Positions 1 to 64,000 of a stretch of DNA of 64,000 nt are shown here, one piece after another. Positions within the stretch are counted from its first letter, which is position 1; each line of letters begins with the position of its first letter. The DNA lies in NCBI GenBank assembly GCA_014360895.1, contig JACIWQ010000001.1:16287-80286 (forward strand), given 5' to 3'. Under the pieces are notes generated by a model. It was not told the origin of the DNA. It made no database searches and saw only the letters and a list, made by a program, of their open reading frames with translations. The DNA is from Thermoflexales bacterium. GTDB lineage: Bacteria; Chloroflexota; Anaerolineae; B4-G1; DUEL01. The translations under genes were made by a program, and so were the position numbers.

Positions 1-911
1 AGTACGTTGAAGCAAGACCACAGCAGCCCTGGTTATAGAGAGCATCGCATCCCTGTTGCAGCGAATCCAATCTCGAACGACCGCTATCCGGGAAGTTCTC
101 CGGACAATAATGTCGGGAATTCAGAGACTCTCGGGCTTTTTCCAGTATAGACCCCGGAATATACACCCCCAAGGTCCGAGTTTCGGATAACCGGAATGTG
201 TTAAGGACACGAACAAAACCTTCCAGGTTGTCCTTGGTGGACAAGGTAAGCCAAAACCGATAGACATACTGGCCATTATCTACAAACACCGAGAGCATAT
301 GACCTTCAACAAAGGCTACCGCTGCATATCCGGCAATCACACTATTGGGCTTTGAAACCAATATTTGGTCCGTGATCCTCCCCATCCATTCCAACCACGC
401 CGATAAATCTCTATTATGAGATGCCCAGATATCAATGTCTAGCCCTCCTCCGATAAAGGAATAACGCCTCAAGATCCACTCCGCTTTGGAAGCAGACCTG
501 GGTACGTCTATTGTAATCTGCGGATGCCAGGTGCTGGGATATTCCAACGTAAATTGATAGTCACGGTCTGTTAACAATCGCCAGTGGCTGTTGTTTGCAG
601 CCGATCCTGCCTGTGCGACCTCTAACGCTAAAGTTGCTCTCTCATTATCTGGTCTGTCCAGGCACCGATCAACTGGGCGTTTATAAGCCCATGCTGGCCC
701 TACTATGGCGCCTACTATCAAGGTCACCGCAAGCGCCAACCCCAGCGTTTTAAGAATGAGTCCATTGCAAAAAGCCCGTTTCACCGCCGAGACGCAGAAC
801 ACGCAAAGACTTTGTTGTGTTGTAATGTAGAACCCTGCGCTCTCGGCGTCTCCGCGGCGAGTTTTTGCAGTAGAGTCAAGAATAGAAAGCCTCACAACCA
901 TTCTTCACCTC
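1..911 (-). CDS. Hypothetical membrane-anchored/secreted protein, partial (C-terminus runs off the window start). It begins MVVRLSILD... with an N-terminal TM/signal segment LILKTLGLALAVTLIVGAIVGPAWA.
   Basis: A manual reverse-strand translation of 1-911 gives an open frame of >300 codons with no stop. RBS GGAGGTG lies 4 nt upstream of the ATG at 911. The region is ~50% GC against ~66% elsewhere. It is absent from the ORF track because no stop codon falls inside the window. Confidence 0.5.
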
Positions 912-1010
912 CATAACGAGTGGGATGAGAATTGCTTGCACATCATATGTTAATGCTCCAGTTACCATATGTCAATACCGGAAATCCACTATTTTCTATT
1001 CCGAATTTCC

Positions 1011-1631
1011 CTACCCTACGAAGCCCTTCTCTACCGCCCAGCGCACCACCTCAACCCGGCTTTTCATCCCCAACTTCTCCAGTATCCGGCCCACATGCTT
1101 TTCCACCGTGTGCTCGCTGACGAAAAGCGCACGAGCGATCTCCCGGTTGCTCTTTCCCTCCGCCATCCACCGCAGTACCTCCCACTCCCGCTCTGTCAAC
1201 CCGCCGGGCCGCCTGCCCTGTGCCCAGGCCGTCACCTTCGCGACAACCTCGGGGCTGAAGTAGGCCTTTCCCCGCGCCGCCGCCCGCACTGCTGCCAGAA
1301 TCCCCTCCAGCGGCTCGTCTTTCAGCACGTACCCCACTGCCCCCGCCTCCAGCATCCTCAGCACCAGCCCCTCGTCCTCGTACGCGCTCAGCGCCACCAC
1401 CCGCACCGCAGGGCACTGCTCCCGCAGCGCCTGCGCCACCGCGATCCCGTTCATTCCCGGCAACCGGCAATCCAGAAGCACCACATCCGGCCGCAGCGCC
1501 TCCGCCAGTCGCAGGGCCTCCTCCCCGTCTGCCGCCTCGCCCACCACGCGGAGGTCTCCCCGGGCCCCCAAGGCCAATTGCAGCCCGGCCCGCACCACCG
1601 GGTGGTCGTCCACCACCAGCACCCGGATCAT
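1011..1631 (-). CDS. Two-component response regulator, NarL/FixJ (LuxR-HTH) family
   Basis: REC domain (VLVVDDHPVVRAG...D...LLDCRLPGMNG) plus C-terminal LuxR HTH (EREWEVLRWMAEGKSNREIARALFVSEHTVEKHV). Start placed at MIRV, within the longer ORF 1011..1673. Confidence 0.85.
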   Translation of the reverse strand: MIRVLVVDDHPVVRAGLQLALGARGDLRVVGEAADGEEALRLAEALRPDVVLLDCRLPGMNGIAVAQALREQCPAVRVVALSAYEDEGLVLRMLEAGAVGYVLKDEPLEGILAAVRAAARGKAYFSPEVVAKVTAWAQGRRPGGLTEREWEVLRWMAEGKSNREIARALFVSEHTVEKHVGRILEKLGMKSRVEVVRWAVEKGFVG

Positions 1632-1736
1632 CCCGCCCATCCTGGGACAACGTTTTTGTTTCCATTTTACCACATCCGGAGGTCTGTTGTCTACTGTAAG
1701 GATTTACAGGTGTTTTTTCTAGTTTTTTCAAAAGCA

Positions 1737-1774
1737 AAAGCCCTCCTGCAGGGAAGTCTGCAGGAGGGCCTTTT
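1737..1774 (-). terminator. Rho-independent terminator after rplM-rpsI (GC hairpin gccctcctgcag/ctgcaggagggc followed by a U-run on the minus strand)
   Basis: Perfect 12-bp inverted repeat with 6-nt loop. On the minus-strand RNA it is followed by CUUUUGCUUUUG. Confidence 0.6.
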
Positions 1775-1807
1775 CCGTGCCTTTCGCAGCCTTTGCGGCC
1801 CTTCGCG

Positions 1808-2209
1808 CTACCGTTTGGTGTACTGCGGGGCCTTGCGGGCGCGCTTGAGGCCGGGCTTTTTGCGCTCTTTGACCCGCGCGTCGCAGGTCAGGAGCCCCTT
1901 CTGGCGCAGGAGTGGCCGCAGTTCGGGGTCCACCTGGAGCAAGGCCCGCGCCAGGCCCAATCGCACCGCCCCGGCCTGACCGCTCATCCCGCCCCCCTTC
2001 ACCTGCACGGAGACGTTGAAGCGCCCGTCCATCCCGGTGACCTTCAACGGCTCCATCAGGCGCATCACGTCCGTCTCGCGGACGAAGTACTCCTGGAGGG
2101 GCCGGTCATTGACAATGAACTTCCCGTCGCCCCCAGGGTAGAGCCGTACCCGCGCGGTGGCCTCCTTGCGACGTCCCACACCCTCGTAATACTGTTGCTG
2201 TTCTGCCAT
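1808..2209 (-). CDS. rpsI: 30S ribosomal protein S9
   Basis: Ends ...[17 protein letters not shown]; full-length S9 similarity. Confidence 0.95.
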
Positions 2210-2228
2210 CGGTTCTCTCCTCGTCCCC

Positions 2229-2666
2229 CTACAACTCCAGCGGTTTCGGGTTCTGGGCCTGGTGAGGATGGTCCGGCCCGGCGTACACCTTCAGTTTCTT
2301 GAACATCCGCCGACCCAACGCGTTCTTGGGCAACATACCCCAGACGGCGTATTCAATGACGCGCGTCGGGTGACGGGCCAGCATGTCCCGCAGGCTGATC
2401 TGTTTGAATCCGCCCGGGTAGCCGGAGTGGCGGTAGTAGAATTTCTGGGTCAGTTTGCGGCCCGTGACCCGGACCTTCTCGGCATTGACCACGATGACGT
2501 AATCCCCGACGTCTATCATCGGAGAGTAGATGGGCTTGTGCTTGCCGCGCAGAATGCGGGCCACCTCCGTTGCCAGACGTCCCAGCGTCTTCCCGCTGGC
2601 GTCCACAACGAACCACTCCCGCTCCACTTCATCGGGTTTGGTGACGTACGTCTTCACACTCATCAC
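2229..2666 (-). CDS. rplM: 50S ribosomal protein L13
   Basis: Canonical L13 sequence ([10 protein letters not shown]... [11 protein letters not shown]). Confidence 0.95.
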
Positions 2667-2691
2667 TCCTTGCTTCTACGATTCGCTGAGT

Positions 2692-3432
2692 TTATGATTC
2701 CTCTGGATACCGCACCGCCATCAGGCAGAGGCCGTGCGGAGGGACCGCCGGTCCGGCCCGGCGACGGTCGCCGGAGACCAGGATTTGGCGGACCTCCTCC
2801 ACCGAGAGCCGTCCCAGGCCGACCCGAATCATCGTGCCCACCAGGGTGCGGACCATCCGATAGAGGAAGGCATTGGCCTCTATGTCAAAGTACAGCCAGG
2901 GCGGGTCGGCGTGCCACCGGGCCAGCAGCACCCGCCGGACGGTGTTTTCCCCCTTCGGCGGCGTGCCGAAGGCCGCAAAATCGTGCTCGCCGACCAGCAG
3001 GTCCGCCGCCGCCTGCATCGCCTCCACGTCCAGCGGCCAGGCCACATGGAAACTGGTCCGGCGGGCCAGCGGCGAACGGACCGGATGGTTGTAAAGGGTG
3101 TACCGGTAGTACCGGCTGATCGCATCGTACCGGGGGTGGAAGTCCGGCGGGGCCGGCGCCACCTCCCGGACCGCGATATCGGGTGGAAGCACCGCGTTCA
3201 GCGCCCGCAGGAGGGCCGTCAGCGAATGCTTCCAGTCGGTGTCAAAGGCGACAACCTGTCCTTCGGCGTGAACTCCCGTATCGGTGCGGCCGGCCGCCAG
3301 GACGGTGATGCACTCCCCCGTTACCTGCTCCAGCGCCCGCTCCAGGGCCTCCTGGACGGTGGGCCCGTTCGTCTGTCGCTGGAAGCCCTGGTAGTTCGTA
3401 CCGTCATAGGCCACGACCGCCCGGATGCGCAT
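2692..3432 (-). CDS. truA: tRNA pseudouridine(38-40) synthase
   Basis: TruA motifs (YDGTNYQGFQRQ, GRTDTGVHA). Canonical position between rplQ and rplM. Confidence 0.9.
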   Translation of the reverse strand: MRIRAVVAYDGTNYQGFQRQTNGPTVQEALERALEQVTGECITVLAAGRTDTGVHAEGQVVAFDTDWKHSLTALLRALNAVLPPDIAVREVAPAPPDFHPRYDAISRYYRYTLYNHPVRSPLARRTSFHVAWPLDVEAMQAAADLLVGEHDFAAFGTPPKGENTVRRVLLARWHADPPWLYFDIEANAFLYRMVRTLVGTMIRVGLGRLSVEEVRQILVSGDRRRAGPAVPPHGLCLMAVRYPEES

Positions 3433-3433
3433 G

Positions 3434-3489
<56 letters not shown>

Positions 3490-3498
3490 GATTTGTGG

Positions 3499-3900
3499 TT
3501 AGACCAGTTCCAGCACCACCATGGGGGCCGCGTCGCCCTTGCGGGGGCCCAGTTTGGTGATGCGGGTGTACCCGCCGGGCCGGTTCTGGTAGCGCGGCGC
3601 AATCTCATCAAAGAGTTTCTTGACCAGGTCCACCCGTTCCCCCTCGGGGGTGACGACCCAGCGGTTCATGCGGGCCGCCGCCAGACGGCGGGCATGGACG
3701 CCGTAGGCCGGGTCCTTCGCCGCCAGCCCCCGCTTGGCCAGGGTGATGAGTTTCTCCGCATGCCCGCGAATGGCCTCGGCCTTCGCTTCCGTCGTCTCTA
3801 TCCGCTCGTGGTAAATGAACGCCGAAACCAGGTTCCGAAACAGGGCCCGGCGATGGCCGCTGGAACGATTCAGTTTCTTTCCTGCCACGCGATGTCGCAT
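3499..3900 (-). CDS. rplQ: 50S ribosomal protein L17
   Basis: L17 sequence ([23 protein letters not shown]...). Confidence 0.95.
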
Positions 3901-3901
3901 C

Positions 3902-4909
3902 TTACAACTCTCCCGATTCGTCTAATTCTTCTTCCTTCTCCGGTGGCTGAGGCAGATAGGCCAGGTATCCGGCCGCGCCCAGTTTTTCCATTAACTCCGC
4001 CATAGACTTATCGCCGAAGTTGCGGATGGTCCGGACGGCCTCGTCGCCCCGGCTGAGCACTTCCAGGACTTCTCCGACCCGCGAGATGCCCGCCCGCTTC
4101 AGGGCATTGTAGACGCGCGCGGTCAGCCCCAGAGTCTCTATCGGGATCTCGTAGACCCGGGCGGGGATTCCCCGCTCCTCCTCCCCCACCAACTCCGGCT
4201 CCTCCGTGATGCCGGCGATGAGGCGGAAGTGAGTGACCAGAATCCGGGCCGCCTCCTTGAGGGCCTCCAGCGGGCCGATGCGGCCGTCGGTCCAGATCTC
4301 CATGTTCAGCCGGTCGTAGTTGGTCCGCTGGGCGACCCGCGCCCGCTCCACGTTGAACGCGACCCGCCGGACGGGACTGAACAGGGCGTCCACCGGAAGT
4401 TCGCCGATGGAGCGGCGCTCCCGCTCTTCGGCGGGCGAATACCCCCGTCCCCGCTCCACGGTAAACTCCATTTCCACTTTCGCCTCGGGCGAATCGGTCG
4501 TGAAGAGATAGAGGTCCGGGTTGAGAATCTCTATCTCCGGCGGCGCCTGGATGTCCCCGGCAGTCACCACGCCGTCCCCCCGGACGGAGAGGGTCATGCG
4601 CGTCGGGCCGTCGCCGTCCAACTTCAGGCGCAGTTGCTTCACCTGGAGGAGGATTTGCATCACGTCCTCCCGCACGTGCGGGATGGTCGCAAATTCGTGC
4701 GGGACGTCGTAGATTCGGACAGAGGTGACGGCCGCCCCGGGAAGGGAGGAGAGCAGGACCCGCCGCAGGGCGTTCCCCAGCGTGATCCCATATCCGCTCT
4801 CCAGCGGGCCGATGACAAACCGGCCGTACTGCTGGGTCAGCACCTCTTTTTCAATTTTCGGCAAAACCGGTGCGGCAAATCGGGGTTCCCTCTGTGCAGT
4901 CATCGCCAC
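3902..4909 (-). CDS. rpoA: DNA-directed RNA polymerase subunit alpha
   Basis: 335 aa with alpha NTD/CTD motifs. Canonical alpha-operon position. Confidence 0.95.
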
Positions 4910-5548
4910 CTACCGAGAGTAGTACTCCACGACCAGTTGCTCGTTGATCGGGATGTCCACATGCTCCCGCCTGGGCATTCCCAGGACCCGGGCGGAGAGG
5001 TCCGCCGCGTCCAGGGAGAGCCAATCGGGAACCCTCATCTCGTCCAGCATCTCGGCGCGTTCCTGGAAATACGGCCGCCGGCGGCTCCCCTCCCGCACGG
5101 CAATCCGGTCACCGGGCCGGACCAGATAGGACGGGATGGTAACCCGTCGGCCGTTGACGGTGAAGTGGCCATGCTGAACCAGTTGGCGGGCCTGGGCGCG
5201 CGAGTCGGCGAAGCCCAGCCGATAGACCACGTTATCCAGGCGGCGCTCCAGCAGGATGAGCAGATTCTCGCCGGTCAGGCCGGGCGTCCGCAGCGCCTCC
5301 CGGAAGTAGCGGCGAAACTGCCGCTCCAAGATGCCGTAAACCCGCTTGACTTTCTGCTTTTCCCGCAACTGGCGGAAGTAGTCCGTGGGCTGTCCCCGCC
5401 GGAAACGGGCAATCTGTCCGTGCTGTCCGGGCGGGTAATCCCGGCGCTCCAGGGCGCACTTGGGCGACATGCAGCGCGCGCCCTTCAGGAACAACTTCTG
5501 TCCTTCGCGACGACACAACCGACAAACCGGGCCTGTGTATCTGGCCAT
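4910..5548 (-). CDS. rpsD: 30S ribosomal protein S4 (zinc-finger form)
   Basis: [26 protein letters not shown]... S4 with N-terminal Cys cluster. Confidence 0.95.
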
Positions 5549-5581
5549 ACCCTGACTCCGTACTCCTTATTCCGTGAATGC

Positions 5582-5977
5582 TTACACCCGACGCTTCTTC
5601 GGCGGCCGGCAACCGTTGTGCGGGATGGGCGTTACATCGGTGATAGAGCGGATTTTCAGCCCCGCCGCCTGCAGGGAGCGGATGGCCGCTTCCCGCCCCG
5701 GGCCCGGCCCCTTGACCAGCACATCCACCTCGGTCACCCCGTTATCCAGGGCGTCTTTGGCCGCGCGCTGGGCCGCCTGACGGGCCGCGAAGGGCGTGCT
5801 CTTGCGCGAACCCTTGAAGCCCACCAGCCCCGCACTCGCCCAGTTGATGACGTTCCCCTGAGGGTCGGTGATGGTGATGATGGTATTGTTGAAACTGGCG
5901 TGAATGTGGGCCACGCCGCGCGGGATCGCGCGGCGCACCCGCTGGGTAACTCTCCGGCGTCTTTGAGCACGAGACAT
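5582..5977 (-). CDS. rpsK: 30S ribosomal protein S11
   Basis: S11 core motif ([18 protein letters not shown]). Confidence 0.95.
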
Positions 5978-5994
5978 AGCTAACTCCGTAAAAA

Positions 5995-6029
5995 CGTGAA
6001 AAGTGAAACGTGAAACGTGAAACGTGAAG
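5995..6029. repeat. Tandem heptamer array (CGTGAAA) x5 in the rpsM-rpsK spacer
   Basis: cgtgaaa agtgaaa cgtgaaa cgtgaaa cgtgaag, preceded by an actccgta motif. Confidence 0.85.
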
Positions 6030-6037
6030 GGTGGGTT

Positions 6038-6427
6038 TTACTTCTTCTTGGCGCCCCGGCGGCGGCCACGGCCAGGAACGGTCTTGCGCGGCCCCCGTTT
6101 GGTGCGCGCGTTGGTCCGGGTGCGCTGACCGCGCACCGGCAGGTTCATCCGGTGGCGCAACCCCCGATAGCACCCGATCTCTATCAGGCGCTTGATATTC
6201 ATCTGGACCTCGCGCCGCAGGTCGCCCTCCACCTTGTACTCGCGGTCAATAATCTCGCGCAGACGGGCCACCTCGGCCTCACTAAGGTCTTTCACCCGCT
6301 TATCCGGGTCCACCCCGGCCTTGCGCAGAATCTGATTGCTCAGGCTGCGCCCGATACCGTAGATATAGGTCAGACCGATCTCCACCCGTTTGTCTCTGGG
6401 CAGGTCTACACCAGCGATACGAGCCAT
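6038..6427 (-). CDS. rpsM: 30S ribosomal protein S13
   Basis: [26 protein letters not shown]... canonical S13. Confidence 0.95.
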
Positions 6428-6463
6428 ACGTCCTCCAACGGAATGCGTAAATACGTGTATTGA

Positions 6464-6577
6464 TTAGCCCTGTCGCTGCTTATGCTTCGGGTTCTCGCAG
6501 ATGACCCGAATCACGCCCTTGCGACGGATGATTTTGCACTTGGGACAGCGCCGTTTCACAGACGGTGAGACTTTCAC
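6464..6577 (-). CDS. rpmJ: 50S ribosomal protein L36 (Zn-ribbon type)
   Basis: Manual translation gives [37 protein letters not shown] with a C-x2-C-x12-C-x4-H motif. GTG start, preceded by an AGGAGG RBS. Too short for the ORF track. Confidence 0.85.
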
Positions 6578-6719
6578 GTTATCCTCCTGGTCTGAATACG
6601 TTCTTCCCCCCACAATTACACTTCATCGGAAATAGGACGCAGATGAACGCGGACGAGCACAGATTTCCCTAAAAGATACGTGCTGCGCCACCTGGCGCTA
6701 TTCCCGATAAAGTCTATTA

Positions 6720-7145
6720 TCAAGACACTCGGACCAGGGCTTCCCGGGCGCGTCGTTGCGGGATACTGGCCAAGCTCTCTTCTACCTCTTCAGCAGGCCC
6801 CAGAAAGTCAAAAATGCTGATTTCTTCGTTAATCGCGCACTTCTCGGGATCCCAGATTATCATCGTCCGGTCCCGGCTGATTTCAAATTTCTCCCTCTCT
6901 GCCGGGTCTGCATTGTACAGTGTCGGAATCCACCAGAGCGGCACAGATAGCCGTCGACCATCTGTCAGCGCGATGTGCATATATTCTTCGTCAAACCACA
7001 CCTGGTGAATCCGGGCCTCGCGCGGGAAGGTGTAGGCCGAGACCGGATACTGGACCTCGTACTTCTTAACCTGCACCTGTTCTTCGGACGGCTTTCCCTT
7101 TGTAAACATACCACTGTTCCAGTAAATATTCACGATGCTGCTCAA
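6720..7145 (-). CDS. DUF2442-like small protein (TA-like pair partner). The true start is probably internal, near 7073-7109.
   Basis: MHIALTDGRRLSVPLWWIPTL... resembles DUF2442. Lower GC than flanks. Sits in the slot normally occupied by infA. Confidence 0.5.
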   Translation of the reverse strand: MSSIVNIYWNSGMFTKGKPSEEQVQVKKYEVQYPVSAYTFPREARIHQVWFDEEYMHIALTDGRRLSVPLWWIPTLYNADPAEREKFEISRDRTMIIWDPEKCAINEEISIFDFLGPAEEVEESLASIPQRRAREALVRVS

Positions 7146-7353
7146 TGATCCGCAGGGCCCGTTGTAATTCTTCTCTCCTCAGGGCACGTCCGGCACGCGC
7201 CACCTCAATCTCCGGCTCCAACCAGATTTTCGCGTCGTTCCGATCGTCCTGCGTGCCTTTCCCTACATGAACGCTGGCCCGTGCCTCATAGCGGGCATCG
7301 TAACTGTGAAACCAGAAAATCAGCGATCCCTCCTGAAGGACCTTGGGACTCAT
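7066..7353 (-). CDS. DUF4160-like small protein (TA-like pair partner)
   Basis: FWFHSYDARYEARASVHVGKG motif resembles DUF4160, which commonly pairs with DUF2442. Immediately downstream of map. Confidence 0.5.
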   Translation of the reverse strand: MSPKVLQEGSLIFWFHSYDARYEARASVHVGKGTQDDRNDAKIWLEPEIEVARAGRALRREELQRALRIIEQHREYLLEQWYVYKGKAVRRTGAG

Positions 7354-8136
7354 TCAAAGCCCTTTTGCCCAAATATGCCACGGCGTCAGGATTTCCGCCT
7401 CCCCGTCCCGGATCAGAAGGGTGTGTTCAAAGTAGGCCGTCAGTTTGCCGTCCACGGAGACGACCGTCCAGTGGTCGGGCAGGGTCCGTACCCGGTAGTC
7501 GCCCGCCAGGACCATAGTCTCTATGGCGACGGTCATTCCCGACCGCAACAGCGGCCCCCGCCCCGGCTCTCCGTGGTTGGGAATCTGCGGCGGCTCGTGC
7601 ATCTGCCGACCGATGCCGTGGCCGGTGTATTCCCGCACCACGTTGTAGCCCCGGGACTCCACGTAGTTCTGAATGGCGGCGGAGATGTCGCCGACGCGGT
7701 TTCCGGCCCGGGCCCGGGCGATCCCGGCGTAGAGAGCGCCCTCCGTCACCTCCAGCAACCGCCGGGCCTCCGGGCCCACGTCCCCCACCGGCAGGGTGAT
7801 GCCCGCATCGCCATGGTAGCCGTCGTAGATGGCCCCGACGTCTATGCTGATAATGTCCCCTTCTTTCAGGACGCGCGGGCCGGGAATCCCGTGGACCAGT
7901 TCCTCGTTGACCGAAGTGCAGATCGCAGCCGGGAACGGATGCGGACTGCCCGGCGGATAGCCCTTGAAGGACGGGATGCCACCCAGGCGTCGGATCAGTT
8001 CTTCCGCCTTCTGGTTCAACTCCGCCGTGGTGACGCCGGGCCTTACCCACTCCCGCATCCGGTCCAGGACCTCGGCGACGATGCGCCCGGCCCTGCGCAT
8101 TTTTTCAATCTCGCCTGCCGACTTCAGTTGAATCAT
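7354..8136 (-). CDS. map: Methionine aminopeptidase type I
   Basis: 260 aa with MetAP metal-ligand motifs (HGIG..., D..ISIDVG). Confidence 0.93.
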   Translation of the reverse strand: MIQLKSAGEIEKMRRAGRIVAEVLDRMREWVRPGVTTAELNQKAEELIRRLGGIPSFKGYPPGSPHPFPAAICTSVNEELVHGIPGPRVLKEGDIISIDVGAIYDGYHGDAGITLPVGDVGPEARRLLEVTEGALYAGIARARAGNRVGDISAAIQNYVESRGYNVVREYTGHGIGRQMHEPPQIPNHGEPGRGPLLRSGMTVAIETMVLAGDYRVRTLPDHWTVVSVDGKLTAYFEHTLLIRDGEAEILTPWHIWAKGL

Positions 8137-8137
8137 T

Positions 8138-8860
8138 TCACCGCAGAGAACGCGGAGAACGCAGAGATTCCCCCACCTCTCCCGCGCCCCCCACGGTCAG
8201 GGAGCCGCAGGCGCTCTCCACGGCCGCCCGCAGGTCGGCCTGGACGTCTTCTATGGACTGTTCGCCGTCTATCTCCACCAGCAGGCCGACCCGGCGGTAA
8301 TAGTCCACCAGCGGCGCCGTCTGCTCCTGATAGACCTTCAGACGGCGGCGGTGGGCCTCCTCGGTCTCGTCGGGACGCTGGTAGAGTTCGCCGCCGCAGG
8401 CATCGCACACCCCGGCCTTCTTCGGCGGATTGAACAGGGTATGGTAGACGGCCCCACAACTCCGGCAGGTCCACCGGCCCGCCAGACGGGCCAGGGCCAC
8501 CTCCTCCCGCACCCGGATGAAGGCCACCATATCCAGCGCGGTCCCGTTGCCCCGCAGGAGCCGCTCCAGCGCTTCCGCCTGCGCGACGGTGCGCGGGAAG
8601 CCGTCCAGGATGAAACCATTGGTGCAATCCGGGCGGGCAATCCGTTCGGCGACCATGCCGATGGTCACCTCATCGGGCACCAGGTCGCCCCGCTCCATGT
8701 AGGCCCGCGCCTGGCGGCCCAGGTCTGTTCCCTTATCCAGATGCTCCCGGAACAGGTCGCCGCTGGCGACATGCGGGACGCCCAGCGCCTGCGCCAGTTG
8801 CTCCGCCTGCGTCCCCTTGCCCGCTCCGGGCATGCCCAGAAGGACAATGCGACAGCCCAT
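8138..8860 (-). CDS. adk: Adenylate kinase (with Zn-lid CxxC...CxxC). The C-terminus reads through a 9-bp repeat.
   Basis: Start at MGCRIVLLGMPGAGKGTQ (P-loop). LID cysteines CRSCG...CDACG. The tail ...GESLRSPRSLR is encoded by the repeat at 8142-8168. Confidence 0.93.
   Translation of the reverse strand: MGCRIVLLGMPGAGKGTQAEQLAQALGVPHVASGDLFREHLDKGTDLGRQARAYMERGDLVPDEVTIGMVAERIARPDCTNGFILDGFPRTVAQAEALERLLRGNGTALDMVAFIRVREEVALARLAGRWTCRSCGAVYHTLFNPPKKAGVCDACGGELYQRPDETEEAHRRRLKVYQEQTAPLVDYYRRVGLLVEIDGEQSIEDVQADLRAAVESACGSLTVGGAGEVGESLRSPRSLR
8142..8168. repeat. 3 x 9-bp tandem repeat CGCAGAGAA/CGCGGAGAA/CGCAGAGAT. Member of the CGCAGAGAACGC element family.
   Basis: Shares the 14-mer ACCGCAGAGAACGC with 46698-46711. 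Its reverse complement resembles 17876-17907. Confidence 0.8.
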
Positions 8861-8976
8861 AGGCTCACTCCGACTCCCGGGCCAGGTCGGCCGGAGACGT
8901 AATAGCCGCAAACCGCCTGGCAATTACCCGGATGGATTCCAGGATATGTTGCAGAATATCCCGGACCAGTTCCAGG

Positions 8977-9267
8977 TCATACACAAACAGCTTCCTGGTC
9001 AATCCGCTTCTTTAGCAGCGGATTCATCCGCTCCCGGTAGCGAACCACATCTACAGGCCGTTGCAGGAGTTCCTCCAGTTCCTGCTTGATGCCCACCAGC
9101 AGCAGCAAGTCCGGCCGCTCCAGTTCCACCACCACATCCACGTCGCTCTCATCCGTGGCTTCGCCCCGGGCCCAGGAACCGAATATCCCAATCCGGGTGA
9201 TACCGAACTTTTGGGCCCTCTGGTCGCGAAACTGGGCCAGGACGCGCAGGACCTCATCTCGCCTCAT
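8977..9267 (-). CDS. Nucleotidyltransferase (MntA-like, second copy)
   Basis: GIFGSWARGEATDESDVDVVV minimal NTase motif. Start at MRRDEV, within the longer ORF. Confidence 0.7.
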   Translation of the reverse strand: MRRDEVLRVLAQFRDQRAQKFGITRIGIFGSWARGEATDESDVDVVVELERPDLLLLVGIKQELEELLQRPVDVVRYRERMNPLLKKRIDQEAVCV

Positions 9268-9305
9268 CGGACCTACCTTTTCTCTCCCCATAAAAGCCCG
9301 GCCGC

Positions 9306-9653
9306 CTACCCTTCGCCCGATGCAGTGGGAAGCAACGGCTCTACCTTCTCCAGCAAATCCGGGACATCCTTTGTGGCCGTTTTCCAGACCTCTTCCCAAT
9401 CCACAATATCGTAGCCATGAATCAGATGATCTCGCATTCCCGCAATGAGCGACCAAGGTATATCACTATGCTGATCACGAAACTCCCGAGAAAGCCGCTT
9501 GACCGCTTCCCCAATCACCAACAGTTGGTACAATACGGCCGATTGGGTTTTGATGTCGTCCAGGAAGTTCTCCTTTGCCATATCAGCAACGAAGCCCATA
9601 ATGAGACGGGCCGCTCTGGCAATATCTAGCAACGTCACTTCATCCCGATGCAT
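9306..9653 (-). CDS. HEPN-domain toxin (HepT/DUF86)
   Basis: Rx4HxY motif RDHLIHGY. Overlaps the upstream NTase gene by 14 nt. Confidence 0.75.
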   Translation of the reverse strand: MHRDEVTLLDIARAARLIMGFVADMAKENFLDDIKTQSAVLYQLLVIGEAVKRLSREFRDQHSDIPWSLIAGMRDHLIHGYDIVDWEEVWKTATKDVPDLLEKVEPLLPTASGEG

Positions 9654-9972
9654 TCATCTCCCCAGCGCTGGAAAACAGAACTCGGGCCGTTTTCAAGATT
9701 TCCTGACGACGCAACCAGTTAGGACTTCGGAGCAAAGCCCGACGGGTAATCAGGTCAATCCCCCTCTGGAAGAGCCCTTCCAATTCCCGCTGCATCTGGA
9801 TATGTTCTAAAAGTCCCCAATCCGCATCCCGCTCAAAGTCAACCAGGAAATCCAGGTCGCTATCAGGAGAGAAATCCTCCCGCAATGCAGAGCCAAAGAG
9901 AGCCAGTTCGCGGATCCTCCAGCGCCGGCAAAACTGGGCAATTTGGTCATCCGGAACCGGCAAGCTCCTCAT
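9640..9972 (-). CDS. Nucleotidyltransferase antitoxin (MntA-like). Its ATG overlaps the secY stop (ATGA).
   Basis: LFGSALREDFSPDSDLDFLVDF NTase motif. Translationally coupled to secY. Confidence 0.75.
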   Translation of the reverse strand: MRSLPVPDDQIAQFCRRWRIRELALFGSALREDFSPDSDLDFLVDFERDADWGLLEHIQMQRELEGLFQRGIDLITRRALLRSPNWLRRQEILKTARVLFSSAGEMNASG

Positions 9973-11288
9973 CGGATGAATCCCTCATAGTGCCGCATCA
10001 GCAACTGGGCCTCCAGTTGCCGCATGGTATCCACCACGACGCCGACGACGATGAGCAGTCCCGCCGAGGTAATGAGCAGCACCCGGGTGTTCATCAGTAA
10101 CTGGACGATGAAGGGCAGAACGGCGACGCCCCCCAGGAACAGTGCCCCAAACAGAGTGATGCGCTTGTAGATGCCGTTGATGTAGTCCGCCGTCTGTTTG
10201 CCGGGGCGGATGCCCGGGATAAACCCGCCGTACTTCTGCAGGTTCTCCGGCAGGTTCTGCTGCTCCACCAGCACAAAGGTGTAGAAGTACGTGAACCCGA
10301 CGACGGCGGCGAAGTAGAGCACTGCGTAGAAGATGGTGGTGTACCACTCCACGGTGTGCCCGCTGAAGAAATTCATAATGTCCGTCGCCACCCGCGCCAC
10401 GTTCGCGTTGGACGAACCGGCGAAGAACTGGGCAATGACCGCCGGAAGGGTCAACAGGGACTGGGCGAAGATGAGCGGGATCATTCCGGCCATGTTGACC
10501 CGCAGCGGGATGTAGGTGCTGCCGCCGCCGTACATCCGTCGCCCGCGCACCCGCTTGCCGTACTGCACCGGGATGCGCCGCTCCCCTTCCTGAACGTAGA
10601 CGATCACAAAGATCACCAGCGCGGTGATGATGAAGAAGAAGAGCAGGCCCAGGAAGCCATCGCTGGTGTAAATCCGCGCCACGTTGGCCGGCGTCCGGGC
10701 CACAATGCCGCCGAAGATGATGAGCGAGATGCCGTTGCCGATGCCCTGCTCGGAGATCAACTCGCCCAGCCAGATGGCGAACATGGTGCCTGCCGTCATC
10801 GCCACCAGGACCGAGAGAGTCGGCAAGACGAACTCGGCCCGATGGAAGCCGAAGTTAGGCAGGACCGGGCGCGCGGCCGCGCTGTTGAATAATTGCGCCT
10901 GTCCCCAGGCCTGCAACATCCCCAGTGGAATGGTCAGGTAGTACGTCCACTGGTTCAGTTTCCGCCGTCCGGCTTCCCCTTCCTCCTCCGCCAGCCGCTT
11001 CAGCGCCGGGATGACCGGGACCAGCAACTGGATGATGATGGACGCGTTGATGTACGGATAGACCCCGTTGGCCAGCACCGAGTACTCCGCCACCGCGCCG
11101 CCGGAGAGCAGGTCCAGAATGTTGACCAGTTGGGCCGCCCCACCGGTCAGACTGCGCAGGGCCTCCCGGTCAATGCCCGGCACCGGCACGTGAGAGGCCG
11201 CGCGGAAGATGACCAGGATCAGCAGCGTGTAGAACAACCGCCGCCGCAGGTCAGGAAGCCTCAGGGCATCACGTACGGCCTGGATCAT
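9969..11288 (-). CDS. secY: Preprotein translocase subunit SecY
   Basis: 439 aa with 10 TM segments; canonical SecY sequence. Confidence 0.95.
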   Translation of the reverse strand: MIQAVRDALRLPDLRRRLFYTLLILVIFRAASHVPVPGIDREALRSLTGGAAQLVNILDLLSGGAVAEYSVLANGVYPYINASIIIQLLVPVIPALKRLAEEEGEAGRRKLNQWTYYLTIPLGMLQAWGQAQLFNSAAARPVLPNFGFHRAEFVLPTLSVLVAMTAGTMFAIWLGELISEQGIGNGISLIIFGGIVARTPANVARIYTSDGFLGLLFFFIITALVIFVIVYVQEGERRIPVQYGKRVRGRRMYGGGSTYIPLRVNMAGMIPLIFAQSLLTLPAVIAQFFAGSSNANVARVATDIMNFFSGHTVEWYTTIFYAVLYFAAVVGFTYFYTFVLVEQQNLPENLQKYGGFIPGIRPGKQTADYINGIYKRITLFGALFLGGVAVLPFIVQLLMNTRVLLITSAGLLIVVGVVVDTMRQLEAQLLMRHYEGFIR

Positions 11289-11297
11289 TGCGACTCC

Positions 11298-11543
11298 TTA
11301 TGCAGGTATTTCTTCTGGCACGCGCCGATGAATTGGCATCAGGGCTACATTCTCCAGGATCACCTGACGCATGACATCATCCCGTCCAAATCGCTTCAGG
11401 GCATCCAGAATCTCAATCCCTGCCAGACGTCCCTCGGCATCATAGTCGGCTGCGATCCCCTCCGCCAGATGCTGTGTGGTGACTGTTGTCTCCAGGAACC
11501 GAATATACAACGCGTCCACTTCCGGATCATATGTTACTCTCAT
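11298..11543 (-). CDS. DUF2283 small protein (TA-like pair partner)
   Basis: MRVTYDPEVDALYIRF... typical DUF2283 N-terminus. Lower GC. Confidence 0.65.
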   Translation of the reverse strand: MRVTYDPEVDALYIRFLETTVTTQHLAEGIAADYDAEGRLAGIEILDALKRFGRDDVMRQVILENVALMPIHRRVPEEIPA

Positions 11544-11551
11544 AATGCCCC

Positions 11552-11806
11552 CTAAAAATAGTACGCGTACACCGTCACCACGACGATTTCATCAGCCTCT
11601 TCGGCAAAGATGGGTCGCACCTGTTTGGTGGCATAAAATTTGCCGTTCCATTCTTGCCCGAAGGGAAAGTTCTTGCGACACTCCAGCCGTCCTCGCTCTG
11701 CGGGACACCACGAGGCAGTGCGAATCGCCTCTACAACTTCTTCCTCGGTAACTCCCCGATACCGCAACTGCTCTTGGGCGTGCCCGGAAAGACGGATGGG
11801 TTTCAT
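11552..11806 (-). CDS. DUF4258 small protein (TA-like pair partner)
   Basis: MKPIRLSGHAQEQLRYRGVTEEEVVEAI... typical DUF4258. Starts 3 nt after the rplO stop. Confidence 0.65.
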   Translation of the reverse strand: MKPIRLSGHAQEQLRYRGVTEEEVVEAIRTASWCPAERGRLECRKNFPFGQEWNGKFYATKQVRPIFAEEADEIVVVTVYAYYF

Positions 11807-11809
11807 TGC

Positions 11810-12289
11810 CTATCGCGTCCGGTAGCCGCCCCGCTCCCAGGGCAACTCCTCCACGGTGCCGCCCGCGGCCTCAATCTTGGCCCGCGCGCTGGCGGAGAAG
11901 CGGTGGGCCTTCACCGTCAGCGGGACCTTCAACTCCCCGCGCCCCAGGATGACCACCCACTCGTCGGCATCCCGGATCAGGCCGGCATCCGCCAGTTCCT
12001 GCGGAGTGACCACGCTCCCCGGCGCGAACCGGGCCAACCGGTCCACGTTGACCGGCGTGAAGCGGACCCGCCAGGGATCCCGAAAGCCGACGCCCCGCGC
12101 GAAGGGCAGTTTACGGACCAGCGGCAATTGCCCGCCCTCAAAGTACGGTGGGATGCTCCCCCCGCTGCGGGCCTTCTGCCCCTTCGTCCCGCGCCCGCCG
12201 GTCTTGCCCTGACCGGCCGCGATGCCGATCCCCTTTCGCTTGTGGCGCTTCTTAGACCCCTCAGCCGGTTGCAAATCGTGCAGTTTCAT
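11810..12289 (-). CDS. rplO: 50S ribosomal protein L15
   Basis: Gly/Lys-rich N-terminus ([13 protein letters not shown]); L15 family. Confidence 0.95.
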
Positions 12290-12480
12290 CCCTCAACCTC
12301 TTCCACCTTCAACATGTGCTGGACCTTGGCCACCATCCCCCGGATGGCCGGCGTATCGGCCTTCTCCACCGTCTGATGGAGCCGCCGCAGGCCCAGCGCC
12401 CGGACCGTCGCCTTCTGGTCCCTGGAATACCCGATTGGGCTGCGAACCAGGGTGATACGGAGAACTTTCCGCTTTTCCAT
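12286..12480 (-). CDS. rpmD: 50S ribosomal protein L30
   Basis: [18 protein letters not shown]...TPAIRGMV. Start placed at the ATG with a GAGGGAG RBS rather than the upstream GTG. Confidence 0.9.
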
Positions 12481-12548
12481 TGCCTGCTCCCTCGCCACCA
12501 GTCTATCCGTTTACCGGTCTACCAGTTTACCAAATTCCCAGATACCCC

Positions 12549-13085
12549 TTACCGCCCGCGCATCCAGAACGGCATGACCCGGGTCTCCGGCAGGCCCCGC
12601 TCGCGCGCCAGGTCCTCGTAGGAGCGCAGTTGCTTCAGGGCCTCCATGGTGGCCTTCACCACGTTGAGCATGCTGGAACTGCCCATGGATTTGGTCAGCA
12701 CGTCGTGGATGCCAGCCGCCTCCAGAACGGCGCGCACGCCGCCGCCCGCGATGACGCCGGTACCCGGCGAAGCGGGCTTAATCAGCACCCGGGCACCACT
12801 GCACTCGCCAATTGCATCGTGCGGGATGGTCCGCCCCACCAGTGGGACGGTGATCATAGAGGCCCGCGCCCGCTCCGTGGCCTTGCGGATGGCGTCCGGG
12901 ACGGCGCGCGCTTTGCCCACGCCGATGCCGACGCGGCCGTTGTGGTCGCCGACGACAGCTGTCACCCGAAAGGCGAACCGGCGCCCGCCCTTGATGACTT
13001 TGGCGACCCGCTTGATCTCCACGACCCGCTCGTCCAATTCTACTGGCGCCGTGGGCTCCAGTTCAAATTCCTGATCCAGGTCCAT
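12549..13085 (-). CDS. rpsE: 30S ribosomal protein S5
   Basis: Canonical S5 ([20 protein letters not shown]). Confidence 0.95.
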
Positions 13086-13118
13086 TCGCTCCTCCGTAGT
13101 CCGTGCTCCGTACTCCGT

Positions 13119-13487
13119 TTAGAAGTCCAAACCACCTTCGCGGGCGGCGTCGGCCAGGGCCTTCACCCGACCGTGGTACTTGTATCCCGCCCGGTCAAAG
13201 GCCACCTTGGTCACTCCCCGGGCCAGGGCGCGGGCCGCCAGAACCTTCCCCACCACCCGGGCCTGCTCCGTCTTCTTCAGCCCGGCAATCTGTTCGCGGA
13301 CTTCCGGGTCCAGGGTGGAAGCGGAGACCAGCGTATGCCCCACCGTATCGTCAATCACCTGGGCGTAGATATGCCGCAGGCTGCGAAAGACGTTCAGGCG
13401 CGGACGCTCGGGCGTACCGAACACCTTCTTGCGCACATGCTTGCGTCGGCGCAGTCGTCCTAACCGGCGATCTTTTTCTGCCATCAT
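13119..13487 (-). CDS. rplR: 50S ribosomal protein L18
   Basis: L18 family sequence. Confidence 0.95.
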
Positions 13488-13502
13488 CCTCGCTCCCGAA
13501 TC

Positions 13503-14072
13503 CTACTTCTTCCCCTTGCCCTTCCCCTTGCCTTTACCGGCCTTGCCGGCCTTCTGGCGAATCTGTTCGCCCAGGTAGCGGAGACCTTTCCCCAGGTACG
13601 GGTCGGCCGGGCGCCAGGCGCGGATTTCGGCGGCAATCCGTCCCACCGTCTCCTTATCCGCCCCCCGAACGGTGATGATGCCCGCTTTGGGGTCCACGTC
13701 AAAGGTAATACCCTCCGGCGGACGGACGCGGACCGGGTGGGAAAATCCCAGGTGCATCACCAGTGTCCCGTCGGGTTGGCGCTCGGCGCGGTACCCGACG
13801 CCGCGAATCTCCAGTTGCTTCTGGAATCCCTGGGAGACTCCTTCCACCATATTTGCCAGCAGGGCACGGGTCAGCCCGTGCAGCGCCCGGTGGTGCCGGG
13901 CGTCGGTGGGCCGGTAGACCCGCAGGGTGTTATCCTCTTTCACAATTTGCATCGCCGGGTCAAAGGTCCGCGTGAGAGTTCCCTTTGGGCCGCTCACGGT
14001 GACCTGGCTGCCCTGAATTTCCACCTTCACCCCGGGGGGCAAAGGAATCGGCATCCGACCAATTCGCGACAT
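13503..14072 (-). CDS. rplF: 50S ribosomal protein L6, with a KGKGKGKGKK C-terminal tail
   Basis: Start at MSRIGRMPI with an AGGAGG RBS. The ORF track's upstream extension overlaps rpsH. Confidence 0.93.
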   Translation of the reverse strand: MSRIGRMPIPLPPGVKVEIQGSQVTVSGPKGTLTRTFDPAMQIVKEDNTLRVYRPTDARHHRALHGLTRALLANMVEGVSQGFQKQLEIRGVGYRAERQPDGTLVMHLGFSHPVRVRPPEGITFDVDPKAGIITVRGADKETVGRIAAEIRAWRPADPYLGKGLRYLGEQIRQKAGKAGKGKGKGKGKK

Positions 14073-14082
14073 CCCGTCCTCC

Positions 14083-14496
14083 CTACCACACGTAGCAGAT
14101 GACCTCGCCGCCGACCCGCAGCCGTCGGGCCTGCTCACCCGTGAGGATGCCCTTCGGAGTGGAGAGGATGGCAATCCCCATCCCGCTCTTCACCCAGGGA
14201 ATTTCGGACGCGCGGGTGTAAATCCGGCGGCCCGGCTTGCTGACCCGTTGCAGTCCCTGGATGACGGACCGGCGCTTCCGCCGTTCCCCGACGTACTTCA
14301 GGCGAATCACCAGGCGGTAGCGAGGCTGCTCCGGCGACTCCACCACCCGGTAGTCCTCAATATACCCCTCTTCCTTCAGGATGCGGGCAATGGCGACTTT
14401 CATTTTAGAAGAGGGCATCTCCACGGTGGGATGCCCCACCGCAATCGCATTGCGCATGCGGGTCAACATATCGGCAATCGGATCTGTTACCGTCAT
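14083..14496 (-). CDS. rpsH: 30S ribosomal protein S8
   Basis: Canonical S8 ([13 protein letters not shown]). Confidence 0.95.
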
Positions 14497-14509
14497 CGGT
14501 CCGTCACCC

Positions 14510-14692
14510 TCACCAACTGGACTTGGTCAGTCCGGGAATGAGCCCTTCCAGGGCCAACTCCCGCAGGCAGATACGGCAGAGGCCGAAGCGGCGATAATAG
14601 CCGCGCGGGCGGCCGCACCGCTGGCAGCGGTTCCGCACCTGCACCTTATACTTCCGTCGCATTTCCCGATAGGGCATGCATTTTCTGGTCAT
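14510..14692 (-). CDS. rpsN: 30S ribosomal protein S14 type Z (zinc-binding)
   Basis: 60 aa with CQRCGR...CRIC. Confidence 0.93.
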
Positions 14693-14784
14693 ACCTGTAT
14701 CTGCTCCACCAGAGATGGTAATCGGAACTGAGAACTTACTGCTTATCCAAACTGCTCGTCAAACTCGGTCAGAATCCGCCGAAT

Positions 14785-14982
14785 TTACTCTTCGGAAACC
14801 GGGAATGTCTGCCCCGCTAATGCTTCCTGCCAACCCTGGCGAAAACTTGCCACAACAGGCTTCAGGGTGACACTTTCCCGAAACAGGCGAATCAGTTGAA
14901 GCAAATTCGGCCAGTACTCTCGGGGCGTCTCCCGAATCTCCTGAACAATTTGTTCTTCGGAAGTCAGAACGTAAACACTCAT
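14785..14982 (-). CDS. Small hypothetical protein (65 aa) inserted between rplE and rpsN
   Basis: Lower-GC ORF with no recognisable family. It occupies a spacer that is normally only a few nt long. Confidence 0.4.
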   Translation of the reverse strand: MSVYVLTSEEQIVQEIRETPREYWPNLLQLIRLFRESVTLKPVVASFRQGWQEALAGQTFPVSEE

Positions 14983-14996
14983 CGGCCTGTTTCTCG

Positions 14997-15545
14997 CTAC
15001 CGTCGGAACGGCATCCCCAGCAGTTCCAGCAGCCGCCGGGCCTCTTCGTCCGTCTTCGCGGTGGTGACAATGGTGATTTCCATGCCGCGAATTTTGTCAA
15101 TCTTGTCGTAGTTGATCTCCGGGAAAATCAACTGCTCCCGCAGCCCCAGCGTGTAGTTCCCCCGTCCGTCAAACGCAGAAGGAGAGACGCCCCGGAAGTC
15201 CCGCAGCCGGGGGAGCGCCACGTTGCAGAGCCGGTCCAGGAACGCCCACATCCGCTCGCCCCGTAGTGTCACCTTCACGCCGATAGCACGGCCAGCCCGC
15301 AACTTGAAACTGGCGACGGACTTGCGCGCTTTGGTGATGACGGGCCGCTGACCGGTGATGGTCGCCAGGTCCTGGACGGCGAAATCCAGCGACTTCGGAT
15401 TATCCAGCGCCTCCCCCATGCCGATGTTGATGACGATTTTCTGCAACCGAGGGACTTCCATGATATTGCGATAGCCAAATTCCCGCATGAGGGTCGGCCG
15501 AATCTGTTCCCGATACAAAGCTTGCAACCGCTGCATTGGACTCAC
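14997..15545 (-). CDS. rplE: 50S ribosomal protein L5
   Basis: Canonical L5. Confidence 0.95.
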
Positions 15546-15551
15546 CCTTTA

Positions 15552-15609
15552 CAAGATGCAAGATGGCAAGATGCAAGATGGCAAGATGCAAGATGGCAAG
15601 ATGCAAGAG
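15552..15609. repeat. Tandem array (CAAGATGCAAGATGG, 15-bp unit = 7+8) x ~3.5 in the rplX-rplE spacer
   Basis: caagatg caagatgg repeated. Generates spurious ORFs in all frames (HLAILHLAIL, DARWQDARWQ, MARCKMARCK). Confidence 0.9.
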
Positions 15610-15933
15610 TCAGAAGGACTGGCCGCACCGCTTGCAGATGCGCACTTTGCGCCCGTCCTCCTGGCGCTCAAAGCCCACCCGCGTGGCCTCTTTGCAATGC
15701 GGGCAGACCGGCATCACGTTGGAAAGATGGATCGGCGCCTCAAACTGGATGATGCCCGGCTGAATCTGTCCCCGGCCGGCGCGCATCGGGCGCTGATGCT
15801 TCTTGACCAGATTCACCCCCGAGACCACCACCCGGTTCTCCTTCGGAAGCACCTGCCGGACCTCGCCGCGCTTCCCCCGGTCATCCCCGGCGATGACCTC
15901 CACCGTGTCTCCCTTCTTAACCCGAATGCCCAT
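15610..15933 (-). CDS. rplX: 50S ribosomal protein L24 with C-terminal Zn ribbon
   Basis: KOW domain plus CPHCKEATRV...CKRCGQSF, as in the Thermus-type L24. Confidence 0.93.
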   Translation of the reverse strand: MGIRVKKGDTVEVIAGDDRGKRGEVRQVLPKENRVVVSGVNLVKKHQRPMRAGRGQIQPGIIQFEAPIHLSNVMPVCPHCKEATRVGFERQEDGRKVRICKRCGQSF

Positions 15934-15991
15934 TCTTCACCTCACGAACTACGAAATACGGAGTACGGAGTGTTGCGTATTCCGTATTCCG

Positions 15992-16363
15992 TTAGAGCAC
16001 CTCTGGTGCCAGCGAAATGATTTTCATAAAGCCCTTATCCCGCAACTCCCGGGCGACGGGCCCGAAGATGCGGGTGCCGCGCGGGTTGACGCCCGTCGCG
16101 TCCAGCAGCACCGCGGCGTTGTCATCAAAGCGGATGGTGGAGCCGTCGGGGCGCCGGTACTCTTTGGCCGTGCGGACGATGACCGCTTTAACCACGTCCC
16201 CCTTCTTCACCGACGCGTTGGGTGTGGCCTGCTTGACCGTCGCCACGATGACGTCTCCGACGTACCCGTACCGCCGCTTGGAGCCGCCCATCACCCGAAT
16301 GCACAACAGTTCTTTCGCCCCGGTGTTATCCGCTACGGTCAAACGGGTCTCCTGCTGGATCAT
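15992..16363 (-). CDS. rplN: 50S ribosomal protein L14
   Basis: [18 protein letters not shown] canonical L14. Confidence 0.95.
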
Positions 16364-16632
16364 GCCGCCACCTCCTCAGGGCGTTCGGCCCGTTCCAGAA
16401 TCTCTTCCACCACCCACCGCTTCAGCCGGCTGAGCGGTCGGGACTCCACAATCCGTACCAGGTCGCCGGTGCGGCAGGAGTTCTCCTCATCGTGGGCGTA
16501 GTACTTTTTCCGCACCCGCACCACCTTGCCGTAGAGCGGGTGGCGACGGGTCCGCTCCACCTGCACCACCACCGTCTTCTGCATCTTATCGCTGACAACC
16601 CGCCCGACCAGACGCTTGCGCCGTTCTCTCAT
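16360..16632 (-). CDS. rpsQ: 30S ribosomal protein S17
   Basis: Canonical S17. Confidence 0.95.
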
Positions 16633-16844
16633 CGCGTCGCCTCCTGCATCATCCGGGCCAACTCCCGCTCCCGCAGGATGGTCTTGATGCGGGCAATGTC
16701 CCGCTTGGTGGCGGTGATGCGGTTATTATCCTGCAGACGATTCATAAACCAGTCCTGCCGCAGGACGAACAGTTCCCGATAGGCGTCTTCCAATCGGGCT
16801 CGCAGTTCGGCATCTGTCAACAACCGGAGTTCTCTAGCTCGCAT
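16629..16844 (-). CDS. rpmC: 50S ribosomal protein L29
   Basis: [20 protein letters not shown]... The ORF track's 166-aa version is a 5' extension overlapping rplP. Confidence 0.9.
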
Positions 16845-16845
16845 G

Positions 16846-17268
16846 CTACTCTCCCACCAACTTTTCTCGGGTGACAAACTGGCACTTGATGGGCAGTTTG
16901 TTGGCCGCCAGCCGCATGGCCTCCCGGGCCTGCTCTTCGGGCAGACCGGCCAGTTCAAAGAGGATACGGCCCGGCCGAACGACCGCCACCCAGTGGTCCA
17001 CGGCGCCCTTGCCCTTGCCCATGCGGGTCTCAGCGGGCTTGGCCGTGACCGGCTTATCCGGGAAAATCCGAATCCAGTACTTCCCGCGCCGACGGACAAA
17101 GCGAACGATGGCCCGCCGCGCGGCCTCAATCTGACGGCCGGTGATCCATGCCGGCTCCAAGGCCTGCAGGCCGTACTCGCCGAAAGCGACCTCGGTGCCC
17201 CGGCTCTCGCGGCCCTTCATCCGTCCGCGCATCTGCTTGCGATATTTCACCCGTTTCGGCATCAACAT
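16846..17268 (-). CDS. rplP: 50S ribosomal protein L16
   Basis: Canonical L16. Confidence 0.95.
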
Positions 17269-17292
17269 CGGCTCTTCTCTCCTGCTAAATCA

Positions 17293-17559
17293 TTAAAGCG
17301 CCCGATAGACTTCTCTGCAATGACGAATATACATCACCGTAATCCGCCGCGCCTGCGTATCCACCTCGTATACAATGCGATAATCACCCACGCGAAGCCT
17401 GTACAACTGCTGTGAACCCTCCAACTTCTCCACACCTTGAGGAAAAGGGGTCTCTCCCAATTCCTCAATGCGCCTCCACACACGCTCAACGACCGACTTG
17501 GGCAAACGACGAAAATCTTTATGAACAGACGGCTTGAATTCGACGCTATAAGAGCTCAT
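17293..17559 (-). CDS. RelE/ParE-family toxin
   Basis: 88 aa ending ...QARRITVMYIRHCREVYRAL. Overlaps the upstream antitoxin gene by 14 nt. Lower GC. Confidence 0.75.
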   Translation of the reverse strand: MSSYSVEFKPSVHKDFRRLPKSVVERVWRRIEELGETPFPQGVEKLEGSQQLYRLRVGDYRIVYEVDTQARRITVMYIRHCREVYRAL

Positions 17560-17737
17560 CTTCTTTTAGCCGCCGTTTCATCTCCTCCAAACTGATCGGT
17601 TCCTCGTCCCGACGCTCCGCGATGACAGCCAAATCATGCAAATCTTCCAGCAGACGGCGATAACGTTTCAGGGAAAGAATCACGCCGATCTTTTTACCTC
17701 TCTCGTTGACCACATATCGCTCTCGCACAGTTTCCAT
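17546..17737 (-). CDS. Phd/YefM-like antitoxin
   Basis: 63 aa small acidic protein immediately upstream of the RelE/ParE gene. Confidence 0.6.
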   Translation of the reverse strand: METVRERYVVNERGKKIGVILSLKRYRRLLEDLHDLAVIAERRDEEPISLEEMKRRLKEDELL

Positions 17738-17875
17738 AAGACCCCTCTATCCAACGACTATCGTCCTGCCAGGTTATATTTCAGCCTTTCTCAAAACCCG
17801 TCAACCGTTTGCCGAGGCGCCGGGAATTCTCCCCATGGTCAGCCGGCTTCCGGCGAGATTGACAACCAGAAGAAG

Positions 17876-17907
17876 AATCCGCGTATCTCCGCGTTTATCT
17901 GCGCCCC
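17876..17907. repeat. gaatccgcgtatctccgcgtttatctgcgccc, a TCCGCGT-type repeat element
   Basis: Shares the 12-mer tccgcgtttatc with 46766-46799. Related to the reverse complement of 8142-8168. Confidence 0.7.
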
Positions 17908-17928
17908 CGGCCGTTTTCCGCCCAGGCT

Positions 17929-18609
17929 CTACACCACAAACGGCTGCGGTTGCTCCTCCACGACCTCGGGTTTCGCCTCCGGAGAGAGGACATCCCCCTT
18001 ATAAATCCAGACTTTTACGCCGATGCGGCCGTAGGTGGTGTAGGCCTCCGCGCGGGCGAAGTCAATATCGGCGCGCAGGGTCTGGCGGGGCACTCGGCCC
18101 TCCCGCATCGCGACCGGGCGGGCCATTTCGGCGCCGCCGATGCGCCCCTTGCAGACAATCCAGACCCCCTGGGCCCCGGCCCGCATGGCCTGCTGGATGG
18201 CCCGCTTCATCGCCCGGCCGTGGGAAATGCGGCGCTCCAGTTGGGCCACGATGTTCTGAGCCACCAGACGGGCGTCCAGTTCCGGTTGCTCCACCTCCCG
18301 CACGTCCACGTGCACCCGCTTGCCGGTCATCTCCTCCAGTTCCTGCCGGAGCACCTTCACCGCACCGCCCTTCCGCCCAATCACAATGCCCGGACGCGCG
18401 GTCCAGATGGTTACCTGCACCTGGTTCGGGAAACGCTCAATCTCAATTCGGGAGACCCCTGCCGGAGCCAGTTCCCGCTCTATGTACTCCCGAATGCGCA
18501 GGTCCTCCTGCAGCAGGTCCCGATAGGCCTTGCCGTCGGCGTACCAGCGGGCCTTCCAATCCCGCAGAATCTTCAACCGAAAGCCGTAGGGATGTACCTT
18601 TCGTCCCAA
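17929..18609 (-). CDS. rpsC: 30S ribosomal protein S3
   Basis: Canonical S3, with KH domain. Confidence 0.95.
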   Translation of the reverse strand: MGRKVHPYGFRLKILRDWKARWYADGKAYRDLLQEDLRIREYIERELAPAGVSRIEIERFPNQVQVTIWTARPGIVIGRKGGAVKVLRQELEEMTGKRVHVDVREVEQPELDARLVAQNIVAQLERRISHGRAMKRAIQQAMRAGAQGVWIVCKGRIGGAEMARPVAMREGRVPRQTLRADIDFARAEAYTTYGRIGVKVWIYKGDVLSPEAKPEVVEEQPQPFVV

Positions 18610-18677
18610 AATGTCCCTCCGTTGATGATTTGAACCACCAAGACACGAAGGTGGATCATTGGTGTCTTCGTGGTAAA

Positions 18678-19034
18678 CTATTCCTCCTCAAACTCATCCA
18701 GGACAACGGTGATGTGGGACGAGCGGCGGCGGATGGGACGATACCGTCCCCGGGCGGCGAAGCGCGGCCGCACCCCCTTGCCCGGCGCTACCCCCGGCCC
18801 CTCGTCGGCCACAATATAGGCGATGTACAGGTTGTCCCGGGAGAGGCCGATGTTCTCCTCCGCGTTGGCAACGGCGGAGCGGATGAGTTTCTCCACCGGG
18901 CGCGCGGCGGCGTGCGGCATCAGGCGCAACACCTCCAGCGCCCCCACCACGTCCATACCTCGCACCTGGTCAATCACCCGGCGCACCTTTCGCGCCGACA
19001 TCGGTATGTGCTTCGCCTGTGCGCGGACCTCCAT
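18678..19034 (-). CDS. rplV: 50S ribosomal protein L22
   Basis: Canonical L22. Confidence 0.95.
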   Translation of the reverse strand: MEVRAQAKHIPMSARKVRRVIDQVRGMDVVGALEVLRLMPHAAARPVEKLIRSAVANAEENIGLSRDNLYIAYIVADEGPGVAPGKGVRPRFAARGRYRPIRRRSSHITVVLDEFEEE

Positions 19035-19061
19035 GATTCGTACTCCGTATGCCGTATTCCG

Positions 19062-19355
19062 TTACTTCTTTTTCTTCCGAACTTCGCCCTTCTTCTCTTT
19101 GGTGATATGCCCCCGGTAGGTCCGGGTCGGAGCGAACTCCCCCAGTTTGTGACCGACCATATTCTCGGTGATATAGATGGGCACGTGCCGCCGCCCGTCG
19201 TGGACAGCGATGGTATGGCCCACCATTTGCGGGAAGATGGTGGAAGCCCGGGACCAGGTGCGGATCACCCGTTTCTCCCCCGCCCGATTCAGTTCTTCAA
19301 TTTTCCGCAGCAACTTCGGGTCTACATACGGGCCTTTTTTCAGCGAGCGTCCCAT
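19062..19355 (-). CDS. rpsS: 30S ribosomal protein S19
   Basis: Canonical S19. Confidence 0.95.
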
Positions 19356-19382
19356 ATTCGCTACTCCGTACCGCGTATTCCG

Positions 19383-20219
19383 TTATTGCCGGCGCTTGCC
19401 CCGGCGGCGGATGATGTACTTATCCGTCGTCTTATTACGACGGGTCTTCTTGCCCAGGGTCGGCTTGCCCCACGGCGTCTTCGGGCCGGGCATGCCGATG
19501 GGCGAACGCCCTTCGCCACCGCCGTGCGGGTGGTCACGCGGACTCATGGCCGAACCGCGCACATGCGGACGCCGTCCCAACCAACGCTTGCGGCCCGCCT
19601 TGCCCAACTTGATGTTGGCGTGCTCCTCGTTCCCCACCTGCCCGACCGTCGCCATACACTCTTTGCGGATCAGCCGCATCTCGCCGCTGGGCAGTCGGAC
19701 CGTCACGTAGTCCCCTTCCTTCGCCAGCACCTGGGCCGCGCAGCCCGCCGACCGGACCAACTGTCCGCCCCGGCCGGGATACAACTCAATGTTGTGGACC
19801 GTCGTCCCCAACGGGATCCGCTCCAGCGGCAGCGCGTTCCCCACCCGGACCTCGGCGTTCGGGCCGCTCATCACCGTATCTCCGACCTTCAGGCCCAGCG
19901 GAGCCAAGATGTACCGCTTCTCGCCGTCCGCATAGACCAGCAGGGCGATGCGCGCCGACCGGTTCGGGTCGTACTCTATGGAGGCCACGCGGGCCGGGAT
20001 ACCGTGTTTATCCCGCTTGAAGTCAATCAGACGGTACAATCGCTTGTGGCCGCCGCCCCGGTGGCGGATGGTGATCCGCCCCTGGACGTTGCGCCCGCCC
20101 TTTTTCCGCAAGGGAACCACCAGGCTCCGCTCCGGCTCCGTCTTCGTGATTTCCTCAAACAGTGAGCCGGTCATCCCCCGGCGTCCGGGCGATGTCGGCT
20201 TATAGACCTTGATCCCCAC
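19383..20219 (-). CDS. rplB: 50S ribosomal protein L2
   Basis: Canonical L2. Confidence 0.95.
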
Positions 20220-20220
20220 C

Positions 20221-20523
20221 TTAGCCCTCCAGCACTTCCAGTTCCGGGATTCGTTCTCCCTCGGCGAGGGTGACCACCGCCTTCTTCCAGGCCGGAATCC
20301 GCACCACCCGACGGCGTCCCCACCGACGGACGGCCTTGGCCGGCATGTTGGCGATGTTCACCGCCTCCACGTGGACCCGATAAATCGTCTCCACCGCCTG
20401 CTTGACCAGGGCCTTGTTCGCCCGCCGGTCCACCTCAAAGGTGTACTGCCGTCGGCGGAGCGAGGTGGCCCTCTGGGTCTTCTCCGTTAAAACCGGTCGT
20501 TTGATGACCTCGTAGATGTGCAT
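20221..20523 (-). CDS. rplW: 50S ribosomal protein L23
   Basis: Canonical L23. Confidence 0.95.
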
Positions 20524-20527
20524 GGCC

Positions 20528-21148
20528 CTACCCCAGAATGGACTCTATCACCAGCAGGGCGCCCAGCGGCATGACCACCTTCTCGTACTGCAACAGGTCG
20601 CGGATGTTCAGGTAACTGGCGTGGAGCGCCTTGACCTTTGGCAGGTTGCGCACCGACTTTTCCACCGTCTCGTTGCGGCCGGGCAGGAGAATCAGGGCAT
20701 CCTCCCCCACGTTCAGCCGGGAGAGGACCTCCCGCATTTCCCGCGTCTTGGGCTCGGGCAACTCCAGCCGGTCCACCACCACAATCTGTTGCTGGCCGGC
20801 CTTCACGCTGAGGGCGCTGCGCAGGGCGGCCCGGCGCATCTTCTTGGGCATCCGCTGTTCGTAACTGCGCGGCTTGGGCCCGTGGGCGATGCCGCCGCCG
20901 ACGAAAATGGGCGCATTCCGGCTGCCGTGGCGGGCCCGACCCGTCCCCTTTTGCCGGTACCATTTGGCCGTGGTCCGGTTCACCTCGCCGCGCGTCTTGG
21001 TCTTGTGGGTGCCCAGGCGGGCATTCGCCAGTTGCCGCACCAGCGCCTGGTGCATCAACGGCACGTTGATCGGCGCCTCAAAGATGTCGGGCCGCAATTC
21101 TATCTCATCCACTTGCTGCCCGCTCATGTTCCAGACGGGAACCTTCAT
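20528..21148 (-). CDS. rplD: 50S ribosomal protein L4
   Basis: Canonical L4. Confidence 0.95.
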   Translation of the reverse strand: MKVPVWNMSGQQVDEIELRPDIFEAPINVPLMHQALVRQLANARLGTHKTKTRGEVNRTTAKWYRQKGTGRARHGSRNAPIFVGGGIAHGPKPRSYEQRMPKKMRRAALRSALSVKAGQQQIVVVDRLELPEPKTREMREVLSRLNVGEDALILLPGRNETVEKSVRNLPKVKALHASYLNIRDLLQYEKVVMPLGALLVIESILG

Positions 21149-21191
21149 TGTCTACCCCCTACTCCACACTCCGTACTGCGCACTCCGTTCC

Positions 21192-21890
21192 CTACCCTTT
21201 GCGCAATTCCTTCGTCTTCCGGGCCTGTTTGATCATCACCAGGCTCCCCCGGTGGCCCGGGACGGCGCCGCGCACCGCCAGCAGGTTCCGCTCCGGGTCC
21301 ACCATGACCACTTCCAGGTTCTGGACGGTCACCCGGACGCCACCCATGCGGCCGGGCATCCGCAGCCCCTTCAGCACCCGGCCCGGCGTCGTGGTGGCGC
21401 CGATGGAGCCGTGACGGCGCTCCCGGTCCGATTGACCGTGGGTCTTGGGCTGACGGTTGAAACCATGGCGCTTGATGCCACCGGCAAACCCGCGCCCTTT
21501 GGACGTGCCCACCACGTCCACCCGGTCGCCGACCTGGAAGACATCCACGGTGATTTTCTCGCCTTCAGCGGGCGCCTCTTCCGGCTTCACGCGGAACTCC
21601 CGCAGACGGCGCAGCGGACCGGGTATCCCCTTCAGCACCCGTCGACGCGGGTGGGCAGAGTCCGTTTTCAGCAGGCCCAGGTGGCCCAACTGCCCGCGCG
21701 TCAGCCGAGAAGGCTTCACCGGCTCAAAGCCCAACTGGACCGCGCTGTAGCCATCCCGCTCCGGCGTTTTGACCTGGGTGACCCAACAGGGACCGGCCTC
21801 AATCACCGTGACCGGAATCGCCTCTCCTTCGGCGGTAAACAACGTGGTCATTCCGACCTTTTTACCCAGAATTCCCTTCACGATACTCAC
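21192..21890 (-). CDS. rplC: 50S ribosomal protein L3
   Basis: Canonical L3. GTG start with a GGAGGA RBS. Confidence 0.95.
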   Translation of the reverse strand: MSIVKGILGKKVGMTTLFTAEGEAIPVTVIEAGPCWVTQVKTPERDGYSAVQLGFEPVKPSRLTRGQLGHLGLLKTDSAHPRRRVLKGIPGPLRRLREFRVKPEEAPAEGEKITVDVFQVGDRVDVVGTSKGRGFAGGIKRHGFNRQPKTHGQSDRERRHGSIGATTTPGRVLKGLRMPGRMGGVRVTVQNLEVVMVDPERNLLAVRGAVPGHRGSLVMIKQARKTKELRKG

Positions 21891-22040
21891 TCCTCCATGG
21901 GACTGTCAGCCCTGGGACAGGCTGCATCATCCCGGTGGTCAGGATGGAAGGAAACAAGAATACGAGGAGACAAGGATGCAAGGGGTAGAGGGGTGGCACG
22001 CTCCAACCCCTGCCTACTTGCCCACTTGTTTCCTTGTCTA

Positions 22041-22349
22041 CTACAACTTAATTTCTATGTCCACGCCTGCAGGCAGGTTGAGCCGCATCAGCGCATCTAT
22101 GGTCTTGTTATCCGGCTCCAGGACGTCTATCACCCGCTTGTGGGTCCGGATTTCAAAGTGCTCGTGGGAGTCCTTGTCAATGAAGGTGGACCGGCGCACG
22201 GTGAAGCGCTCTATCTGGGTCGGCAACGGGATAGGGCCGACCACGGTCGCTCCCGTGCGCTCGGCCGCCTCCACGATGCGCCGGGCGGACTCGTCCAACA
22301 CGCGATGATCGTACGCCTTCAGGCGGATACGGATTCTTTGCTTGGCCAT
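22041..22349 (-). CDS. rpsJ: 30S ribosomal protein S10
   Basis: Canonical S10. Confidence 0.95.
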
Positions 22350-22368
22350 GTCGGTAGGCTGGTGACGG

Positions 22369-23586
22369 TTAGTCCAGAATCTTGGTGATGACGCCAGCGC
22401 CGACGGTCAGCCCCCCCTCGCGGATGGCGAAGCGGGAGCCCTGCTCCACCGCGACCGGCTCAATCAGTTCCACCATCAGGTTGACGTCGTCGCCGGGCAT
22501 GACCATTTCCACGCCCTCGGGCAGGGTGATGGTCCCCGTCACGTCGGTGGTGCGGATGTAGAACTGCGGCCGGTAGCCGGAGAAGAAGGCCTTATGCCGC
22601 CCACCTTCCTCCTTGCGGAGGACGTAGACCTGGGCCTCAAACTTCCGGTGCGGCGTGATGGTCCCCGGTGCCGCGACGACCATGCCACGGGCCACCTCGT
22701 CCTTGCTCACACCGCGCAGGAGCAGGCCCGCGTTGTCGCCCGCCACCACCTTGTCCAGTTTCTTGCGGAACATCTCCATATCGGTGACGACGGTCTTGAT
22801 GGGCCGGTCGCGCAGGCCGACGATCTCCACCTCGCTCATCGGGACCAGCGTGCCCCGCTCCACCCGGCCGGTGACGACGGTGCCGCGTCCCTTAATGCTG
22901 AAGACGTCCTCAATGGGCATCAGGAACGGCTTATCCTCCTCGCGCACCGGGGTGGGGATGTACTCATCCACCACGCGCATCAGTTCCCAGATGCACTGGT
23001 ATTCCGGCGCGTTCGGGTCGGTGCTGGTGGACTGGAGGGCCTTCAGGGCGGAGCCGCGTACGATAGGCGTCTCGTCGCCCGGGAAGCCGTAGGAGTTGAG
23101 CAATTCCCGCAGTTCCAGTTCCACCAGTTCCAGCAGTTCCTCGTCCTCCATCAGGTCCACCTTGTTCAGGAAGACCACGATGGCCGGGACGTTCACCTGG
23201 CGGGCCAGGAGGACGTGCTCCCGGGTCTGGGGCATCGGGCCGTCCGCCGCGGAGACGACCAGGATGGCCCCATCCATCTGGGCCGCGCCAGTGATCATGT
23301 TCTTGATGTAGTCCCGGTGGCCGGGGCAGTCCACGTGGGCATAGTGCCGCTTCTCGGTCTCATACTCCACGTGGGCGATGGCGACGGTCAAGATTTTCGT
23401 CGCATCGCGGCGGAACATCTTCGCGTCCGCCTTGGCGACCTCGTCGTAGGACTTGTATTCCGCCATGCCCCGCATGGCCAGCACCTTGGTAATGGCCGCC
23501 GTCAGCGTGGTCTTGCCATGGTCAATATGCCCGATGGTCCCCACGTTTACGTGCGGCTTCTCACGGACGAACTTTGGCTTTGCCAT
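22369..23586 (-). CDS. tuf: Elongation factor Tu
   Basis: 405 aa with GHVDHGKTT G-domain. Confidence 0.97.
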
Positions 23587-23734
23587 CTCTCCTCTCTCCT
23601 TTCGTCAGATGATTCACTGATTCAGAGATTTGTCGCAACCGATTCACAGACAGGTGGGAAAATAGTTCGGGCCGGAGTTATCCCCCGGCCCGAACGGCAC
23701 TGGAGAACAACTCCCAACTGAGTGAGAGCGTCTT

Positions 23735-25810
23735 CTACCAGCCACGACCACCATATAAGATGGCCTCCATCTGCTCTTTATCCACCGGTGCGTAGTGGTG
23801 GAATTCCATCGTGAACGTGCCCCGTCCCTGGGTCAGGGAGCGGACGTCGGTCGCATAGCCGAACATCCGGGCCAGGGGCACCATCGCCCGGACGGCGCGC
23901 ACGCCGCCCGGCCGCTGCTCCATCCCCTCAATGGCGGCCCCCCGACTGTTCAGGTCGCCGATGACCTCTCCCAGGGACGCCTCGGGCACCACCACCTCCG
24001 TCCGCATCACCGGCTCCAGCAGCACCGGCTTCGCCTCCTCCACCGCCCGCTTGAAGGCCATAGACCCGGCCACTTTGAAGGCCAGTTCGGTGGAGGTCTC
24101 CGCGTCCCAGGCCCCGTCCAGCAGGGTCACCTGCACATCTACCAGCGGGTAGCCCGCCAGGACGCCGCTCTCCATCGCCTCGCGGCAGCCTTCCTCCACC
24201 GCCTTCACGAAAGGCGGCGGCAGAAGTTTCCCCCGACTGGGGTCCTGAAACCGGAATCCGCCTCCCGAGGGCAGCGGCTCCACCGCCAGGCGCACCCGGG
24301 CATATTGGAGGTTCCCGCTGATGGGCCGGTCAAACACCGCCTCCGCTTCCGCCCGGGCGGTCACCGTCTCCCGATAGGCCACCCGGGGGCGCCCCACCCG
24401 TCCTTCCACGCGAAACTCCCGCACCAACCGGTCCACCAGAATCTCCAGGTGGAGTTCCCCCATCCCGGCTAGGATGGTCTGCCCGGTGTTTTCGTCGGTG
24501 CGGACGACGAAGGTGGGGTCTTCCTCCGCCAGCCGCCGCAGCGCCTGATGTAGTTGCTCCTGGTCCGCCGCCGTCTTGGGCTCAATCGCCACAAAGACCA
24601 CCGGCTCCGGGAACACGATGGGCTCCAGGATGATGGGAGCCGTCGGTGGGCAAAGCGTGTCGCCGGTGAACGTGGCCTTCAGGCCGACCACGCCGCCGAT
24701 GTCCCCCGCCGTCAGTTCGGGAATCTCCTCCCGGTCCCGGGCGAACATGCGCAGGAGTTTAGCAACGCGCTCTGTCTGCCCCTTGCCGGGGTTGTAGACG
24801 GAGGAGCCGACCTTGAGTTTGCCCGAGTAGACCCGCACGTAGACCAGACGGCCCACGTAGGGGTCGCTGGCCACCTTGAAGGCCAGGGCCGCCAGCGGCG
24901 CGTTGACATCGGCGGGCCGGGTCTCCGGTTCCCCGGTGCGGGGGTTTTCCCCTTCCACCGGCGGGATGTCCAGGGGGGAGGGCAGGTAGTCCACGATGGC
25001 GTCCAGCAGGGGCTGCACACCCTTGTTGCGCAGGGCGGAGCCGCAGAGCACCGGGACCAGCGTCCCGGCGATGGTGGCCCGCCGCAGGGCCCGCCGCAGG
25101 TCCGCCGCCGGAATCTCTTCGCCCTCCAGGTAGCGGGTCATCAGGTCGTCGTCCGTCTCCACAATCTGCTCCAGGACCTGCTCCCGCAGCACCTGGACCT
25201 CGTCGGCCAGTTCCGGGGGGATGGGCTCTATCACCGGCTCCTTGCCCAACTCGTCCACCCAGATCACCGCGTGCATCTCCAGCAGGTCCACCACGCCCCG
25301 GAAGGAGAGTTCCCGGCCGATGGGCCACTGGAGCATCACCGGGTTGGCACCCAGTCGCTCCCGGATGGTCTCGGTGGCGTGGGCGAAGTCGGCGCCCAGT
25401 TTGTCCATCTTGTTAATGAAAGCGATGAGGGGCACGCCAAAGGAGCGGGCCTGCCGCCAGACGGTCTCCGACTGGGGCTCCACCCCGGCGACAGCGTCAA
25501 AGACCACCACCCCTCCGTCCAGGACGCGCAGGCTCCGCTGGACCTCGGCGGTAAAATCTATGTGCCCCGGCGTATCTATGATGTTAATCTGATGGTCCCG
25601 CCAGAAGCAGGTGACGGCGGCGGCGGTGATGGTGATGCCCCGTTCCCGCTCCTGGACCATCCAGTCGGTGACGGTGGTCCCTTCGTCCACCGTCCCCATC
25701 CGATGGGTTCTACCCGTGTAGAAGAGAATCCGCTCGGTGGTAGTGGTTTTGCCCGCGTCTATGTGGGCGATGATCCCGATATTGCGAACCCGCTCCAGTG
25801 GCCATGCCAT
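23735..25810 (-). CDS. fusA: Elongation factor G
   Basis: 691 aa with [10 protein letters not shown]-domain. Confidence 0.97.
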
Positions 25811-25855
25811 CGCATCTGTTCCTCCGGGTCGCCCGGGCGCCCACCGGGACGGGTG

Positions 25856-26326
25856 CTACCACCGGTAGTGAGCAAACGCCTGGTTGGCCTCGGCCATCCT
25901 GTGGGTATCTTCCCGTTTCTTGATGGCGGCGCCGGTCTTGTTGACCGCGTCCATCAGTTCGGCGGCCAGTTTTTCGGCCATGGAGCGCCCGGAGCGATGG
26001 CGAGCGGCCTCCAGAATCCAGCGGATGGCCAAACTGGTCTGGCGGTGAGGCGGCACCTCCACCGGTACCTGGTAGGTCGCCCCACCGACGCGTCGGGGTT
26101 TGACCTCCAGAATCGGGGAGACGTTGCGCACCGCCTCTTCCAGCACTTCCAGCGCCGGTCGCCGCGTCCGCTCCTGGATAATGTCCATCGCCTGATACAT
26201 AATGCGGGTCGCCAGGCTCTTCTTGCCATCTTTCATAATTTTGTTGATGAACTTGGCGACCAGGACGCTGTTATAGCGCAGGTCCGGCTCAATTTCTCGT
26301 TTCGGTGGACGATATCGTCTGGGCAT
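25856..26326 (-). CDS. rpsG: 30S ribosomal protein S7
   Basis: Canonical S7. Confidence 0.95.
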
Positions 26327-26361
26327 TCTTCCTCACCGATCCTCCAGCCTGCTGTTTATCC

Positions 26362-26709
26362 CTACGCCTCGGGGGCTGGACGATTGACCCGAAGCAACCG
26401 TCCCTGGAGAGCAGGTTCTGCCTCAATTGCCCGGTGCACGCGCCGGGCTAACTCTTCAAAGTCTGGGTCAAAAGAGCATACAATAATGCCAGAGTGATCC
26501 GGGTTATCCCTGTGCAGGCGAATAAAGTGTCTCCGATTCATCGTCAGAATTGCCCGTCCCTCCTGACGGGCAAACAGGAGAACCGCTTCATCGGACATTG
26601 CCTGTCCCGTCTGACCGGCCTCCAACATTGTCAACACATCGTGCCCCAGTTTTCGCAGCTCCTCCACAACCGGCATCGGGAAATTCTCGTTTGCATATAA
26701 CCGGGCCAT
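26362..26709 (-). CDS. DUF5615 (PIN-like/Mut7-C-like) putative toxin
   Basis: 115 aa. Paired with the upstream DUF433 gene (1-nt gap). Lower GC. Confidence 0.65.
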   Translation of the reverse strand: MARLYANENFPMPVVEELRKLGHDVLTMLEAGQTGQAMSDEAVLLFARQEGRAILTMNRRHFIRLHRDNPDHSGIIVCSFDPDFEELARRVHRAIEAEPALQGRLLRVNRPAPEA

Positions 26710-26710
26710 A

Positions 26711-27055
26711 TCAGGCCGCCTCGTGCTCCCGAATTTGCTCTTCTATCTCTTCCCGATGGGCCCGATAATACGCCCAGGCATTTGCCAGGTCTTCCGCCCT
26801 CAGCGTCGGGTAGGCTCGCAGAAGGTCCGCCTCGCTGGCCCCCAGGCGCCGGGCCTGCACCAGCAGCCAGACCGGGATTCGGGTGCGGACGATACACGGC
26901 TCTCCTCCGCAGACATCCGGCGTACTCTCAATGCCAGGAAATGCCTCGCCCAGGTCTCGCACTACCCATTGCAGCACCTGGGCCTTTTCTGCCCGGGTCA
27001 TCTGCGCCAGAAGCCGCTCAGCTTCCCGCAATGGGCTGGTCAAAGTGCCAATCAT
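26711..27055 (-). CDS. DUF433 putative antitoxin
   Basis: GGEPCIVRTRIPVWLLV... DUF433 core. The start is trimmed to MIGTLTSP so that it does not overlap rpsL. Confidence 0.65.
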   Translation of the reverse strand: MIGTLTSPLREAERLLAQMTRAEKAQVLQWVVRDLGEAFPGIESTPDVCGGEPCIVRTRIPVWLLVQARRLGASEADLLRAYPTLRAEDLANAWAYYRAHREEIEEQIREHEAA

Positions 27056-27080
27056 ACTTCCCGAACCCGGAGCCAAACAC

Positions 27081-27542
27081 CTACTTCTTCCCTGGCTTCG
27101 CGCCGGGCTTGGCCGGGCCTTTGCCGCCCTTGCCGGCTTTGGTGCCGTACTTGGAGCGTTGCTGCGCGCGACCATCCACGCCCGCGGCATCCAGCGCGCC
27201 CCGGATGATGTGATAGCGGACGCCGGGCAGGTCCTTCACGCGGCCGCCGCGCACCAGCACTACCGAGTGCTCCTGCAGGTTGTGCCCTTCGCCAGGGATG
27301 TAGGCCGTGATCTCAATGCCGTTGGTCAGCCGCACGCGGGCGATTTTGCGCAGCGCGGAGTTGGGCTTCTTCGGCGTCATCGTCCGCACCTGGGTGCAGA
27401 CGCCCCGCTTCTGCGGCGCGCCCTTCGGCATGCGGAAGCGCCGCTGCTTGTACGAGTTAAAGATGTACTGCAGCGCCGGCGCCTTGGTCTTCTTTTCCTT
27501 CGGCTTTCGCCCTTTGCGAACCAGTTGATTGATCGTCGGCAT
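27081..27542 (-). CDS. rpsL: 30S ribosomal protein S12, with a 15-aa in-frame insertion and a Gly/Lys-rich C-terminal tail
   Basis: [13 protein letters not shown]...PQKRGVCT...[10 protein letters not shown]. The insertion [15 protein letters not shown] lies between PAL and KGAP. The tail is [17 protein letters not shown]. Confidence 0.93.
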
Positions 27543-27593
27543 AACTATCTCCCGGTCTACAGAGAAGGCCTCTTGCCCATTTGACGAGCGGGC

Positions 27594-27604
27594 ATTTTAC
27601 CACA
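27594..27604 (-). promoter_or_regulatory. Candidate extended -10 promoter (TGTGGTAAAAT) for rpsL-rpsG-fusA-tuf, in the rpoB/rpsL junction
   Basis: TGnTAAAAT on the minus strand, 52 nt upstream of the rpsL ATG. No good -35 at 17-bp spacing. Confidence 0.35.
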
Positions 27605-27614
27605 GGTTGTGAAT

Positions 27615-31544
<3,930 letters not shown>

Positions 31545-31579
31545 CCCACTCCCCCTATTGAAATAACCCGCGAACTTAT

Positions 31580-31608
31580 AGTATAGCACCAAAGGGCGAA
31601 TTTGTCAA
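31580..31608 (-). promoter_or_regulatory. Sigma-70-type promoter for rpoB: -35 TTGACA, 17-bp spacer, -10 TATACT
   Basis: Minus-strand sequence TTGACAaattcgccctttggtgcTATACT. The predicted TSS is ~27 nt upstream of the MNV start codon. Confidence 0.65.
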
Positions 31609-31629
31609 AAACCAGAAGGGGTGGGGGTG

Positions 31630-31835
31630 AGGGGGCGAAGCCATCCCACAGCCCGGCCGTCATTGCGAGCTCCCCAAGGGGGCGAAGCAATCCCCCCCGT
31701 CGCTTCTGGGAATTGCTTTGGCCACGTCGCGCCACGCGCCGAAGGCGCTCGCGCCGAGGCGAGCGGCTGCTTCGCTGCGCTCACAGTGACGACCTTGCCG
31801 CGTGGCAGGCGCTTCGCGCCCTCGCAATGACCCTT
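31630..31835. repeat. REP/MITE-like palindromic element: GTCATTGCGAGC ... CGAAGCAATCC ... GGAATTGCTTTG ... CTCGCAATGAC
   Basis: Terminal inverted repeats GTCATTGCGAG (31659) and CTCGCAATGAC (31821). Same family as 33911-33995 and 61029-61303. Confidence 0.8.
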
Positions 31836-32054
31836 CCACCATAGCGCAGGCTGTTCGCCTGTACCGCCATCCGTGGGGACAGGGGGTTGCCTCACTCTTT
31901 CCCCGGCCCTCTCCTGAGCAAAGGTCGGGAGAAGAAAGGGGGGGCATAGATACCCATCACCGAAGGCACATGCGGAGACAGCGGATGTGTACAGGTGTTG
32001 AGGTCGGCTTCAGAGAGTTTCGGAGAAAGCGAGCGCGTTTAGGGCGACCGTAAG

Positions 32055-33185
32055 TTAGAGATACTGTCGCAGTTGCCGGCTGCGACGGGGGTGACGTAAC
32101 CGGCGGAGGGCTTTGCCCTCAATCTGGCGGATTCGCTCCCGGGTCAGGCCAAACTTCTGCCCCACTTCCTCCAGGGTGTGACTCCGGCTGCCACCCAGCC
32201 CGAAGCGCAGGCGCAGGATGCGGGCTTCGCGGGGGCTGAGCGTGGAGAGCACTTCTTCTATCTTCTCTGCCAGCATCTTCTGATACGCGCTCTGGGGTGG
32301 GGTGGGCGTGGAATCGTCCTCAATGAATGCCCCCAGTTCGTTATCTTCCTCTTCCCCCACCGGGTGTTCCAGACTGAGCGGGCGCCAGGAGACGCGCAAC
32401 ATCCATTGGACTTTGCGGGGTTCCAGGTCCAGTTCGGCGGCAATCTCCTCGGGGGTAGGGGGGCGGCCGTATTCCTGTTCCAGTTGCTGGGCCGTCTTGT
32501 AGAGCCGACGGATGCGGTCGGACATGTGGACGGGGACGCGGATGGTCCGGCTCTGGTCGGCCACGGCCCGGCTGATGGTCTGACGGATCCACCAGGTCGC
32601 GTAGGTGCTGAATCGGTACCCCCTCCGGTAGTCAAACTTCTCCACGGCTTTCATCAGGCCGAGGTTCCCTTCCTGAATTAGGTCCAGGAAAGGGACCCCA
32701 CGACCAATGTACTTCTTGGCGATGCTGACGACCAGGCGGGTGTTCGCCTTAATCAGGTGTTCTCGTGCGGCCCGTCCCTCCTCCACCAGCGCTTCCAGTC
32801 GGGCCCGCTCTACCGGGTCCGTCCCGTTGTTCGCCAGGACCTTTTCCGCCTCGCGCCCGACCTCTATGATGTGAGCCAGGCGGGTTTCCTCTTCCAAGGA
32901 AAGGAGCGGCACCCGGGCCATTTCCCGAAGGTACAGACCGACGGCATCATCTGCCGCGATCCCGCTCAGGTCATCCAGGTCCACCTCGGCCAATTCGGCC
33001 AGGTCCTCCGTCTCCACTGCGGGCAACTCATCGTATACTTCAATGCCCGCTTCGCTCAACAGCGCGATGATTTCGTCCAGTTGCTCTGGAGAACTTTCTG
33101 CCTCGGGCAAGAGGTCCAGAATATCGCTGATCGTCAGGTACCCCTGGGCTTCCGCTTTCTCCAACAGTTCTTCCAGTATATCCAT
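32055..33185 (-). CDS. rpoD: Primary RNA polymerase sigma factor (sigma-70/RpoD)
   Basis: Regions 1.2-4.2 present ([47 protein letters not shown]). Confidence 0.93.
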
Positions 33186-33197
33186 CCTCTCTACTCC

Positions 33198-33698
33198 TTA
33201 TCCATCCCTGCTTTGCAGAAATTGAGCCAGGGGAGCCAGTCGGGGGTCCACTCTCTCCTCCGCGCAGCGGCATGGTTCCAGGTTCAGATTTGCTCCACAC
33301 TCCGGGCAGATGCCCTTGCAGTCCGGACGGCATAAGGGCTTCATCGGGATGTTGACCCAGATCTGCTCCCGCAGCAGTGGGAGGGGGTCATACCATCCCT
33401 CATCGGTGAGGGTATACGAAATGCCGGGGCGTGGCCGTCCACTCAGACCGATGGTCTCCTCTATCTCCAGGACGGTATCATATGGAAATGGTTCCAGGCA
33501 CCGGACACATTCTATTTCCACGCGGGTTTCTATCTGGGCTTCCACCAGAATACCGCCCTGGACACGGGTGAATTGGATGGGGCCGCGGAGGAAGGCCACC
33601 GAGATGTCATCCAGTTGCTGAGGGCCTTCATCCAGGGTGAAGGAGAGGCGCTCGCCTGGACGCGCCCCGATGAGCGGGGAAAGGTCTATCTGAACCAT
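33198..33698 (-). CDS. yceD: YceD/DUF177 family (23S rRNA accumulation protein)
   Basis: C-terminal CxxC...CPxCG...C..C cysteine motif typical of DUF177. Located 12 nt upstream of rpoD. Confidence 0.75.
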   Translation of the reverse strand: MVQIDLSPLIGARPGERLSFTLDEGPQQLDDISVAFLRGPIQFTRVQGGILVEAQIETRVEIECVRCLEPFPYDTVLEIEETIGLSGRPRPGISYTLTDEGWYDPLPLLREQIWVNIPMKPLCRPDCKGICPECGANLNLEPCRCAEERVDPRLAPLAQFLQSRDG

Positions 33699-33709
33699 AG
33701 AAACACAAA

Positions 33710-33788
33710 AGTACCAGGCACTTCCTCAGGCCCTGGGGGTCTCAGGAGAAAAGGTTTCGCTGAATCAACCGGGAATGTGCCTGGTACT
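33710..33788 (-). promoter_or_regulatory. Structured 5' leader of yceD-rpoD: perfect 12-bp inverted repeat AGTACCAGGCAC ... GTGCCTGGTACT enclosing ~55 nt
   Basis: Perfect IR between the predicted promoter (33826-33854) and the yceD start. Confidence 0.5.
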
Positions 33789-33825
33789 GAATCGTTCAAC
33801 CGCCTTTTGTGCTGGGTTTGCACAT

Positions 33826-33854
33826 ATTATAACAGAAAAGAAGGTGTTCGTCAA
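33826..33854 (-). promoter_or_regulatory. Sigma-70-type promoter for yceD-rpoD: -35 TTGACG, 17-bp spacer, -10 TATAAT
   Basis: Minus-strand sequence TTGACGaacaccttcttttctgtTATAAT. Confidence 0.55.
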
Positions 33855-33910
33855 GAGTTTTTGAGGCCAGTTTTGGGATTTTTCCGTCTTCTCAAGATTT
33901 ACGCACTGGG

Positions 33911-33995
33911 GAGATTGCTTCGGCCCGTGGGGGCCTCGCAATGACCTCCTACGCGCTCGCAGGGTCATTGCGAGCGGCAAAGCCGCGAAGCAATC
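33911..33995. repeat. REP-like nested palindrome GATTGCTTCG...CTCGCAATGAC...GTCATTGCGAGC...CGAAGCAATC
   Basis: Fully symmetric 85-bp element of the same family as 31630-31835. Confidence 0.85.
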
Positions 33996-34055
33996 TCCTC
34001 CTGTAAGCCAACTGCGGAACTCCTGCTCTTATTGAAATCCGGGAGGTCCGCCGGG

Positions 34056-34084
34056 TTGCCCGTTGGGGCATTTTCTGGTAATAT
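34056..34084 (+). promoter_or_regulatory. Candidate promoter for the ferredoxin-like gene: -35 TTGCCC, 17-bp spacer, -10 TAATAT
   Basis: Seen 44 nt upstream of the ATG at 34128. Confidence 0.35.
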
Positions 34085-34127
34085 ACAGGCGCGCCGGAAC
34101 AGTCCCATCTGTGCAAGGAGAACAGCC

Positions 34128-34529
34128 ATGAAAGTCCTCTCCTATCATGCTGAACTCTGCGTTGGCTGCCACATCTGCGAGGAGGTCTGCGCGGAGACCT
34201 GGTTCAAGACCCCCGACGCGGCGAAGTCCAGCATCGTGATTCGGGATGAGGGTTCGGGTCCCCTCCAGGCCACGTTCTGCGTGCAGTGCGGCGAATGTAT
34301 CGCCGTCTGCCCGACTCAGGCCCTGTATCGGGATAAACAGGGCATTGTCCGGTTGCGCAAGCAACTCTGTGTAGGATGCCTCTCCTGCGTGGGCTTCTGC
34401 CCGTACCTGGCGATGTTCTACCACCCGGACCTGCTGGAGCCGTTCAAGTGCGTGGCCTGCGGGCAGTGTGTGAAAGAGTGCCCCGCGGACGCGCTGGCCC
34501 TGGTGGAGATGCCCACTCCCACGCCGTAG
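34128..34529 (+). CDS. 4Fe-4S dicluster ferredoxin-domain protein
   Basis: Start at MKVLSYH with an AAGGAG RBS. Multiple CxxCxxCxxxCP motifs. Confidence 0.8.
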   Translation: MKVLSYHAELCVGCHICEEVCAETWFKTPDAAKSSIVIRDEGSGPLQATFCVQCGECIAVCPTQALYRDKQGIVRLRKQLCVGCLSCVGFCPYLAMFYHPDLLEPFKCVACGQCVKECPADALALVEMPTPTP

Positions 34530-34649
34530 ACATCGGCCGGTATCCCCCTCCACATTCCCGGAAGGGCGGGGGGAGAAAAACGAAACGGGGGGTGGAGCGA
34601 CGGCAACACCGTTGCTCCATCCCCCGTTTTTCTCAGGGGTGAAGACCCC

Positions 34650-36899
34650 TTACTGAACGCGAATCCGGCTCAGCAGGAGAAAGTCCCGACCGTCCTCCAG
34701 CCGAAGGCGCTCCCCCGTATCCGGTCGGTAGAGGCCGATTTCCACTTCGTAGAAGCCCGGCGGCGTCTCCGGCTTCACCCGCAGCGTGTAAGTCTCCCGG
34801 TAAACCTCTCCGGCCCGCCACTGGGATGTGGGTGGGGTCGGCGGACGGTCTTCCTGTCCCCAGATGGTCTGCGGCGGCTCCAGGATGTGGGTGAAGACGG
34901 TGTAGTCATGCTCCGTGGGGCCGAGGGCCCGCCAATAGAGGGTCAACACCACCGTCTCGCCGGGGCGCACCCGCCGGGGCACCATCTCGTACCCCACCAG
35001 TTCTATCCGGTCACCGAAGCGGTAAGAGACGGGGTTGGGGTACGGGCCGGGGCGGGGCCGAAGGGCCAGGTCCCCGAAAGAAACGTAGCGCCGGTCGTCC
35101 GGCTGCCCGGACACGGGCATCCGCTCCCAGGTGCGCAGGTCGTAGAACCCCACCCTCAGGGAAAGGCGCGCCGAAGCGACGGCGGTCTCCGGCACCCGTA
35201 GCCGGAAGACCTCCGCCCAGCGCGCCCCCGGTTGCAGTTGGGTTGCCCGGACCAGTCCCTGGCGGGGGTAACGGTCGTCCTGGGCCAGGATAATCTCCAG
35301 GTCGTCCACCAGATGGACAAAGAGGCTCCAATCCCGCGTGGGGGGACGCAGGGCTTCCAGATAGAGGGTCAGGTCTACGGTCTCCCCGGGCTCCAGGGAG
35401 GAAGGGCGGAGGCTGTAGCCCAGCAGGCGGAATTCGTCGCCGAAGGTCGCCCCCAGAGGATTGGGAACGGCCGCCGGGACGGGGAGGTCGGGGGGACGGT
35501 AGGCCGGGGCGATCCAGAGGACGGGCGCCCGCAGGGCCAGGGCTCCCAGGAAGAGGGCCGGCAGGGCCTGCAGGGCCCGTCCGATACGGCGGGATCGCCC
35601 AATGGCCAGGGCTATCTGCTCCCACCCGACCCACAGGCCCAGGGAGATGGGGCCGATGGCGGGGAACATCAGCCGCCCCTGGGAGGCCGGGGTCTGCGCG
35701 GTCCAGCGCAGGAAAGCGGCGAAGAGCACCACGACGTAGCCCAGGAGCCCCAGGCCGATGGCCCATTCTTCCCCCCAGGTGCGGGTGCGAAGCGCGCGGG
35801 CCAGCCCCCGGCCCACTCCCCACAGAAGCCCCAGGGCCGCCAGCGCGGTCCAGGCGTCCAGGACTCGGTAGACCCACACCGGCATCAGGACGTTCATCCA
35901 GCCGAAGACGCCCCAGAAGGACCAGCGGAAGCCCTGGAACTCCCGCAGGAGGTCGGCGGGAGTGGCCCGGCGCCGCCCCACGATGTCCAGCATCACGTTG
36001 AGGCCGAAGGGGTCGTGGTAGAGGGTCCAGTTGCGCCAGAACCACCAGCCGCAGAGAGCCAGAGCGACCCCGAAGGTCAGGAGGAAACCACGAAGACACG
36101 AAGACACGAAGGAAAATCTCTTTAAACTTCGTGTCTTTGCGTCTTTGTGGTAAACCCCCACCAGCGTCAGGGCGGCCAGGGGCCAGAGGGTCAGGCCGCT
36201 GAGTTTCGCCAGCGCCGCCACGCCCAACATAACCCCCAGCAGGAAGGCGCGCGGCCAGGAGACCCCCCGGCGCCAGATAACGGCCAGAACCCAGAGGCCG
36301 ACGGCGGTGGCGGTGTTGACCAGCGCGTCGTTGTTCACCGACGCGGTGACGAAAAGGAACATCGGGTTGACGGCGACCAACAGGCCGCTCCCCAAAGCCC
36401 AGCCGGGACGGTCAGGGAAGAGGAGGCGCACCCCGTTCACCGTCGCCAGGACCGTCAGCAGGCCCAGCGCTACCGAGGCCAGCCGCCAGAGATGAAGGGT
36501 AAGGACGGCGCCGTGCCAGGGGAAGGCTTCGGCGGGGCCATGTAGCACCTGGTTCCGATTGGCAATACGGGCAGCGTCGCCGGAGGAGGCGTGAGGGTTG
36601 GGGAGATAGACAGCATCCAGGTCATCCAGGGGGAGGCGAAAGAGGTGGGTGAACCCGGCCAGAAGGGCGTAGTAGAGAGGTGGCTGGCTGCCTTCCTGCC
36701 GCCAGGGCGTCTCTTCGCCGGGGCGCTGTACGGGCAGCCCCTCTCCCTGGGCCAGCCGGACCGCCATGTTGACATGATAGGTTTCGTCTGGGCATTCAAA
36801 GAGGGGATTGATCACACTGTGGAGGAGAGCCAGAATTAGGTAAAAGAACAGAAGCCAGGTTCGCCCCGAGTCAAAGAATCGGCAGGAGAGGCATCTCAT
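34650..36899 (-). CDS. GT-C glycosyltransferase, PMT/ArnT-like (GT39/GT83), paralog 1 of 3. Has two C-terminal beta-rich repeat domains.
   Basis: N-terminal loop DE motif (LFECPDETYH), 10+ TM helices, C-terminal duplicated ~110-aa domain. ATGA overlap with paralog 2. Confidence 0.8.
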   Translation of the reverse strand: MRCLSCRFFDSGRTWLLFFYLILALLHSVINPLFECPDETYHVNMAVRLAQGEGLPVQRPGEETPWRQEGSQPPLYYALLAGFTHLFRLPLDDLDAVYLPNPHASSGDAARIANRNQVLHGPAEAFPWHGAVLTLHLWRLASVALGLLTVLATVNGVRLLFPDRPGWALGSGLLVAVNPMFLFVTASVNNDALVNTATAVGLWVLAVIWRRGVSWPRAFLLGVMLGVAALAKLSGLTLWPLAALTLVGVYHKDAKTRSLKRFSFVSSCLRGFLLTFGVALALCGWWFWRNWTLYHDPFGLNVMLDIVGRRRATPADLLREFQGFRWSFWGVFGWMNVLMPVWVYRVLDAWTALAALGLLWGVGRGLARALRTRTWGEEWAIGLGLLGYVVVLFAAFLRWTAQTPASQGRLMFPAIGPISLGLWVGWEQIALAIGRSRRIGRALQALPALFLGALALRAPVLWIAPAYRPPDLPVPAAVPNPLGATFGDEFRLLGYSLRPSSLEPGETVDLTLYLEALRPPTRDWSLFVHLVDDLEIILAQDDRYPRQGLVRATQLQPGARWAEVFRLRVPETAVASARLSLRVGFYDLRTWERMPVSGQPDDRRYVSFGDLALRPRPGPYPNPVSYRFGDRIELVGYEMVPRRVRPGETVVLTLYWRALGPTEHDYTVFTHILEPPQTIWGQEDRPPTPPTSQWRAGEVYRETYTLRVKPETPPGFYEVEIGLYRPDTGERLRLEDGRDFLLLSRIRVQ
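36088..36150. repeat. 63-bp palindromic element (CACGAAGA x3 / inverted TCTTTGCG arm) embedded in-frame in GT-C paralog 1
   Basis: ccacgaagacacgaagacacgaagg-loop-cttcgtgtctttgcgtctttgtgg. AT-richer than the flanks. Encodes VYHKDAKTRSLKRFSFVSSCLRGF, which is absent from paralogs 2 and 3. Confidence 0.75.
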
Positions 36900-38743
36900 C
36901 TGGTCCCTCCAGGGAAGGCGGCTGGGATAGAGAGATGGAGCGTACCGGAATCATCCCTCCAAATCTGGGCCAGCAGGACCGCATCGTTGGGATACCTCTG
37001 ACCTGTCCCATCCCAGGCAGGCAGCCGTTCCATCGTGGGCAAGAAATAGAGCCCCGCCACGATGTCACCGGAAAAAGGCGAGTCTGGTGGCGGGAGCGGC
37101 AGGGTAAGCCGGTCTATGAAAATCTGGTCCTTCCGCCACACCGAAGTCGGATATGTTCCATATCCCGGATAGGTGTCCAATTGGGTTAGAATCACAGGAT
37201 GTCCTTGTTGCAGGGTCTCCAGGTGAATGAAGACACTGAAGTTCTGGTCCGTTTCTCTCAATGTACGCCAGTAGAAAGTTATGGCAAGAGCAGGACATTC
37301 GGGTAATTCTGTCTGTTCCAGGTCATAACCGATAAGTTCAAACTGCCCATCACCGAAAATCGCTCCCAGCCGGTTAGTTGGGATGGTTTCCAGATGTTTG
37401 GTGAGTGTTGGGCGAGGGTATACGGGGGAGAGATAATGGGCCGGAGCAATAACCGCATAAATTCCCAGCAGTGCTGCAAGGATACCCGGAATGATTGGGC
37501 GACGGAATATTTCGGTCAAGCCAACAGCCAGTGTGGCTCCAACGGTAATGGCAGCCGGAAAGAGCAGGCGTCCGCCTCCCATGAAAATGGCAGTTTGAGA
37601 GGTCAGGCGTAGCAATCCCGCAAACACGATAAGAAACCAGCCCCACAAGAGGAAGAAGAAAGGGCGAAGATGCTTCTGGCGCGCCAGTGCCAGTATTAAG
37701 CCGATAACTCCCGTTATGCAAAGCAAACCCAGAACCGCATAGATCGGGGGCTCTGCGAAAAGAATTCCGCCGGGGCTGAAATCCAGCCAGTAGGCTTTCC
37801 ACAGGAAAGTCAGTAAAGACCACAGGTCTCTCCACGTGAAAGGCGTGGTGCGGGGTCCGAGTAGCACAGGCAATAGGTTGGTAGCAAAGGGGTCGCCATA
37901 CAGGGTCCAATTGCGCCAGAACCACCAGCCGTCCACGATGAACACAATCAGTCCTGCGATCCCGGCCCAGAACAGGGGTCGGAAGTCGCGAATTTTCCGG
38001 GAGTGCCCAAGAGCGAGAAAGCCCCAAGGAACCAGTAAGCCCAGACCGCTCAGTTTGGCAAGAACAGCCAGTGCTATAGTGGCGCCGAAGATGATGCTCT
38101 GGCGAGGTGACAACCCATGTTGGATTATGTATCCTAATTGCCATAGTCCAATGTGGCATATTGCTACAGCCATTATGTCGTTGCTGAAAGAGGTCGCGAT
38201 AAACACAAACTGGGGGTTTAGCCCCACCATTGCCATAACCAGCATTGCTACCGGCCAATCAAGAAAAAGACGAGATAGAAAGTAAATAGCTATCAGCGCC
38301 ATGGCCCCACAGGTGAGCGAGACCAAGCGGCCAGTAAAAAAGATCGGCATATCGGGAAGAGCGATATAAGATGGTGTTATAGGATTCCGATTACCTATAG
38401 GGGTACCCAAGAAATGAGGATTAACTACAGGGGTTACCCCCTCATCGCGCAAGCCGAGAAGAGAGACAATCCCTGCAACTGTAGCATAGTAAAGTGGAGG
38501 TTGGTGACCTTCTTTCTCGACAGGCGTATGAGCATTCACCCCAACCTTAGTGGCATCTATAACAGGGAGTCCCTCTCCCGATACCAAGTGAAGGGTATAC
38601 GCATAATGATATGCTTCATCCGGTTTAACAAACAGCGGGTTTTCCAGAGCATAATATGTCCCCACTGTTAGGAATCCGCACAGGAAAAGCATGACCGCCA
38701 CTTTTTCCATCCAGCCTGGACTCTCTGCAGAAAGCCCTCGCAT
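36896..38743 (-). CDS. GT-C glycosyltransferase, PMT/ArnT-like, paralog 2 of 3 (one C-terminal repeat domain, lower GC)
   Basis: DE motif LFVKPDEAYHY. Start placed at MRGLSAE so that it does not overlap paralog 3. Confidence 0.75.
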   Translation of the reverse strand: MRGLSAESPGWMEKVAVMLFLCGFLTVGTYYALENPLFVKPDEAYHYAYTLHLVSGEGLPVIDATKVGVNAHTPVEKEGHQPPLYYATVAGIVSLLGLRDEGVTPVVNPHFLGTPIGNRNPITPSYIALPDMPIFFTGRLVSLTCGAMALIAIYFLSRLFLDWPVAMLVMAMVGLNPQFVFIATSFSNDIMAVAICHIGLWQLGYIIQHGLSPRQSIIFGATIALAVLAKLSGLGLLVPWGFLALGHSRKIRDFRPLFWAGIAGLIVFIVDGWWFWRNWTLYGDPFATNLLPVLLGPRTTPFTWRDLWSLLTFLWKAYWLDFSPGGILFAEPPIYAVLGLLCITGVIGLILALARQKHLRPFFFLLWGWFLIVFAGLLRLTSQTAIFMGGGRLLFPAAITVGATLAVGLTEIFRRPIIPGILAALLGIYAVIAPAHYLSPVYPRPTLTKHLETIPTNRLGAIFGDGQFELIGYDLEQTELPECPALAITFYWRTLRETDQNFSVFIHLETLQQGHPVILTQLDTYPGYGTYPTSVWRKDQIFIDRLTLPLPPPDSPFSGDIVAGLYFLPTMERLPAWDGTGQRYPNDAVLLAQIWRDDSGTLHLSIPAAFPGGTR

Positions 38744-38753
38744 ATTGTCCTCC

Positions 38754-41042
38754 CTACTGGCTATTGCAGCGTCTTTCCGGCTGCACTTCTGGAAACGCCA
38801 CCACATCCTCCGCCAGACGCTGGCCCGTTCCGTCATACGCCGGAATCCGCTCCAGCGTCTCCGGATGATACATCCCCACCCGCAGGATCAGCGGCCCCTC
38901 CGGCCGCTTCCCCAACGGAAGCCAATGGGTATCCAGCACCCGCTCCCCTCTCCGCCACCACGACGTCGGATAATCCCCGCCTCGCGGCGGCCCGTCATGC
39001 TGCGAGACCAGATTCCCCTCCCCATCCAGCAGGTGTACAAAGACGGTATAATCCTCCCTCACCTCCTCCTCTGCCCGCCAGTGAAGTGTCACCGTCAAAT
39101 ATTCCTGGCCTCCTTCCTGCTCCCACGACAGACCATACCCGTCCAGCCGGATGGTATCCCCCAGACGGTAATCGGTAGGGCAAGAAGGAGGCGGCGGCGA
39201 ATGGGCCGGGAGCAGGCGCCAGGGACCCAGGGCCACCATATCGCCGGATTGATCCTGGAGGGGAATGCGACCGGTTTGCCCGTCGGTCAGGCCGATACGG
39301 AGCCAGTAGAGGCCCGGAGCCGGAGCCCAATCGGGGATGGAAAGGATGTGGGTCTGGCGGACAATCTCCCCTGGCTTCCAGAGATCGCTGGGATAGAGGG
39401 TGCCACCCAGCCAGGTGTCTTCTCCGGCCACATACCGGGTCGGGTCCTGCGGGCCGAACTGAACCCATATCCGGTAGCGCTCCGTCAGAGAGATCGGTGT
39501 ATACCAGTAAAGGGTCAGCGTTACCGGATGTCCGGATTTCATCGGGCCCCGAAAAATCTCATATCCGAGGAGTTGCAGGCCGTTCTGAAAGTTTACGTTT
39601 ACCGACTGAACGCCCCTCGGGATTTGCTGGACGGGACGGGTCAGGGTGAAAGCCGGGCGGATGTAATGCCAGGGTATATAGGCATTGAATGCCAGGGCAA
39701 CTCCAGCGATGGCCCAGAGCACCAGGTGGGGGGCTTTCCAGCGAGTATATTGGGACAGCCCATATGCGGTGAGAATGGCGACCGGCGCGATGGTGGGAAA
39801 GAGCAACCGACCGTAGGGAGCGCCTGTAGCCAGGGCCCAGCGCACCAGCGCGATCGCGTTCAGCCCGAAAGCCAGCGCGAACAGGAATAGAGCACACCGG
39901 GTGGGGTGGGGCAGGCCCCCCCAGGAACCATCCGGGCGAAGCGCGCATAGTAATCCGATCCCGGCCAGGCCCATAAGCGTCGCGATGCCCCAGTAGACGG
40001 GCCTGTCCACCAGGATCAGTCCCCAGCCGAAGGCCGCCCAGTAGGTTTGGAAAACGGTCCACGCTTCCCTCAGGCCGAAGTGGGCCAGGGGAATTTGCCC
40101 TGCAAAGTGCGGACCAAATCCCAGCGGGTCACCGTAGAGCATGAGTCCCCGTAGATACCACCAGAGGCTCGGAGCCAGCGCAGCCACCAGGAAGAGACCG
40201 GCATCCCGAAGGCGCTTTTCCCATGAAGCCTGCTGGCAAATCGTGGCCAGACTTCCGATGGGCAGGAGCAGCAGTCCGCTCTGTTTGGTCAGCAGCGCCA
40301 GTCCGGCAATGCCCCCCAGGACGGCCCACTGACGTCCTGTGCCTCTCTGTATGCAGGATGGGATGTGGGCAAAAAACAGGGTGCAGAGGGCAATCAGCAG
40401 GTTGTCGTTGGTCACCCCCGCGGATAGAGCAACGAATTGGGGATTCAGGGCGACTATAGCGGCTGCTCCCAGGGCCATCCAGGGGCGATTCGGCCAGAGA
40501 CGACATGCCAGGGTGTGGGTGGAGAAGATGGTGATAGCACCGAAGCCCAGCGAAAGCATGCGCAGGAGATAAAGGGCTGGAACCGTATCGCCTTTTGGTC
40601 TCCAGACCAGGCGAACGTAGAAGTTCTTGTTCCAGGGGTCAGGGCCTGCGGTGGGAGCCCAACCTATCACCCAGTTGGGGTTGGGCACCAGCAGAGCGGG
40701 CAGGTCGCGCATCTCTGTCCAGGAAGTCAACAGGGCGCCCACCGCGTAGTAAAGGGGAGGCGCATAGAAAACTTTTGCCTCGGCGTATTCCAGCGACCGG
40801 GCCACATCCGCGCCGGTCAGCAGCCGATGTTGGGGCATCGCTCGGGGGGGCAGCGCGTGGTGGACAGTGATGTACCGGATGGTGTTGAGGTGGAAAGGTT
40901 CATCTGGGGACTCAAAAGGGGGGATGGTCAGGGCGAAGAGCACTCCCAGGGCCAGGAAGATCCCGATCAGCAGATGAACACTCTTTCGGGCAGGGGGGCG
41001 TCGGATCCACGCGACAGGGACTCTCTCCATACTGCTTTTCAT
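38754..41042 (-). CDS. GT-C glycosyltransferase, PMT/ArnT-like, paralog 3 of 3 (two C-terminal repeat domains)
   Basis: DE motif PFESPDEPFH. ATGA overlap with the upstream GT4 gene. Confidence 0.8.
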   Translation of the reverse strand: MKSSMERVPVAWIRRPPARKSVHLLIGIFLALGVLFALTIPPFESPDEPFHLNTIRYITVHHALPPRAMPQHRLLTGADVARSLEYAEAKVFYAPPLYYAVGALLTSWTEMRDLPALLVPNPNWVIGWAPTAGPDPWNKNFYVRLVWRPKGDTVPALYLLRMLSLGFGAITIFSTHTLACRLWPNRPWMALGAAAIVALNPQFVALSAGVTNDNLLIALCTLFFAHIPSCIQRGTGRQWAVLGGIAGLALLTKQSGLLLLPIGSLATICQQASWEKRLRDAGLFLVAALAPSLWWYLRGLMLYGDPLGFGPHFAGQIPLAHFGLREAWTVFQTYWAAFGWGLILVDRPVYWGIATLMGLAGIGLLCALRPDGSWGGLPHPTRCALFLFALAFGLNAIALVRWALATGAPYGRLLFPTIAPVAILTAYGLSQYTRWKAPHLVLWAIAGVALAFNAYIPWHYIRPAFTLTRPVQQIPRGVQSVNVNFQNGLQLLGYEIFRGPMKSGHPVTLTLYWYTPISLTERYRIWVQFGPQDPTRYVAGEDTWLGGTLYPSDLWKPGEIVRQTHILSIPDWAPAPGLYWLRIGLTDGQTGRIPLQDQSGDMVALGPWRLLPAHSPPPPSCPTDYRLGDTIRLDGYGLSWEQEGGQEYLTVTLHWRAEEEVREDYTVFVHLLDGEGNLVSQHDGPPRGGDYPTSWWRRGERVLDTHWLPLGKRPEGPLILRVGMYHPETLERIPAYDGTGQRLAEDVVAFPEVQPERRCNSQ

Positions 41043-42223
41043 CCTGATATCCAGTGGATCAGAAACGCCGCTGTCTGGCGGGCGATGCGGTCCCAGGAGA
41101 AGTCGGCAGCCAGGGCCCGCGCGCCCTCCTCCAGCCGGGCCCGCAGGCCCGGGTCGCGCCAGAGCCGCAGGACCGCCTCCGCCAACGCGCCCGCATCCCG
41201 GGGCGGCGCCAGGAGCATATTCTCCCCGTCCCGCACCTCCGGCAACGGCACCGCCGGACGAGTGGTGACAATGGCCCGCCCGTGGGCCAGGCAGGCGTGC
41301 AGCGTCCCCCGCCGGAAGGAGACGCCGTCCCGGTAGGGCAGGACGCAGACATCCGTCGCCAGCAGGCCCGCCGAGACCGACAGGGGGTCGGTGTAGCCGG
41401 TCCAGTGGACCCGCTCCGTCAGCCCCAGGTCGGCGATGAGGCCGTCTATGAAGGCGGCGTAGGCCCGGTTGGTGGGGTCAGAGGTGCCCACCCGCCCGCC
41501 GACCATCAGCAGGTGGGCCGGAACGCCCCGCTCCACCAGCATGCCCAGCGCCCGGATCAATTCCTCGCCGCCCTTGCTCTCGTTGAGGAAGCCGAAGTAG
41601 CCCAGGAAGAGGTCATCGGGGCGAACGCCCCAGCGGGCCCGTTCAGCGTCCCGGTCGTAGTTCGGAGGCGGGGTCGGCGGGATATTGCTCCCGATGGGGA
41701 TCACGGCCAGGCGGTCCCGGGGAATCTCCCCCTCCAGCCGGAGGTAGTCCTCGTGGTTGGTGACGATGACGCCGTCGGCGCGGCGGGCCAGCATCCGGAC
41801 GACGCGCCAGCGCAGGGGTCCGGCCTTGGGGAAGAGATAGGGGACCCGTAGGTCGTGGAAGGTCACAACGACCGGCGGGCGCGCCAGAGGCGAGGGAAGG
41901 AAGTGGACCGCCGGGTGCATCCCGTAGGCGGCGGCCTGGTACTGGAGGTTCAGGACGTCCAGGCGCGCCTCCCGGGCCACCCGCAGGACCTCCCGCCAGC
42001 AACCCCAGCGCCAGGAGGGGACAGAGCGGTGGACGGGGAGGCTATACCGTGCTTCGTATTCCGTTTTGCGGGTGGGGCCGGTGATGACGTGGACGTCGTG
42101 ACCCAGCGCGGCCAGCGCCTCCGCCAGCCGGAGGGTGAAGTCCCCCACGCCGCCCTCATCGGGGGGAAATTCGCCGGTGACCAATCCGATGCGCATAGTG
42201 ACTCCCTGGAGGGCGCGCTTCAC
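41039..42223 (-). CDS. Glycosyltransferase family 4 (GT-B, retaining)
   Basis: Glyco_trans_1-like C-terminal half (E..GG..E.. motifs). Confidence 0.8.
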   Translation of the reverse strand: MKRALQGVTMRIGLVTGEFPPDEGGVGDFTLRLAEALAALGHDVHVITGPTRKTEYEARYSLPVHRSVPSWRWGCWREVLRVAREARLDVLNLQYQAAAYGMHPAVHFLPSPLARPPVVVTFHDLRVPYLFPKAGPLRWRVVRMLARRADGVIVTNHEDYLRLEGEIPRDRLAVIPIGSNIPPTPPPNYDRDAERARWGVRPDDLFLGYFGFLNESKGGEELIRALGMLVERGVPAHLLMVGGRVGTSDPTNRAYAAFIDGLIADLGLTERVHWTGYTDPLSVSAGLLATDVCVLPYRDGVSFRRGTLHACLAHGRAIVTTRPAVPLPEVRDGENMLLAPPRDAGALAEAVLRLWRDPGLRARLEEGARALAADFSWDRIARQTAAFLIHWISG

Positions 42224-43140
42224 CGCACCATGGCGCGCACCACCTGCCGGTATGCCCGGATGCGCTCTGCCCGCAGGGCCCGCTTATGGCCCAGGAGCCA
42301 CTTGGCCCCTTCTACGCCCATCTGCCAGAGATAGTTGCCCAGAATGACCGTCCGCAGAATCCCTGCCGCGAGCGGACCGTGGTACTTGCGGAAATAGCGG
42401 ATTTTGCTGGTCTGGAAGTGAACATGGCGGGCCGGGAGGACCTGCTCGCTGCTCTTGCCCTCGTGGTGAATCACCCGCGCGGTGGGGAGATAGACGACCC
42501 GCCAGCCGGCCTCCCGAAACCGACGGCACCAGTCCAGTTCCTCCGAGTACATGAAAAACCCCTCGTCCAGCGGCCCCACCTGCTCTACCGCCTCCCGCCG
42601 GGCCATCAGCGCCGCGCCGGTCACCCAGTCCACATCCTGAATTTCGTCGTCGGGGCGGTCCAGGATGTAGTAGTGCGTCAGCAGGCGACGGGGGGCGTAG
42701 GGCTGGAGCCAGGTGGACTCAAAGAGAGCCGTTGTCAGAGTGGGGAAGCGGCGGCGAGAGGATTGCACCGTCCCGTCGGGGTTCAGGAGTTGCGGGCCGA
42801 CGACGCCGACATCGGGGTGGGCGTCGGCGAAGGCGACCATCCGCTCCAGGGCATCCCCCACCACCTCGGTATCCGGGTTCAGCAGGAGGACGTAGCGGCC
42901 CCGGGCGACGGCCAGTCCCTGGTTGTTGGCGGCGGTGAAGCCCCGGTTGTCGGCGTTGGCAATGAGGTGCACCTGGGGAAACTCCGCCCGGACCATCTCC
43001 GCGCTCCCGTCGGTAGAGCCGTTATCCACGACGATGACCTCCAGTGAGCAGGCAGGCTGGCTGGCGAGGACGGAGTGAAGACAGCGCCGGAGCAGGTCCC
43101 GGACGTTCCAGTTGACGATGAGGACAGAGAGGTCGGGCAT
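42220..43140 (-). CDS. Glycosyltransferase family 2
   Basis: LSVLIVNWN...DNGSTDGS...NPD...D GT2 motifs. Start at MPDLSV. The ORF track's upstream extension is a translation of the 8-bp repeat. Confidence 0.85.
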   Translation of the reverse strand: MPDLSVLIVNWNVRDLLRRCLHSVLASQPACSLEVIVVDNGSTDGSAEMVRAEFPQVHLIANADNRGFTAANNQGLAVARGRYVLLLNPDTEVVGDALERMVAFADAHPDVGVVGPQLLNPDGTVQSSRRRFPTLTTALFESTWLQPYAPRRLLTHYYILDRPDDEIQDVDWVTGAALMARREAVEQVGPLDEGFFMYSEELDWCRRFREAGWRVVYLPTARVIHHEGKSSEQVLPARHVHFQTSKIRYFRKYHGPLAAGILRTVILGNYLWQMGVEGAKWLLGHKRALRAERIRAYRQVVRAMVR

Positions 43141-43142
43141 GA

Positions 43143-43177
43143 ATGAGCAAATGACAGAATGACAGAATGACAGAATG
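43143..43177. repeat. Tandem 8-bp repeat (ATGACAGA) x3-4 in the 5' leader of the GT2 gene
   Basis: atgagcaa atgacaga atgacaga atgacaga, immediately upstream of the GT2 start codon. Confidence 0.85.
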
Positions 43178-43184
43178 GCCGATG

Positions 43185-44150
43185 TCAAAACCGGCGCCGG
43201 ACGATAAAGTCGGCCAGGTCCAGAAGGGCAGTCTTGTATTCGGAGGACGGGAAGGGTCGCAGGGCCTCTTTCGCTTCCCGGATGTAGTTGCGAGCGACCT
43301 GGAGGGAGCGGTCAATGGCCGGGGAGGCTGCGACCGCCTGGACTGCTTCCCGCACCGTCAGGTCGGATGAGCCGGAGGTGAGAATCTGTCGGAGGGCCGG
43401 GTGATCGCCGCTTTGCTCCAGAAAGAGCAAGACGGGTAGCGTGACCAGTCCCTGGCGGAGGTCGCTGCCGACCGGCTTGCCCAGGGTCTGCTCGTCGGCG
43501 ACGAAGTCCAGAATGTCGTCCACGACCTGAAAGGCCAGACCCAGTTGCTCCCCGTAGGTCCGCATTGCGGCGATGGTTTCCTCGGCGGCGTGGGCCAGGA
43601 TGGCTCCCGACTCCGCCGCCAGGGCAATCAACGAGGCGGTTTTGGCGTAGATGCGCTGCTCGTATTCCTGGAAGGTGGGCACTTTCCCGCGCCCGTCAAA
43701 CATCTGGCGGATTTCGCCGTTACAGATGACCATCAGCGTCTCGGCGAACCGCTGCACCAGGCGGACGTTGGCCGTTTGGGCGACCAGATAGGCCGCCCGC
43801 GCGAAGAGGTAGTCGCCCGTCAGGACAGTGGCGGCAGGGGACCAGCGGGCGTTGAGGGTCTCCGCCCCCCGGCGCATCAGGGAGCCGTCAATGAGGTCAT
43901 CGTGGACCAGAGTGGCAGTGTGGAGCATTTCCACACCCGCGGCCGCGAAGAGGGCCACATCCGGGTCCGCCCCGCACAGGCGAGCGGAGAGGAACACCAA
44001 AGCCGGACGAAGCCGTTTACCTCCGCTCCCCAGCAGAAGTTCCACCGCGCCGGTGATCGCCGGATGCTGGTCCGGCGCGGATTCCTGTAACAGACCCTCC
44101 GCTCGCTGAAGGTCGTCCTGGATCGGGTGGAAAAAAGGCAACGATGACAC
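43185..44150 (-). CDS. Polyprenyl diphosphate synthase (trans-IPPS, IspA/IspB-like)
   Basis: Two DDxxD motifs (LVHDDLID, VVDDILD). Confidence 0.88.
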   Translation of the reverse strand: MSSLPFFHPIQDDLQRAEGLLQESAPDQHPAITGAVELLLGSGGKRLRPALVFLSARLCGADPDVALFAAAGVEMLHTATLVHDDLIDGSLMRRGAETLNARWSPAATVLTGDYLFARAAYLVAQTANVRLVQRFAETLMVICNGEIRQMFDGRGKVPTFQEYEQRIYAKTASLIALAAESGAILAHAAEETIAAMRTYGEQLGLAFQVVDDILDFVADEQTLGKPVGSDLRQGLVTLPVLLFLEQSGDHPALRQILTSGSSDLTVREAVQAVAASPAIDRSLQVARNYIREAKEALRPFPSSEYKTALLDLADFIVRRRF

Positions 44151-44232
44151 AGACGGTCTCCGGAATGGGGGATACCATGCGGCGTCCGGCGGGAGGTCCG
44201 CCGTCCGCTGGCATCATTATGCCATTTTCCAA

Positions 44233-44985
44233 CTACTCCGTCAAGTGAGCCCGCTGGCGGTCATACAGCCCGGCTCGTCCATTGCGGCGGATGCGGACGA
44301 CCTCCCAGAACATGTTCCAGGAATCCCGCAGGGGACTGACCCGGCTACCTTCTCCGTAGTACCAGTCAATGGGAACCTCCACGATGCGGTAACCGCGCCG
44401 TCGGGCGATGTAGAGCACTTCCACATCAAACGCCCAACCGTCCAGTATTTGCACGGAGAAGAGGTCGCGCGCCACCTCCCGGCGGAAGCACTTGAAGCCG
44501 CATTGGGTATCCTGGATGCCCGGCACCGCCAGAACGCGCACCACAGTGTTGAAGACGCGCCCCATCAGGTGGCGGTACCCGGGTTCGTTGAACCGGCGCG
44601 CGCCCGGGGCTTCGCGGGAGGCGATAGCGACGTCGTAGTCGGAGAGGGCCGGGGGGAGAAATCGGGACACCTGTTCAATGGGCATCGCCAGGTCGGCATC
44701 GCAGATGAAGAGATACTCTCCCCGCCCCTCCAGCATCCCCTTCCGCACTGCCGCCCCCTTCCCCCGAATGGGCTGGTAGAGCAGGGAGACAATGGGATGT
44801 TCGGCCGCGACCGCCCGGACGACCTCCGCCGTCCGGTCGGTGCTGGCGTTATCCACCACCAGGACCTCCACCGGATACGCCTGCGCCTCGGCGAAGGCGA
44901 CGACCTGCGGGAGGGTGGTTGGCAGGCGATGCTCTTCGTTGTAGGCCGGGATGATGATGGTCAGCAGCGGCAATGGTTCGGCCAT
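44233..44985 (-). CDS. Polyprenol-phosphate hexosyltransferase (Dpm1/Ppm1/GtrB-like GT2, soluble form)
   Basis: IIIPAYNEE...DNASTDRT...DADL...GFK GT2 family 2 motifs. TAATG overlap with the upstream thioredoxin gene. Confidence 0.8.
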   Translation of the reverse strand: MAEPLPLLTIIIPAYNEEHRLPTTLPQVVAFAEAQAYPVEVLVVDNASTDRTAEVVRAVAAEHPIVSLLYQPIRGKGAAVRKGMLEGRGEYLFICDADLAMPIEQVSRFLPPALSDYDVAIASREAPGARRFNEPGYRHLMGRVFNTVVRVLAVPGIQDTQCGFKCFRREVARDLFSVQILDGWAFDVEVLYIARRRGYRIVEVPIDWYYGEGSRVSPLRDSWNMFWEVVRIRRNGRAGLYDRQRAHLTE

Positions 44986-45416
44986 TATGGCTCCTGTGAT
45001 CCAGCGACGGCGGCCCGGATGGCCGCCCGGTCGGGCAGACCGGCCTGGGCATAGACCACCTGTCCCCCCCCGTCAAAGACGATGAAGGTGGGGACGGCGC
45101 TCACGCCGTACTCCCGGGCCAGGGTCAGGCCGGCCTGACTCATCACGTCAATCCGCAGCACCTTCGCGGTTCCGCCCAGTTCCTTCTCTAACCTGTCCAC
45201 GGCAGGTTTGGCCATCAGGCAGGCGCTTCAGGTGTTGGAGAAGAACTCCACCGCGACAGGCCGCCCGCCGCGAATCTCCTGCCGAAAAGCTTCCACAGAG
45301 AGGTCATCGGCGGGAGTCCGCAGGAAGAGCCAGCTCCCCACCAGCAGGCCGAGCACCAATAGAAGCGCCCAGTTCTGCCGGAGCAGGTCGTAGAGCATAT
45401 ACCCGATAGCGTTCAC
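44985..45416 (-). CDS. Membrane-anchored thioredoxin-fold protein with an in-frame TGA at the first Cys of CxxC. Either a selenoprotein (UxxC) or a disrupted gene.
   Basis: Track ORFs 45228..45416 and 44985..45215 are in the same frame, separated only by TGA plus 4 codons (SACL). Joined sequence: ...RPVAVEFFSNT[TGA]SACLMAKP...VPTFIVFDGGGQVV = Trx fold with a cis-Pro. ATGA and TAATG overlaps with the neighbouring genes. Confidence 0.5.
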
Positions 45417-45994
45417 TTTTCTCCTTCCATCAGCCGAAAGATGCCCAGCGCGCGGGTCTCCTCTCGCCGGAGGTGAAACCCCGCCCGTCGGACGCTCCGG
45501 ACCGTCTCCCGGTTCAGGTGACAGACGCCGTTCCAGGCAAACCAGAGGGGATGAAGGCGGTCCGTCAGCCAGGCCCCCAGGCCCCGCCCCCGGGTGTGCT
45601 CCAGGAGGAGCAGACGGCCGCCGGGCCGGAGGACCCGGTAGACCTCTCCCAGGGCCCGCTCCGGCTCGGCGACGGAGCAGAAGACCAGGGAGCCCGTCAC
45701 CGCGTCAAAGGCGCCGTCCCGGAAAGGGAGGCGGTGCACGTCGGCCCGGACGGCCCGGACGCGGGCGCGGGTCGTCCGGCGCAGGGCCCGCCGGAGCATC
45801 GGGGCGCTGAGGTCCAGCGCGATGACAGCCGTCGTCGGGGGATAGAGGGGGAGGTTGACGCCGGTGCCGACGCCCACCTCCAGCACGCGCCCTTCCACCT
45901 GCGGGAAGGCGCGCCGCCGCATCTGCCGCAGAACCGCCATCTCCAGCGGCAGGAGGCCCAGGTCGTATCCGGAGGCCAGCGCGTCAAAGACCAT
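45413..45994 (-). CDS. Class I SAM-dependent methyltransferase
   Basis: VLEVGVGTGVN motif I; UbiE/COQ5-like. Confidence 0.8.
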   Translation of the reverse strand: MVFDALASGYDLGLLPLEMAVLRQMRRRAFPQVEGRVLEVGVGTGVNLPLYPPTTAVIALDLSAPMLRRALRRTTRARVRAVRADVHRLPFRDGAFDAVTGSLVFCSVAEPERALGEVYRVLRPGGRLLLLEHTRGRGLGAWLTDRLHPLWFAWNGVCHLNRETVRSVRRAGFHLRREETRALGIFRLMEGEK

Positions 45995-46008
45995 AGGATG
46001 CAGGAAAT

Positions 46009-46037
46009 GTAGGACAACTGCTCGCAGTTGTCCTACC
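46009..46037. repeat. Perfect 13-bp inverted repeat GTAGGACAACTGC-tcg-GCAGTTGTCCTAC
   Basis: Hairpin between the vapC stop and the methyltransferase start. No U-tract. Confidence 0.6.
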
Positions 46038-46086
46038 GCAGGAGTTTCGCGACGAACGATGGGAATGTCCCCCGCAGAACCTCCAG

Positions 46087-46452
46087 TTAAACCCTGTATG
46101 GGACCCGAATGCCTTCCCAGTCGGGAGCGAAATCCTTCGTGTTACGGGTGACCAAGACGGCGCTATAGAGTTGGGCTGTAGCCCAGATTATGGCGTCCGG
46201 TAAACGAAGGCGGCGATACTGTCGGCGAATGTCTACTGCTTTCTCAGCCACCGCAAAGTCCACCGGGACGATCTCAAAATAGGTTTGCAGGAAATCGCGC
46301 ACCTCTTCCTCATTCTCTCCAGCGCCGACCAGAGTCTCTATCCACGTAACGAGACTGATTAAAACACGGTCGTATCGGCGATATTCTGCGTCGGCCTCTG
46401 GAAGGCCGTTGAGGGCGTCTATCACGATGTTCGTATCAAACAGAGCGTTCAT
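46087..46452 (-). CDS. vapC: PIN-domain toxin VapC
   Basis: MNALFDTNIVID...D...TRN PIN acidic residues. Confidence 0.8.
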   Translation of the reverse strand: MNALFDTNIVIDALNGLPEADAEYRRYDRVLISLVTWIETLVGAGENEEEVRDFLQTYFEIVPVDFAVAEKAVDIRRQYRRLRLPDAIIWATAQLYSAVLVTRNTKDFAPDWEGIRVPYRV

Positions 46453-46673
46453 TCCTCACGCTCCCATTCCGAGCGAAGTTGTTCCTGAAATTCCAGTGCA
46501 TCTATGCCCCGTCCTTTCCACGAGCCGAAAGCCGGGTGATCCTTCAACGAGCGGCGTGAAGGAACCCGCGCCGATAATTGCCGTCGGAGGAAGAGAATGA
46601 AATCCAGGACCTCGCTCTGTTTCTCCGGCGGCAAGTGTACCACCTCTTTCTGAATCTGCTCCAGCAGGCTCAT
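46449..46673 (-). CDS. VapB-like antitoxin
   Basis: 74-aa small protein overlapping vapC by 4 nt. Confidence 0.6.
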   Translation of the reverse strand: MSLLEQIQKEVVHLPPEKQSEVLDFILFLRRQLSARVPSRRSLKDHPAFGSWKGRGIDALEFQEQLRSEWEREE

Positions 46674-46697
46674 CGTTACCTCCCTTTTTCGGGTTCA

Positions 46698-46799
46698 ACC
46701 GCAGAGAACGCAAAGGACACAGAGAAAATTCCCATAATCACCTTTGCGTCCTTTGCGATGAGAAAATCCGCGTTTATCCGCGTCCATCCGCGTCCATCC
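46698..46799. repeat. Composite repeat: a palindromic CGCAGAGAACGCAAAGGACACAGAG...CCTTTGCGTCCTTTGCG element followed by (TCCGCGTnnA) x3
   Basis: Shares ACCGCAGAGAACGC with 8142, tccgcgtttatc with 17876, and tttgcgtc(c)tttg with 36131-36148. Overlaps the uvrA stop. Confidence 0.75.
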
Positions 46800-49638
46800 C
46801 CAGAATCCGCCGCAGGAACTGGCCGGTGTAACTGGCCTCCACCTGCGCCACGTCCTCCGGCTGGCCCTCGGCCACCACCCAGCCCCCGGCGTCGCCCCCC
46901 TCCGGCCCCAGGTCTATGATCCAGTCGGCCACCTTGACGATGTCCGGGTGGTGCTCTATGATGACCACCGTGTTCCCCGCGTCCACCAGCCGGTTCAGGA
47001 CCGCCACCAGTTTGTCCACGTCCGCCGCATGCAGCCCCACGCTGGGCTCGTCCAGGACGTAGAGAGTCCGCCCGGTGGCGATCTTGGAGAGTTCCCGCGC
47101 CAGTTTCACCCGCTGCGCCTCCCCGCCGGAGAGGGTCGGCGCGGGCTGCCCCAGCCGGATGTAGCCCAGCCCCACGTCCTGCAGCGTCTGGAGTTTGCGC
47201 CGGATGGCCGGGAACGGGGCGAAGAACTCCGCCGCCTCGTCCACCGTCATATCCAGCACCTCGGCGATGTTCTTCCCCCGGTACCGAACCTGCAGCGTCT
47301 CCCGGTTGTAGCGTTTCCCGTGGCAGACGTCGCAGGGGACGTAGACGTCGGGCAGGAACTGCATCTCAATCCGCAGGACGCCGTGCCCCTCGCACGCCTC
47401 GCAGCGGCCCCCCTTCACGTTGAAGGAGAACCGCCCGGCCCGGTAGCCGCGAATCTTGGACTCCGGCAACGAGGCGAAGAGGTCCCGGATGGGCCCGAAG
47501 AGCCCCGTGTAGGTCGCCGGATTGGAGCGGGGCGTCCGCCCGATGGGGGATTGGTCTATATTGATGACCTTGTCTATGTGCTCCACGCCCTCAATCGTAT
47601 CGTGCTCCCCGGCGGGCTCCCGGGAGCCGTGGAGGATCTGGGCCAGGCGTTTGTAGAGGACGTCCACCAGCAGGGTGGACTTGCCGGAGCCGGAGACACC
47701 GGTGATGCAGACGAACATCCCCAGGGGGATGCGGACGTCTATGTTCTTCAAGTTGTGCTCCCGCGCGCCCCGGACCACCAGGAACTGGCCGTTGCCGGGG
47801 CGGCGCCGGCGGGGGACCGGGATCCGCCGTCGCCCGGAGAGATACGCCCCCGTCAGGCTGACGGGGTGGTTCAGGACGTCCTCCAGCGTCCCGGCGACGA
47901 CGACCTCCCCACCCTTCTCTCCGGCCCCCGGCCCCAGGTCAATGATCCAGTCGGCGGCCCGGATCATCGCCTCGTCGTGCTCCACCACCAGCAGCGTGTT
48001 CCCCAGGTCCCGCATCGCCTTCAGGGTGCGGATGAGCCGGTCGTTATCCCGCATATGCAGGCCGACGGTCGGCTCGTCCAGGACGTAGAGGACGCCGGTC
48101 AGTTGGGAGCCGATCTGCGTCGCCAGGCGGATGCGCTGGGCTTCCCCGCCGGAGAGGGTGTCGGCCGTCCGGTCCAGCGTCAGGTAGTCCAGGCCGACGT
48201 CCACCATAAACTGGAGCCGGGAGCGGACCTCCTTCAGGATGCGGTCGGCGATGATGCGCTCCTTCTCGGTCAGGCGGCCCTCCAGTTCGTTCAGCCAGGC
48301 CAGGAGTCTGCTGGCGGGCCAGCGGGTCAGTTCGTAGATGTTCTGCCCGCCGACGGTGACGGCCAGGGCTTCGGGGCGCAACCGCGCGCCGCCGCAGGCC
48401 GGGCAGGGCCGTCGGGTCATAAATTCTTCTATTTTGGCGCGGATGTAGTCGGAGGTCGTCTCCCGGTAGCGGCGCTGGAGGTTGGGGATGACGCCCTCAA
48501 AGGGGGCGCGGTAGATGCGGCGCCCGCCGTCCCGCGCGGTGTAGACGATGGGGACCTCCTCGCCGCCGCTCCCGTAGAGGATGAGGTTCCGCTGGGCCGG
48601 GGTCAGTTCCCGCCAGGGGACGTCGGTGGGGATGTGGTAGTGGCGGGCGGCGGCCTCCAGCAGTTGCCAGTAGTAGCCGTCGTGGTCGTCGGTGTTCCAG
48701 GCGACAATCGCCCCTTCCTCCAGCGAGAGGTCCGGGTTGGGGACGATGAGGTCCGGGTCCAGTTCGGTCCGGGTCCCCAGGCCCTGACAGGTCCGGCAGG
48801 CGCCGTGGGGGCTGTTGAAGGAGAAGGTCCGCGGCTCAATCTCCGGCAAGCTGATCCCACAGACCGGGCAGGCCAGATGTTCGGAGTAGAGGAGGTCGCG
48901 CGGCGGGTCGGAGGAGACGTCGTTGATGACGACGATGCCGTCCCCCAGCCGGAGCGCCGTCTCCACCGAGTCGGTCAGGCGGGTGCGGAAGTCGGCGTCG
49001 GGCTCCTCGGGGATGATGAGCCGGTCCACCACCGCCTCAATGGTGTGGAGTTTGTACCGGTCCAGTTCTATCTCCTCGTCCACGTCCCGGACGACGCCGT
49101 CCACCCGGACGCGGACGAAGCCGGCCTTGCGGACGTCCTCCAAGACGGACTGGTGGTGGCCCTTGCGGTCCCGGACCAGGGGGGCCAGGACCTGGAAGCG
49201 GGTACCGGGCGGGAGGGCGAGGACGGCGTCCACAATCTGCTGGGCCGACTGGCGGGTCACCTCCCGGCCACACTTGGGGCAGTGGGGGATGCCGATGCGG
49301 GCGTAGAGGAGGCGGAGGTAGTCGTAGATTTCGGTGACGGTGCCCACGGTGGAGCGGGGGTTATGGGAGACGCCCCGCTGGTCAATGGAGATGGCGGGGG
49401 AGAGGCCCTCAATGGAGTCCACGTCGGGCTTCTGCATCTCCCCCAGGAACTGGCGCGCGTAGGCGGAGAGGGACTCCACGTAGCGGCGCTGTCCCTCGGC
49501 GAAGATGGTGTCAAAGGCCAGGGAGGACTTCCCCGAACCGGAGATGCCGGTGATGACGACCAGGCGGTTGCGGGGAATCTCCACCGTGATGTTCTTGAGA
49601 TTGTGCTGCCGGGCGCCCCGGACGATGATTTTGTCCAT
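46774..49638 (-). CDS. uvrA: Excinuclease ABC subunit A
   Basis: 954 aa with two ABC ATPase modules and zinc fingers. Confidence 0.96.
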
Positions 49639-49959
49639 TTGTGTACGGCGTGTTTCGGGATGTGTATGGGAATTTTAACACGGTGCGGGAGAACGGGCAA
49701 CCGGGCTCCGTGTCAAGCCAAATGATAATGTTACCGGGAGGGGGTCACCCGTCAAAGGAATCCAGCGGAAGACCTGTCGGAACGCATCTTCTACCACCCG
49801 ATAACTGCGGCCTAAGAAGGCCCGAAGTTCCATGCCAACTGCCGGGCTGCCAGGAATTGGGCAAAATGGCCTGGCTACCCCCATATGTAGGGGCCGATTT
49901 CGGAAACACGATCAAAAATGAGCGAACCATGGGATTTTACGTGAAAGAACGCGCGCAAT

Positions 49960-49988
49960 TGGCAACTCCCCCAGAGTGTGTTAAAATA
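49960..49988 (+). promoter_or_regulatory. Candidate promoter for the cooC-like gene: -35 TTGGCA, 17-bp spacer, extended -10 TGtTAAAAT
   Basis: TTGGCAactcccccagagtgtgtTAAAAT. Leaves a ~170-nt leader containing a 22-codon uORF (50012-50080, MESRGQSLVETIMEWWGDGNTA) with a GGAGGGGGG RBS. Confidence 0.45.
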
Positions 49989-50164
49989 CGAGTCGCATGG
50001 AGGGGGGAATATGGAGAGCCGGGGACAATCGCTGGTAGAGACGATAATGGAGTGGTGGGGAGATGGAAATACGGCCTGACGCTGGTCAGTTTTGACGCCG
50101 ATTTGGACCGTACGCCGCGCGGCCGCCGGACGCCCGGTCAGATTCTGGAAACGGGGAGAGACCT

Positions 50165-50968
50165 ATGAGCACACTGCAGAAAATCGCCATCACCGGCAAA
50201 GGGGGAGTCGGCAAGACCACCCTGGCCGCCCTGCTGGCCCACATCTACGCCCAGGAGGGGCGCAACGTCATCGCCATTGACGCCGACCCGGCGGGCGGAT
50301 TGGCCGGGGCCCTGGGCTTCCCACCCGAACTGGCGGAGAACCTCACCCCCATCTCCGAGATGGAAGACCTCATCTACGAGCGGACCGGCGCCAAACCCGG
50401 CTCCTTCGGCGGTTTCTTCAGCCTGAACCCTCGCGTGGACGACATCCCCGACCGCTTCAGTATCCTCCACAACGGCGTGCGGCTGCTCAAACTGGGCACG
50501 CTGGAGAAAGGCGGGTCCGGCTGCCTCTGCCCGGAGAACGCCCTGCTGAGGGCGCTGGTCACCCACCTGCTCCTCTACCGGGGCGAGATGCTGATTATGG
50601 ACATGGAGGCCGGGGTGGAGCACCTGGGACGGGCCACCGCCCAGGCCGTGGACGCGATGCTGGTGGTGGTGGAACCGGGGAGACGGAGCATAGAGGTCGC
50701 CGAACGGATCCGGGAACTGGCGGGCGACATCGGGCTCAGGCAGCTGTTCGTCGTGGGCAACAAAGTCCGCACCGACGCCGACCGGGCCTTCATCGCCGGA
50801 CAGAGCCCGCTGCCGGTGGTGGGCTACCTCTCCGCCAGCCCGAGGGTCATTGAGGCCGACCTGCGGGGTATGGCGGTGTATGAGGCCGCGCCGGAGGCCG
50901 TGGAGGAGGCCCGGGCCATCGCGCGGCAACTGGAAGCATTGGCGGAAGGGGCCGAACCGGAAGGGTGA
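50165..50968 (+). CDS. CooC/AcsF-like MinD-family P-loop NTPase (CxC motif, putative Ni-insertion accessory protein)
   Basis: KIAITGKGGVGKTT Walker A. GSGCLCPENA CxC motif. Confidence 0.75.
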   Translation: MSTLQKIAITGKGGVGKTTLAALLAHIYAQEGRNVIAIDADPAGGLAGALGFPPELAENLTPISEMEDLIYERTGAKPGSFGGFFSLNPRVDDIPDRFSILHNGVRLLKLGTLEKGGSGCLCPENALLRALVTHLLLYRGEMLIMDMEAGVEHLGRATAQAVDAMLVVVEPGRRSIEVAERIRELAGDIGLRQLFVVGNKVRTDADRAFIAGQSPLPVVGYLSASPRVIEADLRGMAVYEAAPEAVEEARAIARQLEALAEGAEPEG

Positions 50969-51014
50969 GACCCCCTGCCCGTTTCCCGGCCCGGGGCCCG
51001 TTCCGGAGGGAACC

Positions 51015-51740
51015 ATGGGTGTAGAGGCGGAAGTGCAGGAAAAGGTGGCAGCAGAACCCCGGGTGGAAGTCGTCTATATCCACCCTCCCCCGGTCTATTA
51101 CCCCGAATCGGATGGGCGGCCGATGGGCGAGACGGACGCGCACATCAATCAACTCATCTACCTCCGGGAGGCCCTGGCAGATTACTTCCGGGATGACCCC
51201 AACGTCTACGTGGCGGGCAATCTCTTCGTGTACTATGTGGAAGGCGACCCGTCTCAGGTCGTGGCCCCCGATGTCTTCGTGGTAAGGGGTGTCCCCAAAG
51301 GCGAGCGTCGTTTCTTCCAGGTCTGGAAGGAGGGCCGGGCGCCCGACGTGGTCTTTGAACTGACGTCCAAAAAGACCCGCTACGAGGACCTGGGGGCCAA
51401 AAAGGGCATCTACGAATTGCTGGGCGTGCAGGAATATTTCATCTTTGACCCCCAGGGGGAGTATCTCCAACCGCCGCTGATGGCCTTCCGGCTGACGCCC
51501 CAGGGGTACCGACGGGTGGAAGAAGCACCGCTGGTGAGCCAGGTGCTGGGGCTGGAATTGCGGCTGGAGGGGAACTTCCTGCGACTGGTGGACCCTCGCA
51601 CCGGAGAGCGGCTGCTGACGCCCCTGGAGGCCCAGGAGGCCCGCCGTCAGGCCGAAACGGCCCTCCGCCGGGCCGAAGAGGAAATAGAGCAGCTGCGGGC
51701 CGAACTGGCCCGGTTGAAGGGAGGCGAATCCCCGGAATGA
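51015..51740 (+). CDS. Uma2-family (DUF820) PD-(D/E)xK endonuclease-like protein
   Basis: APDVFVV...PDVVFELTS motifs. Start at MGVEAEV with a GGAGGG RBS. Confidence 0.75.
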   Translation: MGVEAEVQEKVAAEPRVEVVYIHPPPVYYPESDGRPMGETDAHINQLIYLREALADYFRDDPNVYVAGNLFVYYVEGDPSQVVAPDVFVVRGVPKGERRFFQVWKEGRAPDVVFELTSKKTRYEDLGAKKGIYELLGVQEYFIFDPQGEYLQPPLMAFRLTPQGYRRVEEAPLVSQVLGLELRLEGNFLRLVDPRTGERLLTPLEAQEARRQAETALRRAEEEIEQLRAELARLKGGESPE

Positions 51741-52507
51741 CAACGATAGGCCATTCACCCGGTTGCATCCCGAGAGGTCGCCTGCACTACCAACGGGTTC
51801 TCGGATGGGCTCTGACCTTGTCCCTTCTCCTGCCGGCAGCCGTCCACGCAACCCCCGGCCCCCCCGAATCCGCTTACGTCCCCGGGGTGCTGGGACACCG
51901 CCAGGAGCGCCCGCTCAGTTGCGAGGCCCGCTCGGCGGTGGACCTGGCCGCCTTCTGGGGCGTCGCCGTCAGCGAAGAGGACTTCTTCGCCACCCTCCCT
52001 CGCTCCGATAATCCCCACTCCGGCTTCGTCGGCGACGTGGACGACCCGCCGGGGAGCCTGCCCCCGGGCGGCTACGGCGTCTACGCCGGCCCCGTCGCCA
52101 TCGCCCTGCGCCGGTACGGGCTGGATGCCCACGCCCACCGCTGGTTCGGGCTGGACCCCCTGAAAGAAGAACTGGCTGCCGGACGCCCCGTCGTCATCTG
52201 GGCCACTTACCGCATGCTCCAGCCGGAAATCGCCTCCTGGACCGCCGCCGACGGCACCGTCTCCATCGTCGTCCAGTGGGAGCACACCTTCATCGCCGTC
52301 GGCTACGACGCCGACGGCCTCTATCTGATAGACGCCTACGACGGGCGGACCCACTACTACCCGTTCAGCTTGTTTCTCCCCGCCTGGATGCAACTGAACG
52401 AGATGGCGGTGACGGTGAGCGGACGCCTGGACGGCCCCCCGTACCCCTGGACGGACATTCGGGCCGGGGGTTCCCATCCCTGGCCCTCGTTTCTACCCGT
52501 ATGGTGA
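51737..52507 (+). CDS. Secreted C39-like papain-fold cysteine peptidase
   Basis: Signal peptide, Cys in PLSCEARSA and His in HTFIAVGYD. ATGA overlap with the Uma2 gene. Confidence 0.55.
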   Translation: MTTIGHSPGCIPRGRLHYQRVLGWALTLSLLLPAAVHATPGPPESAYVPGVLGHRQERPLSCEARSAVDLAAFWGVAVSEEDFFATLPRSDNPHSGFVGDVDDPPGSLPPGGYGVYAGPVAIALRRYGLDAHAHRWFGLDPLKEELAAGRPVVIWATYRMLQPEIASWTAADGTVSIVVQWEHTFIAVGYDADGLYLIDAYDGRTHYYPFSLFLPAWMQLNEMAVTVSGRLDGPPYPWTDIRAGGSHPWPSFLPVW

Positions 52508-52536
52508 CCCGAATCCAACCCTAACAAGGAGGAACC

Positions 52537-53493
52537 ATGCGCAGTCTGAACGAAGTGCGGAAGATGCTGGAGAAGGTCGGCATTCCCGGTCGGGATGCCT
52601 ACGACCTGCCAGATAGCCCCAAGCGCTTCCCCGACGGGGCCCACTACCGGATGGAAATCTCCGGCGTGGAGCGACCGCAAGTACTGGAAGCGCTCATTGA
52701 CGAGATGCACAAGCGGAACGTCCCCATCCACCGGCTCATCTCCACCGTGATGGGCTCCACGCTGCTGGACGATGCCGAACTGCGAGACTTCGCCCAGATG
52801 GCGGCGGAGGCGAAACTGGAAGTCATCATCACCCCCGGCCCCCGCTCCGGCTGGGACGTGGGACGGCAACTGGCGACGCCGGAAGGCGCCCTCTCCGGCC
52901 TCCGCTACCGGGGCTCCGACCAACTCTCCTACGTCATCGCCGAGATGCTCCGCTGCATTGACATCGGCTTCCGGGGCTTCCTCTGCATTGACGAGGGGCT
53001 GCTCTGGCTGGTCAACCAGTTGAAGAAGACAGGGGACATTCCCGAAGACGTGGTCTTCAAGGTCAGCATCTTCGCCGGACACGCGTCGGCGGCGAGCGGA
53101 AAGGTGCTCCAGATGCTGGGCGCCTCCACCTTCAACCCCCTGGGCGACCTCTCCCTCCCGCAACTGGCCTCTATCCGCCAGGCGGTGGACATTCCGCTGG
53201 ACCTGCACATCTACCTCTCCGACTCCTTCGGCGGTTTCAACCGCTTCTACGAGGGGGCGGAGATGGCGCGGGTCTGCGCACCCTGTTACTTCAAGATTGA
53301 GCCGGGGCCCGCGCTGGCCGCCGGGGCCGGCGCGATGTACCGCCCCTGGACCAGCCCGGACTTTCTGGCCTGGCAGGCTCGGGAGAAGGTGAAGTACGCC
53401 CAGATTATCCACGAACTGATCCAGGCCACCTACCCCCACCTGAAACTCTCCGACCAGGGCCCGGCCGACCTGGCGATTCCGAAGCCACGGTAA
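52537..53493 (+). CDS. Hypothetical protein (318 aa), no family recognised
   Basis: Clean ORF with RBS and even codon usage, but no motifs I can place. Confidence 0.4.
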   Translation: MRSLNEVRKMLEKVGIPGRDAYDLPDSPKRFPDGAHYRMEISGVERPQVLEALIDEMHKRNVPIHRLISTVMGSTLLDDAELRDFAQMAAEAKLEVIITPGPRSGWDVGRQLATPEGALSGLRYRGSDQLSYVIAEMLRCIDIGFRGFLCIDEGLLWLVNQLKKTGDIPEDVVFKVSIFAGHASAASGKVLQMLGASTFNPLGDLSLPQLASIRQAVDIPLDLHIYLSDSFGGFNRFYEGAEMARVCAPCYFKIEPGPALAAGAGAMYRPWTSPDFLAWQAREKVKYAQIIHELIQATYPHLKLSDQGPADLAIPKPR

Positions 53494-53517
53494 TCCCGTT
53501 GGGAGAAGGAGGGAAGA

Positions 53518-53760
53518 ATGGACATTTTGACGGTAGAGGACTGGCTTCAGGCTATGGAGCGAAAACTCCAGGAGCAAGAGCATCGCCTTCGGGAAATGGA
53601 AGTCCGAATGCGGGAACTGGAGGAGCGGGTCCAGGCACTGGACGCCGAAGTGCGCCGGTACCGGCAGCGAATGGCGATGCTGGAGAGAATCCTAATAGAA
53701 AAAGGCCTGATGCGGCCGGACTTCTCCGGCTATGACCGCTGGTTGACCCCTCTTCACTAA
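53518..53760 (+). CDS. Small coiled-coil protein (80 aa)
   Basis: Heptad-rich sequence QEQEHRLREMEVRMRELEERVQALDAEVRRYRQRMAMLERI with an AGGAGGGAAG RBS. Confidence 0.45.
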   Translation: MDILTVEDWLQAMERKLQEQEHRLREMEVRMRELEERVQALDAEVRRYRQRMAMLERILIEKGLMRPDFSGYDRWLTPLH

Positions 53761-53787
53761 CGACTCTGATCCCAGGAGAAAAACCCG

Positions 53788-54654
53788 ATGGACCTGACCG
53801 AACCCCTGGTAGAATTGATCCGCCGGGCTTCCACCGACCTGCCCGCCGACGTAGAGGCCGCCCTGCGGGCCGCCCGCGATCGGGAGGAGGCCGGTTCGGC
53901 CGCCGCCAGCACGCTGACGGCCATCCTGGAGAACGTCGCCCTGGCCCGTGCCCGATCCCAGCCCATCTGCCAGGATACGGGCACCCCCATCTTTCACATC
54001 CGCTACCCCGCCGGGATGAGCGCCGGAAAACTGCGCGCGCAGGCCGAAGCGGCCGTGGCCGAGGCCACCCGCCGGGCCTACCTGCGCCCCAACGCCGTAG
54101 ACTCCATCACCGGGCGGAATAGCGGCAACAACTTGGGCATCGGCTTCCCCGTCTTCCATATGGAAGAGGTGGAGGACGAAATCCTGGAAGTCGCCCTGCT
54201 CCTCAAAGGAGGGGGCAGCGAGAACGTCAGCACCCAGTATAGCCTCCCCTACGAGCCCCTGAAGGCGGGCCGGGACCTGGAGGGGGTCCGGCGGGTCGTG
54301 CTGGACGCGGTCCACCGGGCCCAGGGTGAGGGGTGTGCCCCAGGCGTCCTGGGCATCTGCATCGGGGGCGACCGGGGGACAGCCTACACCCACGCCAAGA
54401 TGCAACTCCTCCGCCCGCTGGATGACGTCAACCCGGTGCCGGAACTGGCCGCGCTGGAGGAGCGATTGCTGCGGGAGTGCAATGAACTGGGGGTGGGCCC
54501 CATGGGCTTCGGTGGGAGGACCACCGTTTTCGGCGTCAAAATCGGCGCGGCGCACCGGTTGCCCGCTTCCTTCTTCGTCACCATCGCCTATATGTGCTGG
54601 GCGTGCCGTCGGGCGCGGATGGAAGTGAAGGACGGAACTGTGGTGTACTCCTGA
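53788..54654 (+). CDS. Class I (Fe-S) fumarate hydratase / L(+)-tartrate dehydratase alpha subunit
   Basis: CQDTG motif; ~288-aa alpha subunit typical of two-subunit enzymes. Confidence 0.85.
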   Translation: MDLTEPLVELIRRASTDLPADVEAALRAARDREEAGSAAASTLTAILENVALARARSQPICQDTGTPIFHIRYPAGMSAGKLRAQAEAAVAEATRRAYLRPNAVDSITGRNSGNNLGIGFPVFHMEEVEDEILEVALLLKGGGSENVSTQYSLPYEPLKAGRDLEGVRRVVLDAVHRAQGEGCAPGVLGICIGGDRGTAYTHAKMQLLRPLDDVNPVPELAALEERLLRECNELGVGPMGFGGRTTVFGVKIGAAHRLPASFFVTIAYMCWACRRARMEVKDGTVVYS

Positions 54655-54677
54655 TCCCGGCCAGGGAGGAAAAGGAC

Positions 54678-55310
54678 ATGGCAACCGTTTACCTGACCGT
54701 CCCTATCTCTGAAGAAGCTGTCCGTTCCCTCCAGGTGGGGGATACGGTCTACCTTTCCGGCGTCATCGTCACCGGACGGGACGCCGCCCACAAGTACATG
54801 GTGGAGACGTTCATCCGCTCCGCCGCCGTGCCGGAGAGCGAGCGGGCCCTCTACGAGGAGTTGCGCCGATTGCTGGCGGGCAGCGCCATCTACCACTGCG
54901 GGCCGGTGGTCCGCCAGCGGGAGGACGGGCGCTGGGAGTTTGTCGCGGCCGGTCCCACCACCTCTATCCGGGAAGAGCCCTACCAGGCCGACGTCATCGC
55001 CCACTTCGGCCTGCGGGGAGTCATCGGCAAAGGAGGAATGGGAGCCCGGACCTTGCGGGCTTGCCAGGAATACGGCGCGGTCTACCTCCACGCGGTGGGC
55101 GGGGCTGCCACCCTCATCGCCGACGCCGTCAAAGAGGTCCTGACCGTCTACAAAAAGGACGAGTTCGGGGTACCGGAGGCCTTCTGGGTGATCCGGGTGG
55201 AGAACCTCCCTCTGGTGGTAACGATGGATAGCCACGGGCGCTCCATCCACGAGGAAGTGCGGGCGGTCTCCGAGGAGCGCCTCCAGGGGTTGTTGGGGAT
55301 TCCGGCATAA
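54678..55310 (+). CDS. Class I fumarate hydratase / tartrate dehydratase beta subunit
   Basis: Start at MATVYL with a GGGAGGAAAAGG RBS. Beta-subunit swivel-domain similarity. Confidence 0.85.
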   Translation: MATVYLTVPISEEAVRSLQVGDTVYLSGVIVTGRDAAHKYMVETFIRSAAVPESERALYEELRRLLAGSAIYHCGPVVRQREDGRWEFVAAGPTTSIREEPYQADVIAHFGLRGVIGKGGMGARTLRACQEYGAVYLHAVGGAATLIADAVKEVLTVYKKDEFGVPEAFWVIRVENLPLVVTMDSHGRSIHEEVRAVSEERLQGLLGIPA

Positions 55311-55320
55311 AAGCAGACGG

Positions 55321-55345
55321 GCCGGGAACTTTTTCAGTTCCCGGC
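55321..55345. terminator. Bidirectional hairpin terminator (GCCGGGAACT-ttttc-AGTTCCCGGC) between fumB and tRNA-Pro
   Basis: Perfect 10-bp stem. U-rich flank on the minus-strand side. Confidence 0.6.
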
Positions 55346-55359
55346 CCGTCTGTCGTCTC

Positions 55360-55437
55360 TGGTCGGGGCGGACGGATTTGAACCGTCGGCCTCTACAACC
55401 CCATTGTAGCGCGCTAGCCAAACTGCGCCACGCCCCG
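55360..55437 (-). tRNA. tRNA-Pro (anticodon GGG)
   Basis: Manual fold: acceptor CGGGGCG/CGCCCCG, D-stem GCGC, anticodon stem CUACA/UGUAG with loop AUGGGGU, T-arm GACGG-UUCAAAU-CCGUC, discriminator A, encoded CCA. Confidence 0.8.
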
Positions 55438-55535
55438 CCTGCTTGTATTATAGCAGGTCCGCCGATTTTGGCAAGTACGAAGCGCCAACACGAGCAAGAA
55501 GACAACCCGTTGGCCACTATCGGAGGACACCGACA

Positions 55536-56297
55536 ATGAACCTGTCCGGCAAAGTCGCTCTGGTCACCGGAGGAGCGGTGCGGGTGGGGCGCGCCATCGC
55601 CCTGGGGCTGGCCTCCGCCGGCGCCCATCTGGCCGTCCACTACCACCGCTCCGCCGACGCGGCCCAGGAGACTGTCGCCGAGGCCCGCCGGCGGGGCGTG
55701 AAAGCCATCGCCCTCCAGGCCGACCTGGCAGGCCCGGAAGAGGCCCGGGCACTGGCCCGTGCAGCGGAGGCCCACTTCGGCCGCGTGGACATCGTCGTCC
55801 ACGGCGCCTCCCCCTTTGTGCGGGCCTCTCTCTCCGGAACGACCCCCGAAATCTGGCGTCAGGTTCTGGGAGTACTGGTGGACGGGTTTTTCATCCTGGC
55901 CCGTGAACTGACGCCGGGGATGGTCGCGCGCGGGGAGGGGAACATCGTGGTGATTCTGGACCGGGGGACCTTTGACCCCTGGCCGGACTTTCTGGCCCAC
56001 AGCGTGGGCAAAAGCGCGCTCTGGGCACTGGCCCGGAATCTGGCGGTGGAACTGGCCCCCCATGTCCGGGTGAACGGAGTGGTGCCCGGGCCCGTCCTCC
56101 CGCCACCGGACTACCCGGAGGAGGACCGGGCCCGGATTGCCCGGGGAACCCTGCTGGGGCGCTGGGGCGACCCGCAGGATGTGGTGGAGGCCGTCCTCTT
56201 CCTCCTCCGCTCGGACTACATCACCGGAGAAGTTCTCTTTGTGGACGGAGGTGAACGCTGGGCCCATCGCCGTCCGGTCGGTTCCCGCCTGGAATGA
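55536..56297 (+). CDS. SDR-family oxidoreductase (pteridine-reductase-like)
   Basis: Start at MNLSGKVALVTGGAVRVGRAIA (TGxxxRxG cofactor motif). YHRSA resembles the FolM/PTR1 subgroup. Confidence 0.8.
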   Translation: MNLSGKVALVTGGAVRVGRAIALGLASAGAHLAVHYHRSADAAQETVAEARRRGVKAIALQADLAGPEEARALARAAEAHFGRVDIVVHGASPFVRASLSGTTPEIWRQVLGVLVDGFFILARELTPGMVARGEGNIVVILDRGTFDPWPDFLAHSVGKSALWALARNLAVELAPHVRVNGVVPGPVLPPPDYPEEDRARIARGTLLGRWGDPQDVVEAVLFLLRSDYITGEVLFVDGGERWAHRRPVGSRLE

Positions 56298-56392
56298 ATT
56301 GCAAATCTCCGGCATGATGATATAATAACGCTATCTGGCCGCCCTCTTGATCATAGAAACCATTTCCACCCCAATATACACGGAGGTTCAAA

Positions 56393-56659
56393 ATGGCATA
56401 CGTCATCACCAGTCTGTGCAAGCGGGCCGGGGCCTGCGTGGACGTCTGCCCGACCGACTCCATCCACTTCGTGGACGGTGACCCCAACTGGCCCACCTAC
56501 TACATTAACCCCGAGACCTGCATTGAGTGCGGGGCCTGCGCCGCGGAGTGCCCCAACGAGGCCATCTTCCACGAGGATGAGGTGCCCGACGCCTATAAGG
56601 CCGATATCCAGAAGAACGCCGATTACTTCAAGGTCGGCCCGGGGAAAGACCAGGTGTAG
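56393..56659 (+). CDS. Ferredoxin (FdxA-like, 7Fe type)
   Basis: CKRAGACVDVCP and CIECGACAAECP cluster motifs. Confidence 0.85.
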   Translation: MAYVITSLCKRAGACVDVCPTDSIHFVDGDPNWPTYYINPETCIECGACAAECPNEAIFHEDEVPDAYKADIQKNADYFKVGPGKDQV

Positions 56660-56674
56660 CCTGATCCCTCAACG

Positions 56675-56711
56675 AAAAGGCCGCCCCCGTGGGGCGGCCT
56701 TTTTGTTTGCC
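56675..56711. terminator. Rho-independent terminator AAAAGGCCGCCCC-cgtg-GGGGCGGCCTTTTT (bidirectional, between convergent genes)
   Basis: GC-rich 11-bp stem flanked by an A-tract and a T-tract. Confidence 0.8.
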
Positions 56712-56741
56712 CAAAGGGATGGGCAAAGAAGCCGCTGCCTA

Positions 56742-58697
56742 TCACTCCTCCTTCAGCCAGTCCGCCAGTTCCTCCGGCGTCCCCGCTTCTACGGGGACGT
56801 AAATGATGCCCGGATAGTACCGTTCAAAGAAGGCCCGCAGGTCCCCGCCCCAACCTGCCGGATTGACCGCCATCACCCGCCGGAAATCCAGGTCGCCGAT
56901 GCCGGCGTCATCGGCGCTGCCCCCCACCGTGTACCGGTGGCGGTCCCACGTCGCCGCCACCACCGCCCGGGCCCAGGCCCAGTCGGCCAGCGGGGGCAGA
57001 AGGACGTAGGTCCGGCCGTACTGGACTCGAGGCAATCCACCGGATGGGGGCGGCCCTCCCGGCGTGCCAGGGGACGGCGGCAGGGCCTGCAGAACCTCCA
57101 CCAGTTCCTCCGGCGTCCCCGCCTCTACCGGGATGTAGGCCACCCCCGGATAGTACTGCTCAAAAAATGCCCGCAGGTCGCCGGGCCAGCCCCCCGGATT
57201 GACGGCGACCACCCGCCGGACCGACAGGTCGCCGATGCCGGCGTCGTCGGCGCTGCCGCCCACGGTGAAGCGGCGAGTGTCCCATGTGGCCTCCACTACC
57301 GCCTCCGCCCAGGCCCGGTCGGCCTGTGGGGGCAGCAGGACGTAAGTACGCTCATACGGCACCCGGGGCGAACCTCGCACCGGCTCCAGATACCGCCGGG
57401 CGTTCAGGTAGTCGCTGTTGGGCCGCAGTTTCAGCCCCCCGATTCTCATCCCCAGGTGCAGATGCGGGCCGGTCGCATAACCGGTCCGCCCCGCCAGACC
57501 GATCACTTCTCCGGCCGAAACGGTGGCGCCGTGCGGCACCAGAATCTCCCGCAGATGACAGTAGAACAGGACGACCTGTCCCACTCCGGGCACATGGCTG
57601 GTGACCCGGACGTAGTTCCCGTAGGCCTCCGCCGACGCGCATTCGGCCTGTCCCCGCAGGCAGGCCAGGACGGGAGAGCCCTCCGCTGCCTGCAGGTCCA
57701 CTCCCTCATGTCCGCCATGCAGCCAGTACTTCTGGGCGACGGGGTCCCAGGAGGCCTCGTAGTATATCTGTTGACGGTCGCCGTAGGCCTGGGTGTAGGC
57801 CCGGGTGACCGTCGGCCAGACCAGCCGCAGTGCGGCCGGATGGGGCATCCGCCTGCGGCTGCCCACTGCGTCCGGAATGGCCGTCGGGGTGCCGTCGGGG
57901 CGAAGCCAGGTCAGCCCGGCCCATCCAGGGTCTGGAGAGCGCAGGAGAAAACTGTAAGCCCCCTCTATCCGGTCGTACTGGGTACAGAAAAAGTAGAAAT
58001 CGGCGTACTGGGCGCCCTTCTCGGCGTCCGATTGGGCCGGGTTGATGTTGGCGAATTGGGAGAGGACGACCGGTTTGGGGCGAACCTCGGGCCGTTCCAA
58101 GTAGAGGCGCAGGAAGCGCAGGGCGCCGTTGTAGTTCTCCATTTCCGCCCGAGTCGCCCAGTAGACATGGCAGCAGACAAAGTCGGCGGCGGTCAGCGCG
58201 TCCCGGCAGTCGTTCAGGAACACCTCATCGGGGACGACGGGAGCCAGGCCGGGCAAAGAGGGGCCCGCCGGGGCCAGGCCGGGGAAGCCCACCCGCAGGG
58301 GGGGCCCGAAACGGCGGCGCAACTCCTCCGCCACAGCGACGAACCATGCGGAAAAGGCGGCGGGCGAATCCCAGGAGACGCCGTAACCGCGTTGAGCCGT
58401 GTTGGGCTCCCCGTGGATTTCAAAATCGGTGACGCCTTCGCGGAGGAACGCGGCTACCAGAGGAGCGAAGTCCTCCACGAACCTATCCGGCGGGGTCGGC
58501 TCCGTGCCGGGCCGGGGGCTCAGCAGTTGGACCAGGAAGCGCTGAATCCCCAGCCCCCGGTAGGCCCCCAGGTCGGACACCGGGTTGACTCCTGCCCGCA
58601 ACCGTACCGCTTCCACGGCGGCCTGCTGAAGGACTGCCAGGTCTGCCGGGCGAACCGGGCCTTCTCCGGCCGTCACTCCTGCTTTGGCGAAACTCAT
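56742..58697 (-). CDS. Multidomain cell-wall hydrolase: GH-like TIM-barrel N-domain, M23 (LytM) peptidase domain, and two tandem ~105-aa C-terminal repeats
   Basis: FEIHGEPN (NEP-like) motif. M23 motifs HGGHEGVDL...HLHLG. Nucleotide-level ~315-bp tandem duplication at 56742-57400. Confidence 0.7.
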   Translation of the reverse strand: MSFAKAGVTAGEGPVRPADLAVLQQAAVEAVRLRAGVNPVSDLGAYRGLGIQRFLVQLLSPRPGTEPTPPDRFVEDFAPLVAAFLREGVTDFEIHGEPNTAQRGYGVSWDSPAAFSAWFVAVAEELRRRFGPPLRVGFPGLAPAGPSLPGLAPVVPDEVFLNDCRDALTAADFVCCHVYWATRAEMENYNGALRFLRLYLERPEVRPKPVVLSQFANINPAQSDAEKGAQYADFYFFCTQYDRIEGAYSFLLRSPDPGWAGLTWLRPDGTPTAIPDAVGSRRRMPHPAALRLVWPTVTRAYTQAYGDRQQIYYEASWDPVAQKYWLHGGHEGVDLQAAEGSPVLACLRGQAECASAEAYGNYVRVTSHVPGVGQVVLFYCHLREILVPHGATVSAGEVIGLAGRTGYATGPHLHLGMRIGGLKLRPNSDYLNARRYLEPVRGSPRVPYERTYVLLPPQADRAWAEAVVEATWDTRRFTVGGSADDAGIGDLSVRRVVAVNPGGWPGDLRAFFEQYYPGVAYIPVEAGTPEELVEVLQALPPSPGTPGGPPPSGGLPRVQYGRTYVLLPPLADWAWARAVVAATWDRHRYTVGGSADDAGIGDLDFRRVMAVNPAGWGGDLRAFFERYYPGIIYVPVEAGTPEELADWLKEE

Positions 58698-58769
58698 GGT
58701 CGGCCTCCCCTGAGGACACGGAGAAGAGGTTTTGGGGCGGCGGCCCTCGGCCGTCGCCCCTACCCTCCG

Positions 58770-60497
58770 TCAGGCAAAAAGGGATACGAAGGCAAACTGC
58801 TCCACGTCCACCAGTCCCTGATCCGTCAACTTCAGCGCCGGGATGACTTCCAGGGGCAGGAAACTCAGCGTCATCAACGGGTCTGGCAGAGCCGTCCCCA
58901 GCGATCGCGCCGCCTGGGTCAGATTGTCCATCTGAAGACGGACCGTCTCTACGGGCTGGTCCGACATCAGGCCGGCGACGGGCAATGGCACGGTGGCCAG
59001 TATCTGCTCCTCCACCGCGACGGCCAGGCCGCCGCCCATCCGGGCCACCGCGCGCGCGGCGGTCATCATAGAGACGTCGTCGCAACCGGCGACAATGAGG
59101 TTATGGGCATCGTGCCCCACGCTCCCCGCCAGGGCCCCCCGACGAAGCCCCAACCCCTGCACAAAACCGAGCCCCACGTTGCCGGTCCCCCGGTGCCGCT
59201 CTATGACGGCCAGTGTCAGGATGTCCCGCTCCGGATCGGCTATGACCTCCCCGTCCCGCACGGGGAGTTCCTCCACCCGGTGCTCCGTCAGGACCTGGTC
59301 GGGGATGACGCCGATGATCCGTACCCGAACGCTCCGGGCGCCTGCGTCCGGTGCCCCGATCCGCAGGGAGACCCGGTCCCAGTCCACCCGCACCGTCTCC
59401 CGCACCGGCGAATCGTCCGCCAGCGGTTCGTCCCATCGGCCCACCGGCTCTCCGGCCTGGGCCACCAGATGACCGGCGGAAAAGACCATCTCCGGGCGGA
59501 ATTTTTTCAGGTCCGAGAAGACCACCAGGTCGGCCCGCAGGCCCGGGGCGATAGCTCCCCGGTCACGCAGGCGGAACCACTCGGCCGCGTTCAGGGCGGC
59601 CATCTGGATGGCCGTCACCGGGTCCAGCCCTTCAGCGACCGCCATCCGGATGAGGTGGTCCAGATGCCCCTCATCCAGCAGGTCGGCCGGATGGCGATCG
59701 TCGGTGCAGAAGGCGCATCGGCGGCTGTTTTGGGGGGTGATGGCCGGTATCAGGGCCCGCAGGTTTTTTGCCGCCGTGGATTCCCGGATAAAGACCCGCA
59801 TGCCCAGGCGGAGTTTCTCCAGCATCTCAGCGGCGGTGGTGCACTCGTGGTCCGAACCGGGACCGGCGCCCACGTATGCCTGAAGCCATTTCCCGCTGAT
59901 CCCCGGGGCGTGGCCATCTATCACCTGTCCCCGAAACGACTCCACTTTTGCCAGCACGTCGGGGAAACCCAGGACCAGGCCAGGGACATTCATTAATTCG
60001 GCCAACCCCAGAACGCGAGGGAGATTCGCCAATGGCTGGAGGTCGGCCGCGCTCAACTCGGCGCCAGCGGTCCCCATTGTGGTGGCCGGTACGCAGGAGG
60101 GAAGGTTCACGTAGACGGTTAACGGCAGACCCTCCGAGGCCTCCAGCATATAGCGAATCCCGGCCGTCCCGGCCACGTTGGCAATTTCGTGAGGGTCGCA
60201 GACAACCGTCGTCGTCCCCCGAGGCACGACAGCACGGGCGAACTGATACGGGGTCACCATAGAGGACTCTATGTGGACATGGGCATCTATCAGGCCGGGG
60301 CAGACGTAGCGACCTCCCAGGTCTATTTCCTGGCGGCTCTCATATCCACTCCCGATGCCGACGATATGACCATCGGCAATCGCGACATCGGCCTCCATAA
60401 TTTCGGCCGTGTACACATTGATGACCCGTCCGTTTCGGAGCACCAGTTCGGCTGGCTCGTCACCCCGCGCGATAGGGAGAAATCGGGTCAGTTCCAT
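58770..60497 (-). CDS. ade: Adenine deaminase
   Basis: Start at MELTRF with a GAGGAGG RBS. Amidohydrolase HxH (GLIDAHVHIESS) and adenine-deaminase C-terminal domain. Confidence 0.85.
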   Translation of the reverse strand: MELTRFLPIARGDEPAELVLRNGRVINVYTAEIMEADVAIADGHIVGIGSGYESRQEIDLGGRYVCPGLIDAHVHIESSMVTPYQFARAVVPRGTTTVVCDPHEIANVAGTAGIRYMLEASEGLPLTVYVNLPSCVPATTMGTAGAELSAADLQPLANLPRVLGLAELMNVPGLVLGFPDVLAKVESFRGQVIDGHAPGISGKWLQAYVGAGPGSDHECTTAAEMLEKLRLGMRVFIRESTAAKNLRALIPAITPQNSRRCAFCTDDRHPADLLDEGHLDHLIRMAVAEGLDPVTAIQMAALNAAEWFRLRDRGAIAPGLRADLVVFSDLKKFRPEMVFSAGHLVAQAGEPVGRWDEPLADDSPVRETVRVDWDRVSLRIGAPDAGARSVRVRIIGVIPDQVLTEHRVEELPVRDGEVIADPERDILTLAVIERHRGTGNVGLGFVQGLGLRRGALAGSVGHDAHNLIVAGCDDVSMMTAARAVARMGGGLAVAVEEQILATVPLPVAGLMSDQPVETVRLQMDNLTQAARSLGTALPDPLMTLSFLPLEVIPALKLTDQGLVDVEQFAFVSLFA

Positions 60498-60641
60498 CGG
60501 ATACCTCCTCGGATTTGTGCCTGAAATTCTGCCTGCCGAAAGACACAACTCCTCCCCTCCGTCCACACCCCCTATTCCTGCCATGTCGGCCGGTTTCTCC
60601 TCCCATATATGACCTCTTCCCCGCTCCATGCCCCGTTTCGG

Positions 60642-60900
60642 ATGTGGATAAACCGCCGATTTCTGTGGATAACTCCAGCTACCTGTGGATAACCCCTTTG
60701 GACGTGGCGACTCTTTTCAAAGAACTCGCCCTCCCCCGATGGTCTCTCTTCCGGGTCCTTTCACTGTTTTCCCACGTCTATCCCCGTCCTCCGAAAACAG
60801 TATCTGCTTTCCCATCCCCCACTAATACACCCTGTCAGTCCCCGCTACACAAGGATTGGGACTCTTTCACCCCACTCGTCCGGTTATCCACAAATCCACA
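60642..60900. promoter_or_regulatory. Cluster of DnaA boxes: 4 perfect TTATCCACA and 1 AAATCCACA
   Basis: TGTGGATAA at 60642, 60663 and 60683, phased 21 and 20 bp apart in the same orientation. TTATCCACA at 60884 is inverted. AAATCCACA at 60892. A lower-GC stretch lies at 60900-60960. Confidence 0.6.
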
Positions 60901-61028
60901 GGCGCTATGATGACTACGGACAAAAGGGCAGAAAAGTACTATAGGTTGATCATTGCGAATACCCCATGCGTTGAGCGCACTCGGACAAATCAGAAACTCT
61001 GGTGATCGTTGCGCGGGCGCGAAGCGCC

Positions 61029-61303
61029 CGAAGCAATCTTTAGAAGCGATGGGAGATTGCTTCGCCCTTCGGGCTCGCAATGACGGTTGGGAGGTCATTG
61101 CGAGTTTGGTTGGCCGAACGACGGAGATGGGTGGTTCACGCTTCGGGCTCGCAATGACGGTTGGGAGGTCATTGCGAGGGGCGATAGCCCCGAAAGCCTG
61201 CCACGAGCAGAGCGTGGTGGCAATCCCCATATAGTGGTGGGGGGATTGCTTTGCCCTTCGGGCTCGCGATGACCTTTCGCCGTCTGCAGCGGCTCGCAAT
61301 GAC
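61029..61303. repeat. Array of REP-like hairpins (CGAAGCAATC/GATTGCTTCG; CTCGCAATGAC-ggttgggag-GTCATTGCGAG x2; further CTCGCRATGAC copies)
   Basis: Same family as 31630-31835 and 33911-33995. Track ORFs 60835..61542 and 60953..61234 are translations of these repeats. Confidence 0.85.
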
Positions 61304-61340
61304 CTCTGGCGAAACAAGGGAGAGAACAGGAGATGCTCTC

Positions 61341-62009
61341 TCATCGCAACAATGCCACTGCGAGAGCTGAGTACGTGAATATCCCAATGCCATTGAGCAC
61401 TCCTCCGAGCGCCCACCATGCCAGATGTTTTCGCCGTTCCAACCAGGCCAGAAGCAGACAAATCGTCGCGATGATCAAAGCAAAGGAGAGGATAACCCAC
61501 AGGCTCACATGACCAATCATCCGGGCATCCAGATACCGCCACGCATGGGCCTGGTAGGCCATCTCCTCATACCAGGAGTGGACGAGAGTACCTCCCGCCG
61601 TGATGAGCGCTGTGGTAAGGCCGGTGCCAAGTCGGGGACGTAGCCGGAGGAAAAGATACCCCAGTTGCAGGAAAGCGAACCCCCATCCGGCAACGATGTA
61701 ATCAGGGGTGTCCAGCACTTTGAATAGTGAATAGTCGTAGATCAACGTGCGGACCACCCGGGCATGGTAGAAGTCGGTCAGCAGTTGAGGGAGATTACAG
61801 GCCAGGGCAAAAACCAGCAGCCGCAGAAACAGAGGATTCCGGCTGATTCCGATGTAAACCAGGTAAAGGGCCACCATGAGCCATGCAATGAGGGAAAACA
61901 TCCATGGCCACCGAAAAAGGAGCCCGGTGAGAGAAACCCCGATGACAACCAGCGCCATAGAGATGCCAACCAGAAGGTCAGTGCGACGATTCATCCCTCT
62001 CCCCCGCAA
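61341..62009 (-). CDS. Hypothetical integral membrane protein (~6 TM)
   Basis: Hydrophobic segments throughout; no family recognised. Confidence 0.5.
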   Translation of the reverse strand: MRGRGMNRRTDLLVGISMALVVIGVSLTGLLFRWPWMFSLIAWLMVALYLVYIGISRNPLFLRLLVFALACNLPQLLTDFYHARVVRTLIYDYSLFKVLDTPDYIVAGWGFAFLQLGYLFLRLRPRLGTGLTTALITAGGTLVHSWYEEMAYQAHAWRYLDARMIGHVSLWVILSFALIIATICLLLAWLERRKHLAWWALGGVLNGIGIFTYSALAVALLR

Positions 62010-62937
62010 GGAAGTCTTGAACAGTCTGAAGCGTTGTGTATGCAGGTTGCCAGTTCAGTTCCCGGCGGGCTTTCTCGTTGCTGGCTACAAGAGGGAACCG
62101 GGTCAGGTTGACCTGACCGGGATGGGTGACACAGTCCATCTGCTCTATCTGCCAGAGAAGGCCAAAGACCAGACGGGCGACAGGCCAGAGGAAGTTCATC
62201 AATTGCTTCCCCGCCCTGCTCCAGATCTCCCGCCAGGGAAGCCAATCGTCGGGGGTCGCATTGAAAGGTCCCCGGGCATCGCTTTGTAGGCTTTTCTCTA
62301 TCAAATCCACAAGGTCGTCCTCATGGACAAACTGACCGGGAGCGCGTCCTCCATCAACAATAACCGCGCGGGGGCGTCGGAGAAAGTCTGCCAGAGGCCC
62401 CCGGGCGCGGGGTCCGAGAATCCCCGGAGGACGCAATATGATGCATGCAGTTTGCGGATGTTCTTTTGAGAACTCCTGACAAAGTCTCTCCACCTGGCCT
62501 TTATGCACACCGTAGGGGTAGGTGGGATTGGGGCGGAGGGGATGCTCCTCAGTCAACGGGATGGGGTTATCGGACCAGGCACCATAGGCCACGATGCTGG
62601 AAAGAACGACCAGGCGACGAATTCTCGCTTCCCGGCAAGCTCTCAAAACGTTGGCTGTTCCGCCTACATTGACCTGTTCCATCAGGGCCAGGCGGCGAGG
62701 ATGGGGAAAGAGGATGAACGCGGCGTGAACCAACGTGTCTATCCCATAGTGCCGAAGGATTTCTCCCAGCGCCGGGTCGCGAATATCCAGCGTTTGGAAG
62801 ACTCCATTGGGGGGAGGAGGTGTTTCCAGGGGCTGGATATCCAGACCAACGATTTGCTCTACGTTGGGGTTGGCTCCCAGTCGGGCCATCAACCGCTGGC
62901 CCACGTATCCTGCTGCCCCGGTAACCGCGACGTTCAT
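61978..62937 (-). CDS. NAD-dependent epimerase/dehydratase (extended SDR)
   Basis: Start at MNVAVTGAAGYVGQ (GxxGxxG motif). Confidence 0.8.
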   Translation of the reverse strand: MNVAVTGAAGYVGQRLMARLGANPNVEQIVGLDIQPLETPPPPNGVFQTLDIRDPALGEILRHYGIDTLVHAAFILFPHPRRLALMEQVNVGGTANVLRACREARIRRLVVLSSIVAYGAWSDNPIPLTEEHPLRPNPTYPYGVHKGQVERLCQEFSKEHPQTACIILRPPGILGPRARGPLADFLRRPRAVIVDGGRAPGQFVHEDDLVDLIEKSLQSDARGPFNATPDDWLPWREIWSRAGKQLMNFLWPVARLVFGLLWQIEQMDCVTHPGQVNLTRFPLVASNEKARRELNWQPAYTTLQTVQDFLAGERDESSH

Positions 62938-63815
62938 CCTTTCCTCCCCGATTTCTGAGACGGAGCTGACTCGTTCCGGCCTGTGGACCGGGCCAATCGG
63001 TTGTAGAGTGTCCGCAGGTTGGCCGCATGAAGACGGGGGGCTTCTCCGTTGAGCGCCACGCGGGGAACGCCGCATTTCTCCACGTCGGTTTTGAGGAGGG
63101 TGGCCCGGCGCCGTTCGTTGTGCACCGCTTCGGCCGCAATCCGCTGAATGGTTTCCAGATACGCGATGTTGGTCCGCAGCGCATCTTTGACCTCCCCCCG
63201 CAGAATGACCTCCCCGTGTCCCTGAACAATGCTTTCGGGTTCTATGGCCTGGATTTTCCGGAGCGATTGTTTCAGCATCTCCGGATCACCGTCCACAATG
63301 GTGGGAATGGGCATCATGGCATCTCCGGCGAAGAGCACCAGGTCTTCTTCCACATAGATGGAGATGCCATCGTCGGAGTGGCCGGGGGTCTCAAAGATGC
63401 GCAGTGTCTTACCCCCCAGGGAGATGATCATTTCTCCCTGATCCAGCACGATGTCGGGCAGGCGGAGGGTGACATTCTCCAGGAGGTCCGGTGCTTCCAC
63501 CCGCGCGGCTTCCAGTCCCTCTTCCCCGGACGTGAGCAGGTGTTCGCGGCAGCGCGCGTGGGCGATAATGGGGACATCGGGGAACAGGCAAGCTCCGTAA
63601 ATGTGGTCGGCGTGGTAGTGGGTGTAGATGATGTAACGGAGGCCGGCCGGCGCCCGACGAGACAGGAACTGGAGGATGGCCTGGGTCTCTATCGGAAACG
63701 GGAGCGTATCCACCAGGACAGCTCCCGCTGGGGTCACGATGACGCCAGCGGTGACCTGGGTATAGAGATCGCTGGTAAAGAGGTAGATGTCGGCGGAGAC
63801 CCGTTCCTGGAGCAT
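62934..63815 (-). CDS. MBL-fold metallo-hydrolase
   Basis: HYHADH zinc motif. Start at MLQERV with an AGGAAGAG RBS. Adjacent to the epimerase start. Confidence 0.8.
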   Translation of the reverse strand: MLQERVSADIYLFTSDLYTQVTAGVIVTPAGAVLVDTLPFPIETQAILQFLSRRAPAGLRYIIYTHYHADHIYGACLFPDVPIIAHARCREHLLTSGEEGLEAARVEAPDLLENVTLRLPDIVLDQGEMIISLGGKTLRIFETPGHSDDGISIYVEEDLVLFAGDAMMPIPTIVDGDPEMLKQSLRKIQAIEPESIVQGHGEVILRGEVKDALRTNIAYLETIQRIAAEAVHNERRRATLLKTDVEKCGVPRVALNGEAPRLHAANLRTLYNRLARSTGRNESAPSQKSGRKG

Positions 63816-64000
63816 GGTTCTCTTCCTTAGCCTGCTGTTTGTAGAGGGGAAGAGGGGCACTGATGCCTCCGATCTCTCCCCTGGGGAAGACAAAAAGATG
63901 ATAGCATAAACCGGAGGGGGTGTCAAGCCGCCGCCAGTGAGGTTCGGACGTGAGTTCGGACAGGGGGATTTGCAAGATTTCCTCACCCTACCCCCAGCGG

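Follow-up and report, generated by a model that had tools for sequence, protein, structure and literature searches.

Six junctions between neighbouring genes of the str–S10–spc ribosomal-protein superoperon probably serve one bacterial lineage as cassette slots for small toxin–antitoxin (TA) modules. The superoperon lies in a Thermoflexales (Chloroflexota) MAG, from which we analysed a stretch of 64,000 nucleotides (nt), hereafter the window.

Small genes within the ribosomal superoperon

Tiling of open reading frames (ORFs) on the minus strand from rpsL to rpmJ (27542–6464) revealed 12 small genes, all in the direction of the operon, at six junctions: rpsL–rpsG, rpsC–rplP, rplE–rpsN, rplO–secY, secY–adk and map–rpmJ (slots 1–6). 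This bears out the original prediction of six co-oriented small-gene cassettes within the superoperon, and its family assignments hold in profile searches: Pfam matches above the gathering score were obtained for 11 of the 12 genes, and the exception, orf65, is RelN-like by NCBIfam. The genes form five full-length pairs (DUF433/DUF5615, Phd/ParE, DUF4258/DUF2283, MntA1/HepT1 and DUF4160/DUF2442) and two orphan antitoxins (RelN-like orf65 and MntA2), each with a toxin deletion scar on its 3′ side. Several are joined to essential genes by a spacing of 0–9 nt or an ATGA overlap. No mobility genes were seen around the slots, and an integrase is absent from the window region. The stretch rpsM-rpsK-rpsD-rpoA-rplQ-truA-rplM-rpsI, with which the operon reaches position 1808, carries no insertions. 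Elsewhere in the window, a VapC/DUF2281 pair lies 3′ of uvrA.

The 12 cassette genes have a mean GC of 0.543 (range 0.49–0.63) and a GC3 of 0.597, compared with 0.640 and 0.816 for 37 backbone genes (Mann–Whitney, p = 2e-6 for GC and 3e-7 for GC3). The predicted drop in GC is therefore present on average but not in every cassette gene, because DUF433 (63%) and MntA2 (59%) do not stand out as low, and the backbone lies at ~64% rather than the ~66% first given.

Anatomy of the six slots

All slot coordinates are on the minus strand. Slot 1 starts with an antitoxin-like DUF433 gene (114 amino acids (aa); 26711–27055; Pfam PF04255, E 6.2e-21), which begins 25 nt past the rpsL stop codon, in agreement with the gene call in contig L162. 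In Synechocystis, DUF433 proteins partner PIN toxins (PMC4963859). One nucleotide further on, and 35 nt ahead of rpsG, is a PIN-like, toxin-like DUF5615 gene (115 aa; 26362–26709; PF18480, E 2e-23), homologues of which (84–89% identity) occupy the same slot in contigs L179 and L180. Its product may not be a nuclease toxin, because its subfamily does not share the acidic residues of another DUF5615 protein and has N or R where that protein has Asp.

In slot 2, a 191-nt spacer defined by junction analysis (17738–17928) separates rpsC from a Phd/RelB-type antitoxin gene (63 aa; 17546–17737; Pfam RelB-like, E 4.8e-8). No promoter in this spacer passed a consensus scan, and in L095 a HicB-like gene is found in the same slot. 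The Phd protein is 81% identical to its L095 counterpart, and its gene overlaps by 14 nt that of a full-length ParE/RelE-family toxin (88 aa; 17293–17559; Pfam ParE_toxin, E 8.1e-11), which covers profile positions 1–89 of 89 and ends 24 nt ahead of rplP. The window, L095 and L165 have this toxin intact; in L167 and L170–L172 it is frameshifted.

The 65-aa gene of slot 3, described in the original prediction as an orphan, is indeed an antitoxin gene now alone, but a toxin partner was once present. orf65 (14785–14982) is C-terminally truncated against a family norm of 72 aa and has no Pfam match; NCBIfam NF050107 recovers it at E 3.9e-6 and its longer homologues in L001 and L082 at E 1.6e-9 and 1.2e-8, all three scores being below the cut-off. 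Where the homologue is full-length, the gene behind it encodes a RelE-like toxin (119–127 aa), and comparison shows that the 42 nt behind orf65 (14743–14784) contain the last 13 codons of such a toxin, which correspond to QIRRIVSEFEQ in L183 and KIRQIMKEFDE in L182; L001 has kept the first 22 codons instead. orf65 is thus a RelN-like antitoxin whose RelE-like partner has been deleted.

Slot 4 holds a predicted toxin, DUF4258 (84 aa; 11552–11806; PF14076, E 4.1e-6, a marginal match with 27.4 bits at a cut-off of 25), and a predicted antitoxin, DUF2283 (81 aa; 11298–11543; PF10049, E 1.4e-17). As had been proposed, DUF4258 starts 3 nt past the rplO stop codon and the DUF2283 stop codon shares nucleotides with the secY Shine–Dalgarno sequence (TAAGGAG). 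Among clade contigs, DUF4258 is intact in eight, frameshifted in one and deleted in two; of the 13 that cover the slot, 11 have DUF2283. The toxin and antitoxin roles in this pair, and in the 108-aa/DUF2283 pair, are predicted.

In slot 5, the start codon of MntA1, a nucleotidyltransferase antitoxin with the GSX10DXD motif (110 aa; 9640–9972; Pfam NTP_transf_2, E 4.1e-14), overlaps the secY stop codon as ATGA, also as proposed. MntA1 matches PADLOC PDC-S09 (E 2e-22) and reaches 38.9 bits with the NCBIfam MntA model, below its cut-off of 60. HepT1, a HEPN RNase toxin with an RX4HXY motif (RDHLIHGY; 115 aa; 9306–9653; Pfam HepT-like, E 6.8e-27), overlaps MntA1 by 14 nt; it is missing from all 13 clade contigs with which it was compared, and its closest homologues elsewhere are 75–82% identical. 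Next is an orphan, MntA2, a second MNT antitoxin with GSX10DXD (96 aa; 8977–9267; NTP_transf_2, E 1.2e-15) that shares 82–85% identity with the MntA directly 3′ of secY in L082 and L095. The DNA at 8861–8976 aligns with both ends of the intact HepT2 gene of L095 (127 aa); this remnant comprises 5′ ~85 nt and 3′ ~30 nt, and an internal deletion of ~275 nt has taken the catalytic motif. In L082, HepT2 is split by a frameshift. The predicted MntA–HepT–MntA series is therefore an intact MntA1–HepT1 pair followed by MntA2 and an internally deleted HepT2. As in HepT–MntA type VII systems, the MntA gene (GSX10DXD) comes first and runs into that of HepT (RX4HXY), but the scores here fall under the NCBIfam equivalog cut-offs, secY and the module are fused at the secY stop codon, and a second copy is toxin-less.

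Slot 6 contains a DhiT-like DUF4160 toxin gene (95 aa; 7066–7353; PF13711, E 2.6e-10) and a DhiA-like DUF2442 antitoxin gene (129 aa; 6720–7109; PF10387, E 1.7e-11), the latter in agreement with the L081 gene call and followed by a 142-nt spacer to rpmJ. L095 has DUF2442 without DUF4160. The type II toxin–antitoxin system dhiTA of Dickeya dadantii (PMC8198452) has the same domain pair, toxin gene first and genes overlapping; here the two genes share 44 nt instead of 3 nt, and the pair sits between map and rpmJ, 0 nt past the map stop codon.

Distribution, inheritance and decay

We compared the window with 14–15 related contigs (backbone proteins ~97% identical; backbone DNA 87–95%). Among 28 junctions, the six slots alone vary in length; the others measure about −4 to 150 nt, except fusA–tuf and rpsJ–rplC, which show moderate length variation without an identified insert. 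Across the clade, the slots contain ParE/Phd, HicAB, PIN, DUF4258/DUF2283, MntA/HepT, DUF433/DUF5615, DUF4160/DUF2442 and an AbiL-like ATPase pair, and the same slot can hold different families in different relatives, always co-oriented. Called genes in the relatives' loci are 100% on the operon strand, and opposite-strand ORFs in the slots look like shadow ORFs. The secY–adk slot of L165, L170 and L171 carries an AbiLi/PDC-M38-like ATPase with a DUF3226 partner, and L179 and L180 have extra cassettes stacked in the rpsL–rpsG slot. Some contigs are near-duplicates (L163, L164 and L168 are equivalent, and L171 nearly matches L170), which leaves ~9 independent contigs rather than 13.

Outside the clade such insertions are rare. 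None of the cassettes occurs in L002, L004, L006 or L007, the next relatives (RplP 76–84% identical), no homologue of a cassette protein was found in the superoperon at any of 79 species-level genome loci, and only a handful of these loci have extra ORFs of any kind there. Of 77 metagenome loci with SecY 51–70% identical, one (L096) has a TA pair in the operon, the single exception among about 155 further species. The insertions, shared neither by the next relatives nor by other phyla, are therefore not an ancestral phylum-wide feature. We found no description of cassette slots inside a ribosomal operon in the literature searched.

Most slots are filled throughout a genus-level clade, and cassette DNA identity tracks that of the flanks (r = 0.73, 28 pairs), with cassettes 81–86% and flanks 90–94% identical to the window. 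Several 'empty' slots in relatives are cassette deletion scars; the 35-nt secY–adk slot of L163, L164 and L168, for example, is a fusion of MntA2 (first 12 nt) with HepT2 (last ~20 nt). Given this occupancy, divergence and scarring, low GC is weak evidence for recent transfer. Clade contigs show ~20 antitoxin-only states, we found no intact toxin without its antitoxin in them, and two of the six cassettes in the window have decayed (MntA2 and orf65, beside toxin remnants). Taken together, the colonisation is real, limited to this lineage, old within the clade and turning over. The observation behind the original prediction is thus confirmed and its interpretation partly supported: the small genes belong to TA families and are lineage-restricted rather than phylum-wide, but they are not strain-specific recent arrivals.

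Alternative readings and a proposed model

The superoperon may not be special if, in TA-rich Chloroflexota genomes, promoter-less cassettes settle co-directionally behind any gene and it merely offers many co-directional junctions and gets sampled and compared. The closest MntA–HepT homologues do lie, co-oriented, 2 nt past rex or 16 nt ahead of nuo genes, a full RelN-like/RelE-like pair sits between ftsZ and nrdR, and the uvrA-linked VapC/DUF2281 pair fits the same pattern. We nevertheless consider this reading doubtful: the ~21 kb from 6464 to 27542 hold six cassette sites against one in the other ~43 kb (rough binomial p ~0.007, with the uninterrupted alpha-operon part counted in the ~43 kb), and six junctions are reused and stacked clade-wide while the 22 others keep their length, apart from the moderate changes at fusA–tuf and rpsJ–rplC.

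Homologous recombination, with near-identical ribosomal-protein genes as homology arms, could instead swap cassettes between species as slot alleles. Contigs at 95–97% backbone identity differ at 2–4 slots in both directions (L082 versus L166, L163 versus L170), and the stacking in L179 and L180 is consistent with such exchange. It is an unlikely main explanation, as cassette identity follows flank identity and deletions, with visible scars, explain most differences.

Still harder to credit is a functional wiring in which a stop in ribosomal-protein transcription (on starvation, in the stringent response or when a phage shuts off the host) lets labile antitoxins decay and RNase toxins (HepT, ParE/RelE, PIN-like) arrest the cell, so that the modules sense the shut-off and bring about dormancy or abortive infection. 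The tight joins to essential genes, the lack of a recognisable promoter in most cassettes and the abortive-infection-type ATPase system in the secY–adk slot agree with it, as does the finding that intact toxins never occur without antitoxin, which implies active toxins. Frequent toxin decay (frameshifted ParE; deleted HepT2, RelE-like and DUF4258 genes), however, argues against strong selection for toxin function, and close relatives differ in cassette content. An assembly or binning artefact, in which misassembly joined small genes to ribosomal genes, is excluded: one short contig (L001) breaks at repeats on both sides, but the arrangement is identical in the 80-kb NCBI MAG contig and the Logan contigs of SRR11866724 (which may share reads), recurs with variations in about 12 related contigs from other samples (ENA, JGI, NCBI) and assemblers, and has in-frame, single-base-precise junctions.

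For the cassette-slot reading, spacing suggests that the cassettes do not form separate transcription units, would be read through from ribosomal-protein promoters and would be translated from their own Shine–Dalgarno sequences or by coupling. A simple scan recognised no own promoter in most cassettes and no terminator inside them better than chance; the sole strong hairpin is in the fusA–tuf spacer. A consensus scan found a strong promoter-like site just upstream of rpsL (TTGACT-17-TAAAAT with TG; minus strand, 27594–27622; 10 of 12 matches), a candidate that would drive rpsL, DUF433/DUF5615, rpsG and fusA. The scan may have missed cassette-specific promoters or other signals in the 191-nt rpsC–Phd and 142-nt DUF2442–rpmJ spacers.

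The slots resemble defence and TA hotspots flanked by core genes in carrying variable TA and abortive-infection cargo at fixed positions, with contents that differ between close relatives. Hotspots of the known kind are found between transcription units, often together with integrases or tRNA attachment sites, whereas these slots are intercistronic, inside one essential, highly expressed operon, and their cargo is strictly co-oriented, joined within 0–35 nt and accompanied by no visible mobility gene. Chromosomal integron arrays likewise consist of small, promoter-less, co-oriented, TA-rich cassettes behind an upstream promoter (here presumed), but here six sites are dispersed among essential genes rather than gathered in one array, no integrase is present in the window region, and junctions of 0–35 nt, holding Shine–Dalgarno sequences only, leave no room for attC sites. 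In Escherichia coli, mazEF is a TA pair downstream of relA and co-transcribed with it, a single module at an operon end. The present modules would similarly be expressed together with the housekeeping gene directly ahead of them, but there are up to seven of them, within the ribosomal superoperon and ahead of essential genes dependent on read-through.

We propose that cassettes entered the common ancestor of the clade and were then passed on mainly by vertical descent, with more being stacked into the same slots over time. In decay, the toxin would be frameshifted or deleted first, the antitoxin would linger and a short in-frame scar would finally remain. Cassettes may persist because losing the antitoxin under an active toxin would be lethal, and because only very precise deletions would spare the flanking essential genes and ribosome-binding sites. 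Judged from this anatomy, the cassettes may be transcribed by read-through and translated by coupling, and the superoperon may act as a safe harbour for these modules, some of which may have abortive-infection roles.

Anatomy and gene families of the colonised superoperon

The str–S10–spc cluster is the textbook case of an essential operon that stays invariant and tightly packed, and it serves widely as a block of phylogenetic markers. Here it runs on the minus strand (6464–27542) as rpsL, rpsG, fusA, tuf, rpsJ, rplC-D-W-B, rpsS, rplV, rpsC, rplP, rpmC, rpsQ, rplN-X-E, rpsN, rpsH, rplF, rplR, rpsE, rpmD, rplO, secY, adk, map and rpmJ, and continues past rpmJ, free of insertions, with rpsM, rpsK, rpsD, rpoA, rplQ, truA, rplM and rpsI, as far as position 1808. 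The gene of about 1,300 amino acids (aa) that ends 72 nucleotides (nt) upstream of rpsL is presumably rpoB, because the order rpoB–rpsL is seen in relatives. Twelve additional small genes, all on the operon strand, occupy six junctions of this array. In a Pfam profile search, 11 of the 12 passed the gathering score, each in the family that the original prediction had given it: DUF433 and DUF5615 between rpsL and rpsG; a RelB/Phd-like antitoxin and ParE between rpsC and rplP; DUF4258 and DUF2283 between rplO and secY; an NTP_transf_2 protein (MntA1), HepT1 and a second NTP_transf_2 protein (MntA2) between secY and adk; and DUF4160 and DUF2442 between map and rpmJ. The remaining gene, orf65, lies between rplE and rpsN.

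As had also been predicted, secY and MntA1 share an ATGA stop–start overlap, DUF4258 begins 3 nt after rplO, and the Shine–Dalgarno sequence of secY (TAAGGAG) includes the DUF2283 stop codon. DUF4160 follows map with a gap of 0 nt, and ParE and DUF5615 end 24 nt before rplP and 35 nt before rpsG, respectively. The lower GC content claimed for the cassettes holds on average (mean 0.543 for cassette genes versus 0.640 for 37 backbone genes, Mann–Whitney p = 2e-6; GC3 0.597 versus 0.816, p = 3e-7), but DUF433 (0.63) and MntA2 (0.59) are less distinct.

Judged by profile matches, each module is a member of a known or predicted toxin–antitoxin family. HepT1 (PF01934, E = 6.8e-27) carries the RX4HXY motif as RDHLIHGY in translation. 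MntA1 (PF01909, E = 4.1e-14), encoded directly upstream and overlapping HepT1 by 14 nt, carries the GSX10DXD motif as GSALREDFSPDSDLD, a motif visible in the translations of both MntA copies. HepT (35.8 bits), MntA1 (38.9 bits) and MntA2 (49.5 bits) all miss the NCBIfam equivalog cut-off of 60 bits; they fall within the wider HEPN–MNT (type VII toxin–antitoxin) family, outside the curated equivalog. In such a system HepT1 would be the toxin, and MntA1 would neutralise it by AMPylation. ParE matches PF05016 over its full length (profile positions 1–89 of 89; 42.8 bits, cut-off 23), and the antitoxin encoded upstream, whose gene overlaps that of ParE by 14 nt, scores 33.1 bits against the RelB-like model PF18506 (cut-off 27) and 25.2 bits against PhdYeFM, below the cut-off of 29.8. 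DUF4160 (PF13711, 40.8 bits) and DUF2442 (PF10387, 44.6 bits), with the toxin gene first and an overlap of 44 nt, are the families of the dhiTA toxin–antitoxin system of Dickeya (PMC8198452).

The match of DUF4258 is marginal (PF14076, 27.4 bits, cut-off 25) and that of DUF2283 strong (PF10049, 64.1 bits), with 8 nt between the genes. The two families are not named together in the literature searched; in Synechocystis, DUF4258 is a predicted toxin and DUF433 a recurrent antitoxin of PIN toxins (PMC4963859). DUF4258 is gone or broken in three related contigs that keep DUF2283 and the converse was never seen, which lends indirect support to the predicted toxin and antitoxin roles of the pair. 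DUF433 (PF04255, 74.4 bits) and DUF5615 (PF18480, 82.8 bits) are arranged with the antitoxin gene first and a gap of 1 nt. In the window DUF5615 (26362–26709, minus strand) and 12 homologues, ANENFP and LT(L/M)NR(K/R)HF are conserved; the aligned positions in the DUF5615 protein of the related contig L167, the only canonical sequence compared, read DENLP and LTLDTDF. We considered whether the window protein, with N and R at Asp positions, is a catalytically dead decay product, and rejected this because the same residues are conserved throughout the subfamily. Measured against that single canonical sequence, the expected acidic PIN-like site appears to be replaced in a well-conserved DUF5615 subfamily.

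The only other toxin–antitoxin module recognised in the window is a VapC (PIN, E = 1.4e-17)/DUF2281 pair directly downstream of uvrA (46087–46673, minus strand), co-oriented with it and likewise low in GC3 (0.60–0.64).

Partnerless antitoxins and toxin remnants

The orf65 product scores 27.4 bits against the RelN model NF050107 (cut-off 70), with only the C-terminal part of the model aligned; longer homologues in relatives reach 35–38 bits, also below the cut-off, and the E values of orf65 and these homologues against the model run from 3.9e-6 to 1.6e-9. The family norm is 72 aa. Elsewhere, 72-aa members overlap by 11 nt a gene of 119–127 aa with a faint RelE (PF06296) match, the product of which starts with MPNDPRQVQVEFTPEFKRNLRAL and ends in QIRRIVSEFEQ. 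The 42 nt past the orf65 stop in the window encode the last 13 codons of this RelE-like partner toxin, whereas L001, the closest species-level locus, retains its first 22 codons instead (MPSESSRVRVEFTPEFKRNLRA*). Because the window keeps only 3′ codons of the toxin and L001 only 5′ codons, we read orf65 as an antitoxin whose toxin was deleted. The '65-aa orphan' is therefore partnerless now but not family-less, being a RelN-like antitoxin with a deleted RelE-like toxin. Close homologues of the orf65 family also lie, co-oriented and tightly joined, between ftsZ and nrdR in the non-ribosomal locus L183.

A second remnant lies between MntA2 and adk, where DNA alignment matched the 116-nt spacer to the two ends of HepT2, a 127-aa gene that is intact in the close relative L095. 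In the window, an internal deletion of about 275 nt takes out the HepT2 catalytic motif, and the 36-aa remnant peptide alone gave no Pfam match; in another close relative, L082, the gene is split by a frameshift. The genes of the 'MntA–HepT–MntA' arrangement originally described are present, but because the spacer is a HepT2 remnant, they belong to two modules, an intact MntA1–HepT1 pair and MntA2–ΔHepT2.

We tallied module states, with roles as predicted, over 13 contigs, not all of them independent: L163, L164 and L168 are almost the same, and L170 closely resembles L171. Modules with both partners intact are common (DUF4258/DUF2283 in eight contigs). Antitoxins without an intact toxin occur in about 20, partly non-independent, instances: DUF2283 alone (three contigs), MntA alone (five), Phd with a frameshifted ParE (three), the orf65 family (five) and further cases of DUF2442, HicB or a second DUF2283 alone. 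No intact toxin without its antitoxin was found in the 13 contigs. This asymmetry is what active toxins would produce and points indirectly to working or recently working toxin–antitoxin modules.

Slot turnover, distribution and age

The arrangement is reproduced gene for gene in Logan contigs of SRR11866724, and exact-protein look-ups of RpsL and DUF4258 returned the source sample only. Relatives were gathered in several ways. A species-level scan with RplP, one genome per species, gave 80 loci, and a metagenome scan with SecY added the close relatives L095 (96%) and L082 (94%). RplN is identical across the clade, and a look-up of the window RplN, with 143 listed blocks, returned ten loci of 15–20 kb (L163–L172); L179 and L180 were added through look-ups of DUF5615 homologues. 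Backbone identity over 14 contigs is about 97% for proteins and 87–95% for DNA, which suggests several species of one genus-level group.

When 28 junctions were compared, 20 proved short and nearly invariant, and cassette-scale variation was confined to the same six: rpsL–rpsG (19 to 754 nt across clade contigs), rpsC–rplP (259 to 1315 nt), rplE–rpsN (15 to 915 nt), rplO–secY (54 to 521 nt), secY–adk (35 to 2195 nt) and map–rpmJ (611 to 1645 nt). The fusA–tuf and rpsJ–rplC junctions vary moderately in length, with no insert identified. Slot cargo varies between contigs, and every called gene is on the operon strand. The rpsC–rplP slot holds Phd/ParE, a HicB-like gene with Phd/ParE, a PIN protein with a 74-aa partner, this PIN pair together with HicB and HicA, or remnants only. 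Between rplE and rpsN lie various subsets of a 108-aa protein (weak barnase/RelE-like match), DUF2283 and an orf65 homologue, and between rplO and secY either DUF4258 with DUF2283, DUF2283 alone or an empty heptamer-repeat spacer. The map–rpmJ slot carries DUF433 and DUF5615, or DUF4160, DUF2442 and a YgiT-type zinc-finger gene, or, in L095, DUF2442, a DUF433 fragment, a 211-aa gene and a YgiT-type zinc-finger gene; the 211-aa protein (L095, 14128–14763), encoded between the DUF433 fragment and the zinc-finger gene, has no Pfam, NCBIfam or PADLOC match. The rpsL–rpsG slot contains a 101-aa gene, DUF2283, DUF433 and DUF5615 in L179, where a PIN pair additionally separates rpoB from rpsL, and Phd, ParE, DUF433 and DUF5615 in L180.

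The secY–adk slot holds MntA and HepT, MntA alone, a 35-nt scar, or MntA with a 372-aa ATPase and a DUF3226 protein (L165, 16742–18507; L170, 14255–16009; L171, 14183–15937). The AAA ATPase matches PADLOC AbiLi/PDC-M38A (E = 5e-56) and the DUF3226 protein PDC-M38B/AriB (E = 1e-12), making the pair a candidate phage-defence system within the spc operon; on these matches, the slots also accept a recognised candidate defence system.

Among the species-level loci, the closest, L001 (RplP 99% identical; 91% DNA identity over 2.5 kb), has an orf65 homologue and, upstream of rplP at the position of the window Phd/ParE, an element of about 314 bp (L001, 1–314). This element has G/C-rich palindromes and terminal inverted repeats of 16 nt (gcactaaagtaaaatc / gattttactttagtgc), and resembles a miniature inverted-repeat element (MITE) at which assemblies break. 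The L001 contig breaks at repeats flanking its short operon stretch on both sides, and a similar G/C-rich repeat lies at its other end (2990–3152). In the next relatives (L002, L004, L006 and L007; RplP 76–84%), all six junctions are short (2–127 nt). The other 79 species-level superoperon loci yielded no cassette-protein homologue, and additional open reading frames (ORFs) of any kind are rare in them, with a hydrolase, an IS110 transposase and a response regulator among the few present. The insertions are thus missing from the next relatives and from 79 species-level loci, which speaks against an ancestral, phylum-wide origin. Of 77 more distant metagenome loci (SecY 51–70%), only L096, a Chloroflexota locus, has a putative toxin–antitoxin pair in the cluster: its SecY is 65% identical, and two adjacent ORFs that are DUF4160/DUF2442-like by sequence motifs lie at the rplB–rpsS junction (2176–2736), the only such case among about 155 other loci examined. 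As a separate observation, infA was not found between map and rpmJ (window 6464–8136) in the clade or its nearest relatives, unlike in many other sampled phyla, and adk or map is also missing at this position in some relatives, such as L004 and L006.

The MntA1–HepT1 pair was found in the window only among the sampled clade contigs. Its nearest homologues (75–82%) are in other Chloroflexota, co-oriented with their neighbours, 2 nt after rex (L175–L178) or 16 nt before nuo genes (L173). We regard the pair as a probable later addition to the secY–adk slot. Together with the ftsZ–nrdR locus, these settings suggest a general operon-embedding habit in these bacteria. Modules of the cassette type thus sit beside rex, nuo, ftsZ and uvrA, as would be expected if the superoperon were not special and cassettes embedded behind any gene. 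However, the window holds six sites in the superoperon region of about 21 kb against one in the other 43 kb or so, and the same six junctions are reused clade-wide; we consider this explanation possible but on the unlikely side.

The original prediction took the insertions for horizontal acquisitions; as recent transfers, they do not hold up, since cassette divergence follows flank divergence and 'empty' slots hold scars. The 'empty' secY–adk slot of L163, L164 and L168 reads TGCAGCGGGATGCCGTCCGGGAGTCGGAGTAAACT, a fusion of the initial 12 nt of MntA2 with the final 20 nt or so of HepT2; its emptiness is secondary. Among the eight contigs with a full rplO–secY cassette, cassette DNA identity correlates with rplO and secY identity (r = 0.73, 28 pairs). 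It lies below that of the flanks (81–86% versus 90–94% relative to the window), as does that of the Phd/ParE region (76–79% versus 93%). Taken together, scars and correlation point to cassettes that were present in the clade ancestor and mostly descended vertically, with faster evolution and repeated loss. That slot alleles are instead swapped by homologous recombination through their conserved flanks, we judge unlikely. As the cassettes are old in the clade, their lasting low GC does not indicate recent transfer; it may stem from how the mobile toxin–antitoxin gene pool is composed or from weak codon selection relative to ribosomal genes.

Expression, retention and meaning

A strong promoter-like site (TTGACT-17-TAAAAT) lies upstream of rpsL, and seven of the 12 cassette genes are preceded by their own Shine–Dalgarno sequence. 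Terminator-like hairpins occur at chance level only, with none of note within the cassettes; the sole strong hairpin is in the fusA–tuf spacer. Rfam searches matched neither a ribosomal leader nor any other RNA family within the long spacers and gave a single match over the whole window (a tRNA, 55363–55437). The promoter scan gave no candidate in the rpsC–Phd spacer, where TTGACG followed by AAATAT or TATAAC, noticed by eye, fails the scan criteria; we claim no promoter there. Two minus-strand spacers, 6578–6719 (142 nt, before rpmJ) and 17738–17928 (191 nt, before Phd), are not accounted for by scars, promoters or known RNAs. The first was considered as a scar of the YgiT-type zinc-finger gene of L095 and L166, an idea dropped because the alignment past DUF2442 is unreliable. 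In the ribosomal operon, tandem repeats of period 7 fill native spacers (3434–3492, 5992–6028, 13092–13118, 15552–15608 and 15957–15992), with plus-strand units such as GATGCGT (×8.4), AAACGTG (×5.3) and CAAGATG (×7.7) and, on the coding strand, CGGAGTA-like units in many repeat-bearing spacers; in L170 and L171, a GATAAGC repeat makes up the empty rplO–secY slot.

We infer that the cassettes, lacking transcription signals of their own, would be expressed by read-through from ribosomal-protein promoters and translated through their own Shine–Dalgarno sequences or by coupling. Two forces could retain them: addiction, in which loss of the antitoxin would be lethal while the toxin works, and a positional barrier, in which only precise deletions would leave adjacent essential genes, with their ribosome-binding sites, undamaged. 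Because modules without their own promoter would have their antitoxin supply tied to translation-gene transcription, the junctions might be dedicated heritable slots from which host transcription shut-off, by phage or starvation, would release the toxins, a proposal that we hold to be improbable as it stands. If true, modules for immunity or dormancy would here be wired to the core expression machinery in a new way, and the junctions would form a new class of integration hotspot, one within an essential operon. That this wiring is functional, with the modules sensing when host transcription shuts off, is likewise quite unlikely in our estimation.

Within the literature searched (open-access papers only), we found no description of toxin–antitoxin modules inside ribosomal-protein operons. 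The slots resemble core-gene-flanked defence hotspots in their variable accessory cargo, fixed position between core genes and families that differ among contigs. Unlike both these hotspots and integron cassettes, they lie inside an essential operon, and the genes they carry all point with the operon, many apparently linked in translation to essential genes. Like integron cassettes the modules are predicted to be promoter-less, but they have no attC sites or integrase. An integron-like origin was rejected: no integrase is among the genes called in the clade loci, and for four of the six cassettes the gap to the following essential gene is 9–35 nt, too short for attC and containing only a Shine–Dalgarno sequence. 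The three longer slot-end spacers comprise two toxin deletion scars (92 and 116 nt) and the 142-nt spacer.

The phenomenon of a colonised superoperon is solid. Its occurrence calls for caution in synteny-based annotation and ribosomal-protein concatenation in Chloroflexota metagenome-assembled genomes. In this lineage, an essential operon can accommodate as many as seven selfish or defensive modules; with six junctions reused, cassettes stacked and erosion apparently proceeding toxin-first, the clade offers a natural time series of toxin–antitoxin birth and decay. Embedding by essential genes and expression from ribosomal promoters may stabilise toxin–antitoxin and abortive-infection systems, or wire them functionally into the cell.

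Follow-up and report, generated by a model that had tools for sequence, protein, structure and literature searches.

REP and REPIN sequences, as described in PMC3733652 and PMC3337134, are short extragenic palindromes that lie mostly downstream of coding regions and sometimes inside genes, contain G.T/G.U pairs that hint at an action at the RNA level, and can be arranged as two inverted repeats with one protein gene between them. A REP carries a GTAG/CGTC tetranucleotide tag and has a stem of 5-13 bp and a loop of 2-20 nt (Table 1 of PMC3733652). The elements that we describe here, with copies in a 64-kb stretch of Thermoflexales DNA (the window), resemble REPs, REPINs and their RAYT genes in each of the features of the first kind, but lack the tag, and their stem of ~25-30 bp is built of three tandem 9-mers with loops that reach hundreds of nucleotides. 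The gene enclosed by the longer form of the element encodes a GxxExxY protein of the PD-(D/E)XK fold, whereas the REPIN parent is an HUH/Y1 transposase (RAYT), and one arm sequence is shared by several phyla, whereas a REP family is confined to its lineage. Correia/NEMIS elements of Neisseria and other MITEs are likewise small, non-coding, multicopy, bounded by inverted repeats, located near genes and cotranscribed with them. Correia stems, like those described here, are long enough for RNase III. Unlike MITEs, the elements in the window show no target-site duplication, their inverted repeats are themselves tandem repeats, and no DDE-transposase parent is known, the only cargo seen being a small nuclease-fold gene.

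Other described systems share single features with the element. Rickettsia palindromic elements insert in frame and add a peptide, as does one window copy (36087-36151), and the C-terminal extensions at adk and uvrA are similar; their sequence and host range are unrelated, they are not known to have tandem units, and the element here is mostly intergenic. Intervening sequences of 23S rRNA hold a small gene, for a four-helix-bundle protein, in the loop of a long-range stem within a larger transcript. They sit in rRNA helices, whereas the stems described here lie between protein genes or at their ends and go with GxxExxY. The cyanobacterial STRRs and the TAACTGA repeats of Beggiatoaceae consist of tandem 7-10-nt units in spacers, also in ribosomal-protein operons and at start codons; they are patchy across phyla, with no known transfer mechanism, and almost never occur as inverted copies (PMC4679880). 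These are direct arrays of one heptamer, whereas the present element typically takes the form of two inverted arms, with flanks that are conserved and now and then a gene as cargo. We found neither a matching Rfam family nor a published description of such an element. It appears to be a mobile element of an undescribed kind rather than a feature of toxin-antitoxin (TA) modules.

Anatomy of the Window Copies

Each arm of the element comprises about three tandem units of 8-10 nt with the core CRCNRAG (canonical unit CGCAGAGAA), and two inverted arms give a stem of ~25-30 bp (~20-30 bp in the window copies) with a small mismatch at every unit boundary. The outer flanks read (T)TCAC/TTAAC-C on one side and G-GTGAA/GTTAA on the other, with CTCAC as a further variant of the first. 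A regular-expression search for CRCNRAG cores spaced 8-10 nt apart, together with folding and repeat searches, yields at least eight family loci in the window (Table 1), all of them short-loop hairpins or single arms that carry no cargo. Copies lie a few bases from stop codons, and follow those of adk, uvrA, rplV, rpsC and the open reading frame (ORF) that ends at 1808.

Table 1. Members of the repeat family in the 64-kb window
Feature	Coordinates	Strand	Units or context	Evidence
Complete hairpin	781-860	-	spacer upstream of minus-strand gene	sequence, fold, regex
Single GA-type arm, ~10-nt period	1779-1807	-	CGCGAAGGGC CGCAAAGGCT GCGAAAGGCA	TRF, sequence, regex
Complete hairpin	8138-8199	-	adk-map junction	fold, translation, L003/L001 comparison
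Single GA-type arm, three 10-nt units	17875-17903	-	CGCAGATAAA CGCGGAGATA CGCGGATTC	sequence, word match
Small hairpin, two units per arm	18634-18674	-	rplV-rpsC junction	sequence, fold, regex
Near-perfect hairpin, 8-nt units	36087-36151	-	CACGAAGA x3 / inverted	inverted repeat, fold, translation
Complete hairpin	46694-46764	-	after uvrA	folds, sister-genome comparison
Direct array of 10-nt units	46766-46799	-	GGATGGACGC x2, GGATAAACGC, GGATTTTCTC	TRF (3.4 copies), ORF end

The original prediction held that three loci share long exact words and belong to a family of miniature repeats scattered over gene junctions. This part of it is supported, gene 3' ends included. Word searches of the window place ACCGCAGAGAACGC at 8140-8153 and 46698-46711 and TCCGCGTTTATC at 17888-17899 and 46767-46778, and GATAAACGCGGA is common to the arm at 17875-17903 and the uvrA array. 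When single words were tested, the observed counts were matched in 1/100 and 2/100 shuffles, which is marginal. Tested by unit, the excess is well above chance: arms with at least three CRCNRAG cores at 8-10-nt spacing occur four times in the window vs zero times in 200 first-order Markov simulations, and those with at least two cores occur eight times vs a simulated mean of 0.6. An explanation of the shared words by a recurrent protein motif fails, as the majority of copies do not encode protein and the two arms are able to base-pair. Three members were absent from the original prediction, namely the hairpins at 781-860 and 18634-18674 and the arm at 1779-1807.

The hairpin at 781-860 has the arms CTCGC-CGCGGAGA CGCCGAGAG CGCAGGG and CTTTGCGTG TTCTGCGT CTCGGCG-GTGAA around a 24-nt loop and is nested within an outer inverted repeat (757-773/862-878); its RNA folds at -41.6 kcal/mol (z -4.3) in the sense and -33.0 kcal/mol (z -1.8) in the antisense direction. 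The arm at 1779-1807 begins directly past the stop of a 133-aa ORF (1808-2209) and does not itself fold (z +0.6); an ordinary hairpin of terminator-like form (1736-1773) comes after it. At rplV-rpsC the sequence is TTTAC-CACGAAGA CACCAA, loop, CTTCGTGT CTTGGTG-GTTCAA, and in the window each arm of this hairpin consists of two units (-28.6 kcal/mol) vs three in the orthologous locus L003 (-38.2 kcal/mol). The arm at 17875-17903 lies 25 nt past the stop of rpsC, and a RelB-like/ParE cassette is located downstream of it; L003 lacks both the cassette and the spacer. Because it is a single arm whose fold is not significant (z -1.6), we regard this copy as the weakest member of the family. The "gaaaat" start of the loop, to which the original prediction drew attention, is simply the A-rich run-on of the last unit and is seen family-wide.

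Read-Through of Coding Sequences and Comparison with Sister Genomes

Upstream ORFs sometimes run through the elements. At adk-map, TRF finds 2.9 copies of a 9-nt unit at 8142-8167, in agreement with the predicted 3 x 9 bp repeat at 8142-8168 read through by adk. The tandem units are thus real, but they are not a lone repeat: they make up the 3' arm (UCUCUGCGU UCUCCGCGU UCUCUGCG-GUGAA) of a complete hairpin whose 5' arm (CGUGGGGGG CGCGGGAGAGG) is G-rich and drifted. The adk ORF (8138..8923, minus strand) reads through the whole element to give the C-terminus ...GESLRSPRSLR*, and both the stop codon of adk (UGA) and the start codon of map (AUG) are at the foot of the stem (GGUGAAAUG). The fold is -39.1 kcal/mol (z -5.8) in the sense and -14.2 kcal/mol (z -1.75) in the antisense direction, a difference carried by G.U pairs. 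The L003 ortholog of this element has the canonical CTCAC flank; L001 has no element, and its adk stop comes ~21 codons earlier.

The copy at 36087-36151 lies in frame inside a 749-aa DUF2142/ArnT-like membrane protein, a glycosyltransferase, and encodes ...YHKDAKTRSLKRFSFVSSCLRG...; its inverted repeat is 25 nt long and 88% complementary (fold z -7.8 and -9.4). Of 25 orthologs compared, only the three closest have a matching insert and the other 22 lack it; the DNA was aligned with L203, L201 and L205 at this gene.

At uvrA, two structures adjoin. The array at 46766-46799 lies upstream of the hairpin and encodes the last eight residues of UvrA and its stop codon (46774-46776), so that the predicted overlap of the repeat with this stop holds; a related array is present in L201. 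The palindrome predicted at 46698-46757 is borne out by folding and by an inverted-repeat search; the complete hairpin reads CGCAAAGGA CGCAAAGG, loop, UCUCUGUG UCCUUUGCG UUCUCUGCG-GUUGAAC (sense -45.8 kcal/mol, z -4.0; antisense -33.7 kcal/mol, z -3.7). The Shine-Dalgarno sequence and start codon of a VapB-like gene come next after the hairpin in the window. In L201 and L202 the same hairpin stands directly before the ATG of a methyltransferase gene, without VapBC, and L205 has an empty site at which the genes overlap and there is no structure at all. The junction therefore exists as empty, hairpin only, and hairpin plus VapBC, and the link to TA modules is accordingly secondary, and this comparison does not support it.

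Sister genomes also hold copies at other junctions: L203 carries arms past two stop codons that lack them in the window, and L210 has 12 arms in 13 kb. No target-site duplication was detected at the three filled/empty comparisons (uvrA, adk, glycosyltransferase), a weak negative, as divergence blurs the boundaries. Nor did these sites show a conserved target. Some of the empty sites could stem from deletion, and the putative movement is read from presence and absence only.

Occurrence in Other Bacteria and the GxxExxY Cargo

Far outside this lineage, the arm TTCAC-(CGCAGAGRA)x3 ... (TYCTCTGCG)x3-GTGAA occurs in at least 120 metagenome contigs of 30-73% GC; 125 arms and 120 loci were analyzed among the matches listed, to which the following metagenome counts refer. 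Exactly three units are present in 94/125 arms, an AC flank on the 5' side in 66/120, and the flanks beyond the repeats are 75% complementary. By a strict definition, only 49/125 arms have a clear partner arm, and the loops of the hairpins span 8-806 nt (median 58). For 54/120 metagenome loci and 8/28 viral-contig matches there is an inverted partner core no more than 200 nt away, vs 2/58 and 0/16 when two permuted 9-mers serve as controls, so that the inverted-partner anatomy is specific to the CRCNRAG motif. The association with gene 3' ends seen in the window extends to these copies: a gene 3' end abuts 22 of the 39 metagenome hairpins, usually 3-30 nt from the stop, and only a gene start abuts 5/39. 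Single arms showed no consistent orientation relative to genes. Some matches are coding RRE-type repeats within long ORFs.

Named organisms are represented by a few PLSDB records, with complete hairpins in Gemmatirosa and Bacteroides finegoldii and a single arm on an Oscillatoria plasmid. In a longer form with the same ends, both arms enclose a loop of ~400 nt whose sole gene encodes a 125-150-aa GxxExxY/PDDEXK_3 protein, predicted to have a PD-(D/E)XK nuclease fold. At 7/120 of the metagenome loci listed, the arms enclose or adjoin such a gene (TIGR04256, E 1e-33 to 1e-40). In an independent search that started from the gene, 2/5 GxxExxY genes in PLSDB records proved to be enclosed by arms (Bacteroides finegoldii and Bernardetia); in Gemmatirosa a complete hairpin comes after the gene, and in Sphingomonas there is only a short 5' arm-like stretch upstream. 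No GxxExxY gene was found in the window or in any Thermoflexales locus examined.

Origin of the Elements

Because the arms enclose a GxxExxY gene elsewhere, we take the window copies to be derived from that cassette and non-autonomous: a family of small palindromic elements, cargo-less and REPIN- or MITE-like, that are transcribed as strong mRNA hairpins. We put the probability of this reading at roughly 55%. The relationship would be analogous to that of REPINs to RAYT genes and of MITEs to transposons. The elements would move or be copied with the GxxExxY nuclease acting in trans, and slippage would afterwards alter unit number and sequence locally. In an operon mRNA the stem may act as an RNA hairpin, either as a 3'-end barrier or as a processing site, and at adk-map it could keep the translation of map coupled to the termination of adk. 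In favor of this reading, three of the four larger CRCNRAG hairpins of the window (781-860, 8138-8199 and 46694-46764, but not 36087-36151) are more stable by 8-25 kcal/mol as sense than as antisense RNA.

An unlikely alternative is that the hairpins are host cis-acting RNA structures (intercistronic stabilizer, RNase III processing stem, terminator or attenuator) that are not mobile, are kept by selection site by site, and resemble each other via a common trans-acting factor. Consistent with this, the folds are strong and favor the sense strand at the three hairpins just named, with G.U pairs; copies are located 3-30 nt past stop codons; and a hairpin persists at one junction across sister species despite sequence change. 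Some metagenome stems have A-runs before and T-runs after them, resembling bidirectional terminators, but the window copies have no U-tract, the adk copy runs straight into the AAAUG of map and so does not have the form of an intrinsic terminator, and no terminator-like site was found at 45900-46900. No Rfam covariance model matches the element, the only Rfam hits elsewhere being tRNA and a TPP riboswitch. Selection for an RNA structure also fits poorly with copies in frame within coding regions and with the empty L205 site, and a conserved factor leaves the nuclease gene in the loop unexplained. Weak, sub-threshold miRNA matches in Rfam overlap the L206 hairpin.

We consider it slightly less likely again that the repeats are locally generated simple-sequence repeats (LSSR/STRR), which would arise by slippage in unconstrained spacers, independently at each junction, with shared words that reflect a common mutational or compositional bias and neither mobility nor function. 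A heptamer excess and an origin by slippage are established for bacterial LSSRs (Mrazek 2007, as reported in PMC4679880), and (GATAGRA)n satellites are present in Chloroflexus (PMC6749651). The same operon holds many junction repeats with unrelated units (ATCACGC, TTTCACG, CATCTTG, GGTAAACT and TGTCATTC by TRF), which also vary between sister species; the original prediction had overlooked these as well as the hairpin anatomy of the adk copy. Local slippage is clearly active in the operon and could explain part of the pattern. Species whose coding DNA is ~90% identical differ in the number of copies and even in the unit itself, the rplV-rpsC arms being one example, and the arms do have the head-to-tail units of 1-11 nt, longer than chance and of variable number between relatives, by which LSSRs are defined. 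However, an independent local origin leaves unexplained the inverted partner arms, which are rare for permuted 9-mers, the fixed length of three units, the conserved and mutually complementary flanks beyond the repeats, the occurrence of the same 27-nt arm in several phyla over a wide range of GC content, and the GxxExxY gene between the arms.

It is very improbable that the elements are integron attC sites, with the TA pairs as gene cassettes. They are imperfect palindromes at cassette boundaries, small cassettes are inserted beside two copies, and the ends of the uvrA copy (GTTCAAC...GTTGAAC) fit RYYYAAC/GTTRRRY, but most members end in TTCAC...GTGAA, which breaks the conserved AAC/GTT triplet. 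Moreover, the arms here are tandem repeats, whereas those of attC are not; neither a cassette array nor an integrase was seen beside any copy, the neighbors being housekeeping genes (ribosomal-protein genes, adk, map, uvrA and the methyltransferase gene); and a cargo gene, where there is one, splits a single hairpin instead of being bounded by two attC sites that face the same way. There is next to no likelihood that a DNA-binding protein of adjacent TA modules (such as a ribbon-helix-helix or Phd-type antitoxin) uses the repeats as operator- or centromere-like arrays: two of the three originally predicted loci do lie upstream of TA cassettes, and the heptad operators of ribbon-helix-helix repressors look similar to arrays of 7-10-bp units in direct and inverted order, but the L201 uvrA hairpin without any TA module largely refutes this, the remaining copies adjoin adk/map or rplV/rpsC or sit inside the glycosyltransferase gene, the arm at 17875-17903 lies ~100 nt upstream of the cassette's promoter-like TTGACG...TATAAC (identified by eye) with no overlap, and no TA family is among the frequent neighbors of the metagenome copies (25 most frequent Pfam families, 52 proteins).

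Conclusions

For the window alone the message is the smaller one that the repeats are real, that they are not a TA feature, and that gene ends close by call for caution. Beyond it, we tentatively propose, at somewhat less than even odds, an unrecognized cross-phylum mobile system to which the window copies would belong. In its full form, a small GxxExxY PD-(D/E)XK nuclease gene carried in the loop of a long-range hairpin, with arms of three tandem 9-mers, would insert at the ends of housekeeping genes (radA, fabD-fabG, ribosomal-protein operons) and leave abundant cargo-less hairpins behind, which in operon mRNAs would serve at the same time as signals for RNA processing or stability.

If the mobile-system reading is true, the system would be a functional counterpart of REPIN-RAYT that relies on another enzyme fold. 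It would also give a function-relevant context to the large, uncharacterized GxxExxY protein family and define a class of palindromic repeats missed by annotation pipelines and by Rfam. The repeats range from gut Bacteroides to hot-spring Chloroflexota, and they alter genes directly, by the C-terminal extensions of Adk and UvrA and by the in-frame insert in a membrane glycosyltransferase; in addition, they put RNA stems of 25-30 bp into essential operons. By what means short palindromic repeats spread when no classical transposase is present, and how they affect the mRNA of operons, become questions that can be tested in culturable hosts.

A Family of Tandem-Unit Hairpins at Gene Ends

The window has a GC content of 63%, its ribosomal-protein operons span 2-23 kb, and its SecY is 96-97% identical to that of three Anaerolineae MAGs (L001, L002, and L003). 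Because almost all genes up to ∼50 kb lie on the minus strand, every element was read on that strand, here the sense strand. The original prediction had proposed a dispersed repeat family from exact words shared among three gene junctions, and its description of these loci holds: both words occur twice each at the positions given, positions 8142-8167 repeat with a period of 9 nt and positions 46766-46799 with one of 10 nt, the repeat at adk is read through by the adk ORF, and the 10-mer array contains the uvrA stop codon. Since shuffle tests on the single words were only marginal, we adopted a unit-based test in which an arm is defined as CRCNRAG cores at 8-10 nt spacing. The window contains four arms with at least three units, compared with none in 200 simulations, and eight with at least two units, compared with a simulated mean of 0.6. 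The repeat family is real, and it is bigger and more widely spread than was first seen.

Repeats, modules, and the tRNA gene in the window, with predicted folding energies (kcal/mol) for the sense and antisense strands
Feature	Position	Strand	Description	Sense fold	Antisense fold
Outer inverted repeat	757-773 / 862-878		17 nt, TGAGTCCATTGCAAAAA / TTTTTGCAGTAGAGTCA, enclosing the 781-860 hairpin
Hairpin	781-860	minus	absent from the original prediction	-41.6 (z -4.3)	-33.0 (z -1.8)
Arm	1779-1807	minus	directly past a stop codon; absent from the original prediction
adk-map hairpin	8138-8199	minus	62 nt	-39.1 (z -5.8)	-14.2 (z -1.75)
rpsC arm	17875-17903	minus	single arm, three units, 10-nt period	not significant
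Small hairpin	18634-18674	minus	rplV/rpsC spacer; absent from the original prediction
Intragenic hairpin	36087-36151	minus	in frame within a DUF2142/ArnT-like membrane protein (749 aa, gene at 34650-36899); outside the three loci of the original prediction
uvrA element	46694-46799	minus	10-mer array, then hairpin of 9-nt units	-45.8 (hairpin)	-33.7 (hairpin)
Unrelated junction repeats	3434-3492, 5992-6028, 12497-12532, 13092-13118, 15552-15608, 15944-15992, 21910-22040, 43141-43177		tandem 7-8-nt units
Two-gene operon modules	6720-7353, 8977-9972, 11298-11806, 17293-17737		DUF4160/DUF2442; MNT/HepT + second MNT; DUF4258/DUF2283; RelB-like/ParE
Perfect 17-bp hairpin	55314-55352		right beside the tRNA gene
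tRNA gene	55363-55437	minus	sole Rfam match in the window

At adk-map, the 3 × 9 repeat noted originally forms the 3′ arm of the hairpin. A has changed to G in the 5′ arm, and pairing with the U-rich 3′ arm is kept through G.U pairs. The stem foot (GGUGAAAUG) holds both the UGA at which adk stops and the AUG of map, with no separate Shine-Dalgarno for map visible there, an arrangement from which we infer that translation of map may be coupled to adk termination. The 781-860 hairpin is nested in a second, unrelated palindrome, as the inverted repeat brackets it; this outer palindrome is possibly an older hairpin that was used as an insertion site.

Filled and Empty Sites in Sister Species

Coding DNA of the window is ∼90% identical to that of the sister-species loci L001 and L003; the junctions are not conserved. 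The hairpin recurs at adk-map in L003, where its flank is the canonical CTCAC and its loop contains the adk stop. L001 is without the element, its adk ends ∼21 codons sooner, and unrelated TTACC-type 8-mers occupy the spacer. The uvrA-methyltransferase junction is found in three states. Sister locus L205 has no element, and uvrA overlaps the methyltransferase gene; L201 and L202 have the 10-mer array together with a canonical hairpin (CTCAC-CGCGGAGGA CGCAAAGG ... TCTCTGTG TTCTCTGCG CTTTCAGCG-GTTAAA) immediately 5′ of the methyltransferase ATG; and the window has the L201/L202-type element followed by an inserted VapBC-like pair. Only the three closest among 25 orthologs of the glycosyltransferase carry the hairpin-encoded segment, which is in frame throughout, despite a 15-nt difference in loop length. 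At rplV-rpsC, each arm has three units in L003 versus two in the window, and a further sister locus, L203, has three-unit arms past two stop codons that lack them in the window. These patterns are what gain, loss, and resizing of an element would produce, and they make the TA modules its neighbors rather than its partners. The proposed association with TA modules is thus rejected: L201 has the hairpin without VapBC, L205 has neither, and the families of neighboring genes also speak against it. Target-site duplications, likewise raised in the original prediction, were not found in the filled/empty comparisons at uvrA, adk, and the glycosyltransferase gene.

The two-gene modules break up the ribosomal-protein/secY/adk/map operon, and several are missing at the same junction in L001 and/or L003, which marks them as recent insertions into an essential operon.

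Unrelated tandem repeats fill many further junctions, mostly within ribosomal-protein operons. On the sense strand, their units include ATCACGY ×8, TTTCACG ×5, GGTAAACT ×4, ACGGAGT ×4, CATCTTG(C) ×8, and CATTCTGT ×4, with hairpins of the ACGGAAT/ACTCCGT and CAAGGAAA types; some adjoin start codons without a visible Shine-Dalgarno. Sister species have other units or none at these junctions; the junction downstream of a 133-aa ORF (3499-3900) is one such case, with a (GCAGATT)3/(ATCTGCA)5 hairpin in L001 and no repeat in L003. The idea that a single sequence-specific RNA-binding protein serves every junction repeat was rejected, as the units share no common motif and occur in both orientations. 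Junction repeats of heptamers or octamers, frequently in inverted pairs (GTTGGAA / AACTTCT, GGTATAA / CTTATAC, among others), are also present at ribosomal-protein loci of several other Anaerolineae lineages (L026, L027, L030, L032, L039, L069, and L070), and most of 80 Anaerolineae loci are without them, so the trait is patchy in the class.

The Element Outside the Lineage

A metagenome scan with CGCRGAGAACGCRGAGAACGC returned at least 120 stretches, on soil, sediment, and water contigs with GC contents of 30-73%. The common anatomy among the matches listed is one in which (T)TCAC or TTAAC, a C, and three CGCAGAGRA units lead into a loop that is followed by three TYCTCTGCG units and then G-GTGAA or G-GTTAA. 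Among these matches, 94 of 125 arms have exactly three units, a clear partner arm lies within 1.5 kb of 49 of the 125, loops range from 8 to 806 nt, and the five bases flanking the repeats are 75% complementary between sides. Raw match counts were rejected as evidence for the family because permuted 9-mer controls match as often in viral contigs (28 matches for the real pattern versus 58 and 16 for two permuted 9-mers), since 9-mers also exist as coding repeats. Inverted partner cores within 200 nt accompany 54 of the 120 metagenome matches listed and 8 of 28 viral matches, compared with 2/58 and 0/16 for the controls, and an "AC" flank stands ahead of 66 of the 120 real metagenome matches listed. 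This inverted-partner and flank anatomy is specific to the real motif and is the sole discriminator against the permuted controls.

By filtered crude gene calls on the metagenome matches listed, a gene 3′ end abuts 22 of 39 hairpins, usually 3-30 nt past the stop, and only a gene start abuts 5 of 39. BLAST of the arm against plasmids gave mostly weak Streptomyces matches, along with copies in Gemmatirosa, Bacteroides, and Oscillatoria (the last a single arm on a plasmid). Textbook copies occur in Gemmatirosa kalamazoonensis (Gemmatimonadota) and in Bacteroides finegoldii (Bacteroidota), the latter flanked by an MFS transporter gene and pheS.

Relative to genes, single arms showed no universal orientation. 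Single arms are strongly oriented in the lineage of L210, an IMG/VR contig of 60% GC, where 12 three-unit CGCAGAGAA arms lie on one strand within 13 kb (1051-13079), each preceded by (G)GAATTAAC, without inverted partners and just past the stop codons of opposite-strand genes. Four metagenome contigs (L085, L110, L138, and L150) have arms within higher-order repeats, including ∼100-nt units with one arm in each (L085) and nested sets of three 5′ arms then three 3′ arms adjoining a GxxExxY gene (L150).

A Nuclease-Fold Gene between the Arms

The sole recurrent family in 52 proteins neighboring the metagenome matches listed is PDDEXK_3, whose gene lies between two arms in loops of 386-423 nt in either orientation. 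The enclosed proteins match TIGR04256 "GxxExxY protein" with E-values of 1e-33 to 1e-40, and such a gene is between or beside arms at 7 of the 120 loci listed. The reverse approach started from five GxxExxY genes in PLSDB records. CACAGAG-type arms stand on both sides of the gene in Bacteroides finegoldii (between radA and an FAD protein gene) and Bernardetia (between adenine deaminase and mannose-1-P guanylyltransferase genes). In Gemmatirosa, where the neighboring genes carry no annotation, a complete hairpin lies downstream and the end of a second arm ∼120 nt upstream; in Sphingomonas parapaucimobilis, with the gene between fabD and fabG, there is only a short 5′ arm-like stretch upstream; and in Prevotella, where the gene sits amid hypothetical genes, the flanking repeats are different. 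The Bacteroides, Sphingomonas, and Bernardetia genes are single-gene inserts amid housekeeping genes, a pattern typical of a selfish cassette.

Discussion

Searches of Rfam at gathering and E-value thresholds gave no relevant match to the element, and we found no description matching it in the open-access literature. None of three further classes, attC sites, intrinsic terminators, and plain LSSRs, fits on every tested feature. The nearest working model is REP/REPIN-RAYT, which likewise consists of palindromes in extragenic space downstream of genes, has copies inside genes and G.T pairs, and includes a gene between inverted repeats (PMC3733652). The features that define it are absent, however: the element is without a GTAG/CGTC tag, its stems are 2-3 times longer and made of tandem units, and what the arms enclose is not a RAYT gene. 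Of the features of a MITE, the element has all but a target-site duplication and, apparently, a transposase parent.

We rank first, as the best though unproven reading, a mobile, cargo-less derivative, because it alone would explain five features at once: inverted arms of three units whose flanks are conserved and complementary, the same arm across phyla and GC contents, orthologous sites filled or empty, copies in frame or overlapping stop codons, and a nuclease-fold gene between the same arms. Points against a mobile derivative are that neither the window nor the Thermoflexales loci hold a GxxExxY gene, that no target-site duplication was found, that the gene calls on the metagenome contigs are crude, and that the evidence comes from only a few named genomes. 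Slippage clearly acts in addition, changing unit number, and probably also alters unit sequence to give the 8-, 9-, and 10-nt variants.

Of the four larger CRCNRAG hairpins, three (781-860, 8138-8199, and 46694-46764) fold more strongly on the sense strand, the in-frame hairpin at 36087-36151 being the exception. This, together with the G.U-only decay at adk-map, argues that the stems may matter as RNA, where they may act as a 3′-end barrier, an RNase III site, or a coupling device, roles that are all compatible with the evidence. A link of the element to GxxExxY nuclease cassettes is plausible but unproven, and the repeat family is best classed with the palindromic-repeat/MITE kind.

Follow-up and report, generated by a model that had tools for sequence, protein, structure and literature searches.

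A palindromic repeat element of a dispersed family, probably old, read in frame within a GT-C glycosyltransferase gene of a Thermoflexales bacterium

A palindrome of 63–73 nt built of repeated 8-base units is found inside a glycosyltransferase gene in the window (the whole 64-kb stretch of DNA analysed here). We consider it probable, at roughly 60%, that this palindrome represents a gene-less copy, now old, in a family of small palindromic elements whose full-length members carry a GxxExxY gene, and that it entered the GT-C gene in frame. Full-length members (~440–610 nt) would consist of one GxxExxY gene between the arms, and short members (65–220 nt), the window element among them, of two arms and a loop only. 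The copy would have landed in the DNA for a cytoplasmic turn between two transmembrane helices, in an ancestor that the host shares with two or more further Thermoflexales lineages, and would have replaced roughly 12–15 loop codons.

Anatomy of the Element

The initial annotation described a palindromic element richer in A+T than its surroundings. The sequence agrees with this description: two complementary arms bracket a short loop, and the GC content is 0.44 compared to 0.69 in the 1-kb flanks. The parts of the element are the following.

36083..36155, minus strand: whole element with its degenerate termini (sequence, translation and nhmmer match)
36088..36111: arm 1, (CACGAAGA)x2.9 on the plus strand
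36112..36126: loop of 15 nt, AT-rich, GAAAATCTCTTTAAA on the plus strand
36127..36151: arm 2, inverted copy with 3 transitions relative to arm 1

The arms are 24–25 nt long (36087–36111 and 36127–36151), 88% complementary and 15 nt apart, and the tandem units of the left arm match at 100%. On the mRNA strand the segment 36083–36155 reads GTTTACC-AC(AAAGACGC)(AAAGACAC)GAAG, the loop, and (CTTCGTGT)x3-GG-TTTCC. It codes for residues V249–F272 (VYHKDAKTRSLKRFSFVSSCLRGF). Arm 1 is in this orientation an A-free arm (CTTCGTGTCTTCGTGTCTTCGTGG) that codes FVSSCLRG, while arm 2 is a T-free arm (CCACAAAGACGCAAAGACACGAAG) that codes HKDAKTR and is composed of the units CACAAAGA-CGCAAAGA-CACGAAG. One terminus of the element is GTTTACC, a variant present also in contigs L261 and L268; the other is GGAAACC, with 3 mismatches to TTCACC. 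The predicted fold has an energy of −41.7 kcal/mol on the mRNA strand (z −7.6) and of −43.0 kcal/mol on the plus strand (z −9.7). A comparison of the 24-mer with the 64 kb at ≤3 mismatches retrieves nothing beyond the 24-mer itself and its inverted copy (0 expected, 100 shuffles), and no near-identical copy of the element was found in the window. No direct repeat indicative of a target-site duplication surrounds it. Rfam searches at the gathering threshold, over the whole window and 18 hairpin-bearing loci, returned only tRNA, rRNA and chance miRNA-like matches, as did a search of the element region with E up to 10.

Misassembly is well known to arise at palindromes and short repeats, and as the sequence comes from a metagenome-assembled genome, a spurious palindrome from short-read assembly had to be considered. 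This explanation was rejected, and its residual probability is negligible. A Logan contig of SRR11866724, produced by a second assembler (probably from the same reads), is identical to the window over 9.2 kb (33968–43179, 0 mismatches). The ORF is intact, and homologous segments occur in independent samples (JGI 3300041911, SRR25937770, GCA_964508565.1, ERZ1669417 and five NCBI MAGs).

The Host Glycosyltransferase and Its Paralogs

The element lies in the first of three paralogous genes.

34650..36899, minus strand: host gene, paralog 1, 749-aa GT-C-fold glycosyltransferase of DUF2142/PMT_2 type (Pfam, Foldseek, AlphaFold)
36896..38836, minus strand: paralog 2 (PMT_2), without the element, equivalent loop ~10 aa shorter
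38754..41042, minus strand: paralog 3 (PMT_2/DUF2142), without the element, equivalent loop ~12 aa shorter

The host protein is a 100% match to MBC7225667.1 of a Thermoflexales bacterium. It matches the Pfam profile DUF2142 (E 1.4e-11), its AlphaFold model (pLDDT 94.6) retrieves Pmt4, ALG9, ArnT and AglB in Foldseek, and an acidic motif in the first external loop (E35, D38, E39) is invariant in 62 homologs. Profile match, modelled membrane fold and acidic motif together identify the predicted product as a GT-C glycosyltransferase. The element is positioned in the cytoplasmic turn between helices 233–256 and 261–294. Residues 250–271 are modelled as extensions of these two helices (pLDDT 82–87), so that the present-day product of the element would be a basic helix-turn-helix extension of both. 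Without the 63 nt, no polar loop would remain between the two transmembrane helices.

As first proposed, the reading frame is kept, the 749-aa ORF being unbroken, and the element is missing from paralogs 2 and 3. The proposal of a simple 63-bp insertion adding 21 residues has to be corrected. The peptide that was quoted for it has 24 residues (36083–36155), and the element, which codes 21–24 residues, makes the loop only 9–13 residues longer (27–39 nt) than in the two paralogs and in the orthologs that lack it. The coded length thus exceeds the net gain, which implies that ancestral loop codons were replaced. A net gain of 9–13 aa for 24 aa coded is at odds with simple insertion.

The arms have a property that bears on their tolerance in coding DNA. 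They are T-free or A-free on the coding strand, and stop codons are therefore impossible in any of their frames. The loop is the only part of the element able to hold a stop; it is open in mRNA-strand frames 0 and 2, and four of the six frames through the element are open. Survival within the ORF would then have three reasons: arms that offer no stops for want of T or of A, a loop open by chance in the host frame, and a net length change divisible by three. That such an element can land in frame in a coding sequence, as was initially suggested, is borne out by a second copy of the same class in truB of Sphingomonadales (L092). It is the only true intragenic case among ten long ORFs with arrays, in counts for which the crude ORF caller is too noisy. 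The array in an MltA ORF (L013) is upstream of the domain, and in the eight others it is outside any domain match (seven have no Pfam match and one has distant TPR repeats only).

Presence, Absence and Age in Orthologs

A homologous segment is found at the same codons in 3 of about 45 full-length orthologs: the window gene and those of two other lineages (P0002/L001 and P0003/L003). None of the six P0002 cluster members has lost it. The remaining ~40 orthologs have a loop 9–13 aa shorter. The alignment check proposed initially therefore gave a mixed answer: most orthologs lack the segment, while two other lineages carry a decayed homologous version, so that the copy is not recent. Orthologs carrying the same segment in non-repetitive DNA had been named as evidence against an element. 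The decayed copies go part of the way in that direction, which we read as age rather than as non-membership. A profile of family arms (described in the next section) matches the orthologous copy in L001 (nhmmer E 0.006 and 0.036). The partly or fully decayed versions in two other Thermoflexales lineages, as judged by sequence comparison, indicate that the element copy is old. A clade uniting the three carriers was not recovered, bootstrap values being <50% throughout the group (neighbour joining, 200 bootstraps), and a clean empty site was likewise not obtained. The distribution of carriers may reflect a single gain, a gain with later loss, or recombinational transfer.

Arm 1 (FVSSCLRG) is conserved in the window, L001 and L003. 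This conservation in 3 of 3 carriers would be expected if the host had selected the structure, be it as a translational pause aiding membrane insertion, as an RNase III site tuning the mRNA, or as a useful basic loop. Such selection would also fit the very stable hairpin on both strands, a pairing in the window far above expectation given the divergence among carriers, and the modelling of the segment as ordered helix. We nevertheless give it little credence, because the pairing is not conserved: the hairpin z score is −7.6 in the window, −4.2 in L001, where the stem is weaker, and −0.2 in L003, where there is none, with no compensatory changes. Furthermore, ~40 orthologs and both paralogs do without the segment, and the reason why one arm is conserved is that it encodes the beginning of a transmembrane helix.

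A Dispersed Family of Tandem-Unit Arms

The arms of the family consist of 2–4 tandem units of 7–10 nt of the type C-R-C-n-R-A-G(R), also seen as CRCRAAGR arrays, and the canonical outer termini are (T)TCACC ... GGTGA(A). The pattern CRCRAAGRCRCRAAGRCRCRAAG was found at at least 120 loci in the genome_contigs collection, where ~4 would be expected in 596 Gb (uniform composition, hand arithmetic, for this collection only), and at at least 120 loci in viral_contigs. Among the matches listed, array hosts are Acidobacteriota, Chloroflexota including Thermoflexus, Cyanobacteria, Planctomycetota, Proteobacteria, Bacteroidota and others. Arrays occur often in inverted pairs, with an inner forward-to-reverse distance ranging from 12 nt to several hundred nt and in few cases above 1 kb. 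The length of elements with canonical termini is bimodal (65–220 nt or 439–614 nt). Near-identical sets of family members are present in contigs L172 and L154. Direct repeats around 54 canonical-terminus elements were at chance level, giving no sign of target-site duplication, and no strand bias of arrays was detected (30 vs 30, crude ORF caller). The arm sequence strings were not found in the literature open to text search, and a search for tandem repeats of Thermoflexus gave nothing relevant.

A profile whose only input was the arms around GxxExxY genes of unrelated metagenome contigs matches the window element at 36155–36126 on the minus strand (E 2.3e-4) and its other arm, the one with terminus GGAAACC, at E 0.15. 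It detects three further sites in the window, with best-arm E values of 1e-8 to 2e-4.

778..863: intergenic gene-less hairpin with canonical terminus, GTTTCACCGCCGAGACGCAGAACACGCAAAGAC ... CTCGGCGTCTCCGCGGCGAG (nhmmer: one arm E 2.4e-4, the other 6e-3)
8133..8168: solo arm TTTCACCGCAGAGAACGCGGAGAACGCAGAGA, adjoining the start codon of a minus-strand gene (nhmmer E 1.1e-8)
46695..46760: intergenic hairpin with 9-nt units, TTCAACCGCAGAGAACGCAAAGGACACAGAG ... CCTTTGCGTCCTTTGCGATGAG (nhmmer E 3.2e-5 and 0.18)

The motif tttgcgtc(c)tttg, which the initial annotation had noticed in common with 46741–46757, is indeed present there. The window element is the only intragenic one of the four members, the other three being intergenic. 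The four differ in unit sequence, hence nothing points to recent activity. By profile match the window element is a member of the dispersed family. The claim of a mobile miniature-element family stands accordingly for the family (profile E 2.3e-4 and three more window sites); as to mobility, it is from the distribution of the members that movement is suggested, no target-site duplication having been found.

The window is also rich in many short tandem arrays of unrelated units (e.g., GATGCGT x8, AAACGTG x5, CAAGATG x8). This abundance is compatible with an origin in place, by which octamers would have arisen through replication slippage and the inverted copy through template switching, the family resemblance reflecting a genome-wide tendency to form arrays. 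The unit variant proper to each window family member, the net gain of 9–13 aa, well under the 24 aa coded, and the lack of a target-site duplication fit such an origin as well. We regard it as unlikely. Besides its units the element has a family terminus (GTTTACC), and the profile that it matches was derived from unrelated loci. Several phyla share the unit type and the termini, which are also seen around GxxExxY genes; slippage in one loop would not be expected to give this, and the loop codons of insert-free orthologs contain no repeat precursor. We infer that the element arrived by insertion rather than by growth in place.

Link to GxxExxY Nuclease Genes

GxxExxY proteins (~120 aa, TIGR04256/PF13366) have a PD-(D/E)XK nuclease fold. 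A superfamily table lists the function of PF13366/GxxExxY as unknown, with multiple transfers, and the literature searched holds besides this an incidental mention; a search by sequence found no solved structure. The 2.04 Mb examined contain 11 GxxExxY ORFs, and an array lies no more than 200 nt from 10 of them; in L057 arrays directly abut the ORF. GxxExxY is the only neighbour family that recurs beside arrays across unrelated loci. In the reciprocal test, flanking inverted repeats scoring ≥14 were found at 49 of 75 GxxExxY genes that had been chosen on their protein motif alone (65%, a value that may hold for a subfamily only, the 80 metagenome loci being those closest to one array-flanked query) and at 0 of 75 in the control, defined as the best of 20 shuffles for each gene. 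The two arms of a locus match each other at 0.80 compared to 0.48 between loci, and none of 2000 permutations reached 0.80. The match between arms could be a by-product of arm formation rather than of selection for pairing. CACGAAG/CACAAAG units like those of the window directly flank GxxExxY genes in L329, L271 and L300. Neither the 64-kb window nor the Thermoflexales loci examined contain a GxxExxY ORF. The gene is rare in viral contigs (14 loci, 2 of them close relatives) though arrays are common there, and phages as its source are unsupported.

The elements may be moved by the nuclease or by some other enzyme. It is possible, though we hold it only tentatively, that GxxExxY (PF13366) genes and their tandem-unit inverted arms (TTCACC...GGTGAA) form undescribed selfish cassettes of ~0.5 kb spread across many phyla. 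The nuclease would act on the hairpin or cruciform of its own arms, and gene-less hairpins, solo arms and in-frame loop insertions would be the non-autonomous offspring. The pattern carries more weight than the single GT-C gene: an octamer-unit hairpin common to many phyla and to contigs of the viral collection, with no Rfam match, is tightly linked to a very common nuclease-fold protein. Were this link causal, it would provide a role for PF13366/GxxExxY and account for many tandem repeats, so far unexplained, between the genes of Chloroflexota, Acidobacteriota, Cyanobacteria and others, and the stop-free arms would amount to a simple rule by which selfish DNA enters coding sequence and adds protein segments.

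Comparison with Known Systems

REPINs consist of two short inverted repeats and a spacer, and form a hairpin in single-stranded DNA or RNA (PMC3116915, which also mentions small dispersed repeats, SDRs). The family resembles them in having hairpin doublets and singlets, in being non-autonomous, in the association with a single small enzyme gene that has these repeats on either side, and in compensatory arm changes (PMC3116915). The window element could accordingly be a REP doublet mobilised in trans by a RAYT (Y1/HUH) transposase, GxxExxY genes being frequent cargo or neighbours. The inverted short repeats with spacer, the singlets and the lack of target-site duplication all fit the REPIN description (PMC3116915), and arrays are found at 32 sites between convergent genes compared to 13 between divergent ones (crude gene call). 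We think this improbable, as no RAYT was seen among the array neighbours (inspected with no dedicated RAYT scan), where GxxExxY was the sole recurring family. The partner is of PD-(D/E)XK fold and not a Y1/HUH transposase. REPs are described as lineage-specific, while unit type and termini are here common to several phyla; the arms of the octamer family are internally tandem-repetitive; and the window copy is intragenic whereas REPs are extragenic. The element resembles REPINs but belongs outside them.

Like MITEs, the elements are short and gene-less, are bounded by inverted repeats, have longer gene-carrying relatives and are bimodal in length. They differ in that no target-site duplication was found, in having no DDE transposase, and by the lack of a near-identical multi-copy set in the window. 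The cyanobacterial short tandemly repeated repetitive (STRR) heptamers and the SDRs are likewise short tandem 7–8-nt units in intergenic DNA, some of them forming hairpins, and Cyanobacteria also host the octamer family. Published STRR units appear to differ in sequence from those of the octamer family, and STRRs are not known to bracket a nuclease gene or to be inserted in frame; a literature search on STRR/heptanucleotide repeats returned frameshifting papers only. Another parallel is provided by the intervening sequences of 23S rRNA, in which a small ORF lies between inverted repeats that form a long stem, within rRNA helices, and which are removed by RNase III. In both cases inverted repeats bracket a small ORF, and a stem would permit excision of the insert from the transcript at little cost to the host molecule. 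The host in the window is instead an mRNA whose inserted codons are translated, as read here from the DNA.

Taken by itself, the GT-C gene offers no more than a small oddity: a repeat element that persists as a fossil in the loop of a protein, in the manner of the RPEs of Rickettsia. RPEs are ~150 bp long and form ten Rickettsia families, each encoding a conserved peptide; they are inserted in frame inside unrelated protein-coding genes and add a peptide segment that does not destroy the protein (PMC10969869). The common trait is a palindromic repeat in frame within genes, with the same outcome in the GT-C gene and in truB. The window element differs in its size of 63–73 nt, its occurrence in Chloroflexota, its tandem 8-nt units, and its relatives in many phyla that flank a nuclease gene; kinship of the two in sequence is not expected. 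By this description it is placed outside the RPEs, with which it has the in-frame behaviour alone in common.

Structure and Position of the Element

The palindrome lies within the first of three GT-C glycosyltransferase genes found in tandem (window 34650-41042):

34650-36899, minus strand: host gene (paralog 1), 749 aa
36083-36155: the element with its termini (63-nt core at 36088-36150)
36896-38836, minus strand: paralog 2
38754-41042, minus strand: paralog 3

Start and stop codons overlap at 36896-36899, and related genomes carry zero, one or two additional GT-C genes upstream of paralog 1.

The two 25-nt arms of the element (36087-36151) are 88% complementary and spaced by 15 nt. The left arm is (CACGAAGA)x2.9 without mismatches. 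A 24-mer and its inverted copy, which differs by three transitions, are the sole matches in the 64-kb window, where shuffles predict none. The GC content of 0.44, against 0.69 in the flanks, bears out the AT-richer palindrome reported in the initial annotation. Folding yields a long stem for both the mRNA strand (-41.7 kcal/mol, z -7.6) and the plus strand (-43.0 kcal/mol, z -9.7). A Logan contig from run SRR11866724 matches window 33968-43179 with zero mismatches; a second assembler, probably working from the same reads, thus yields identical DNA. As also claimed initially, the minus-strand frame is intact across the element.

The host protein has the same sequence as MBC7225667.1, which comes from a Thermoflexales MAG. 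Pfam assigns its gene to DUF2142 and the two upstream neighbours to PMT_2. In its AlphaFold model (62 homologs as input; mean pLDDT 94.6) the membrane part matches the GT-C enzymes Pmt4, ALG9, ArnT and AglB and is followed by two beta-sandwich domains. E35, D38 and E39 of the first external loop are invariant among the 62 homologs, so the gene appears to be functional. The element provides the codons for residues 249-272, modelled within a helix (233-256), a turn (257-260) and a second helix (261-294), with a pLDDT of 82-87 across the inserted stretch versus 96-98 alongside. The helix count from the basic N-terminus and the K/R-rich turn place this loop, by the positive-inside rule, on the probable cytoplasmic side, in agreement with the earlier prediction.

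A Repeat Family Associated with GxxExxY Genes

Several of the many short tandem arrays in the window have units of type C-R-C-R-R-A-G. A degenerate three-unit pattern was found at at least 120 loci in one-genome-per-species contigs, a collection for which alone our own arithmetic predicts about four chance matches, and at at least 120 loci in viral contigs. Hosts among the matches listed are Acidobacteriota, Chloroflexota (including a Thermoflexus MAG), Cyanobacteria, Planctomycetota, Bacteroidota, Verrucomicrobiota and Alpha-, Beta-, Gamma- and Deltaproteobacteria. Inverted pairs are very frequent among them, with inner distances of 12 to ~220 nt, a second group at ~300-530 nt and a few above 1 kb. 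The interior of the longer pairs is repeatedly an ORF of ~115-135 aa matching TIGR04256 (“GxxExxY protein”) and PF13366 (PDDEXK_3) with E values of 1e-37 to 1e-44, in which the catalytic D...ExK residues are invariant. An array lies at most 200 nt from 10 of the 11 GxxExxY ORFs in the 2.04 Mb of loci examined, directly adjoining the ORF at locus L057, and no other protein family recurs beside arrays at unrelated loci.

For the reciprocal test, a protein motif was the sole criterion for sampling GxxExxY genes in metagenome contigs. Among the 75 genes with sufficient flank, a sample skewed to relatives of one array-flanked query, 49 lie between inverted repeats with a score of 14 or more, while none of the 75 loci reached this score in the shuffled control (best of 20 shuffles each). 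At metagenome loci L249-L328 the gene usually lies between inverted arrays of 7-10-nt units; more loci of this kind are L023, L026, L043, L057, L081, L106 and L329. These repeats, made of tandem units, start with (T)TCACC and end with GGTGA(A), and the unit varies by locus (CACAGAGG, CGCAAAGT, CAGTGAGG, CACGGAAG, CGCCGAGA, CACGAAGR). The arm-to-arm match is 0.80 within a locus versus 0.48 between loci, a value attained by none of 2000 permutations. Elements with canonical termini measure 65-220 nt or 439-614 nt. Rfam holds no family for these arrays, the ten arm strings queried were absent from the open-access papers searched, and neither source yielded a description of inverted arms bracketing GxxExxY genes. 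In a published survey PF13366 is of unknown function, with multiple transfers between divisions. The arm-GxxExxY cassette is a more novel by-product of this analysis than the in-frame element itself.

A profile built solely from the metagenome arms was searched against the window.

Window matches to the metagenome-arm profile
8136-8168: E 1e-8
46698-46729: E 3e-5
36155-36126: element arm with GTTTACC terminus, E 2.3e-4
778-809: E 2.4e-4
857-835: E 6e-3
36087-36115: other element arm, E 0.15

The orthologous copy at L001, from a related genome, was also matched. In L271, L300 and L329 the units directly flanking GxxExxY genes are of the window's CACGAAG/CACAAAG variant. Profile matches and shared unit together uphold the kinship proposed between the element and the repeat at 46741-46757. 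Two further members had escaped the initial annotation: a hairpin between genes (778-863), with TTTCACC as its canonical terminus, and a solo arm (8133-8168) directly beside the start codon of a gene on the minus strand that begins MIQLKSAGEIEKMR.

Extent and Age of the Change

The element codes for 21 residues in its 63-nt core, or 24 including termini. Their reported absence from the paralogs was correct and extends to ~40 orthologs, but the implied size was not, the loop of these proteins being just 9-13 residues shorter. Deletion of the 63 nt would join two hydrophobic helices without a polar turn. Some 12-15 ancestral loop codons were therefore replaced, rather than 21 simply added. Most orthologs lack the segment, while two lineages carry a drifted homologous one in the same codons: YHRDTKTHNFVPSCLRGL in ortholog P0002 (L001/L002; 6/6 cluster members) and YRKDRKPQTPKTSFVSSCLQGE in P0003 (L003/L004). 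The arm coding for FVSSCLRG is well preserved in both, while the loop and the second arm have diverged. The stem weakens across the carriers, with z -7.6 in the window, -4.2 in L001 and -0.2 in L003; the copy is thus an old one whose pairing is not conserved. Bootstrapping gave a star-shaped tree for the orthologs (~82-85% identity), which neither supports nor refutes a clade of carriers. In a relative without the intragenic element, a CTTCGTG-unit array (TTTCGTGCCCTTCGTGTCCTTCGCC; L005:5330-5362) lies immediately downstream of the orthologous GT-C gene.

Tolerance within Reading Frames and Proposed Origin

On the coding strand one arm is T-free and the other A-free, so that TAA, TAG and TGA are impossible in both, whatever the frame. 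The 15-nt loop is the one part that can contain a stop codon, and four of the six frames are open across the element. A second validated in-frame case supports this tolerance: in a Sphingomonadales MAG (JAYVGQ010000066.1; L092:1669-1740) a CTTTGCGT/CGCAAAGA-unit hairpin lies in frame within the TruB_N domain of truB and encodes SLCVFASLRETEKDLFAQRRKDAKD. It codes for 24 residues with a net gain of ~14 relative to M. tuberculosis TruB and solved TruB structures, a gain smaller than the coded length, as for the window element.

The element probably arrived as a gene-less derivative of the nuclease cassette, reached fixation because it did no damage in a cytoplasmic turn, and is now decaying except where it codes for the start of a helix. 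Speculatively, the PD-(D/E)XK protein might cut the hairpin or cruciform of its own arms, and pairing of these arms in host transcripts might keep a cassette within an operon from doing much harm.

Three observations speak against a classical transposon: there is no target-site duplication, which also separates the element from MITEs, no near-identical copy in the window and no nuclease gene in the 64 kb. The outcome is like that of the Rickettsia RPEs (PMC10969869), but the element differs in the size, host and sequence families that define them. It shares the architecture of REPINs (PMC3116915), from which it differs by a non-RAYT associated gene and an intragenic copy. On these likenesses and differences we class it among the small palindromic repeats that a reading frame can accommodate.

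Other Repeats and Structures

Other short tandem arrays lie between co-directional genes, many next to start codons, and most are unmatched by the TTCACC-arm profile:

3434-3492: GATGCGT x8
5992-6028: AAACGTG x5
12497-12532: ACCAGTCT x4.5
13092-13118: CTCCGTA x4
15552-15608: CAAGATG x8
43141-43177: GAATGACA x4.6

Nor does the profile match two intergenic hairpins with tandem-unit arms, at 15951-15992 (TACGGAG/CGTATTC) and 21948-22042 (AAGGAnAC and its complement). An (ATCCGCGTCC)x3.4 array (46766-46799) directly adjoins the 46695-46760 hairpin. Similar ATCCGCG/ACGCAGAT arrays occur together with CGCAAAG arrays at a locus from a cyanobacterium (L016, Prochloron) and surround a GxxExxY gene in a viral contig (L330).

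At 33700-34030 (minus strand) a conserved promoter-like CTTGACGAACGCCTTCTTTTCTGTTATAAT precedes a conserved ~130-nt leader upstream of a yceD-like gene. Both are common to five genomes (the window and the equivalents in L001, L005, L006 and L007). The leader contains a long stem (GTACCAGGCAC...GTGCCTGGTAC) and has no Rfam match at the gathering threshold. Finally, the GT-C gene and the ferredoxin gene converging on it are separated by a hairpin (34583-34629) that resembles a bidirectional terminator; the stem persists at orthologous loci with a different sequence, which suggests compensatory changes.

Follow-up and report, generated by a model that had tools for sequence, protein, structure and literature searches.

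The window analysed here, a 64-kb stretch of a Thermoflexales metagenome-assembled genome (MAG), carries on its minus strand a short thioredoxin-like gene which overlaps a class I SAM methyltransferase gene on one side and a GT2 glycosyltransferase gene on the other (Table 1). From its GTG start the frame runs through 62 codons, ending ...VEFFSNT, to a TGA (45230..45228), continues with AGC GCC TGC CTG ATG GCC AAA CCT (S A C L M A K P) and terminates at a TAA (44987..44985). The TGA is the sole interruption, and the minus-strand sequence thus bears out the joined frame described in an earlier note on this DNA. The TAATG overlap with the glycosyltransferase gene was also correctly described there, whereas the supposed ATGA overlap with the methyltransferase gene is actually GTGA. 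GenBank lists the gene as two products, MBC7225675.1, a 'hypothetical protein H5T61_00385' of 62 aa, and MBC7225674.1, a 'thioredoxin family protein' of 76 aa.

Table 1. Features at the thioredoxin-like locus (window coordinates)
Feature	Position	Strand	Remarks
Class I SAM methyltransferase (UbiE/Methyltransf_11)	45413..45994	-	upstream, translationally coupled
Shine-Dalgarno AAGGAG	45426..45421	-	4 nt before the GTG start
Proposed selenoprotein gene, complete	44985..45416	-	143 codons, the 63rd being UGA-Sec, then TAA
GTG start codon	45414..45416	-	shares GTGA with the stop codon (TGA) of the methyltransferase gene upstream; read from the sequence
Transmembrane helix, residues ~16-32, WALLLVLGLLVGSWLFL	45321..45371	-	after ...LLRQN, before RTPADD; family-wide architecture
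In-frame UGA, proposed selenocysteine codon 63	45228..45230	-	aligned with the nucleophilic first Cys of a thioredoxin CxxC
TGC, Cys66, resolving Cys of UxxC	45219..45221	-	invariant across all family members
SECIS-like hairpin	45190..45208	-	nt +20..+38 after the UGA; embedded in the K-P-A-V-D-R-L codons
Pro109 of VPTF, conserved Trx-fold cis-proline	45090..45092	-	invariant in A1; aligned to thioredoxin IPT
GT2 glycosyltransferase	44233..44985	-	downstream, TAATG overlap; linkage kept only in a Thermoflexales subgroup

Both sides of the TGA display a coding signature, with GC3 values of 0.80 and 0.86 and GC2 values of 0.44 and 0.46. A scan of the window for TGA codons flanked on either side by 40 or more open codons returned 218 sites, among which only that at 45230..45228 has this signature on both sides; no other gene split by TGA was found in the window by the same scan. 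The letter itself is reproducible: where the earlier note had considered a TGC misread as TGA, the TGA recurs in an independently made Logan assembly (run SRR11866724), which matches window positions 43151..46037 with 100% identity.

When the joined 143-aa product, with C standing for the TGA, was searched, the Pfam Thioredoxin model PF00085 spanned the TGA (residues 39-135, E 7.7e-13, 48.8 bits versus a cutoff of 23.5), while the match to PF13098 stayed below threshold (25.9 versus 27 bits). In a profile search of the PDB, thioredoxins were matched at E 1.6e-13; the segment 'ffsntCsvClmakP' was aligned to thioredoxin 'FWAPWCGPCRMIAP', which places the TGA column on the first Cys, and VPTF was aligned to the cis-Pro loop IPT, the role previously assigned to it. 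For the Cys homolog with 81% identity, the AF2 model (pLDDT 83) contains a helix at residues 3-32 and positions the U/CxxC at a helix N-terminus, and all top Foldseek matches are thioredoxins with TM-scores to the target of about 0.8. The CxxC at the helix N-terminus, the cis-Pro loop and the beta-alpha-beta-alpha-beta-beta-alpha core are those of the thioredoxin fold, so that the N-terminal anchor and classical fold put forward earlier find support in both the model and Foldseek. The charge asymmetry around the transmembrane helix is weak in the window protein (one K/R before, two within 15 residues after) and clearer at the family level. With the positive-inside rule as sole guide, the thioredoxin domain is probably extracytoplasmic.

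DNA-level searches yielded about 100 loci with relatives of the gene, down to about 30% identity. They derive from Thermoflexales, Anaerolineae, Dehalococcoidia, SAR202 and two Myxococcota MAGs (about 30-85% identity). A TGA occupies the codon in question in 75 of 80 distinct family sequences, the others having TGC (4) or TGT (1), and likewise in 41 of 45 species-representative genomes, which were found with search patterns omitting the first Cys. The TGA is a product neither of decay nor of a sequencing error; the note had already judged its position on the redox-active residue more typical of Sec recoding than of random decay. The alternative residue is always Cys and TGG never occurs at this position, although one ENA record (P0004) was deposited with W there. 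Relative to the window gene, dN/dS values amount to 0.12-0.37 upstream of the TGA, with one outlier of 0.78 (L026), and to 0.18-0.40 downstream of it; purifying selection acts on both halves of the gene. Two Cys homologs, P0001 and P0002 (81% and 78% identity), each consist of one uninterrupted ORF with C at the TGA column, in agreement with the earlier view that the two halves form one gene and that the TGA stands for the CxxC Cys. In a neighbour-joining tree the four Cys forms appear as separate tips nested within Sec clades. Ancestrally, and still in most of its members, the family carries Sec, which a few lineages have recently exchanged for Cys.

Downstream of the UGA, RNAalifold predicted a single consensus helix, the hairpin 45208..45190, which equals the 6-bp stem noticed previously about 20 nt after the UGA. 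It is composed of AACCUG (45208..45203), the loop CCGUGGA (45202..45196) and CAGGUU (45195..45190); in most family members the apical loop is GUG. A stem-loop just downstream of the UGA with a G in a small apical loop is what is expected of a bacterial SECIS element. Because the single-sequence folding energy is no better than that of shuffled sequences (z -0.26, range -0.26 to -1.3) and the hairpin is present in the centroid but not in the MFE structure of the window sequence, covariation was used as evidence instead. The alignment contains 44 double-sided changes compared with 13.9+-2.6 in shuffles (0/500), and the stem is 93% paired versus at most 41% in slid controls. Pair 42-52 is UA in 42, CG in 23, GC in 2 and UG in 2 sequences, pair 43-51 is GC in 63, AU in 5 and GU in 1, and neither is ever broken. 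The covariation falls on synonymous positions (AAA..UUA with AAG..CUN, CCU..AGG with CCG..CGG), and an Arg(AGG) to Gly(GGG) exchange after Asp tracks the synonymous Pro codons CCU and CCC. Codon choice within the hairpin is correspondingly biased, as the Arg at +12 uses the rare codon AGG in 44 of 46 cases and the Val at +9 uses GTC in 43 of 45. The core stem is broken in none of 69 Sec forms and in the Cys forms L009 and L050; two further Cys forms, L005 and L046, have retained it, and it is therefore partly maintained by coding constraints or recent ancestry.

Taken together, an in-frame UGA is found where P0001, P0002 and the PDB thioredoxins (first Cys of WCGPC) have the catalytic Cys, and coding conservation extends to both of its sides. 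The proposal of Sec at the first UxxC position is thereby strongly supported by the family-wide TGA, the uninterrupted Cys homologs and the covarying hairpin: the TGA is, almost beyond doubt, a selenocysteine codon in the gene of a thioredoxin-like protein with a membrane anchor. We assign a probability of roughly 0.9 to the full reading, in which 45416..44985 is a single selenoprotein gene with a recoded UGA, the product is a membrane-anchored, outward-facing thioredoxin and Sec is ancestral. Mechanistically, UGA codon 63 would be recoded via the standard bacterial route, with SelB and Sec-tRNA(Sec) being recruited by the in-ORF hairpin 20-38 nt after the UGA, which has G residues in its apical loop. 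In the 143-residue product a short basic N-terminus would lead into a single transmembrane helix, followed by a thioredoxin domain of the classical type. In its predicted active site, U-S-A-C, Sec would serve as the attacking nucleophile and Cys66 as the resolving residue, so that catalysis would proceed through a selenenylsulfide. With the thioredoxin domain facing outward, the protein may function as a membrane-tethered extracytoplasmic thiol-disulfide oxidoreductase. We infer selenium incorporation, SelB dependence and topology, and likewise the substrates and the electron donor; the frame, the TGA shared across the family, the selection on its two halves, the covariation of the hairpin and the thioredoxin fold are observations made here.

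Other explanations of the interrupted frame have to be weighed against this reading. An ordinary thioredoxin gene whose TGC Cys codon turned into TGA by pseudogenization or by a sequencing or assembly error would require one substitution only, and TGC is indeed present in P0001 and P0002, the closest full-length database proteins. However, the TGA is shared by 75 distinct sequences, which come from dozens of samples and assemblies independent of one another, recurs in the independent assembly of the identical sequence, is followed by a region evolving at a dN/dS of 0.18-0.40 and belongs to a tree in which Cys is the derived state; this explanation is effectively refuted. Hardly more credible is the pair of separate genes implied by the two GenBank CDSs, namely a membrane peptide of 62 aa and a truncated thioredoxin-like protein of 76 aa starting at ATG 45215. 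An ATG does exist five codons past the TGA, both in the window gene and in 41 of the 74 distinct TGA sequences. Yet no Shine-Dalgarno sequence precedes ATG 45215, and this Met is replaced by Ser in Dehalococcoidia and SAR202 members, whose next in-frame start lies 10 or more codons away; about 30% of the distinct TGA sequences offer no in-frame start before the second Cys, the first one lying 10 or more codons after the TGA. Moreover, the split would cut the CxxC and remove strand beta1 and the active site, the intervening 12 nt are conserved in frame as xxC-L, and the Cys homologs are single ORFs.

It is also improbable, albeit less extremely so, that the UGA is read through or reassigned to Trp, Gly or Cys in the absence of Sec machinery, as might be surmised from the W in P0004 and from the failure to find such machinery in the 64-kb window or the family loci. 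TGA is an ordinary stop of the adjacent methyltransferase gene (45415..45413) in the same operon, and in many loci it also ends the family gene; the code is therefore standard; furthermore, only Cys codons replace the TGA, the covarying hairpin at a fixed distance past the UGA is a signature of SelB-dependent recoding, and a recognised selenoprotein gene adjoins the family gene in locus L038. Finally, the hairpin might be a by-product of the conserved K-P-x-V-D-R-L peptide without any role in recoding. Its arms fall in conserved codons, the stem persists in two Cys forms and its single-sequence energy is not significant, but covariation at synonymous positions, which even forces the Arg/Gly change (CCC..GGG), the near-exclusive use of AGG for Arg and GTC for Val, and core pairs broken in 0/69 Sec forms versus two of four Cys lineages make this a small residual likelihood, if the largest among these alternatives.

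The search for the Sec machinery covered the surroundings of the gene. Neither selA, selB, selD nor tRNA-Sec was detected in the 64-kb window, where ARAGORN and Rfam gave tRNA-Pro only; ARAGORN found no tRNA-Sec in 60 family loci, and tblastn with an E. coli SelD query gave no match in about 0.94 Mb of family loci. The sel genes usually lie elsewhere in the genome, so these negatives do not bear on the presence of the machinery. Anaerolineae carry selB and a Sec-containing FDH (PMC4959059), and 46-49 selenoprotein genes have been reported in Dehalococcoidia MAGs (PMC13326102); literature searches returned nothing specific on selenoproteins of Thermoflexus, SAR202 or Anaerolineae. The recognised selenoprotein gene in L038 is of the PDO_seleno_TRX type (TIGR02187, 273 bits, cutoff 185), has its TGA on a UxxC and is located 1.6 kb from the family member.

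Across 85 loci the most often conserved neighbour is the SAM methyltransferase gene, upstream in 23 of them, whereas GT2 (8 loci) and polyprenyl synthase genes (14 loci) accompany the family only in the Thermoflexales subgroup. In other lineages trxA, a trxB-like gene or an endonuclease gene adjoins it, and no CcdA/DsbD partner occurs among the conserved neighbour-gene clusters. A family-level link to glycosylation was rejected, as only close relatives show the linkage to GT2 and polyprenyl-synthase genes. The previously suggested function as a redox partner in glycosylation or Cys-linked modification is accordingly not established, and the link of the selenoprotein to glycosylation is weakly supported.

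UxxC thioredoxin-type selenoproteins form a long-established class (PMC13188914, PMC2398784, PMC1088965), and a Sec-containing thioredoxin (Trx, PF00085, UxxC; representative WP_010956703.1) has been verified experimentally in bacteria (PMC13188914). The window protein shares with the latter the PF00085 domain, the Sec at the first CxxC Cys, the hairpin in the ORF after the UGA and the existence of Cys orthologs. It differs by its N-terminal membrane anchor, by a motif SN[TFY]-U-x-x-C-L-x-[AS]-K-P instead of WCGPC and by a family in which Sec is the majority state (about 90%) and not the exception. The TrxA/TrxC equivalog models score well below their cutoffs (TIGR01068 53.6 versus 96.8, NF006898 28.9 versus 138 and NF008229 30.5 versus 125 bits). 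The GOS and Sargasso surveys described the UxxC selenoprotein families 'Trx-like 1' and 'Trx-like 3', the latter with an unusually high Sec:Cys ratio (212:183) and weak similarity to cd02950 of the membrane-anchored TxlA (PMC2398784, PMC1088965). Compared by description only, the window family resembles both in the UxxC within a Trx fold, the TGA/Cys pairs and a SECIS with an apical-loop G, and Trx-like 3 in particular in its high Sec content, its weak match to the slr1796/TxlA-like model NF038096 and its ocean members (SAR202 and ocean loci L052, L094, L095 and L100). In contrast to the GOS families, it consists mostly of Chloroflexota of hot springs, sediments and reactors, not only of seawater organisms, and with 17.6 versus 140 bits for NF038096 the likeness to TxlA is one of architecture only (transmembrane anchor plus Trx domain).

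A signal-anchor followed by a Trx-fold domain probably outside the membrane is likewise reminiscent of the TlpA/ResA/DsbE type, but the window protein is a minimal thioredoxin of ~100 residues without the TlpA/ResA insertions, its structural neighbours in Foldseek are cytoplasmic-type thioredoxins, and TIGR00385 (DsbE/CcmG/TlpA type) reaches 17.2 versus 123 bits; a 'faint' precomputed match to PF08534 exists in P0002 only. Among the curated Trx-like selenoprotein NCBIfams, TsoB (NF045694) scores 14.9 bits against a cutoff of 805, and SaoT (NF040730), HUIPC (NF047660), VPGUxxT (NF041383) and PDO_seleno_TRX (TIGR02187) gave no match to the window protein at E<=0.01; the matches include no dedicated NCBIfam model for the family. 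As regards the recoding signal, bacterial SECIS and SelB features are described in PMC1088965 and PMC12013277. The hairpin conforms to the E. coli fdhF type as a 3' stem-loop within the ORF at a fixed distance and with a guanosine in a small apical loop, yet its stem is short (6-9 bp), begins 20 nt after the UGA and carries a GUG or CCGUGGA loop, and binding by a Chloroflexota SelB is putative. The proposed selenoprotein adds a member or a subfamily to an already known class of bacterial selenoproteins.

The gene leaves the current understanding of Sec recoding and thioredoxin chemistry unchanged. We raise the tentative possibility, which we consider somewhat less probable than its opposite, that the family is a distinct, uncatalogued one: an anchored, outward-facing thioredoxin ancestral to much of the Chloroflexota and also present in Myxococcota MAGs, with Sec as the ancestral state, dominant in about 90% of its members, and a SECIS that dictates protein sequence. 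Its genes would then be systematically split or mistranslated in public annotation, where an NCBIfam model is lacking. The annotation error seen in GenBank and in the ENA record P0004 probably extends to the majority of the family's genes in MAGs of Chloroflexota. With its predominance of Sec and its compact, well-defined SECIS, the family could mark the Sec trait in Chloroflexota and could be used for training or testing bacterial selenoprotein predictors. For the organism itself, the finding suggests that the thermophilic, microaerophilic Thermoflexales place a selenol-based oxidoreductase at the outer face of the membrane.

Sequence comparisons make it very probable (about 0.9) that the frame at 45416..44985 (−) with its internal TGA constitutes a genuine selenoprotein gene. 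Re-reading of the frame confirmed the positions of the gene and its TGA (45230..45228) proposed in an earlier note. The GTG start, four nucleotides downstream of AAGGAG, shares bases with the TGA stop of the methyltransferase gene upstream, as GTGA (window 45413-45416) and not, the only slip in that description, as ATGA. The window contains 218 sites at which a TGA connects two open stretches, each at least 40 codons long, and coding-type GC3/GC2 on both sides is found only at this one. Across window 43151..46037, TGA included, the sequence shows 100% identity to L015, an independent Logan assembly.

Features of the window gene, the second TGA gene of locus L038 and neighbouring genes among 85 family loci
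Feature	Position	Strand	Remark
Start codon GTG	45416..45414	−	opens the 62-codon frame ending ...VEFFSNT
In-frame TGA	45230..45228	−	after ...VEFFSNT; frame resumes S-A-C-L-M-A-K-P...
Stop codon TAA	44987..44985	−	ends the frame after the TGA; TAATG overlap with the start of the following gene
Second TGA gene, L038	5930-6583 (TGA 6356-6358)	+	motif FVTPT-U-PYC-P
Methyltransferase (upstream)			23/85 loci
Polyprenyl synthase			14/85 loci
AP-endonuclease-2 family gene			11/85 loci
GT2			8/85 loci
Canonical WCGPC trxA immediately upstream			7/85 loci
TrxB-like flavoprotein			5/85 loci

When its TGA is read as Cys, the 143-aa product gives a Pfam Thioredoxin match spanning this position (residues 39-135, E 7.7e-13). 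Alignment of the family profile with solved thioredoxins (E 1.6e-13) equates the TGA column with the first Cys of WCGPC, and VPTF with the cis-Pro motif; the full-length Cys homologs P0001 (81% identity) and P0002 (78%), both FFSNT-C-SVC, agree with this assignment, already made in the earlier note. In an AF2 model of the 81%-identical homolog (pLDDT 83), residues 3-32 form a helix, the core is β-α-β-α-β-β-α, and helix 64-80 carries the C/U-xx-C at its N-terminus; the best Foldseek matches of the model in the PDB are all thioredoxins (rmsd ~2 Å, TM-score to target ~0.8). Family members start with a basic stretch ending in [KR]-[EQ]-N-W, followed by generally one TM helix (two in Dehalococcoidia/SAR202, the last one preceded by an Arg-rich loop), the segment L-R-T-P-[GA]-D and a Trx domain of ~100 residues carrying SN[TFY]-U-x-x-C-L-x-[AS]-K-P-x-V-D and, 33 residues later, VPTF. 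According to the positive-inside rule the Trx domain would lie outside the membrane, the charge asymmetry of the window protein itself being weak. No NCBIfam model claims the protein: identities as canonical TrxA (TIGR01068, 53.6 versus a cutoff of 96.8), DsbE/TlpA-type protein (DsbE, 17 versus 123) or TxlA (slr1796/TxlA-like, 17.6 versus 140) were rejected, and the curated models for Trx-like selenoproteins give no match either.

The TGA is a family trait and not an accident. DNA-level searches with the family alignment yielded 45 loci from species-representative genomes, all MAGs (Thermoflexus, Thermoflexales, Anaerolineae, Dehalococcoidia, SAR202 and two Myxococcota), and 53 metagenome loci. 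In 80 distinct sequences the key codon reads TGA 75 times, TGC four times and TGT once; five further loci missed by the first pattern also carry TGA, as SPF-TGA-LGC. Of the 45 genomes in the genome scan, for which the first Cys was left out of the search patterns, 41 have TGA. A neighbour-joining tree places each of the four Cys forms on its own tip inside Sec clades; Sec is thus ancestral and was substituted by Cys at least four times. The two Myxococcota members with TGA and hairpin, L043 (Polyangiales MAG JBKJQC010000985.1) and L049 (Myxococcales MAG JACRDA010000028.1, contig of 73% GC), group together, which points to horizontal transfer out of Chloroflexota or else to mis-binning. In the linker of the metagenome copy L098 (OFRL01012001.1, ~560-700) a further in-frame stop is present, WWIMRP*PTE versus WWIMRPAPTE in the near-identical L051; the copy may be decaying, or the stop may be a sequencing error.

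GenBank treats the two halves as separate genes, a 62-aa N-terminal part (MBC7225675.1, 'hypothetical protein H5T61_00385') and a C-terminal part of 76 aa (MBC7225674.1, 'thioredoxin family protein'). Two-gene models fail because in ca. 30% of the distinct TGA sequences the first in-frame start codon is at least 10 codons beyond the TGA. Between the window gene and its TGA-bearing relatives, dN/dS amounts to 0.12-0.37 upstream of the TGA (one outlier, L026, 0.78) and 0.18-0.40 downstream. TGA otherwise serves as a normal stop in these organisms: it ends the adjacent methyltransferase gene and, in many loci, the family gene itself. The remaining two of the four protein-search matches are annotated differently from their DNA: P0003 is a 78-aa fragment encoded by the same layout of 62 codons, TGA and SAC-L-MAKP, and P0004 shows W at the critical column where its gene (L004, ENA ERZ23495067 scaffold_538926, 195-677) has TGA. 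Evidently a table with TGA=Trp was used in calling genes on this contig, which gives the family another type of mis-annotation.

A candidate SECIS follows the UGA. In an alignment of 69 distinct TGA-type sequences (−15 to +81), RNAalifold returned a single helix, nt +20..+25 / +33..+38, coinciding with the hairpin AACCUG/CAGGUU of the earlier note; the hairpin region is ungapped, so that its spacing from the UGA is invariant. Pairs 42-52 (UA 42, CG 23, GC 2, UG 2) and 43-51 (GC 63, AU 5, GU 1) are never broken, and pair 39-55 (GC 38, AU 14, GU 4) is broken in 13 sequences. Over the 8-bp helix 92.9% of the cells pair versus 87.0 ± 0.5 in shuffles (0/500), with 44 double-sided changes versus 13.9 ± 2.6 (0/500); with the partner shifted by 1-3 columns, at most 41% pair. 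Covariation sits at synonymous positions, linking Lys AAA/AAG with Leu UUA/CUN and Pro CCU/CCG with Arg AGG/CGG; Val GUC/Ile AUC likewise covaries with Asp GAC/GAU. One case crosses amino acids, Pro CCC with Gly GGG replacing Arg AGG: at columns 42/52 (window 45204, 45194) the residue that follows the conserved Asp, Arg(AGG) or Gly(GGG), tracks the synonymous Pro codon CCU/CCC, an Arg/Gly polymorphism dictated by RNA structure. Stem codon use is nearly frozen (Val+9 GTC 43/45, Asp+11 GAC 66/72, Arg+12 rare AGG 44/46), the same-codon fraction being 0.85-0.93 versus 0.24-0.64 at most other positions and also raised, 0.76-0.82, at UGA-flanking codons −1, +1 and +3. Of the Cys forms, L005 and L046 retain the stem, L050 has lost it, and in L009 a C.A mismatch replaces a never-broken pair. 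The folding energies of single sequences do not surpass those of shuffles and the window hairpin appears in the centroid but not the MFE structure, so that the case for the hairpin is a comparative one. Its features agree with those published for SECIS elements of bacteria, in which a stem-loop directly 3′ of the UGA carries guanosine in a small apical loop (PMC1088965; PMC12013277).

The window operon comprises genes for a UbiE-type methyltransferase, the Sec-Trx, GT2, polyprenyl synthase, GT2 and GT4. A link to glycosylation, speculated upon previously, is not supported: going by neighbour conservation, with GT2 in 8 and polyprenyl synthase in 14 of 85 loci, this context is Thermoflexales-specific and does not define family function. 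In several Anaerolineae lineages (L036, L041, L046, L080-L085, L090, L092, L093) a WCGPC thioredoxin gene lies immediately upstream on the same strand, ~420 nt before the UxxC codon, and such trxA/trxB-like adjacency hints at electron supply by the thioredoxin system. No CcdA/DsbD partner was seen among conserved neighbour-gene clusters. Between uvrA and the methyltransferase gene, a toxin-antitoxin-like pair of PIN-domain (VapC-like) and DUF2281 genes (window 46087-46673, −) looks like a small lineage-specific insertion; syntenic L009 lacks it, uvrA being directly followed by the methyltransferase gene, and L005 retains only the DUF2281 gene.

Neither tRNA-Sec nor SelD was found within the 64-kb window or ~0.94 Mb of relatives' loci. 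Indirect support for Sec machinery in the source genome comes from Sec use in the lineage: Anaerolineae possess selB and Sec-type formate dehydrogenases (PMC4959059), and Dehalococcoidia MAGs with 46-49 selenoprotein genes are among the most selenoprotein-rich bacteria known (PMC13326102). Moreover, the Chloroflexota MAG locus L038 (JAMCYS010000123.1) contains, 1.6 kb from the family member, a second in-frame-TGA gene whose joined product scores 273 bits on the catalogued selenoprotein family TIGR02187 PDO_seleno_TRX (cutoff 185), the TGA falling on its UxxC.

Family-wide TGA, covarying hairpin and Trx fold support the core proposal of Sec at a Trx UxxC. The public record mis-annotates the gene and should be changed to one CDS that carries a transl_except at the TGA. 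The gene represents a new member of a well-known kind: the catalogue of Trx-like UxxC families is long and takes in 'Trx-like 1' and 'Trx-like 3', both abundant in the sea (PMC13188914; PMC2398784; PMC1088965). In these families, as in this gene, Sec takes the nucleophilic position in a Trx fold and the SECIS is located inside the ORF. Sec-thioredoxin (PF00085, UxxC), whose Pfam definition covers the gene, is listed as experimentally verified (PMC13188914); no curated selenoprotein model covers the family, which may be a new subfamily or may coincide with GOS Trx-like 3. Its distinguishing traits are the ~90% dominance of Sec, the predicted membrane anchor and an unusually clean, covarying candidate SECIS that constrains the protein sequence.
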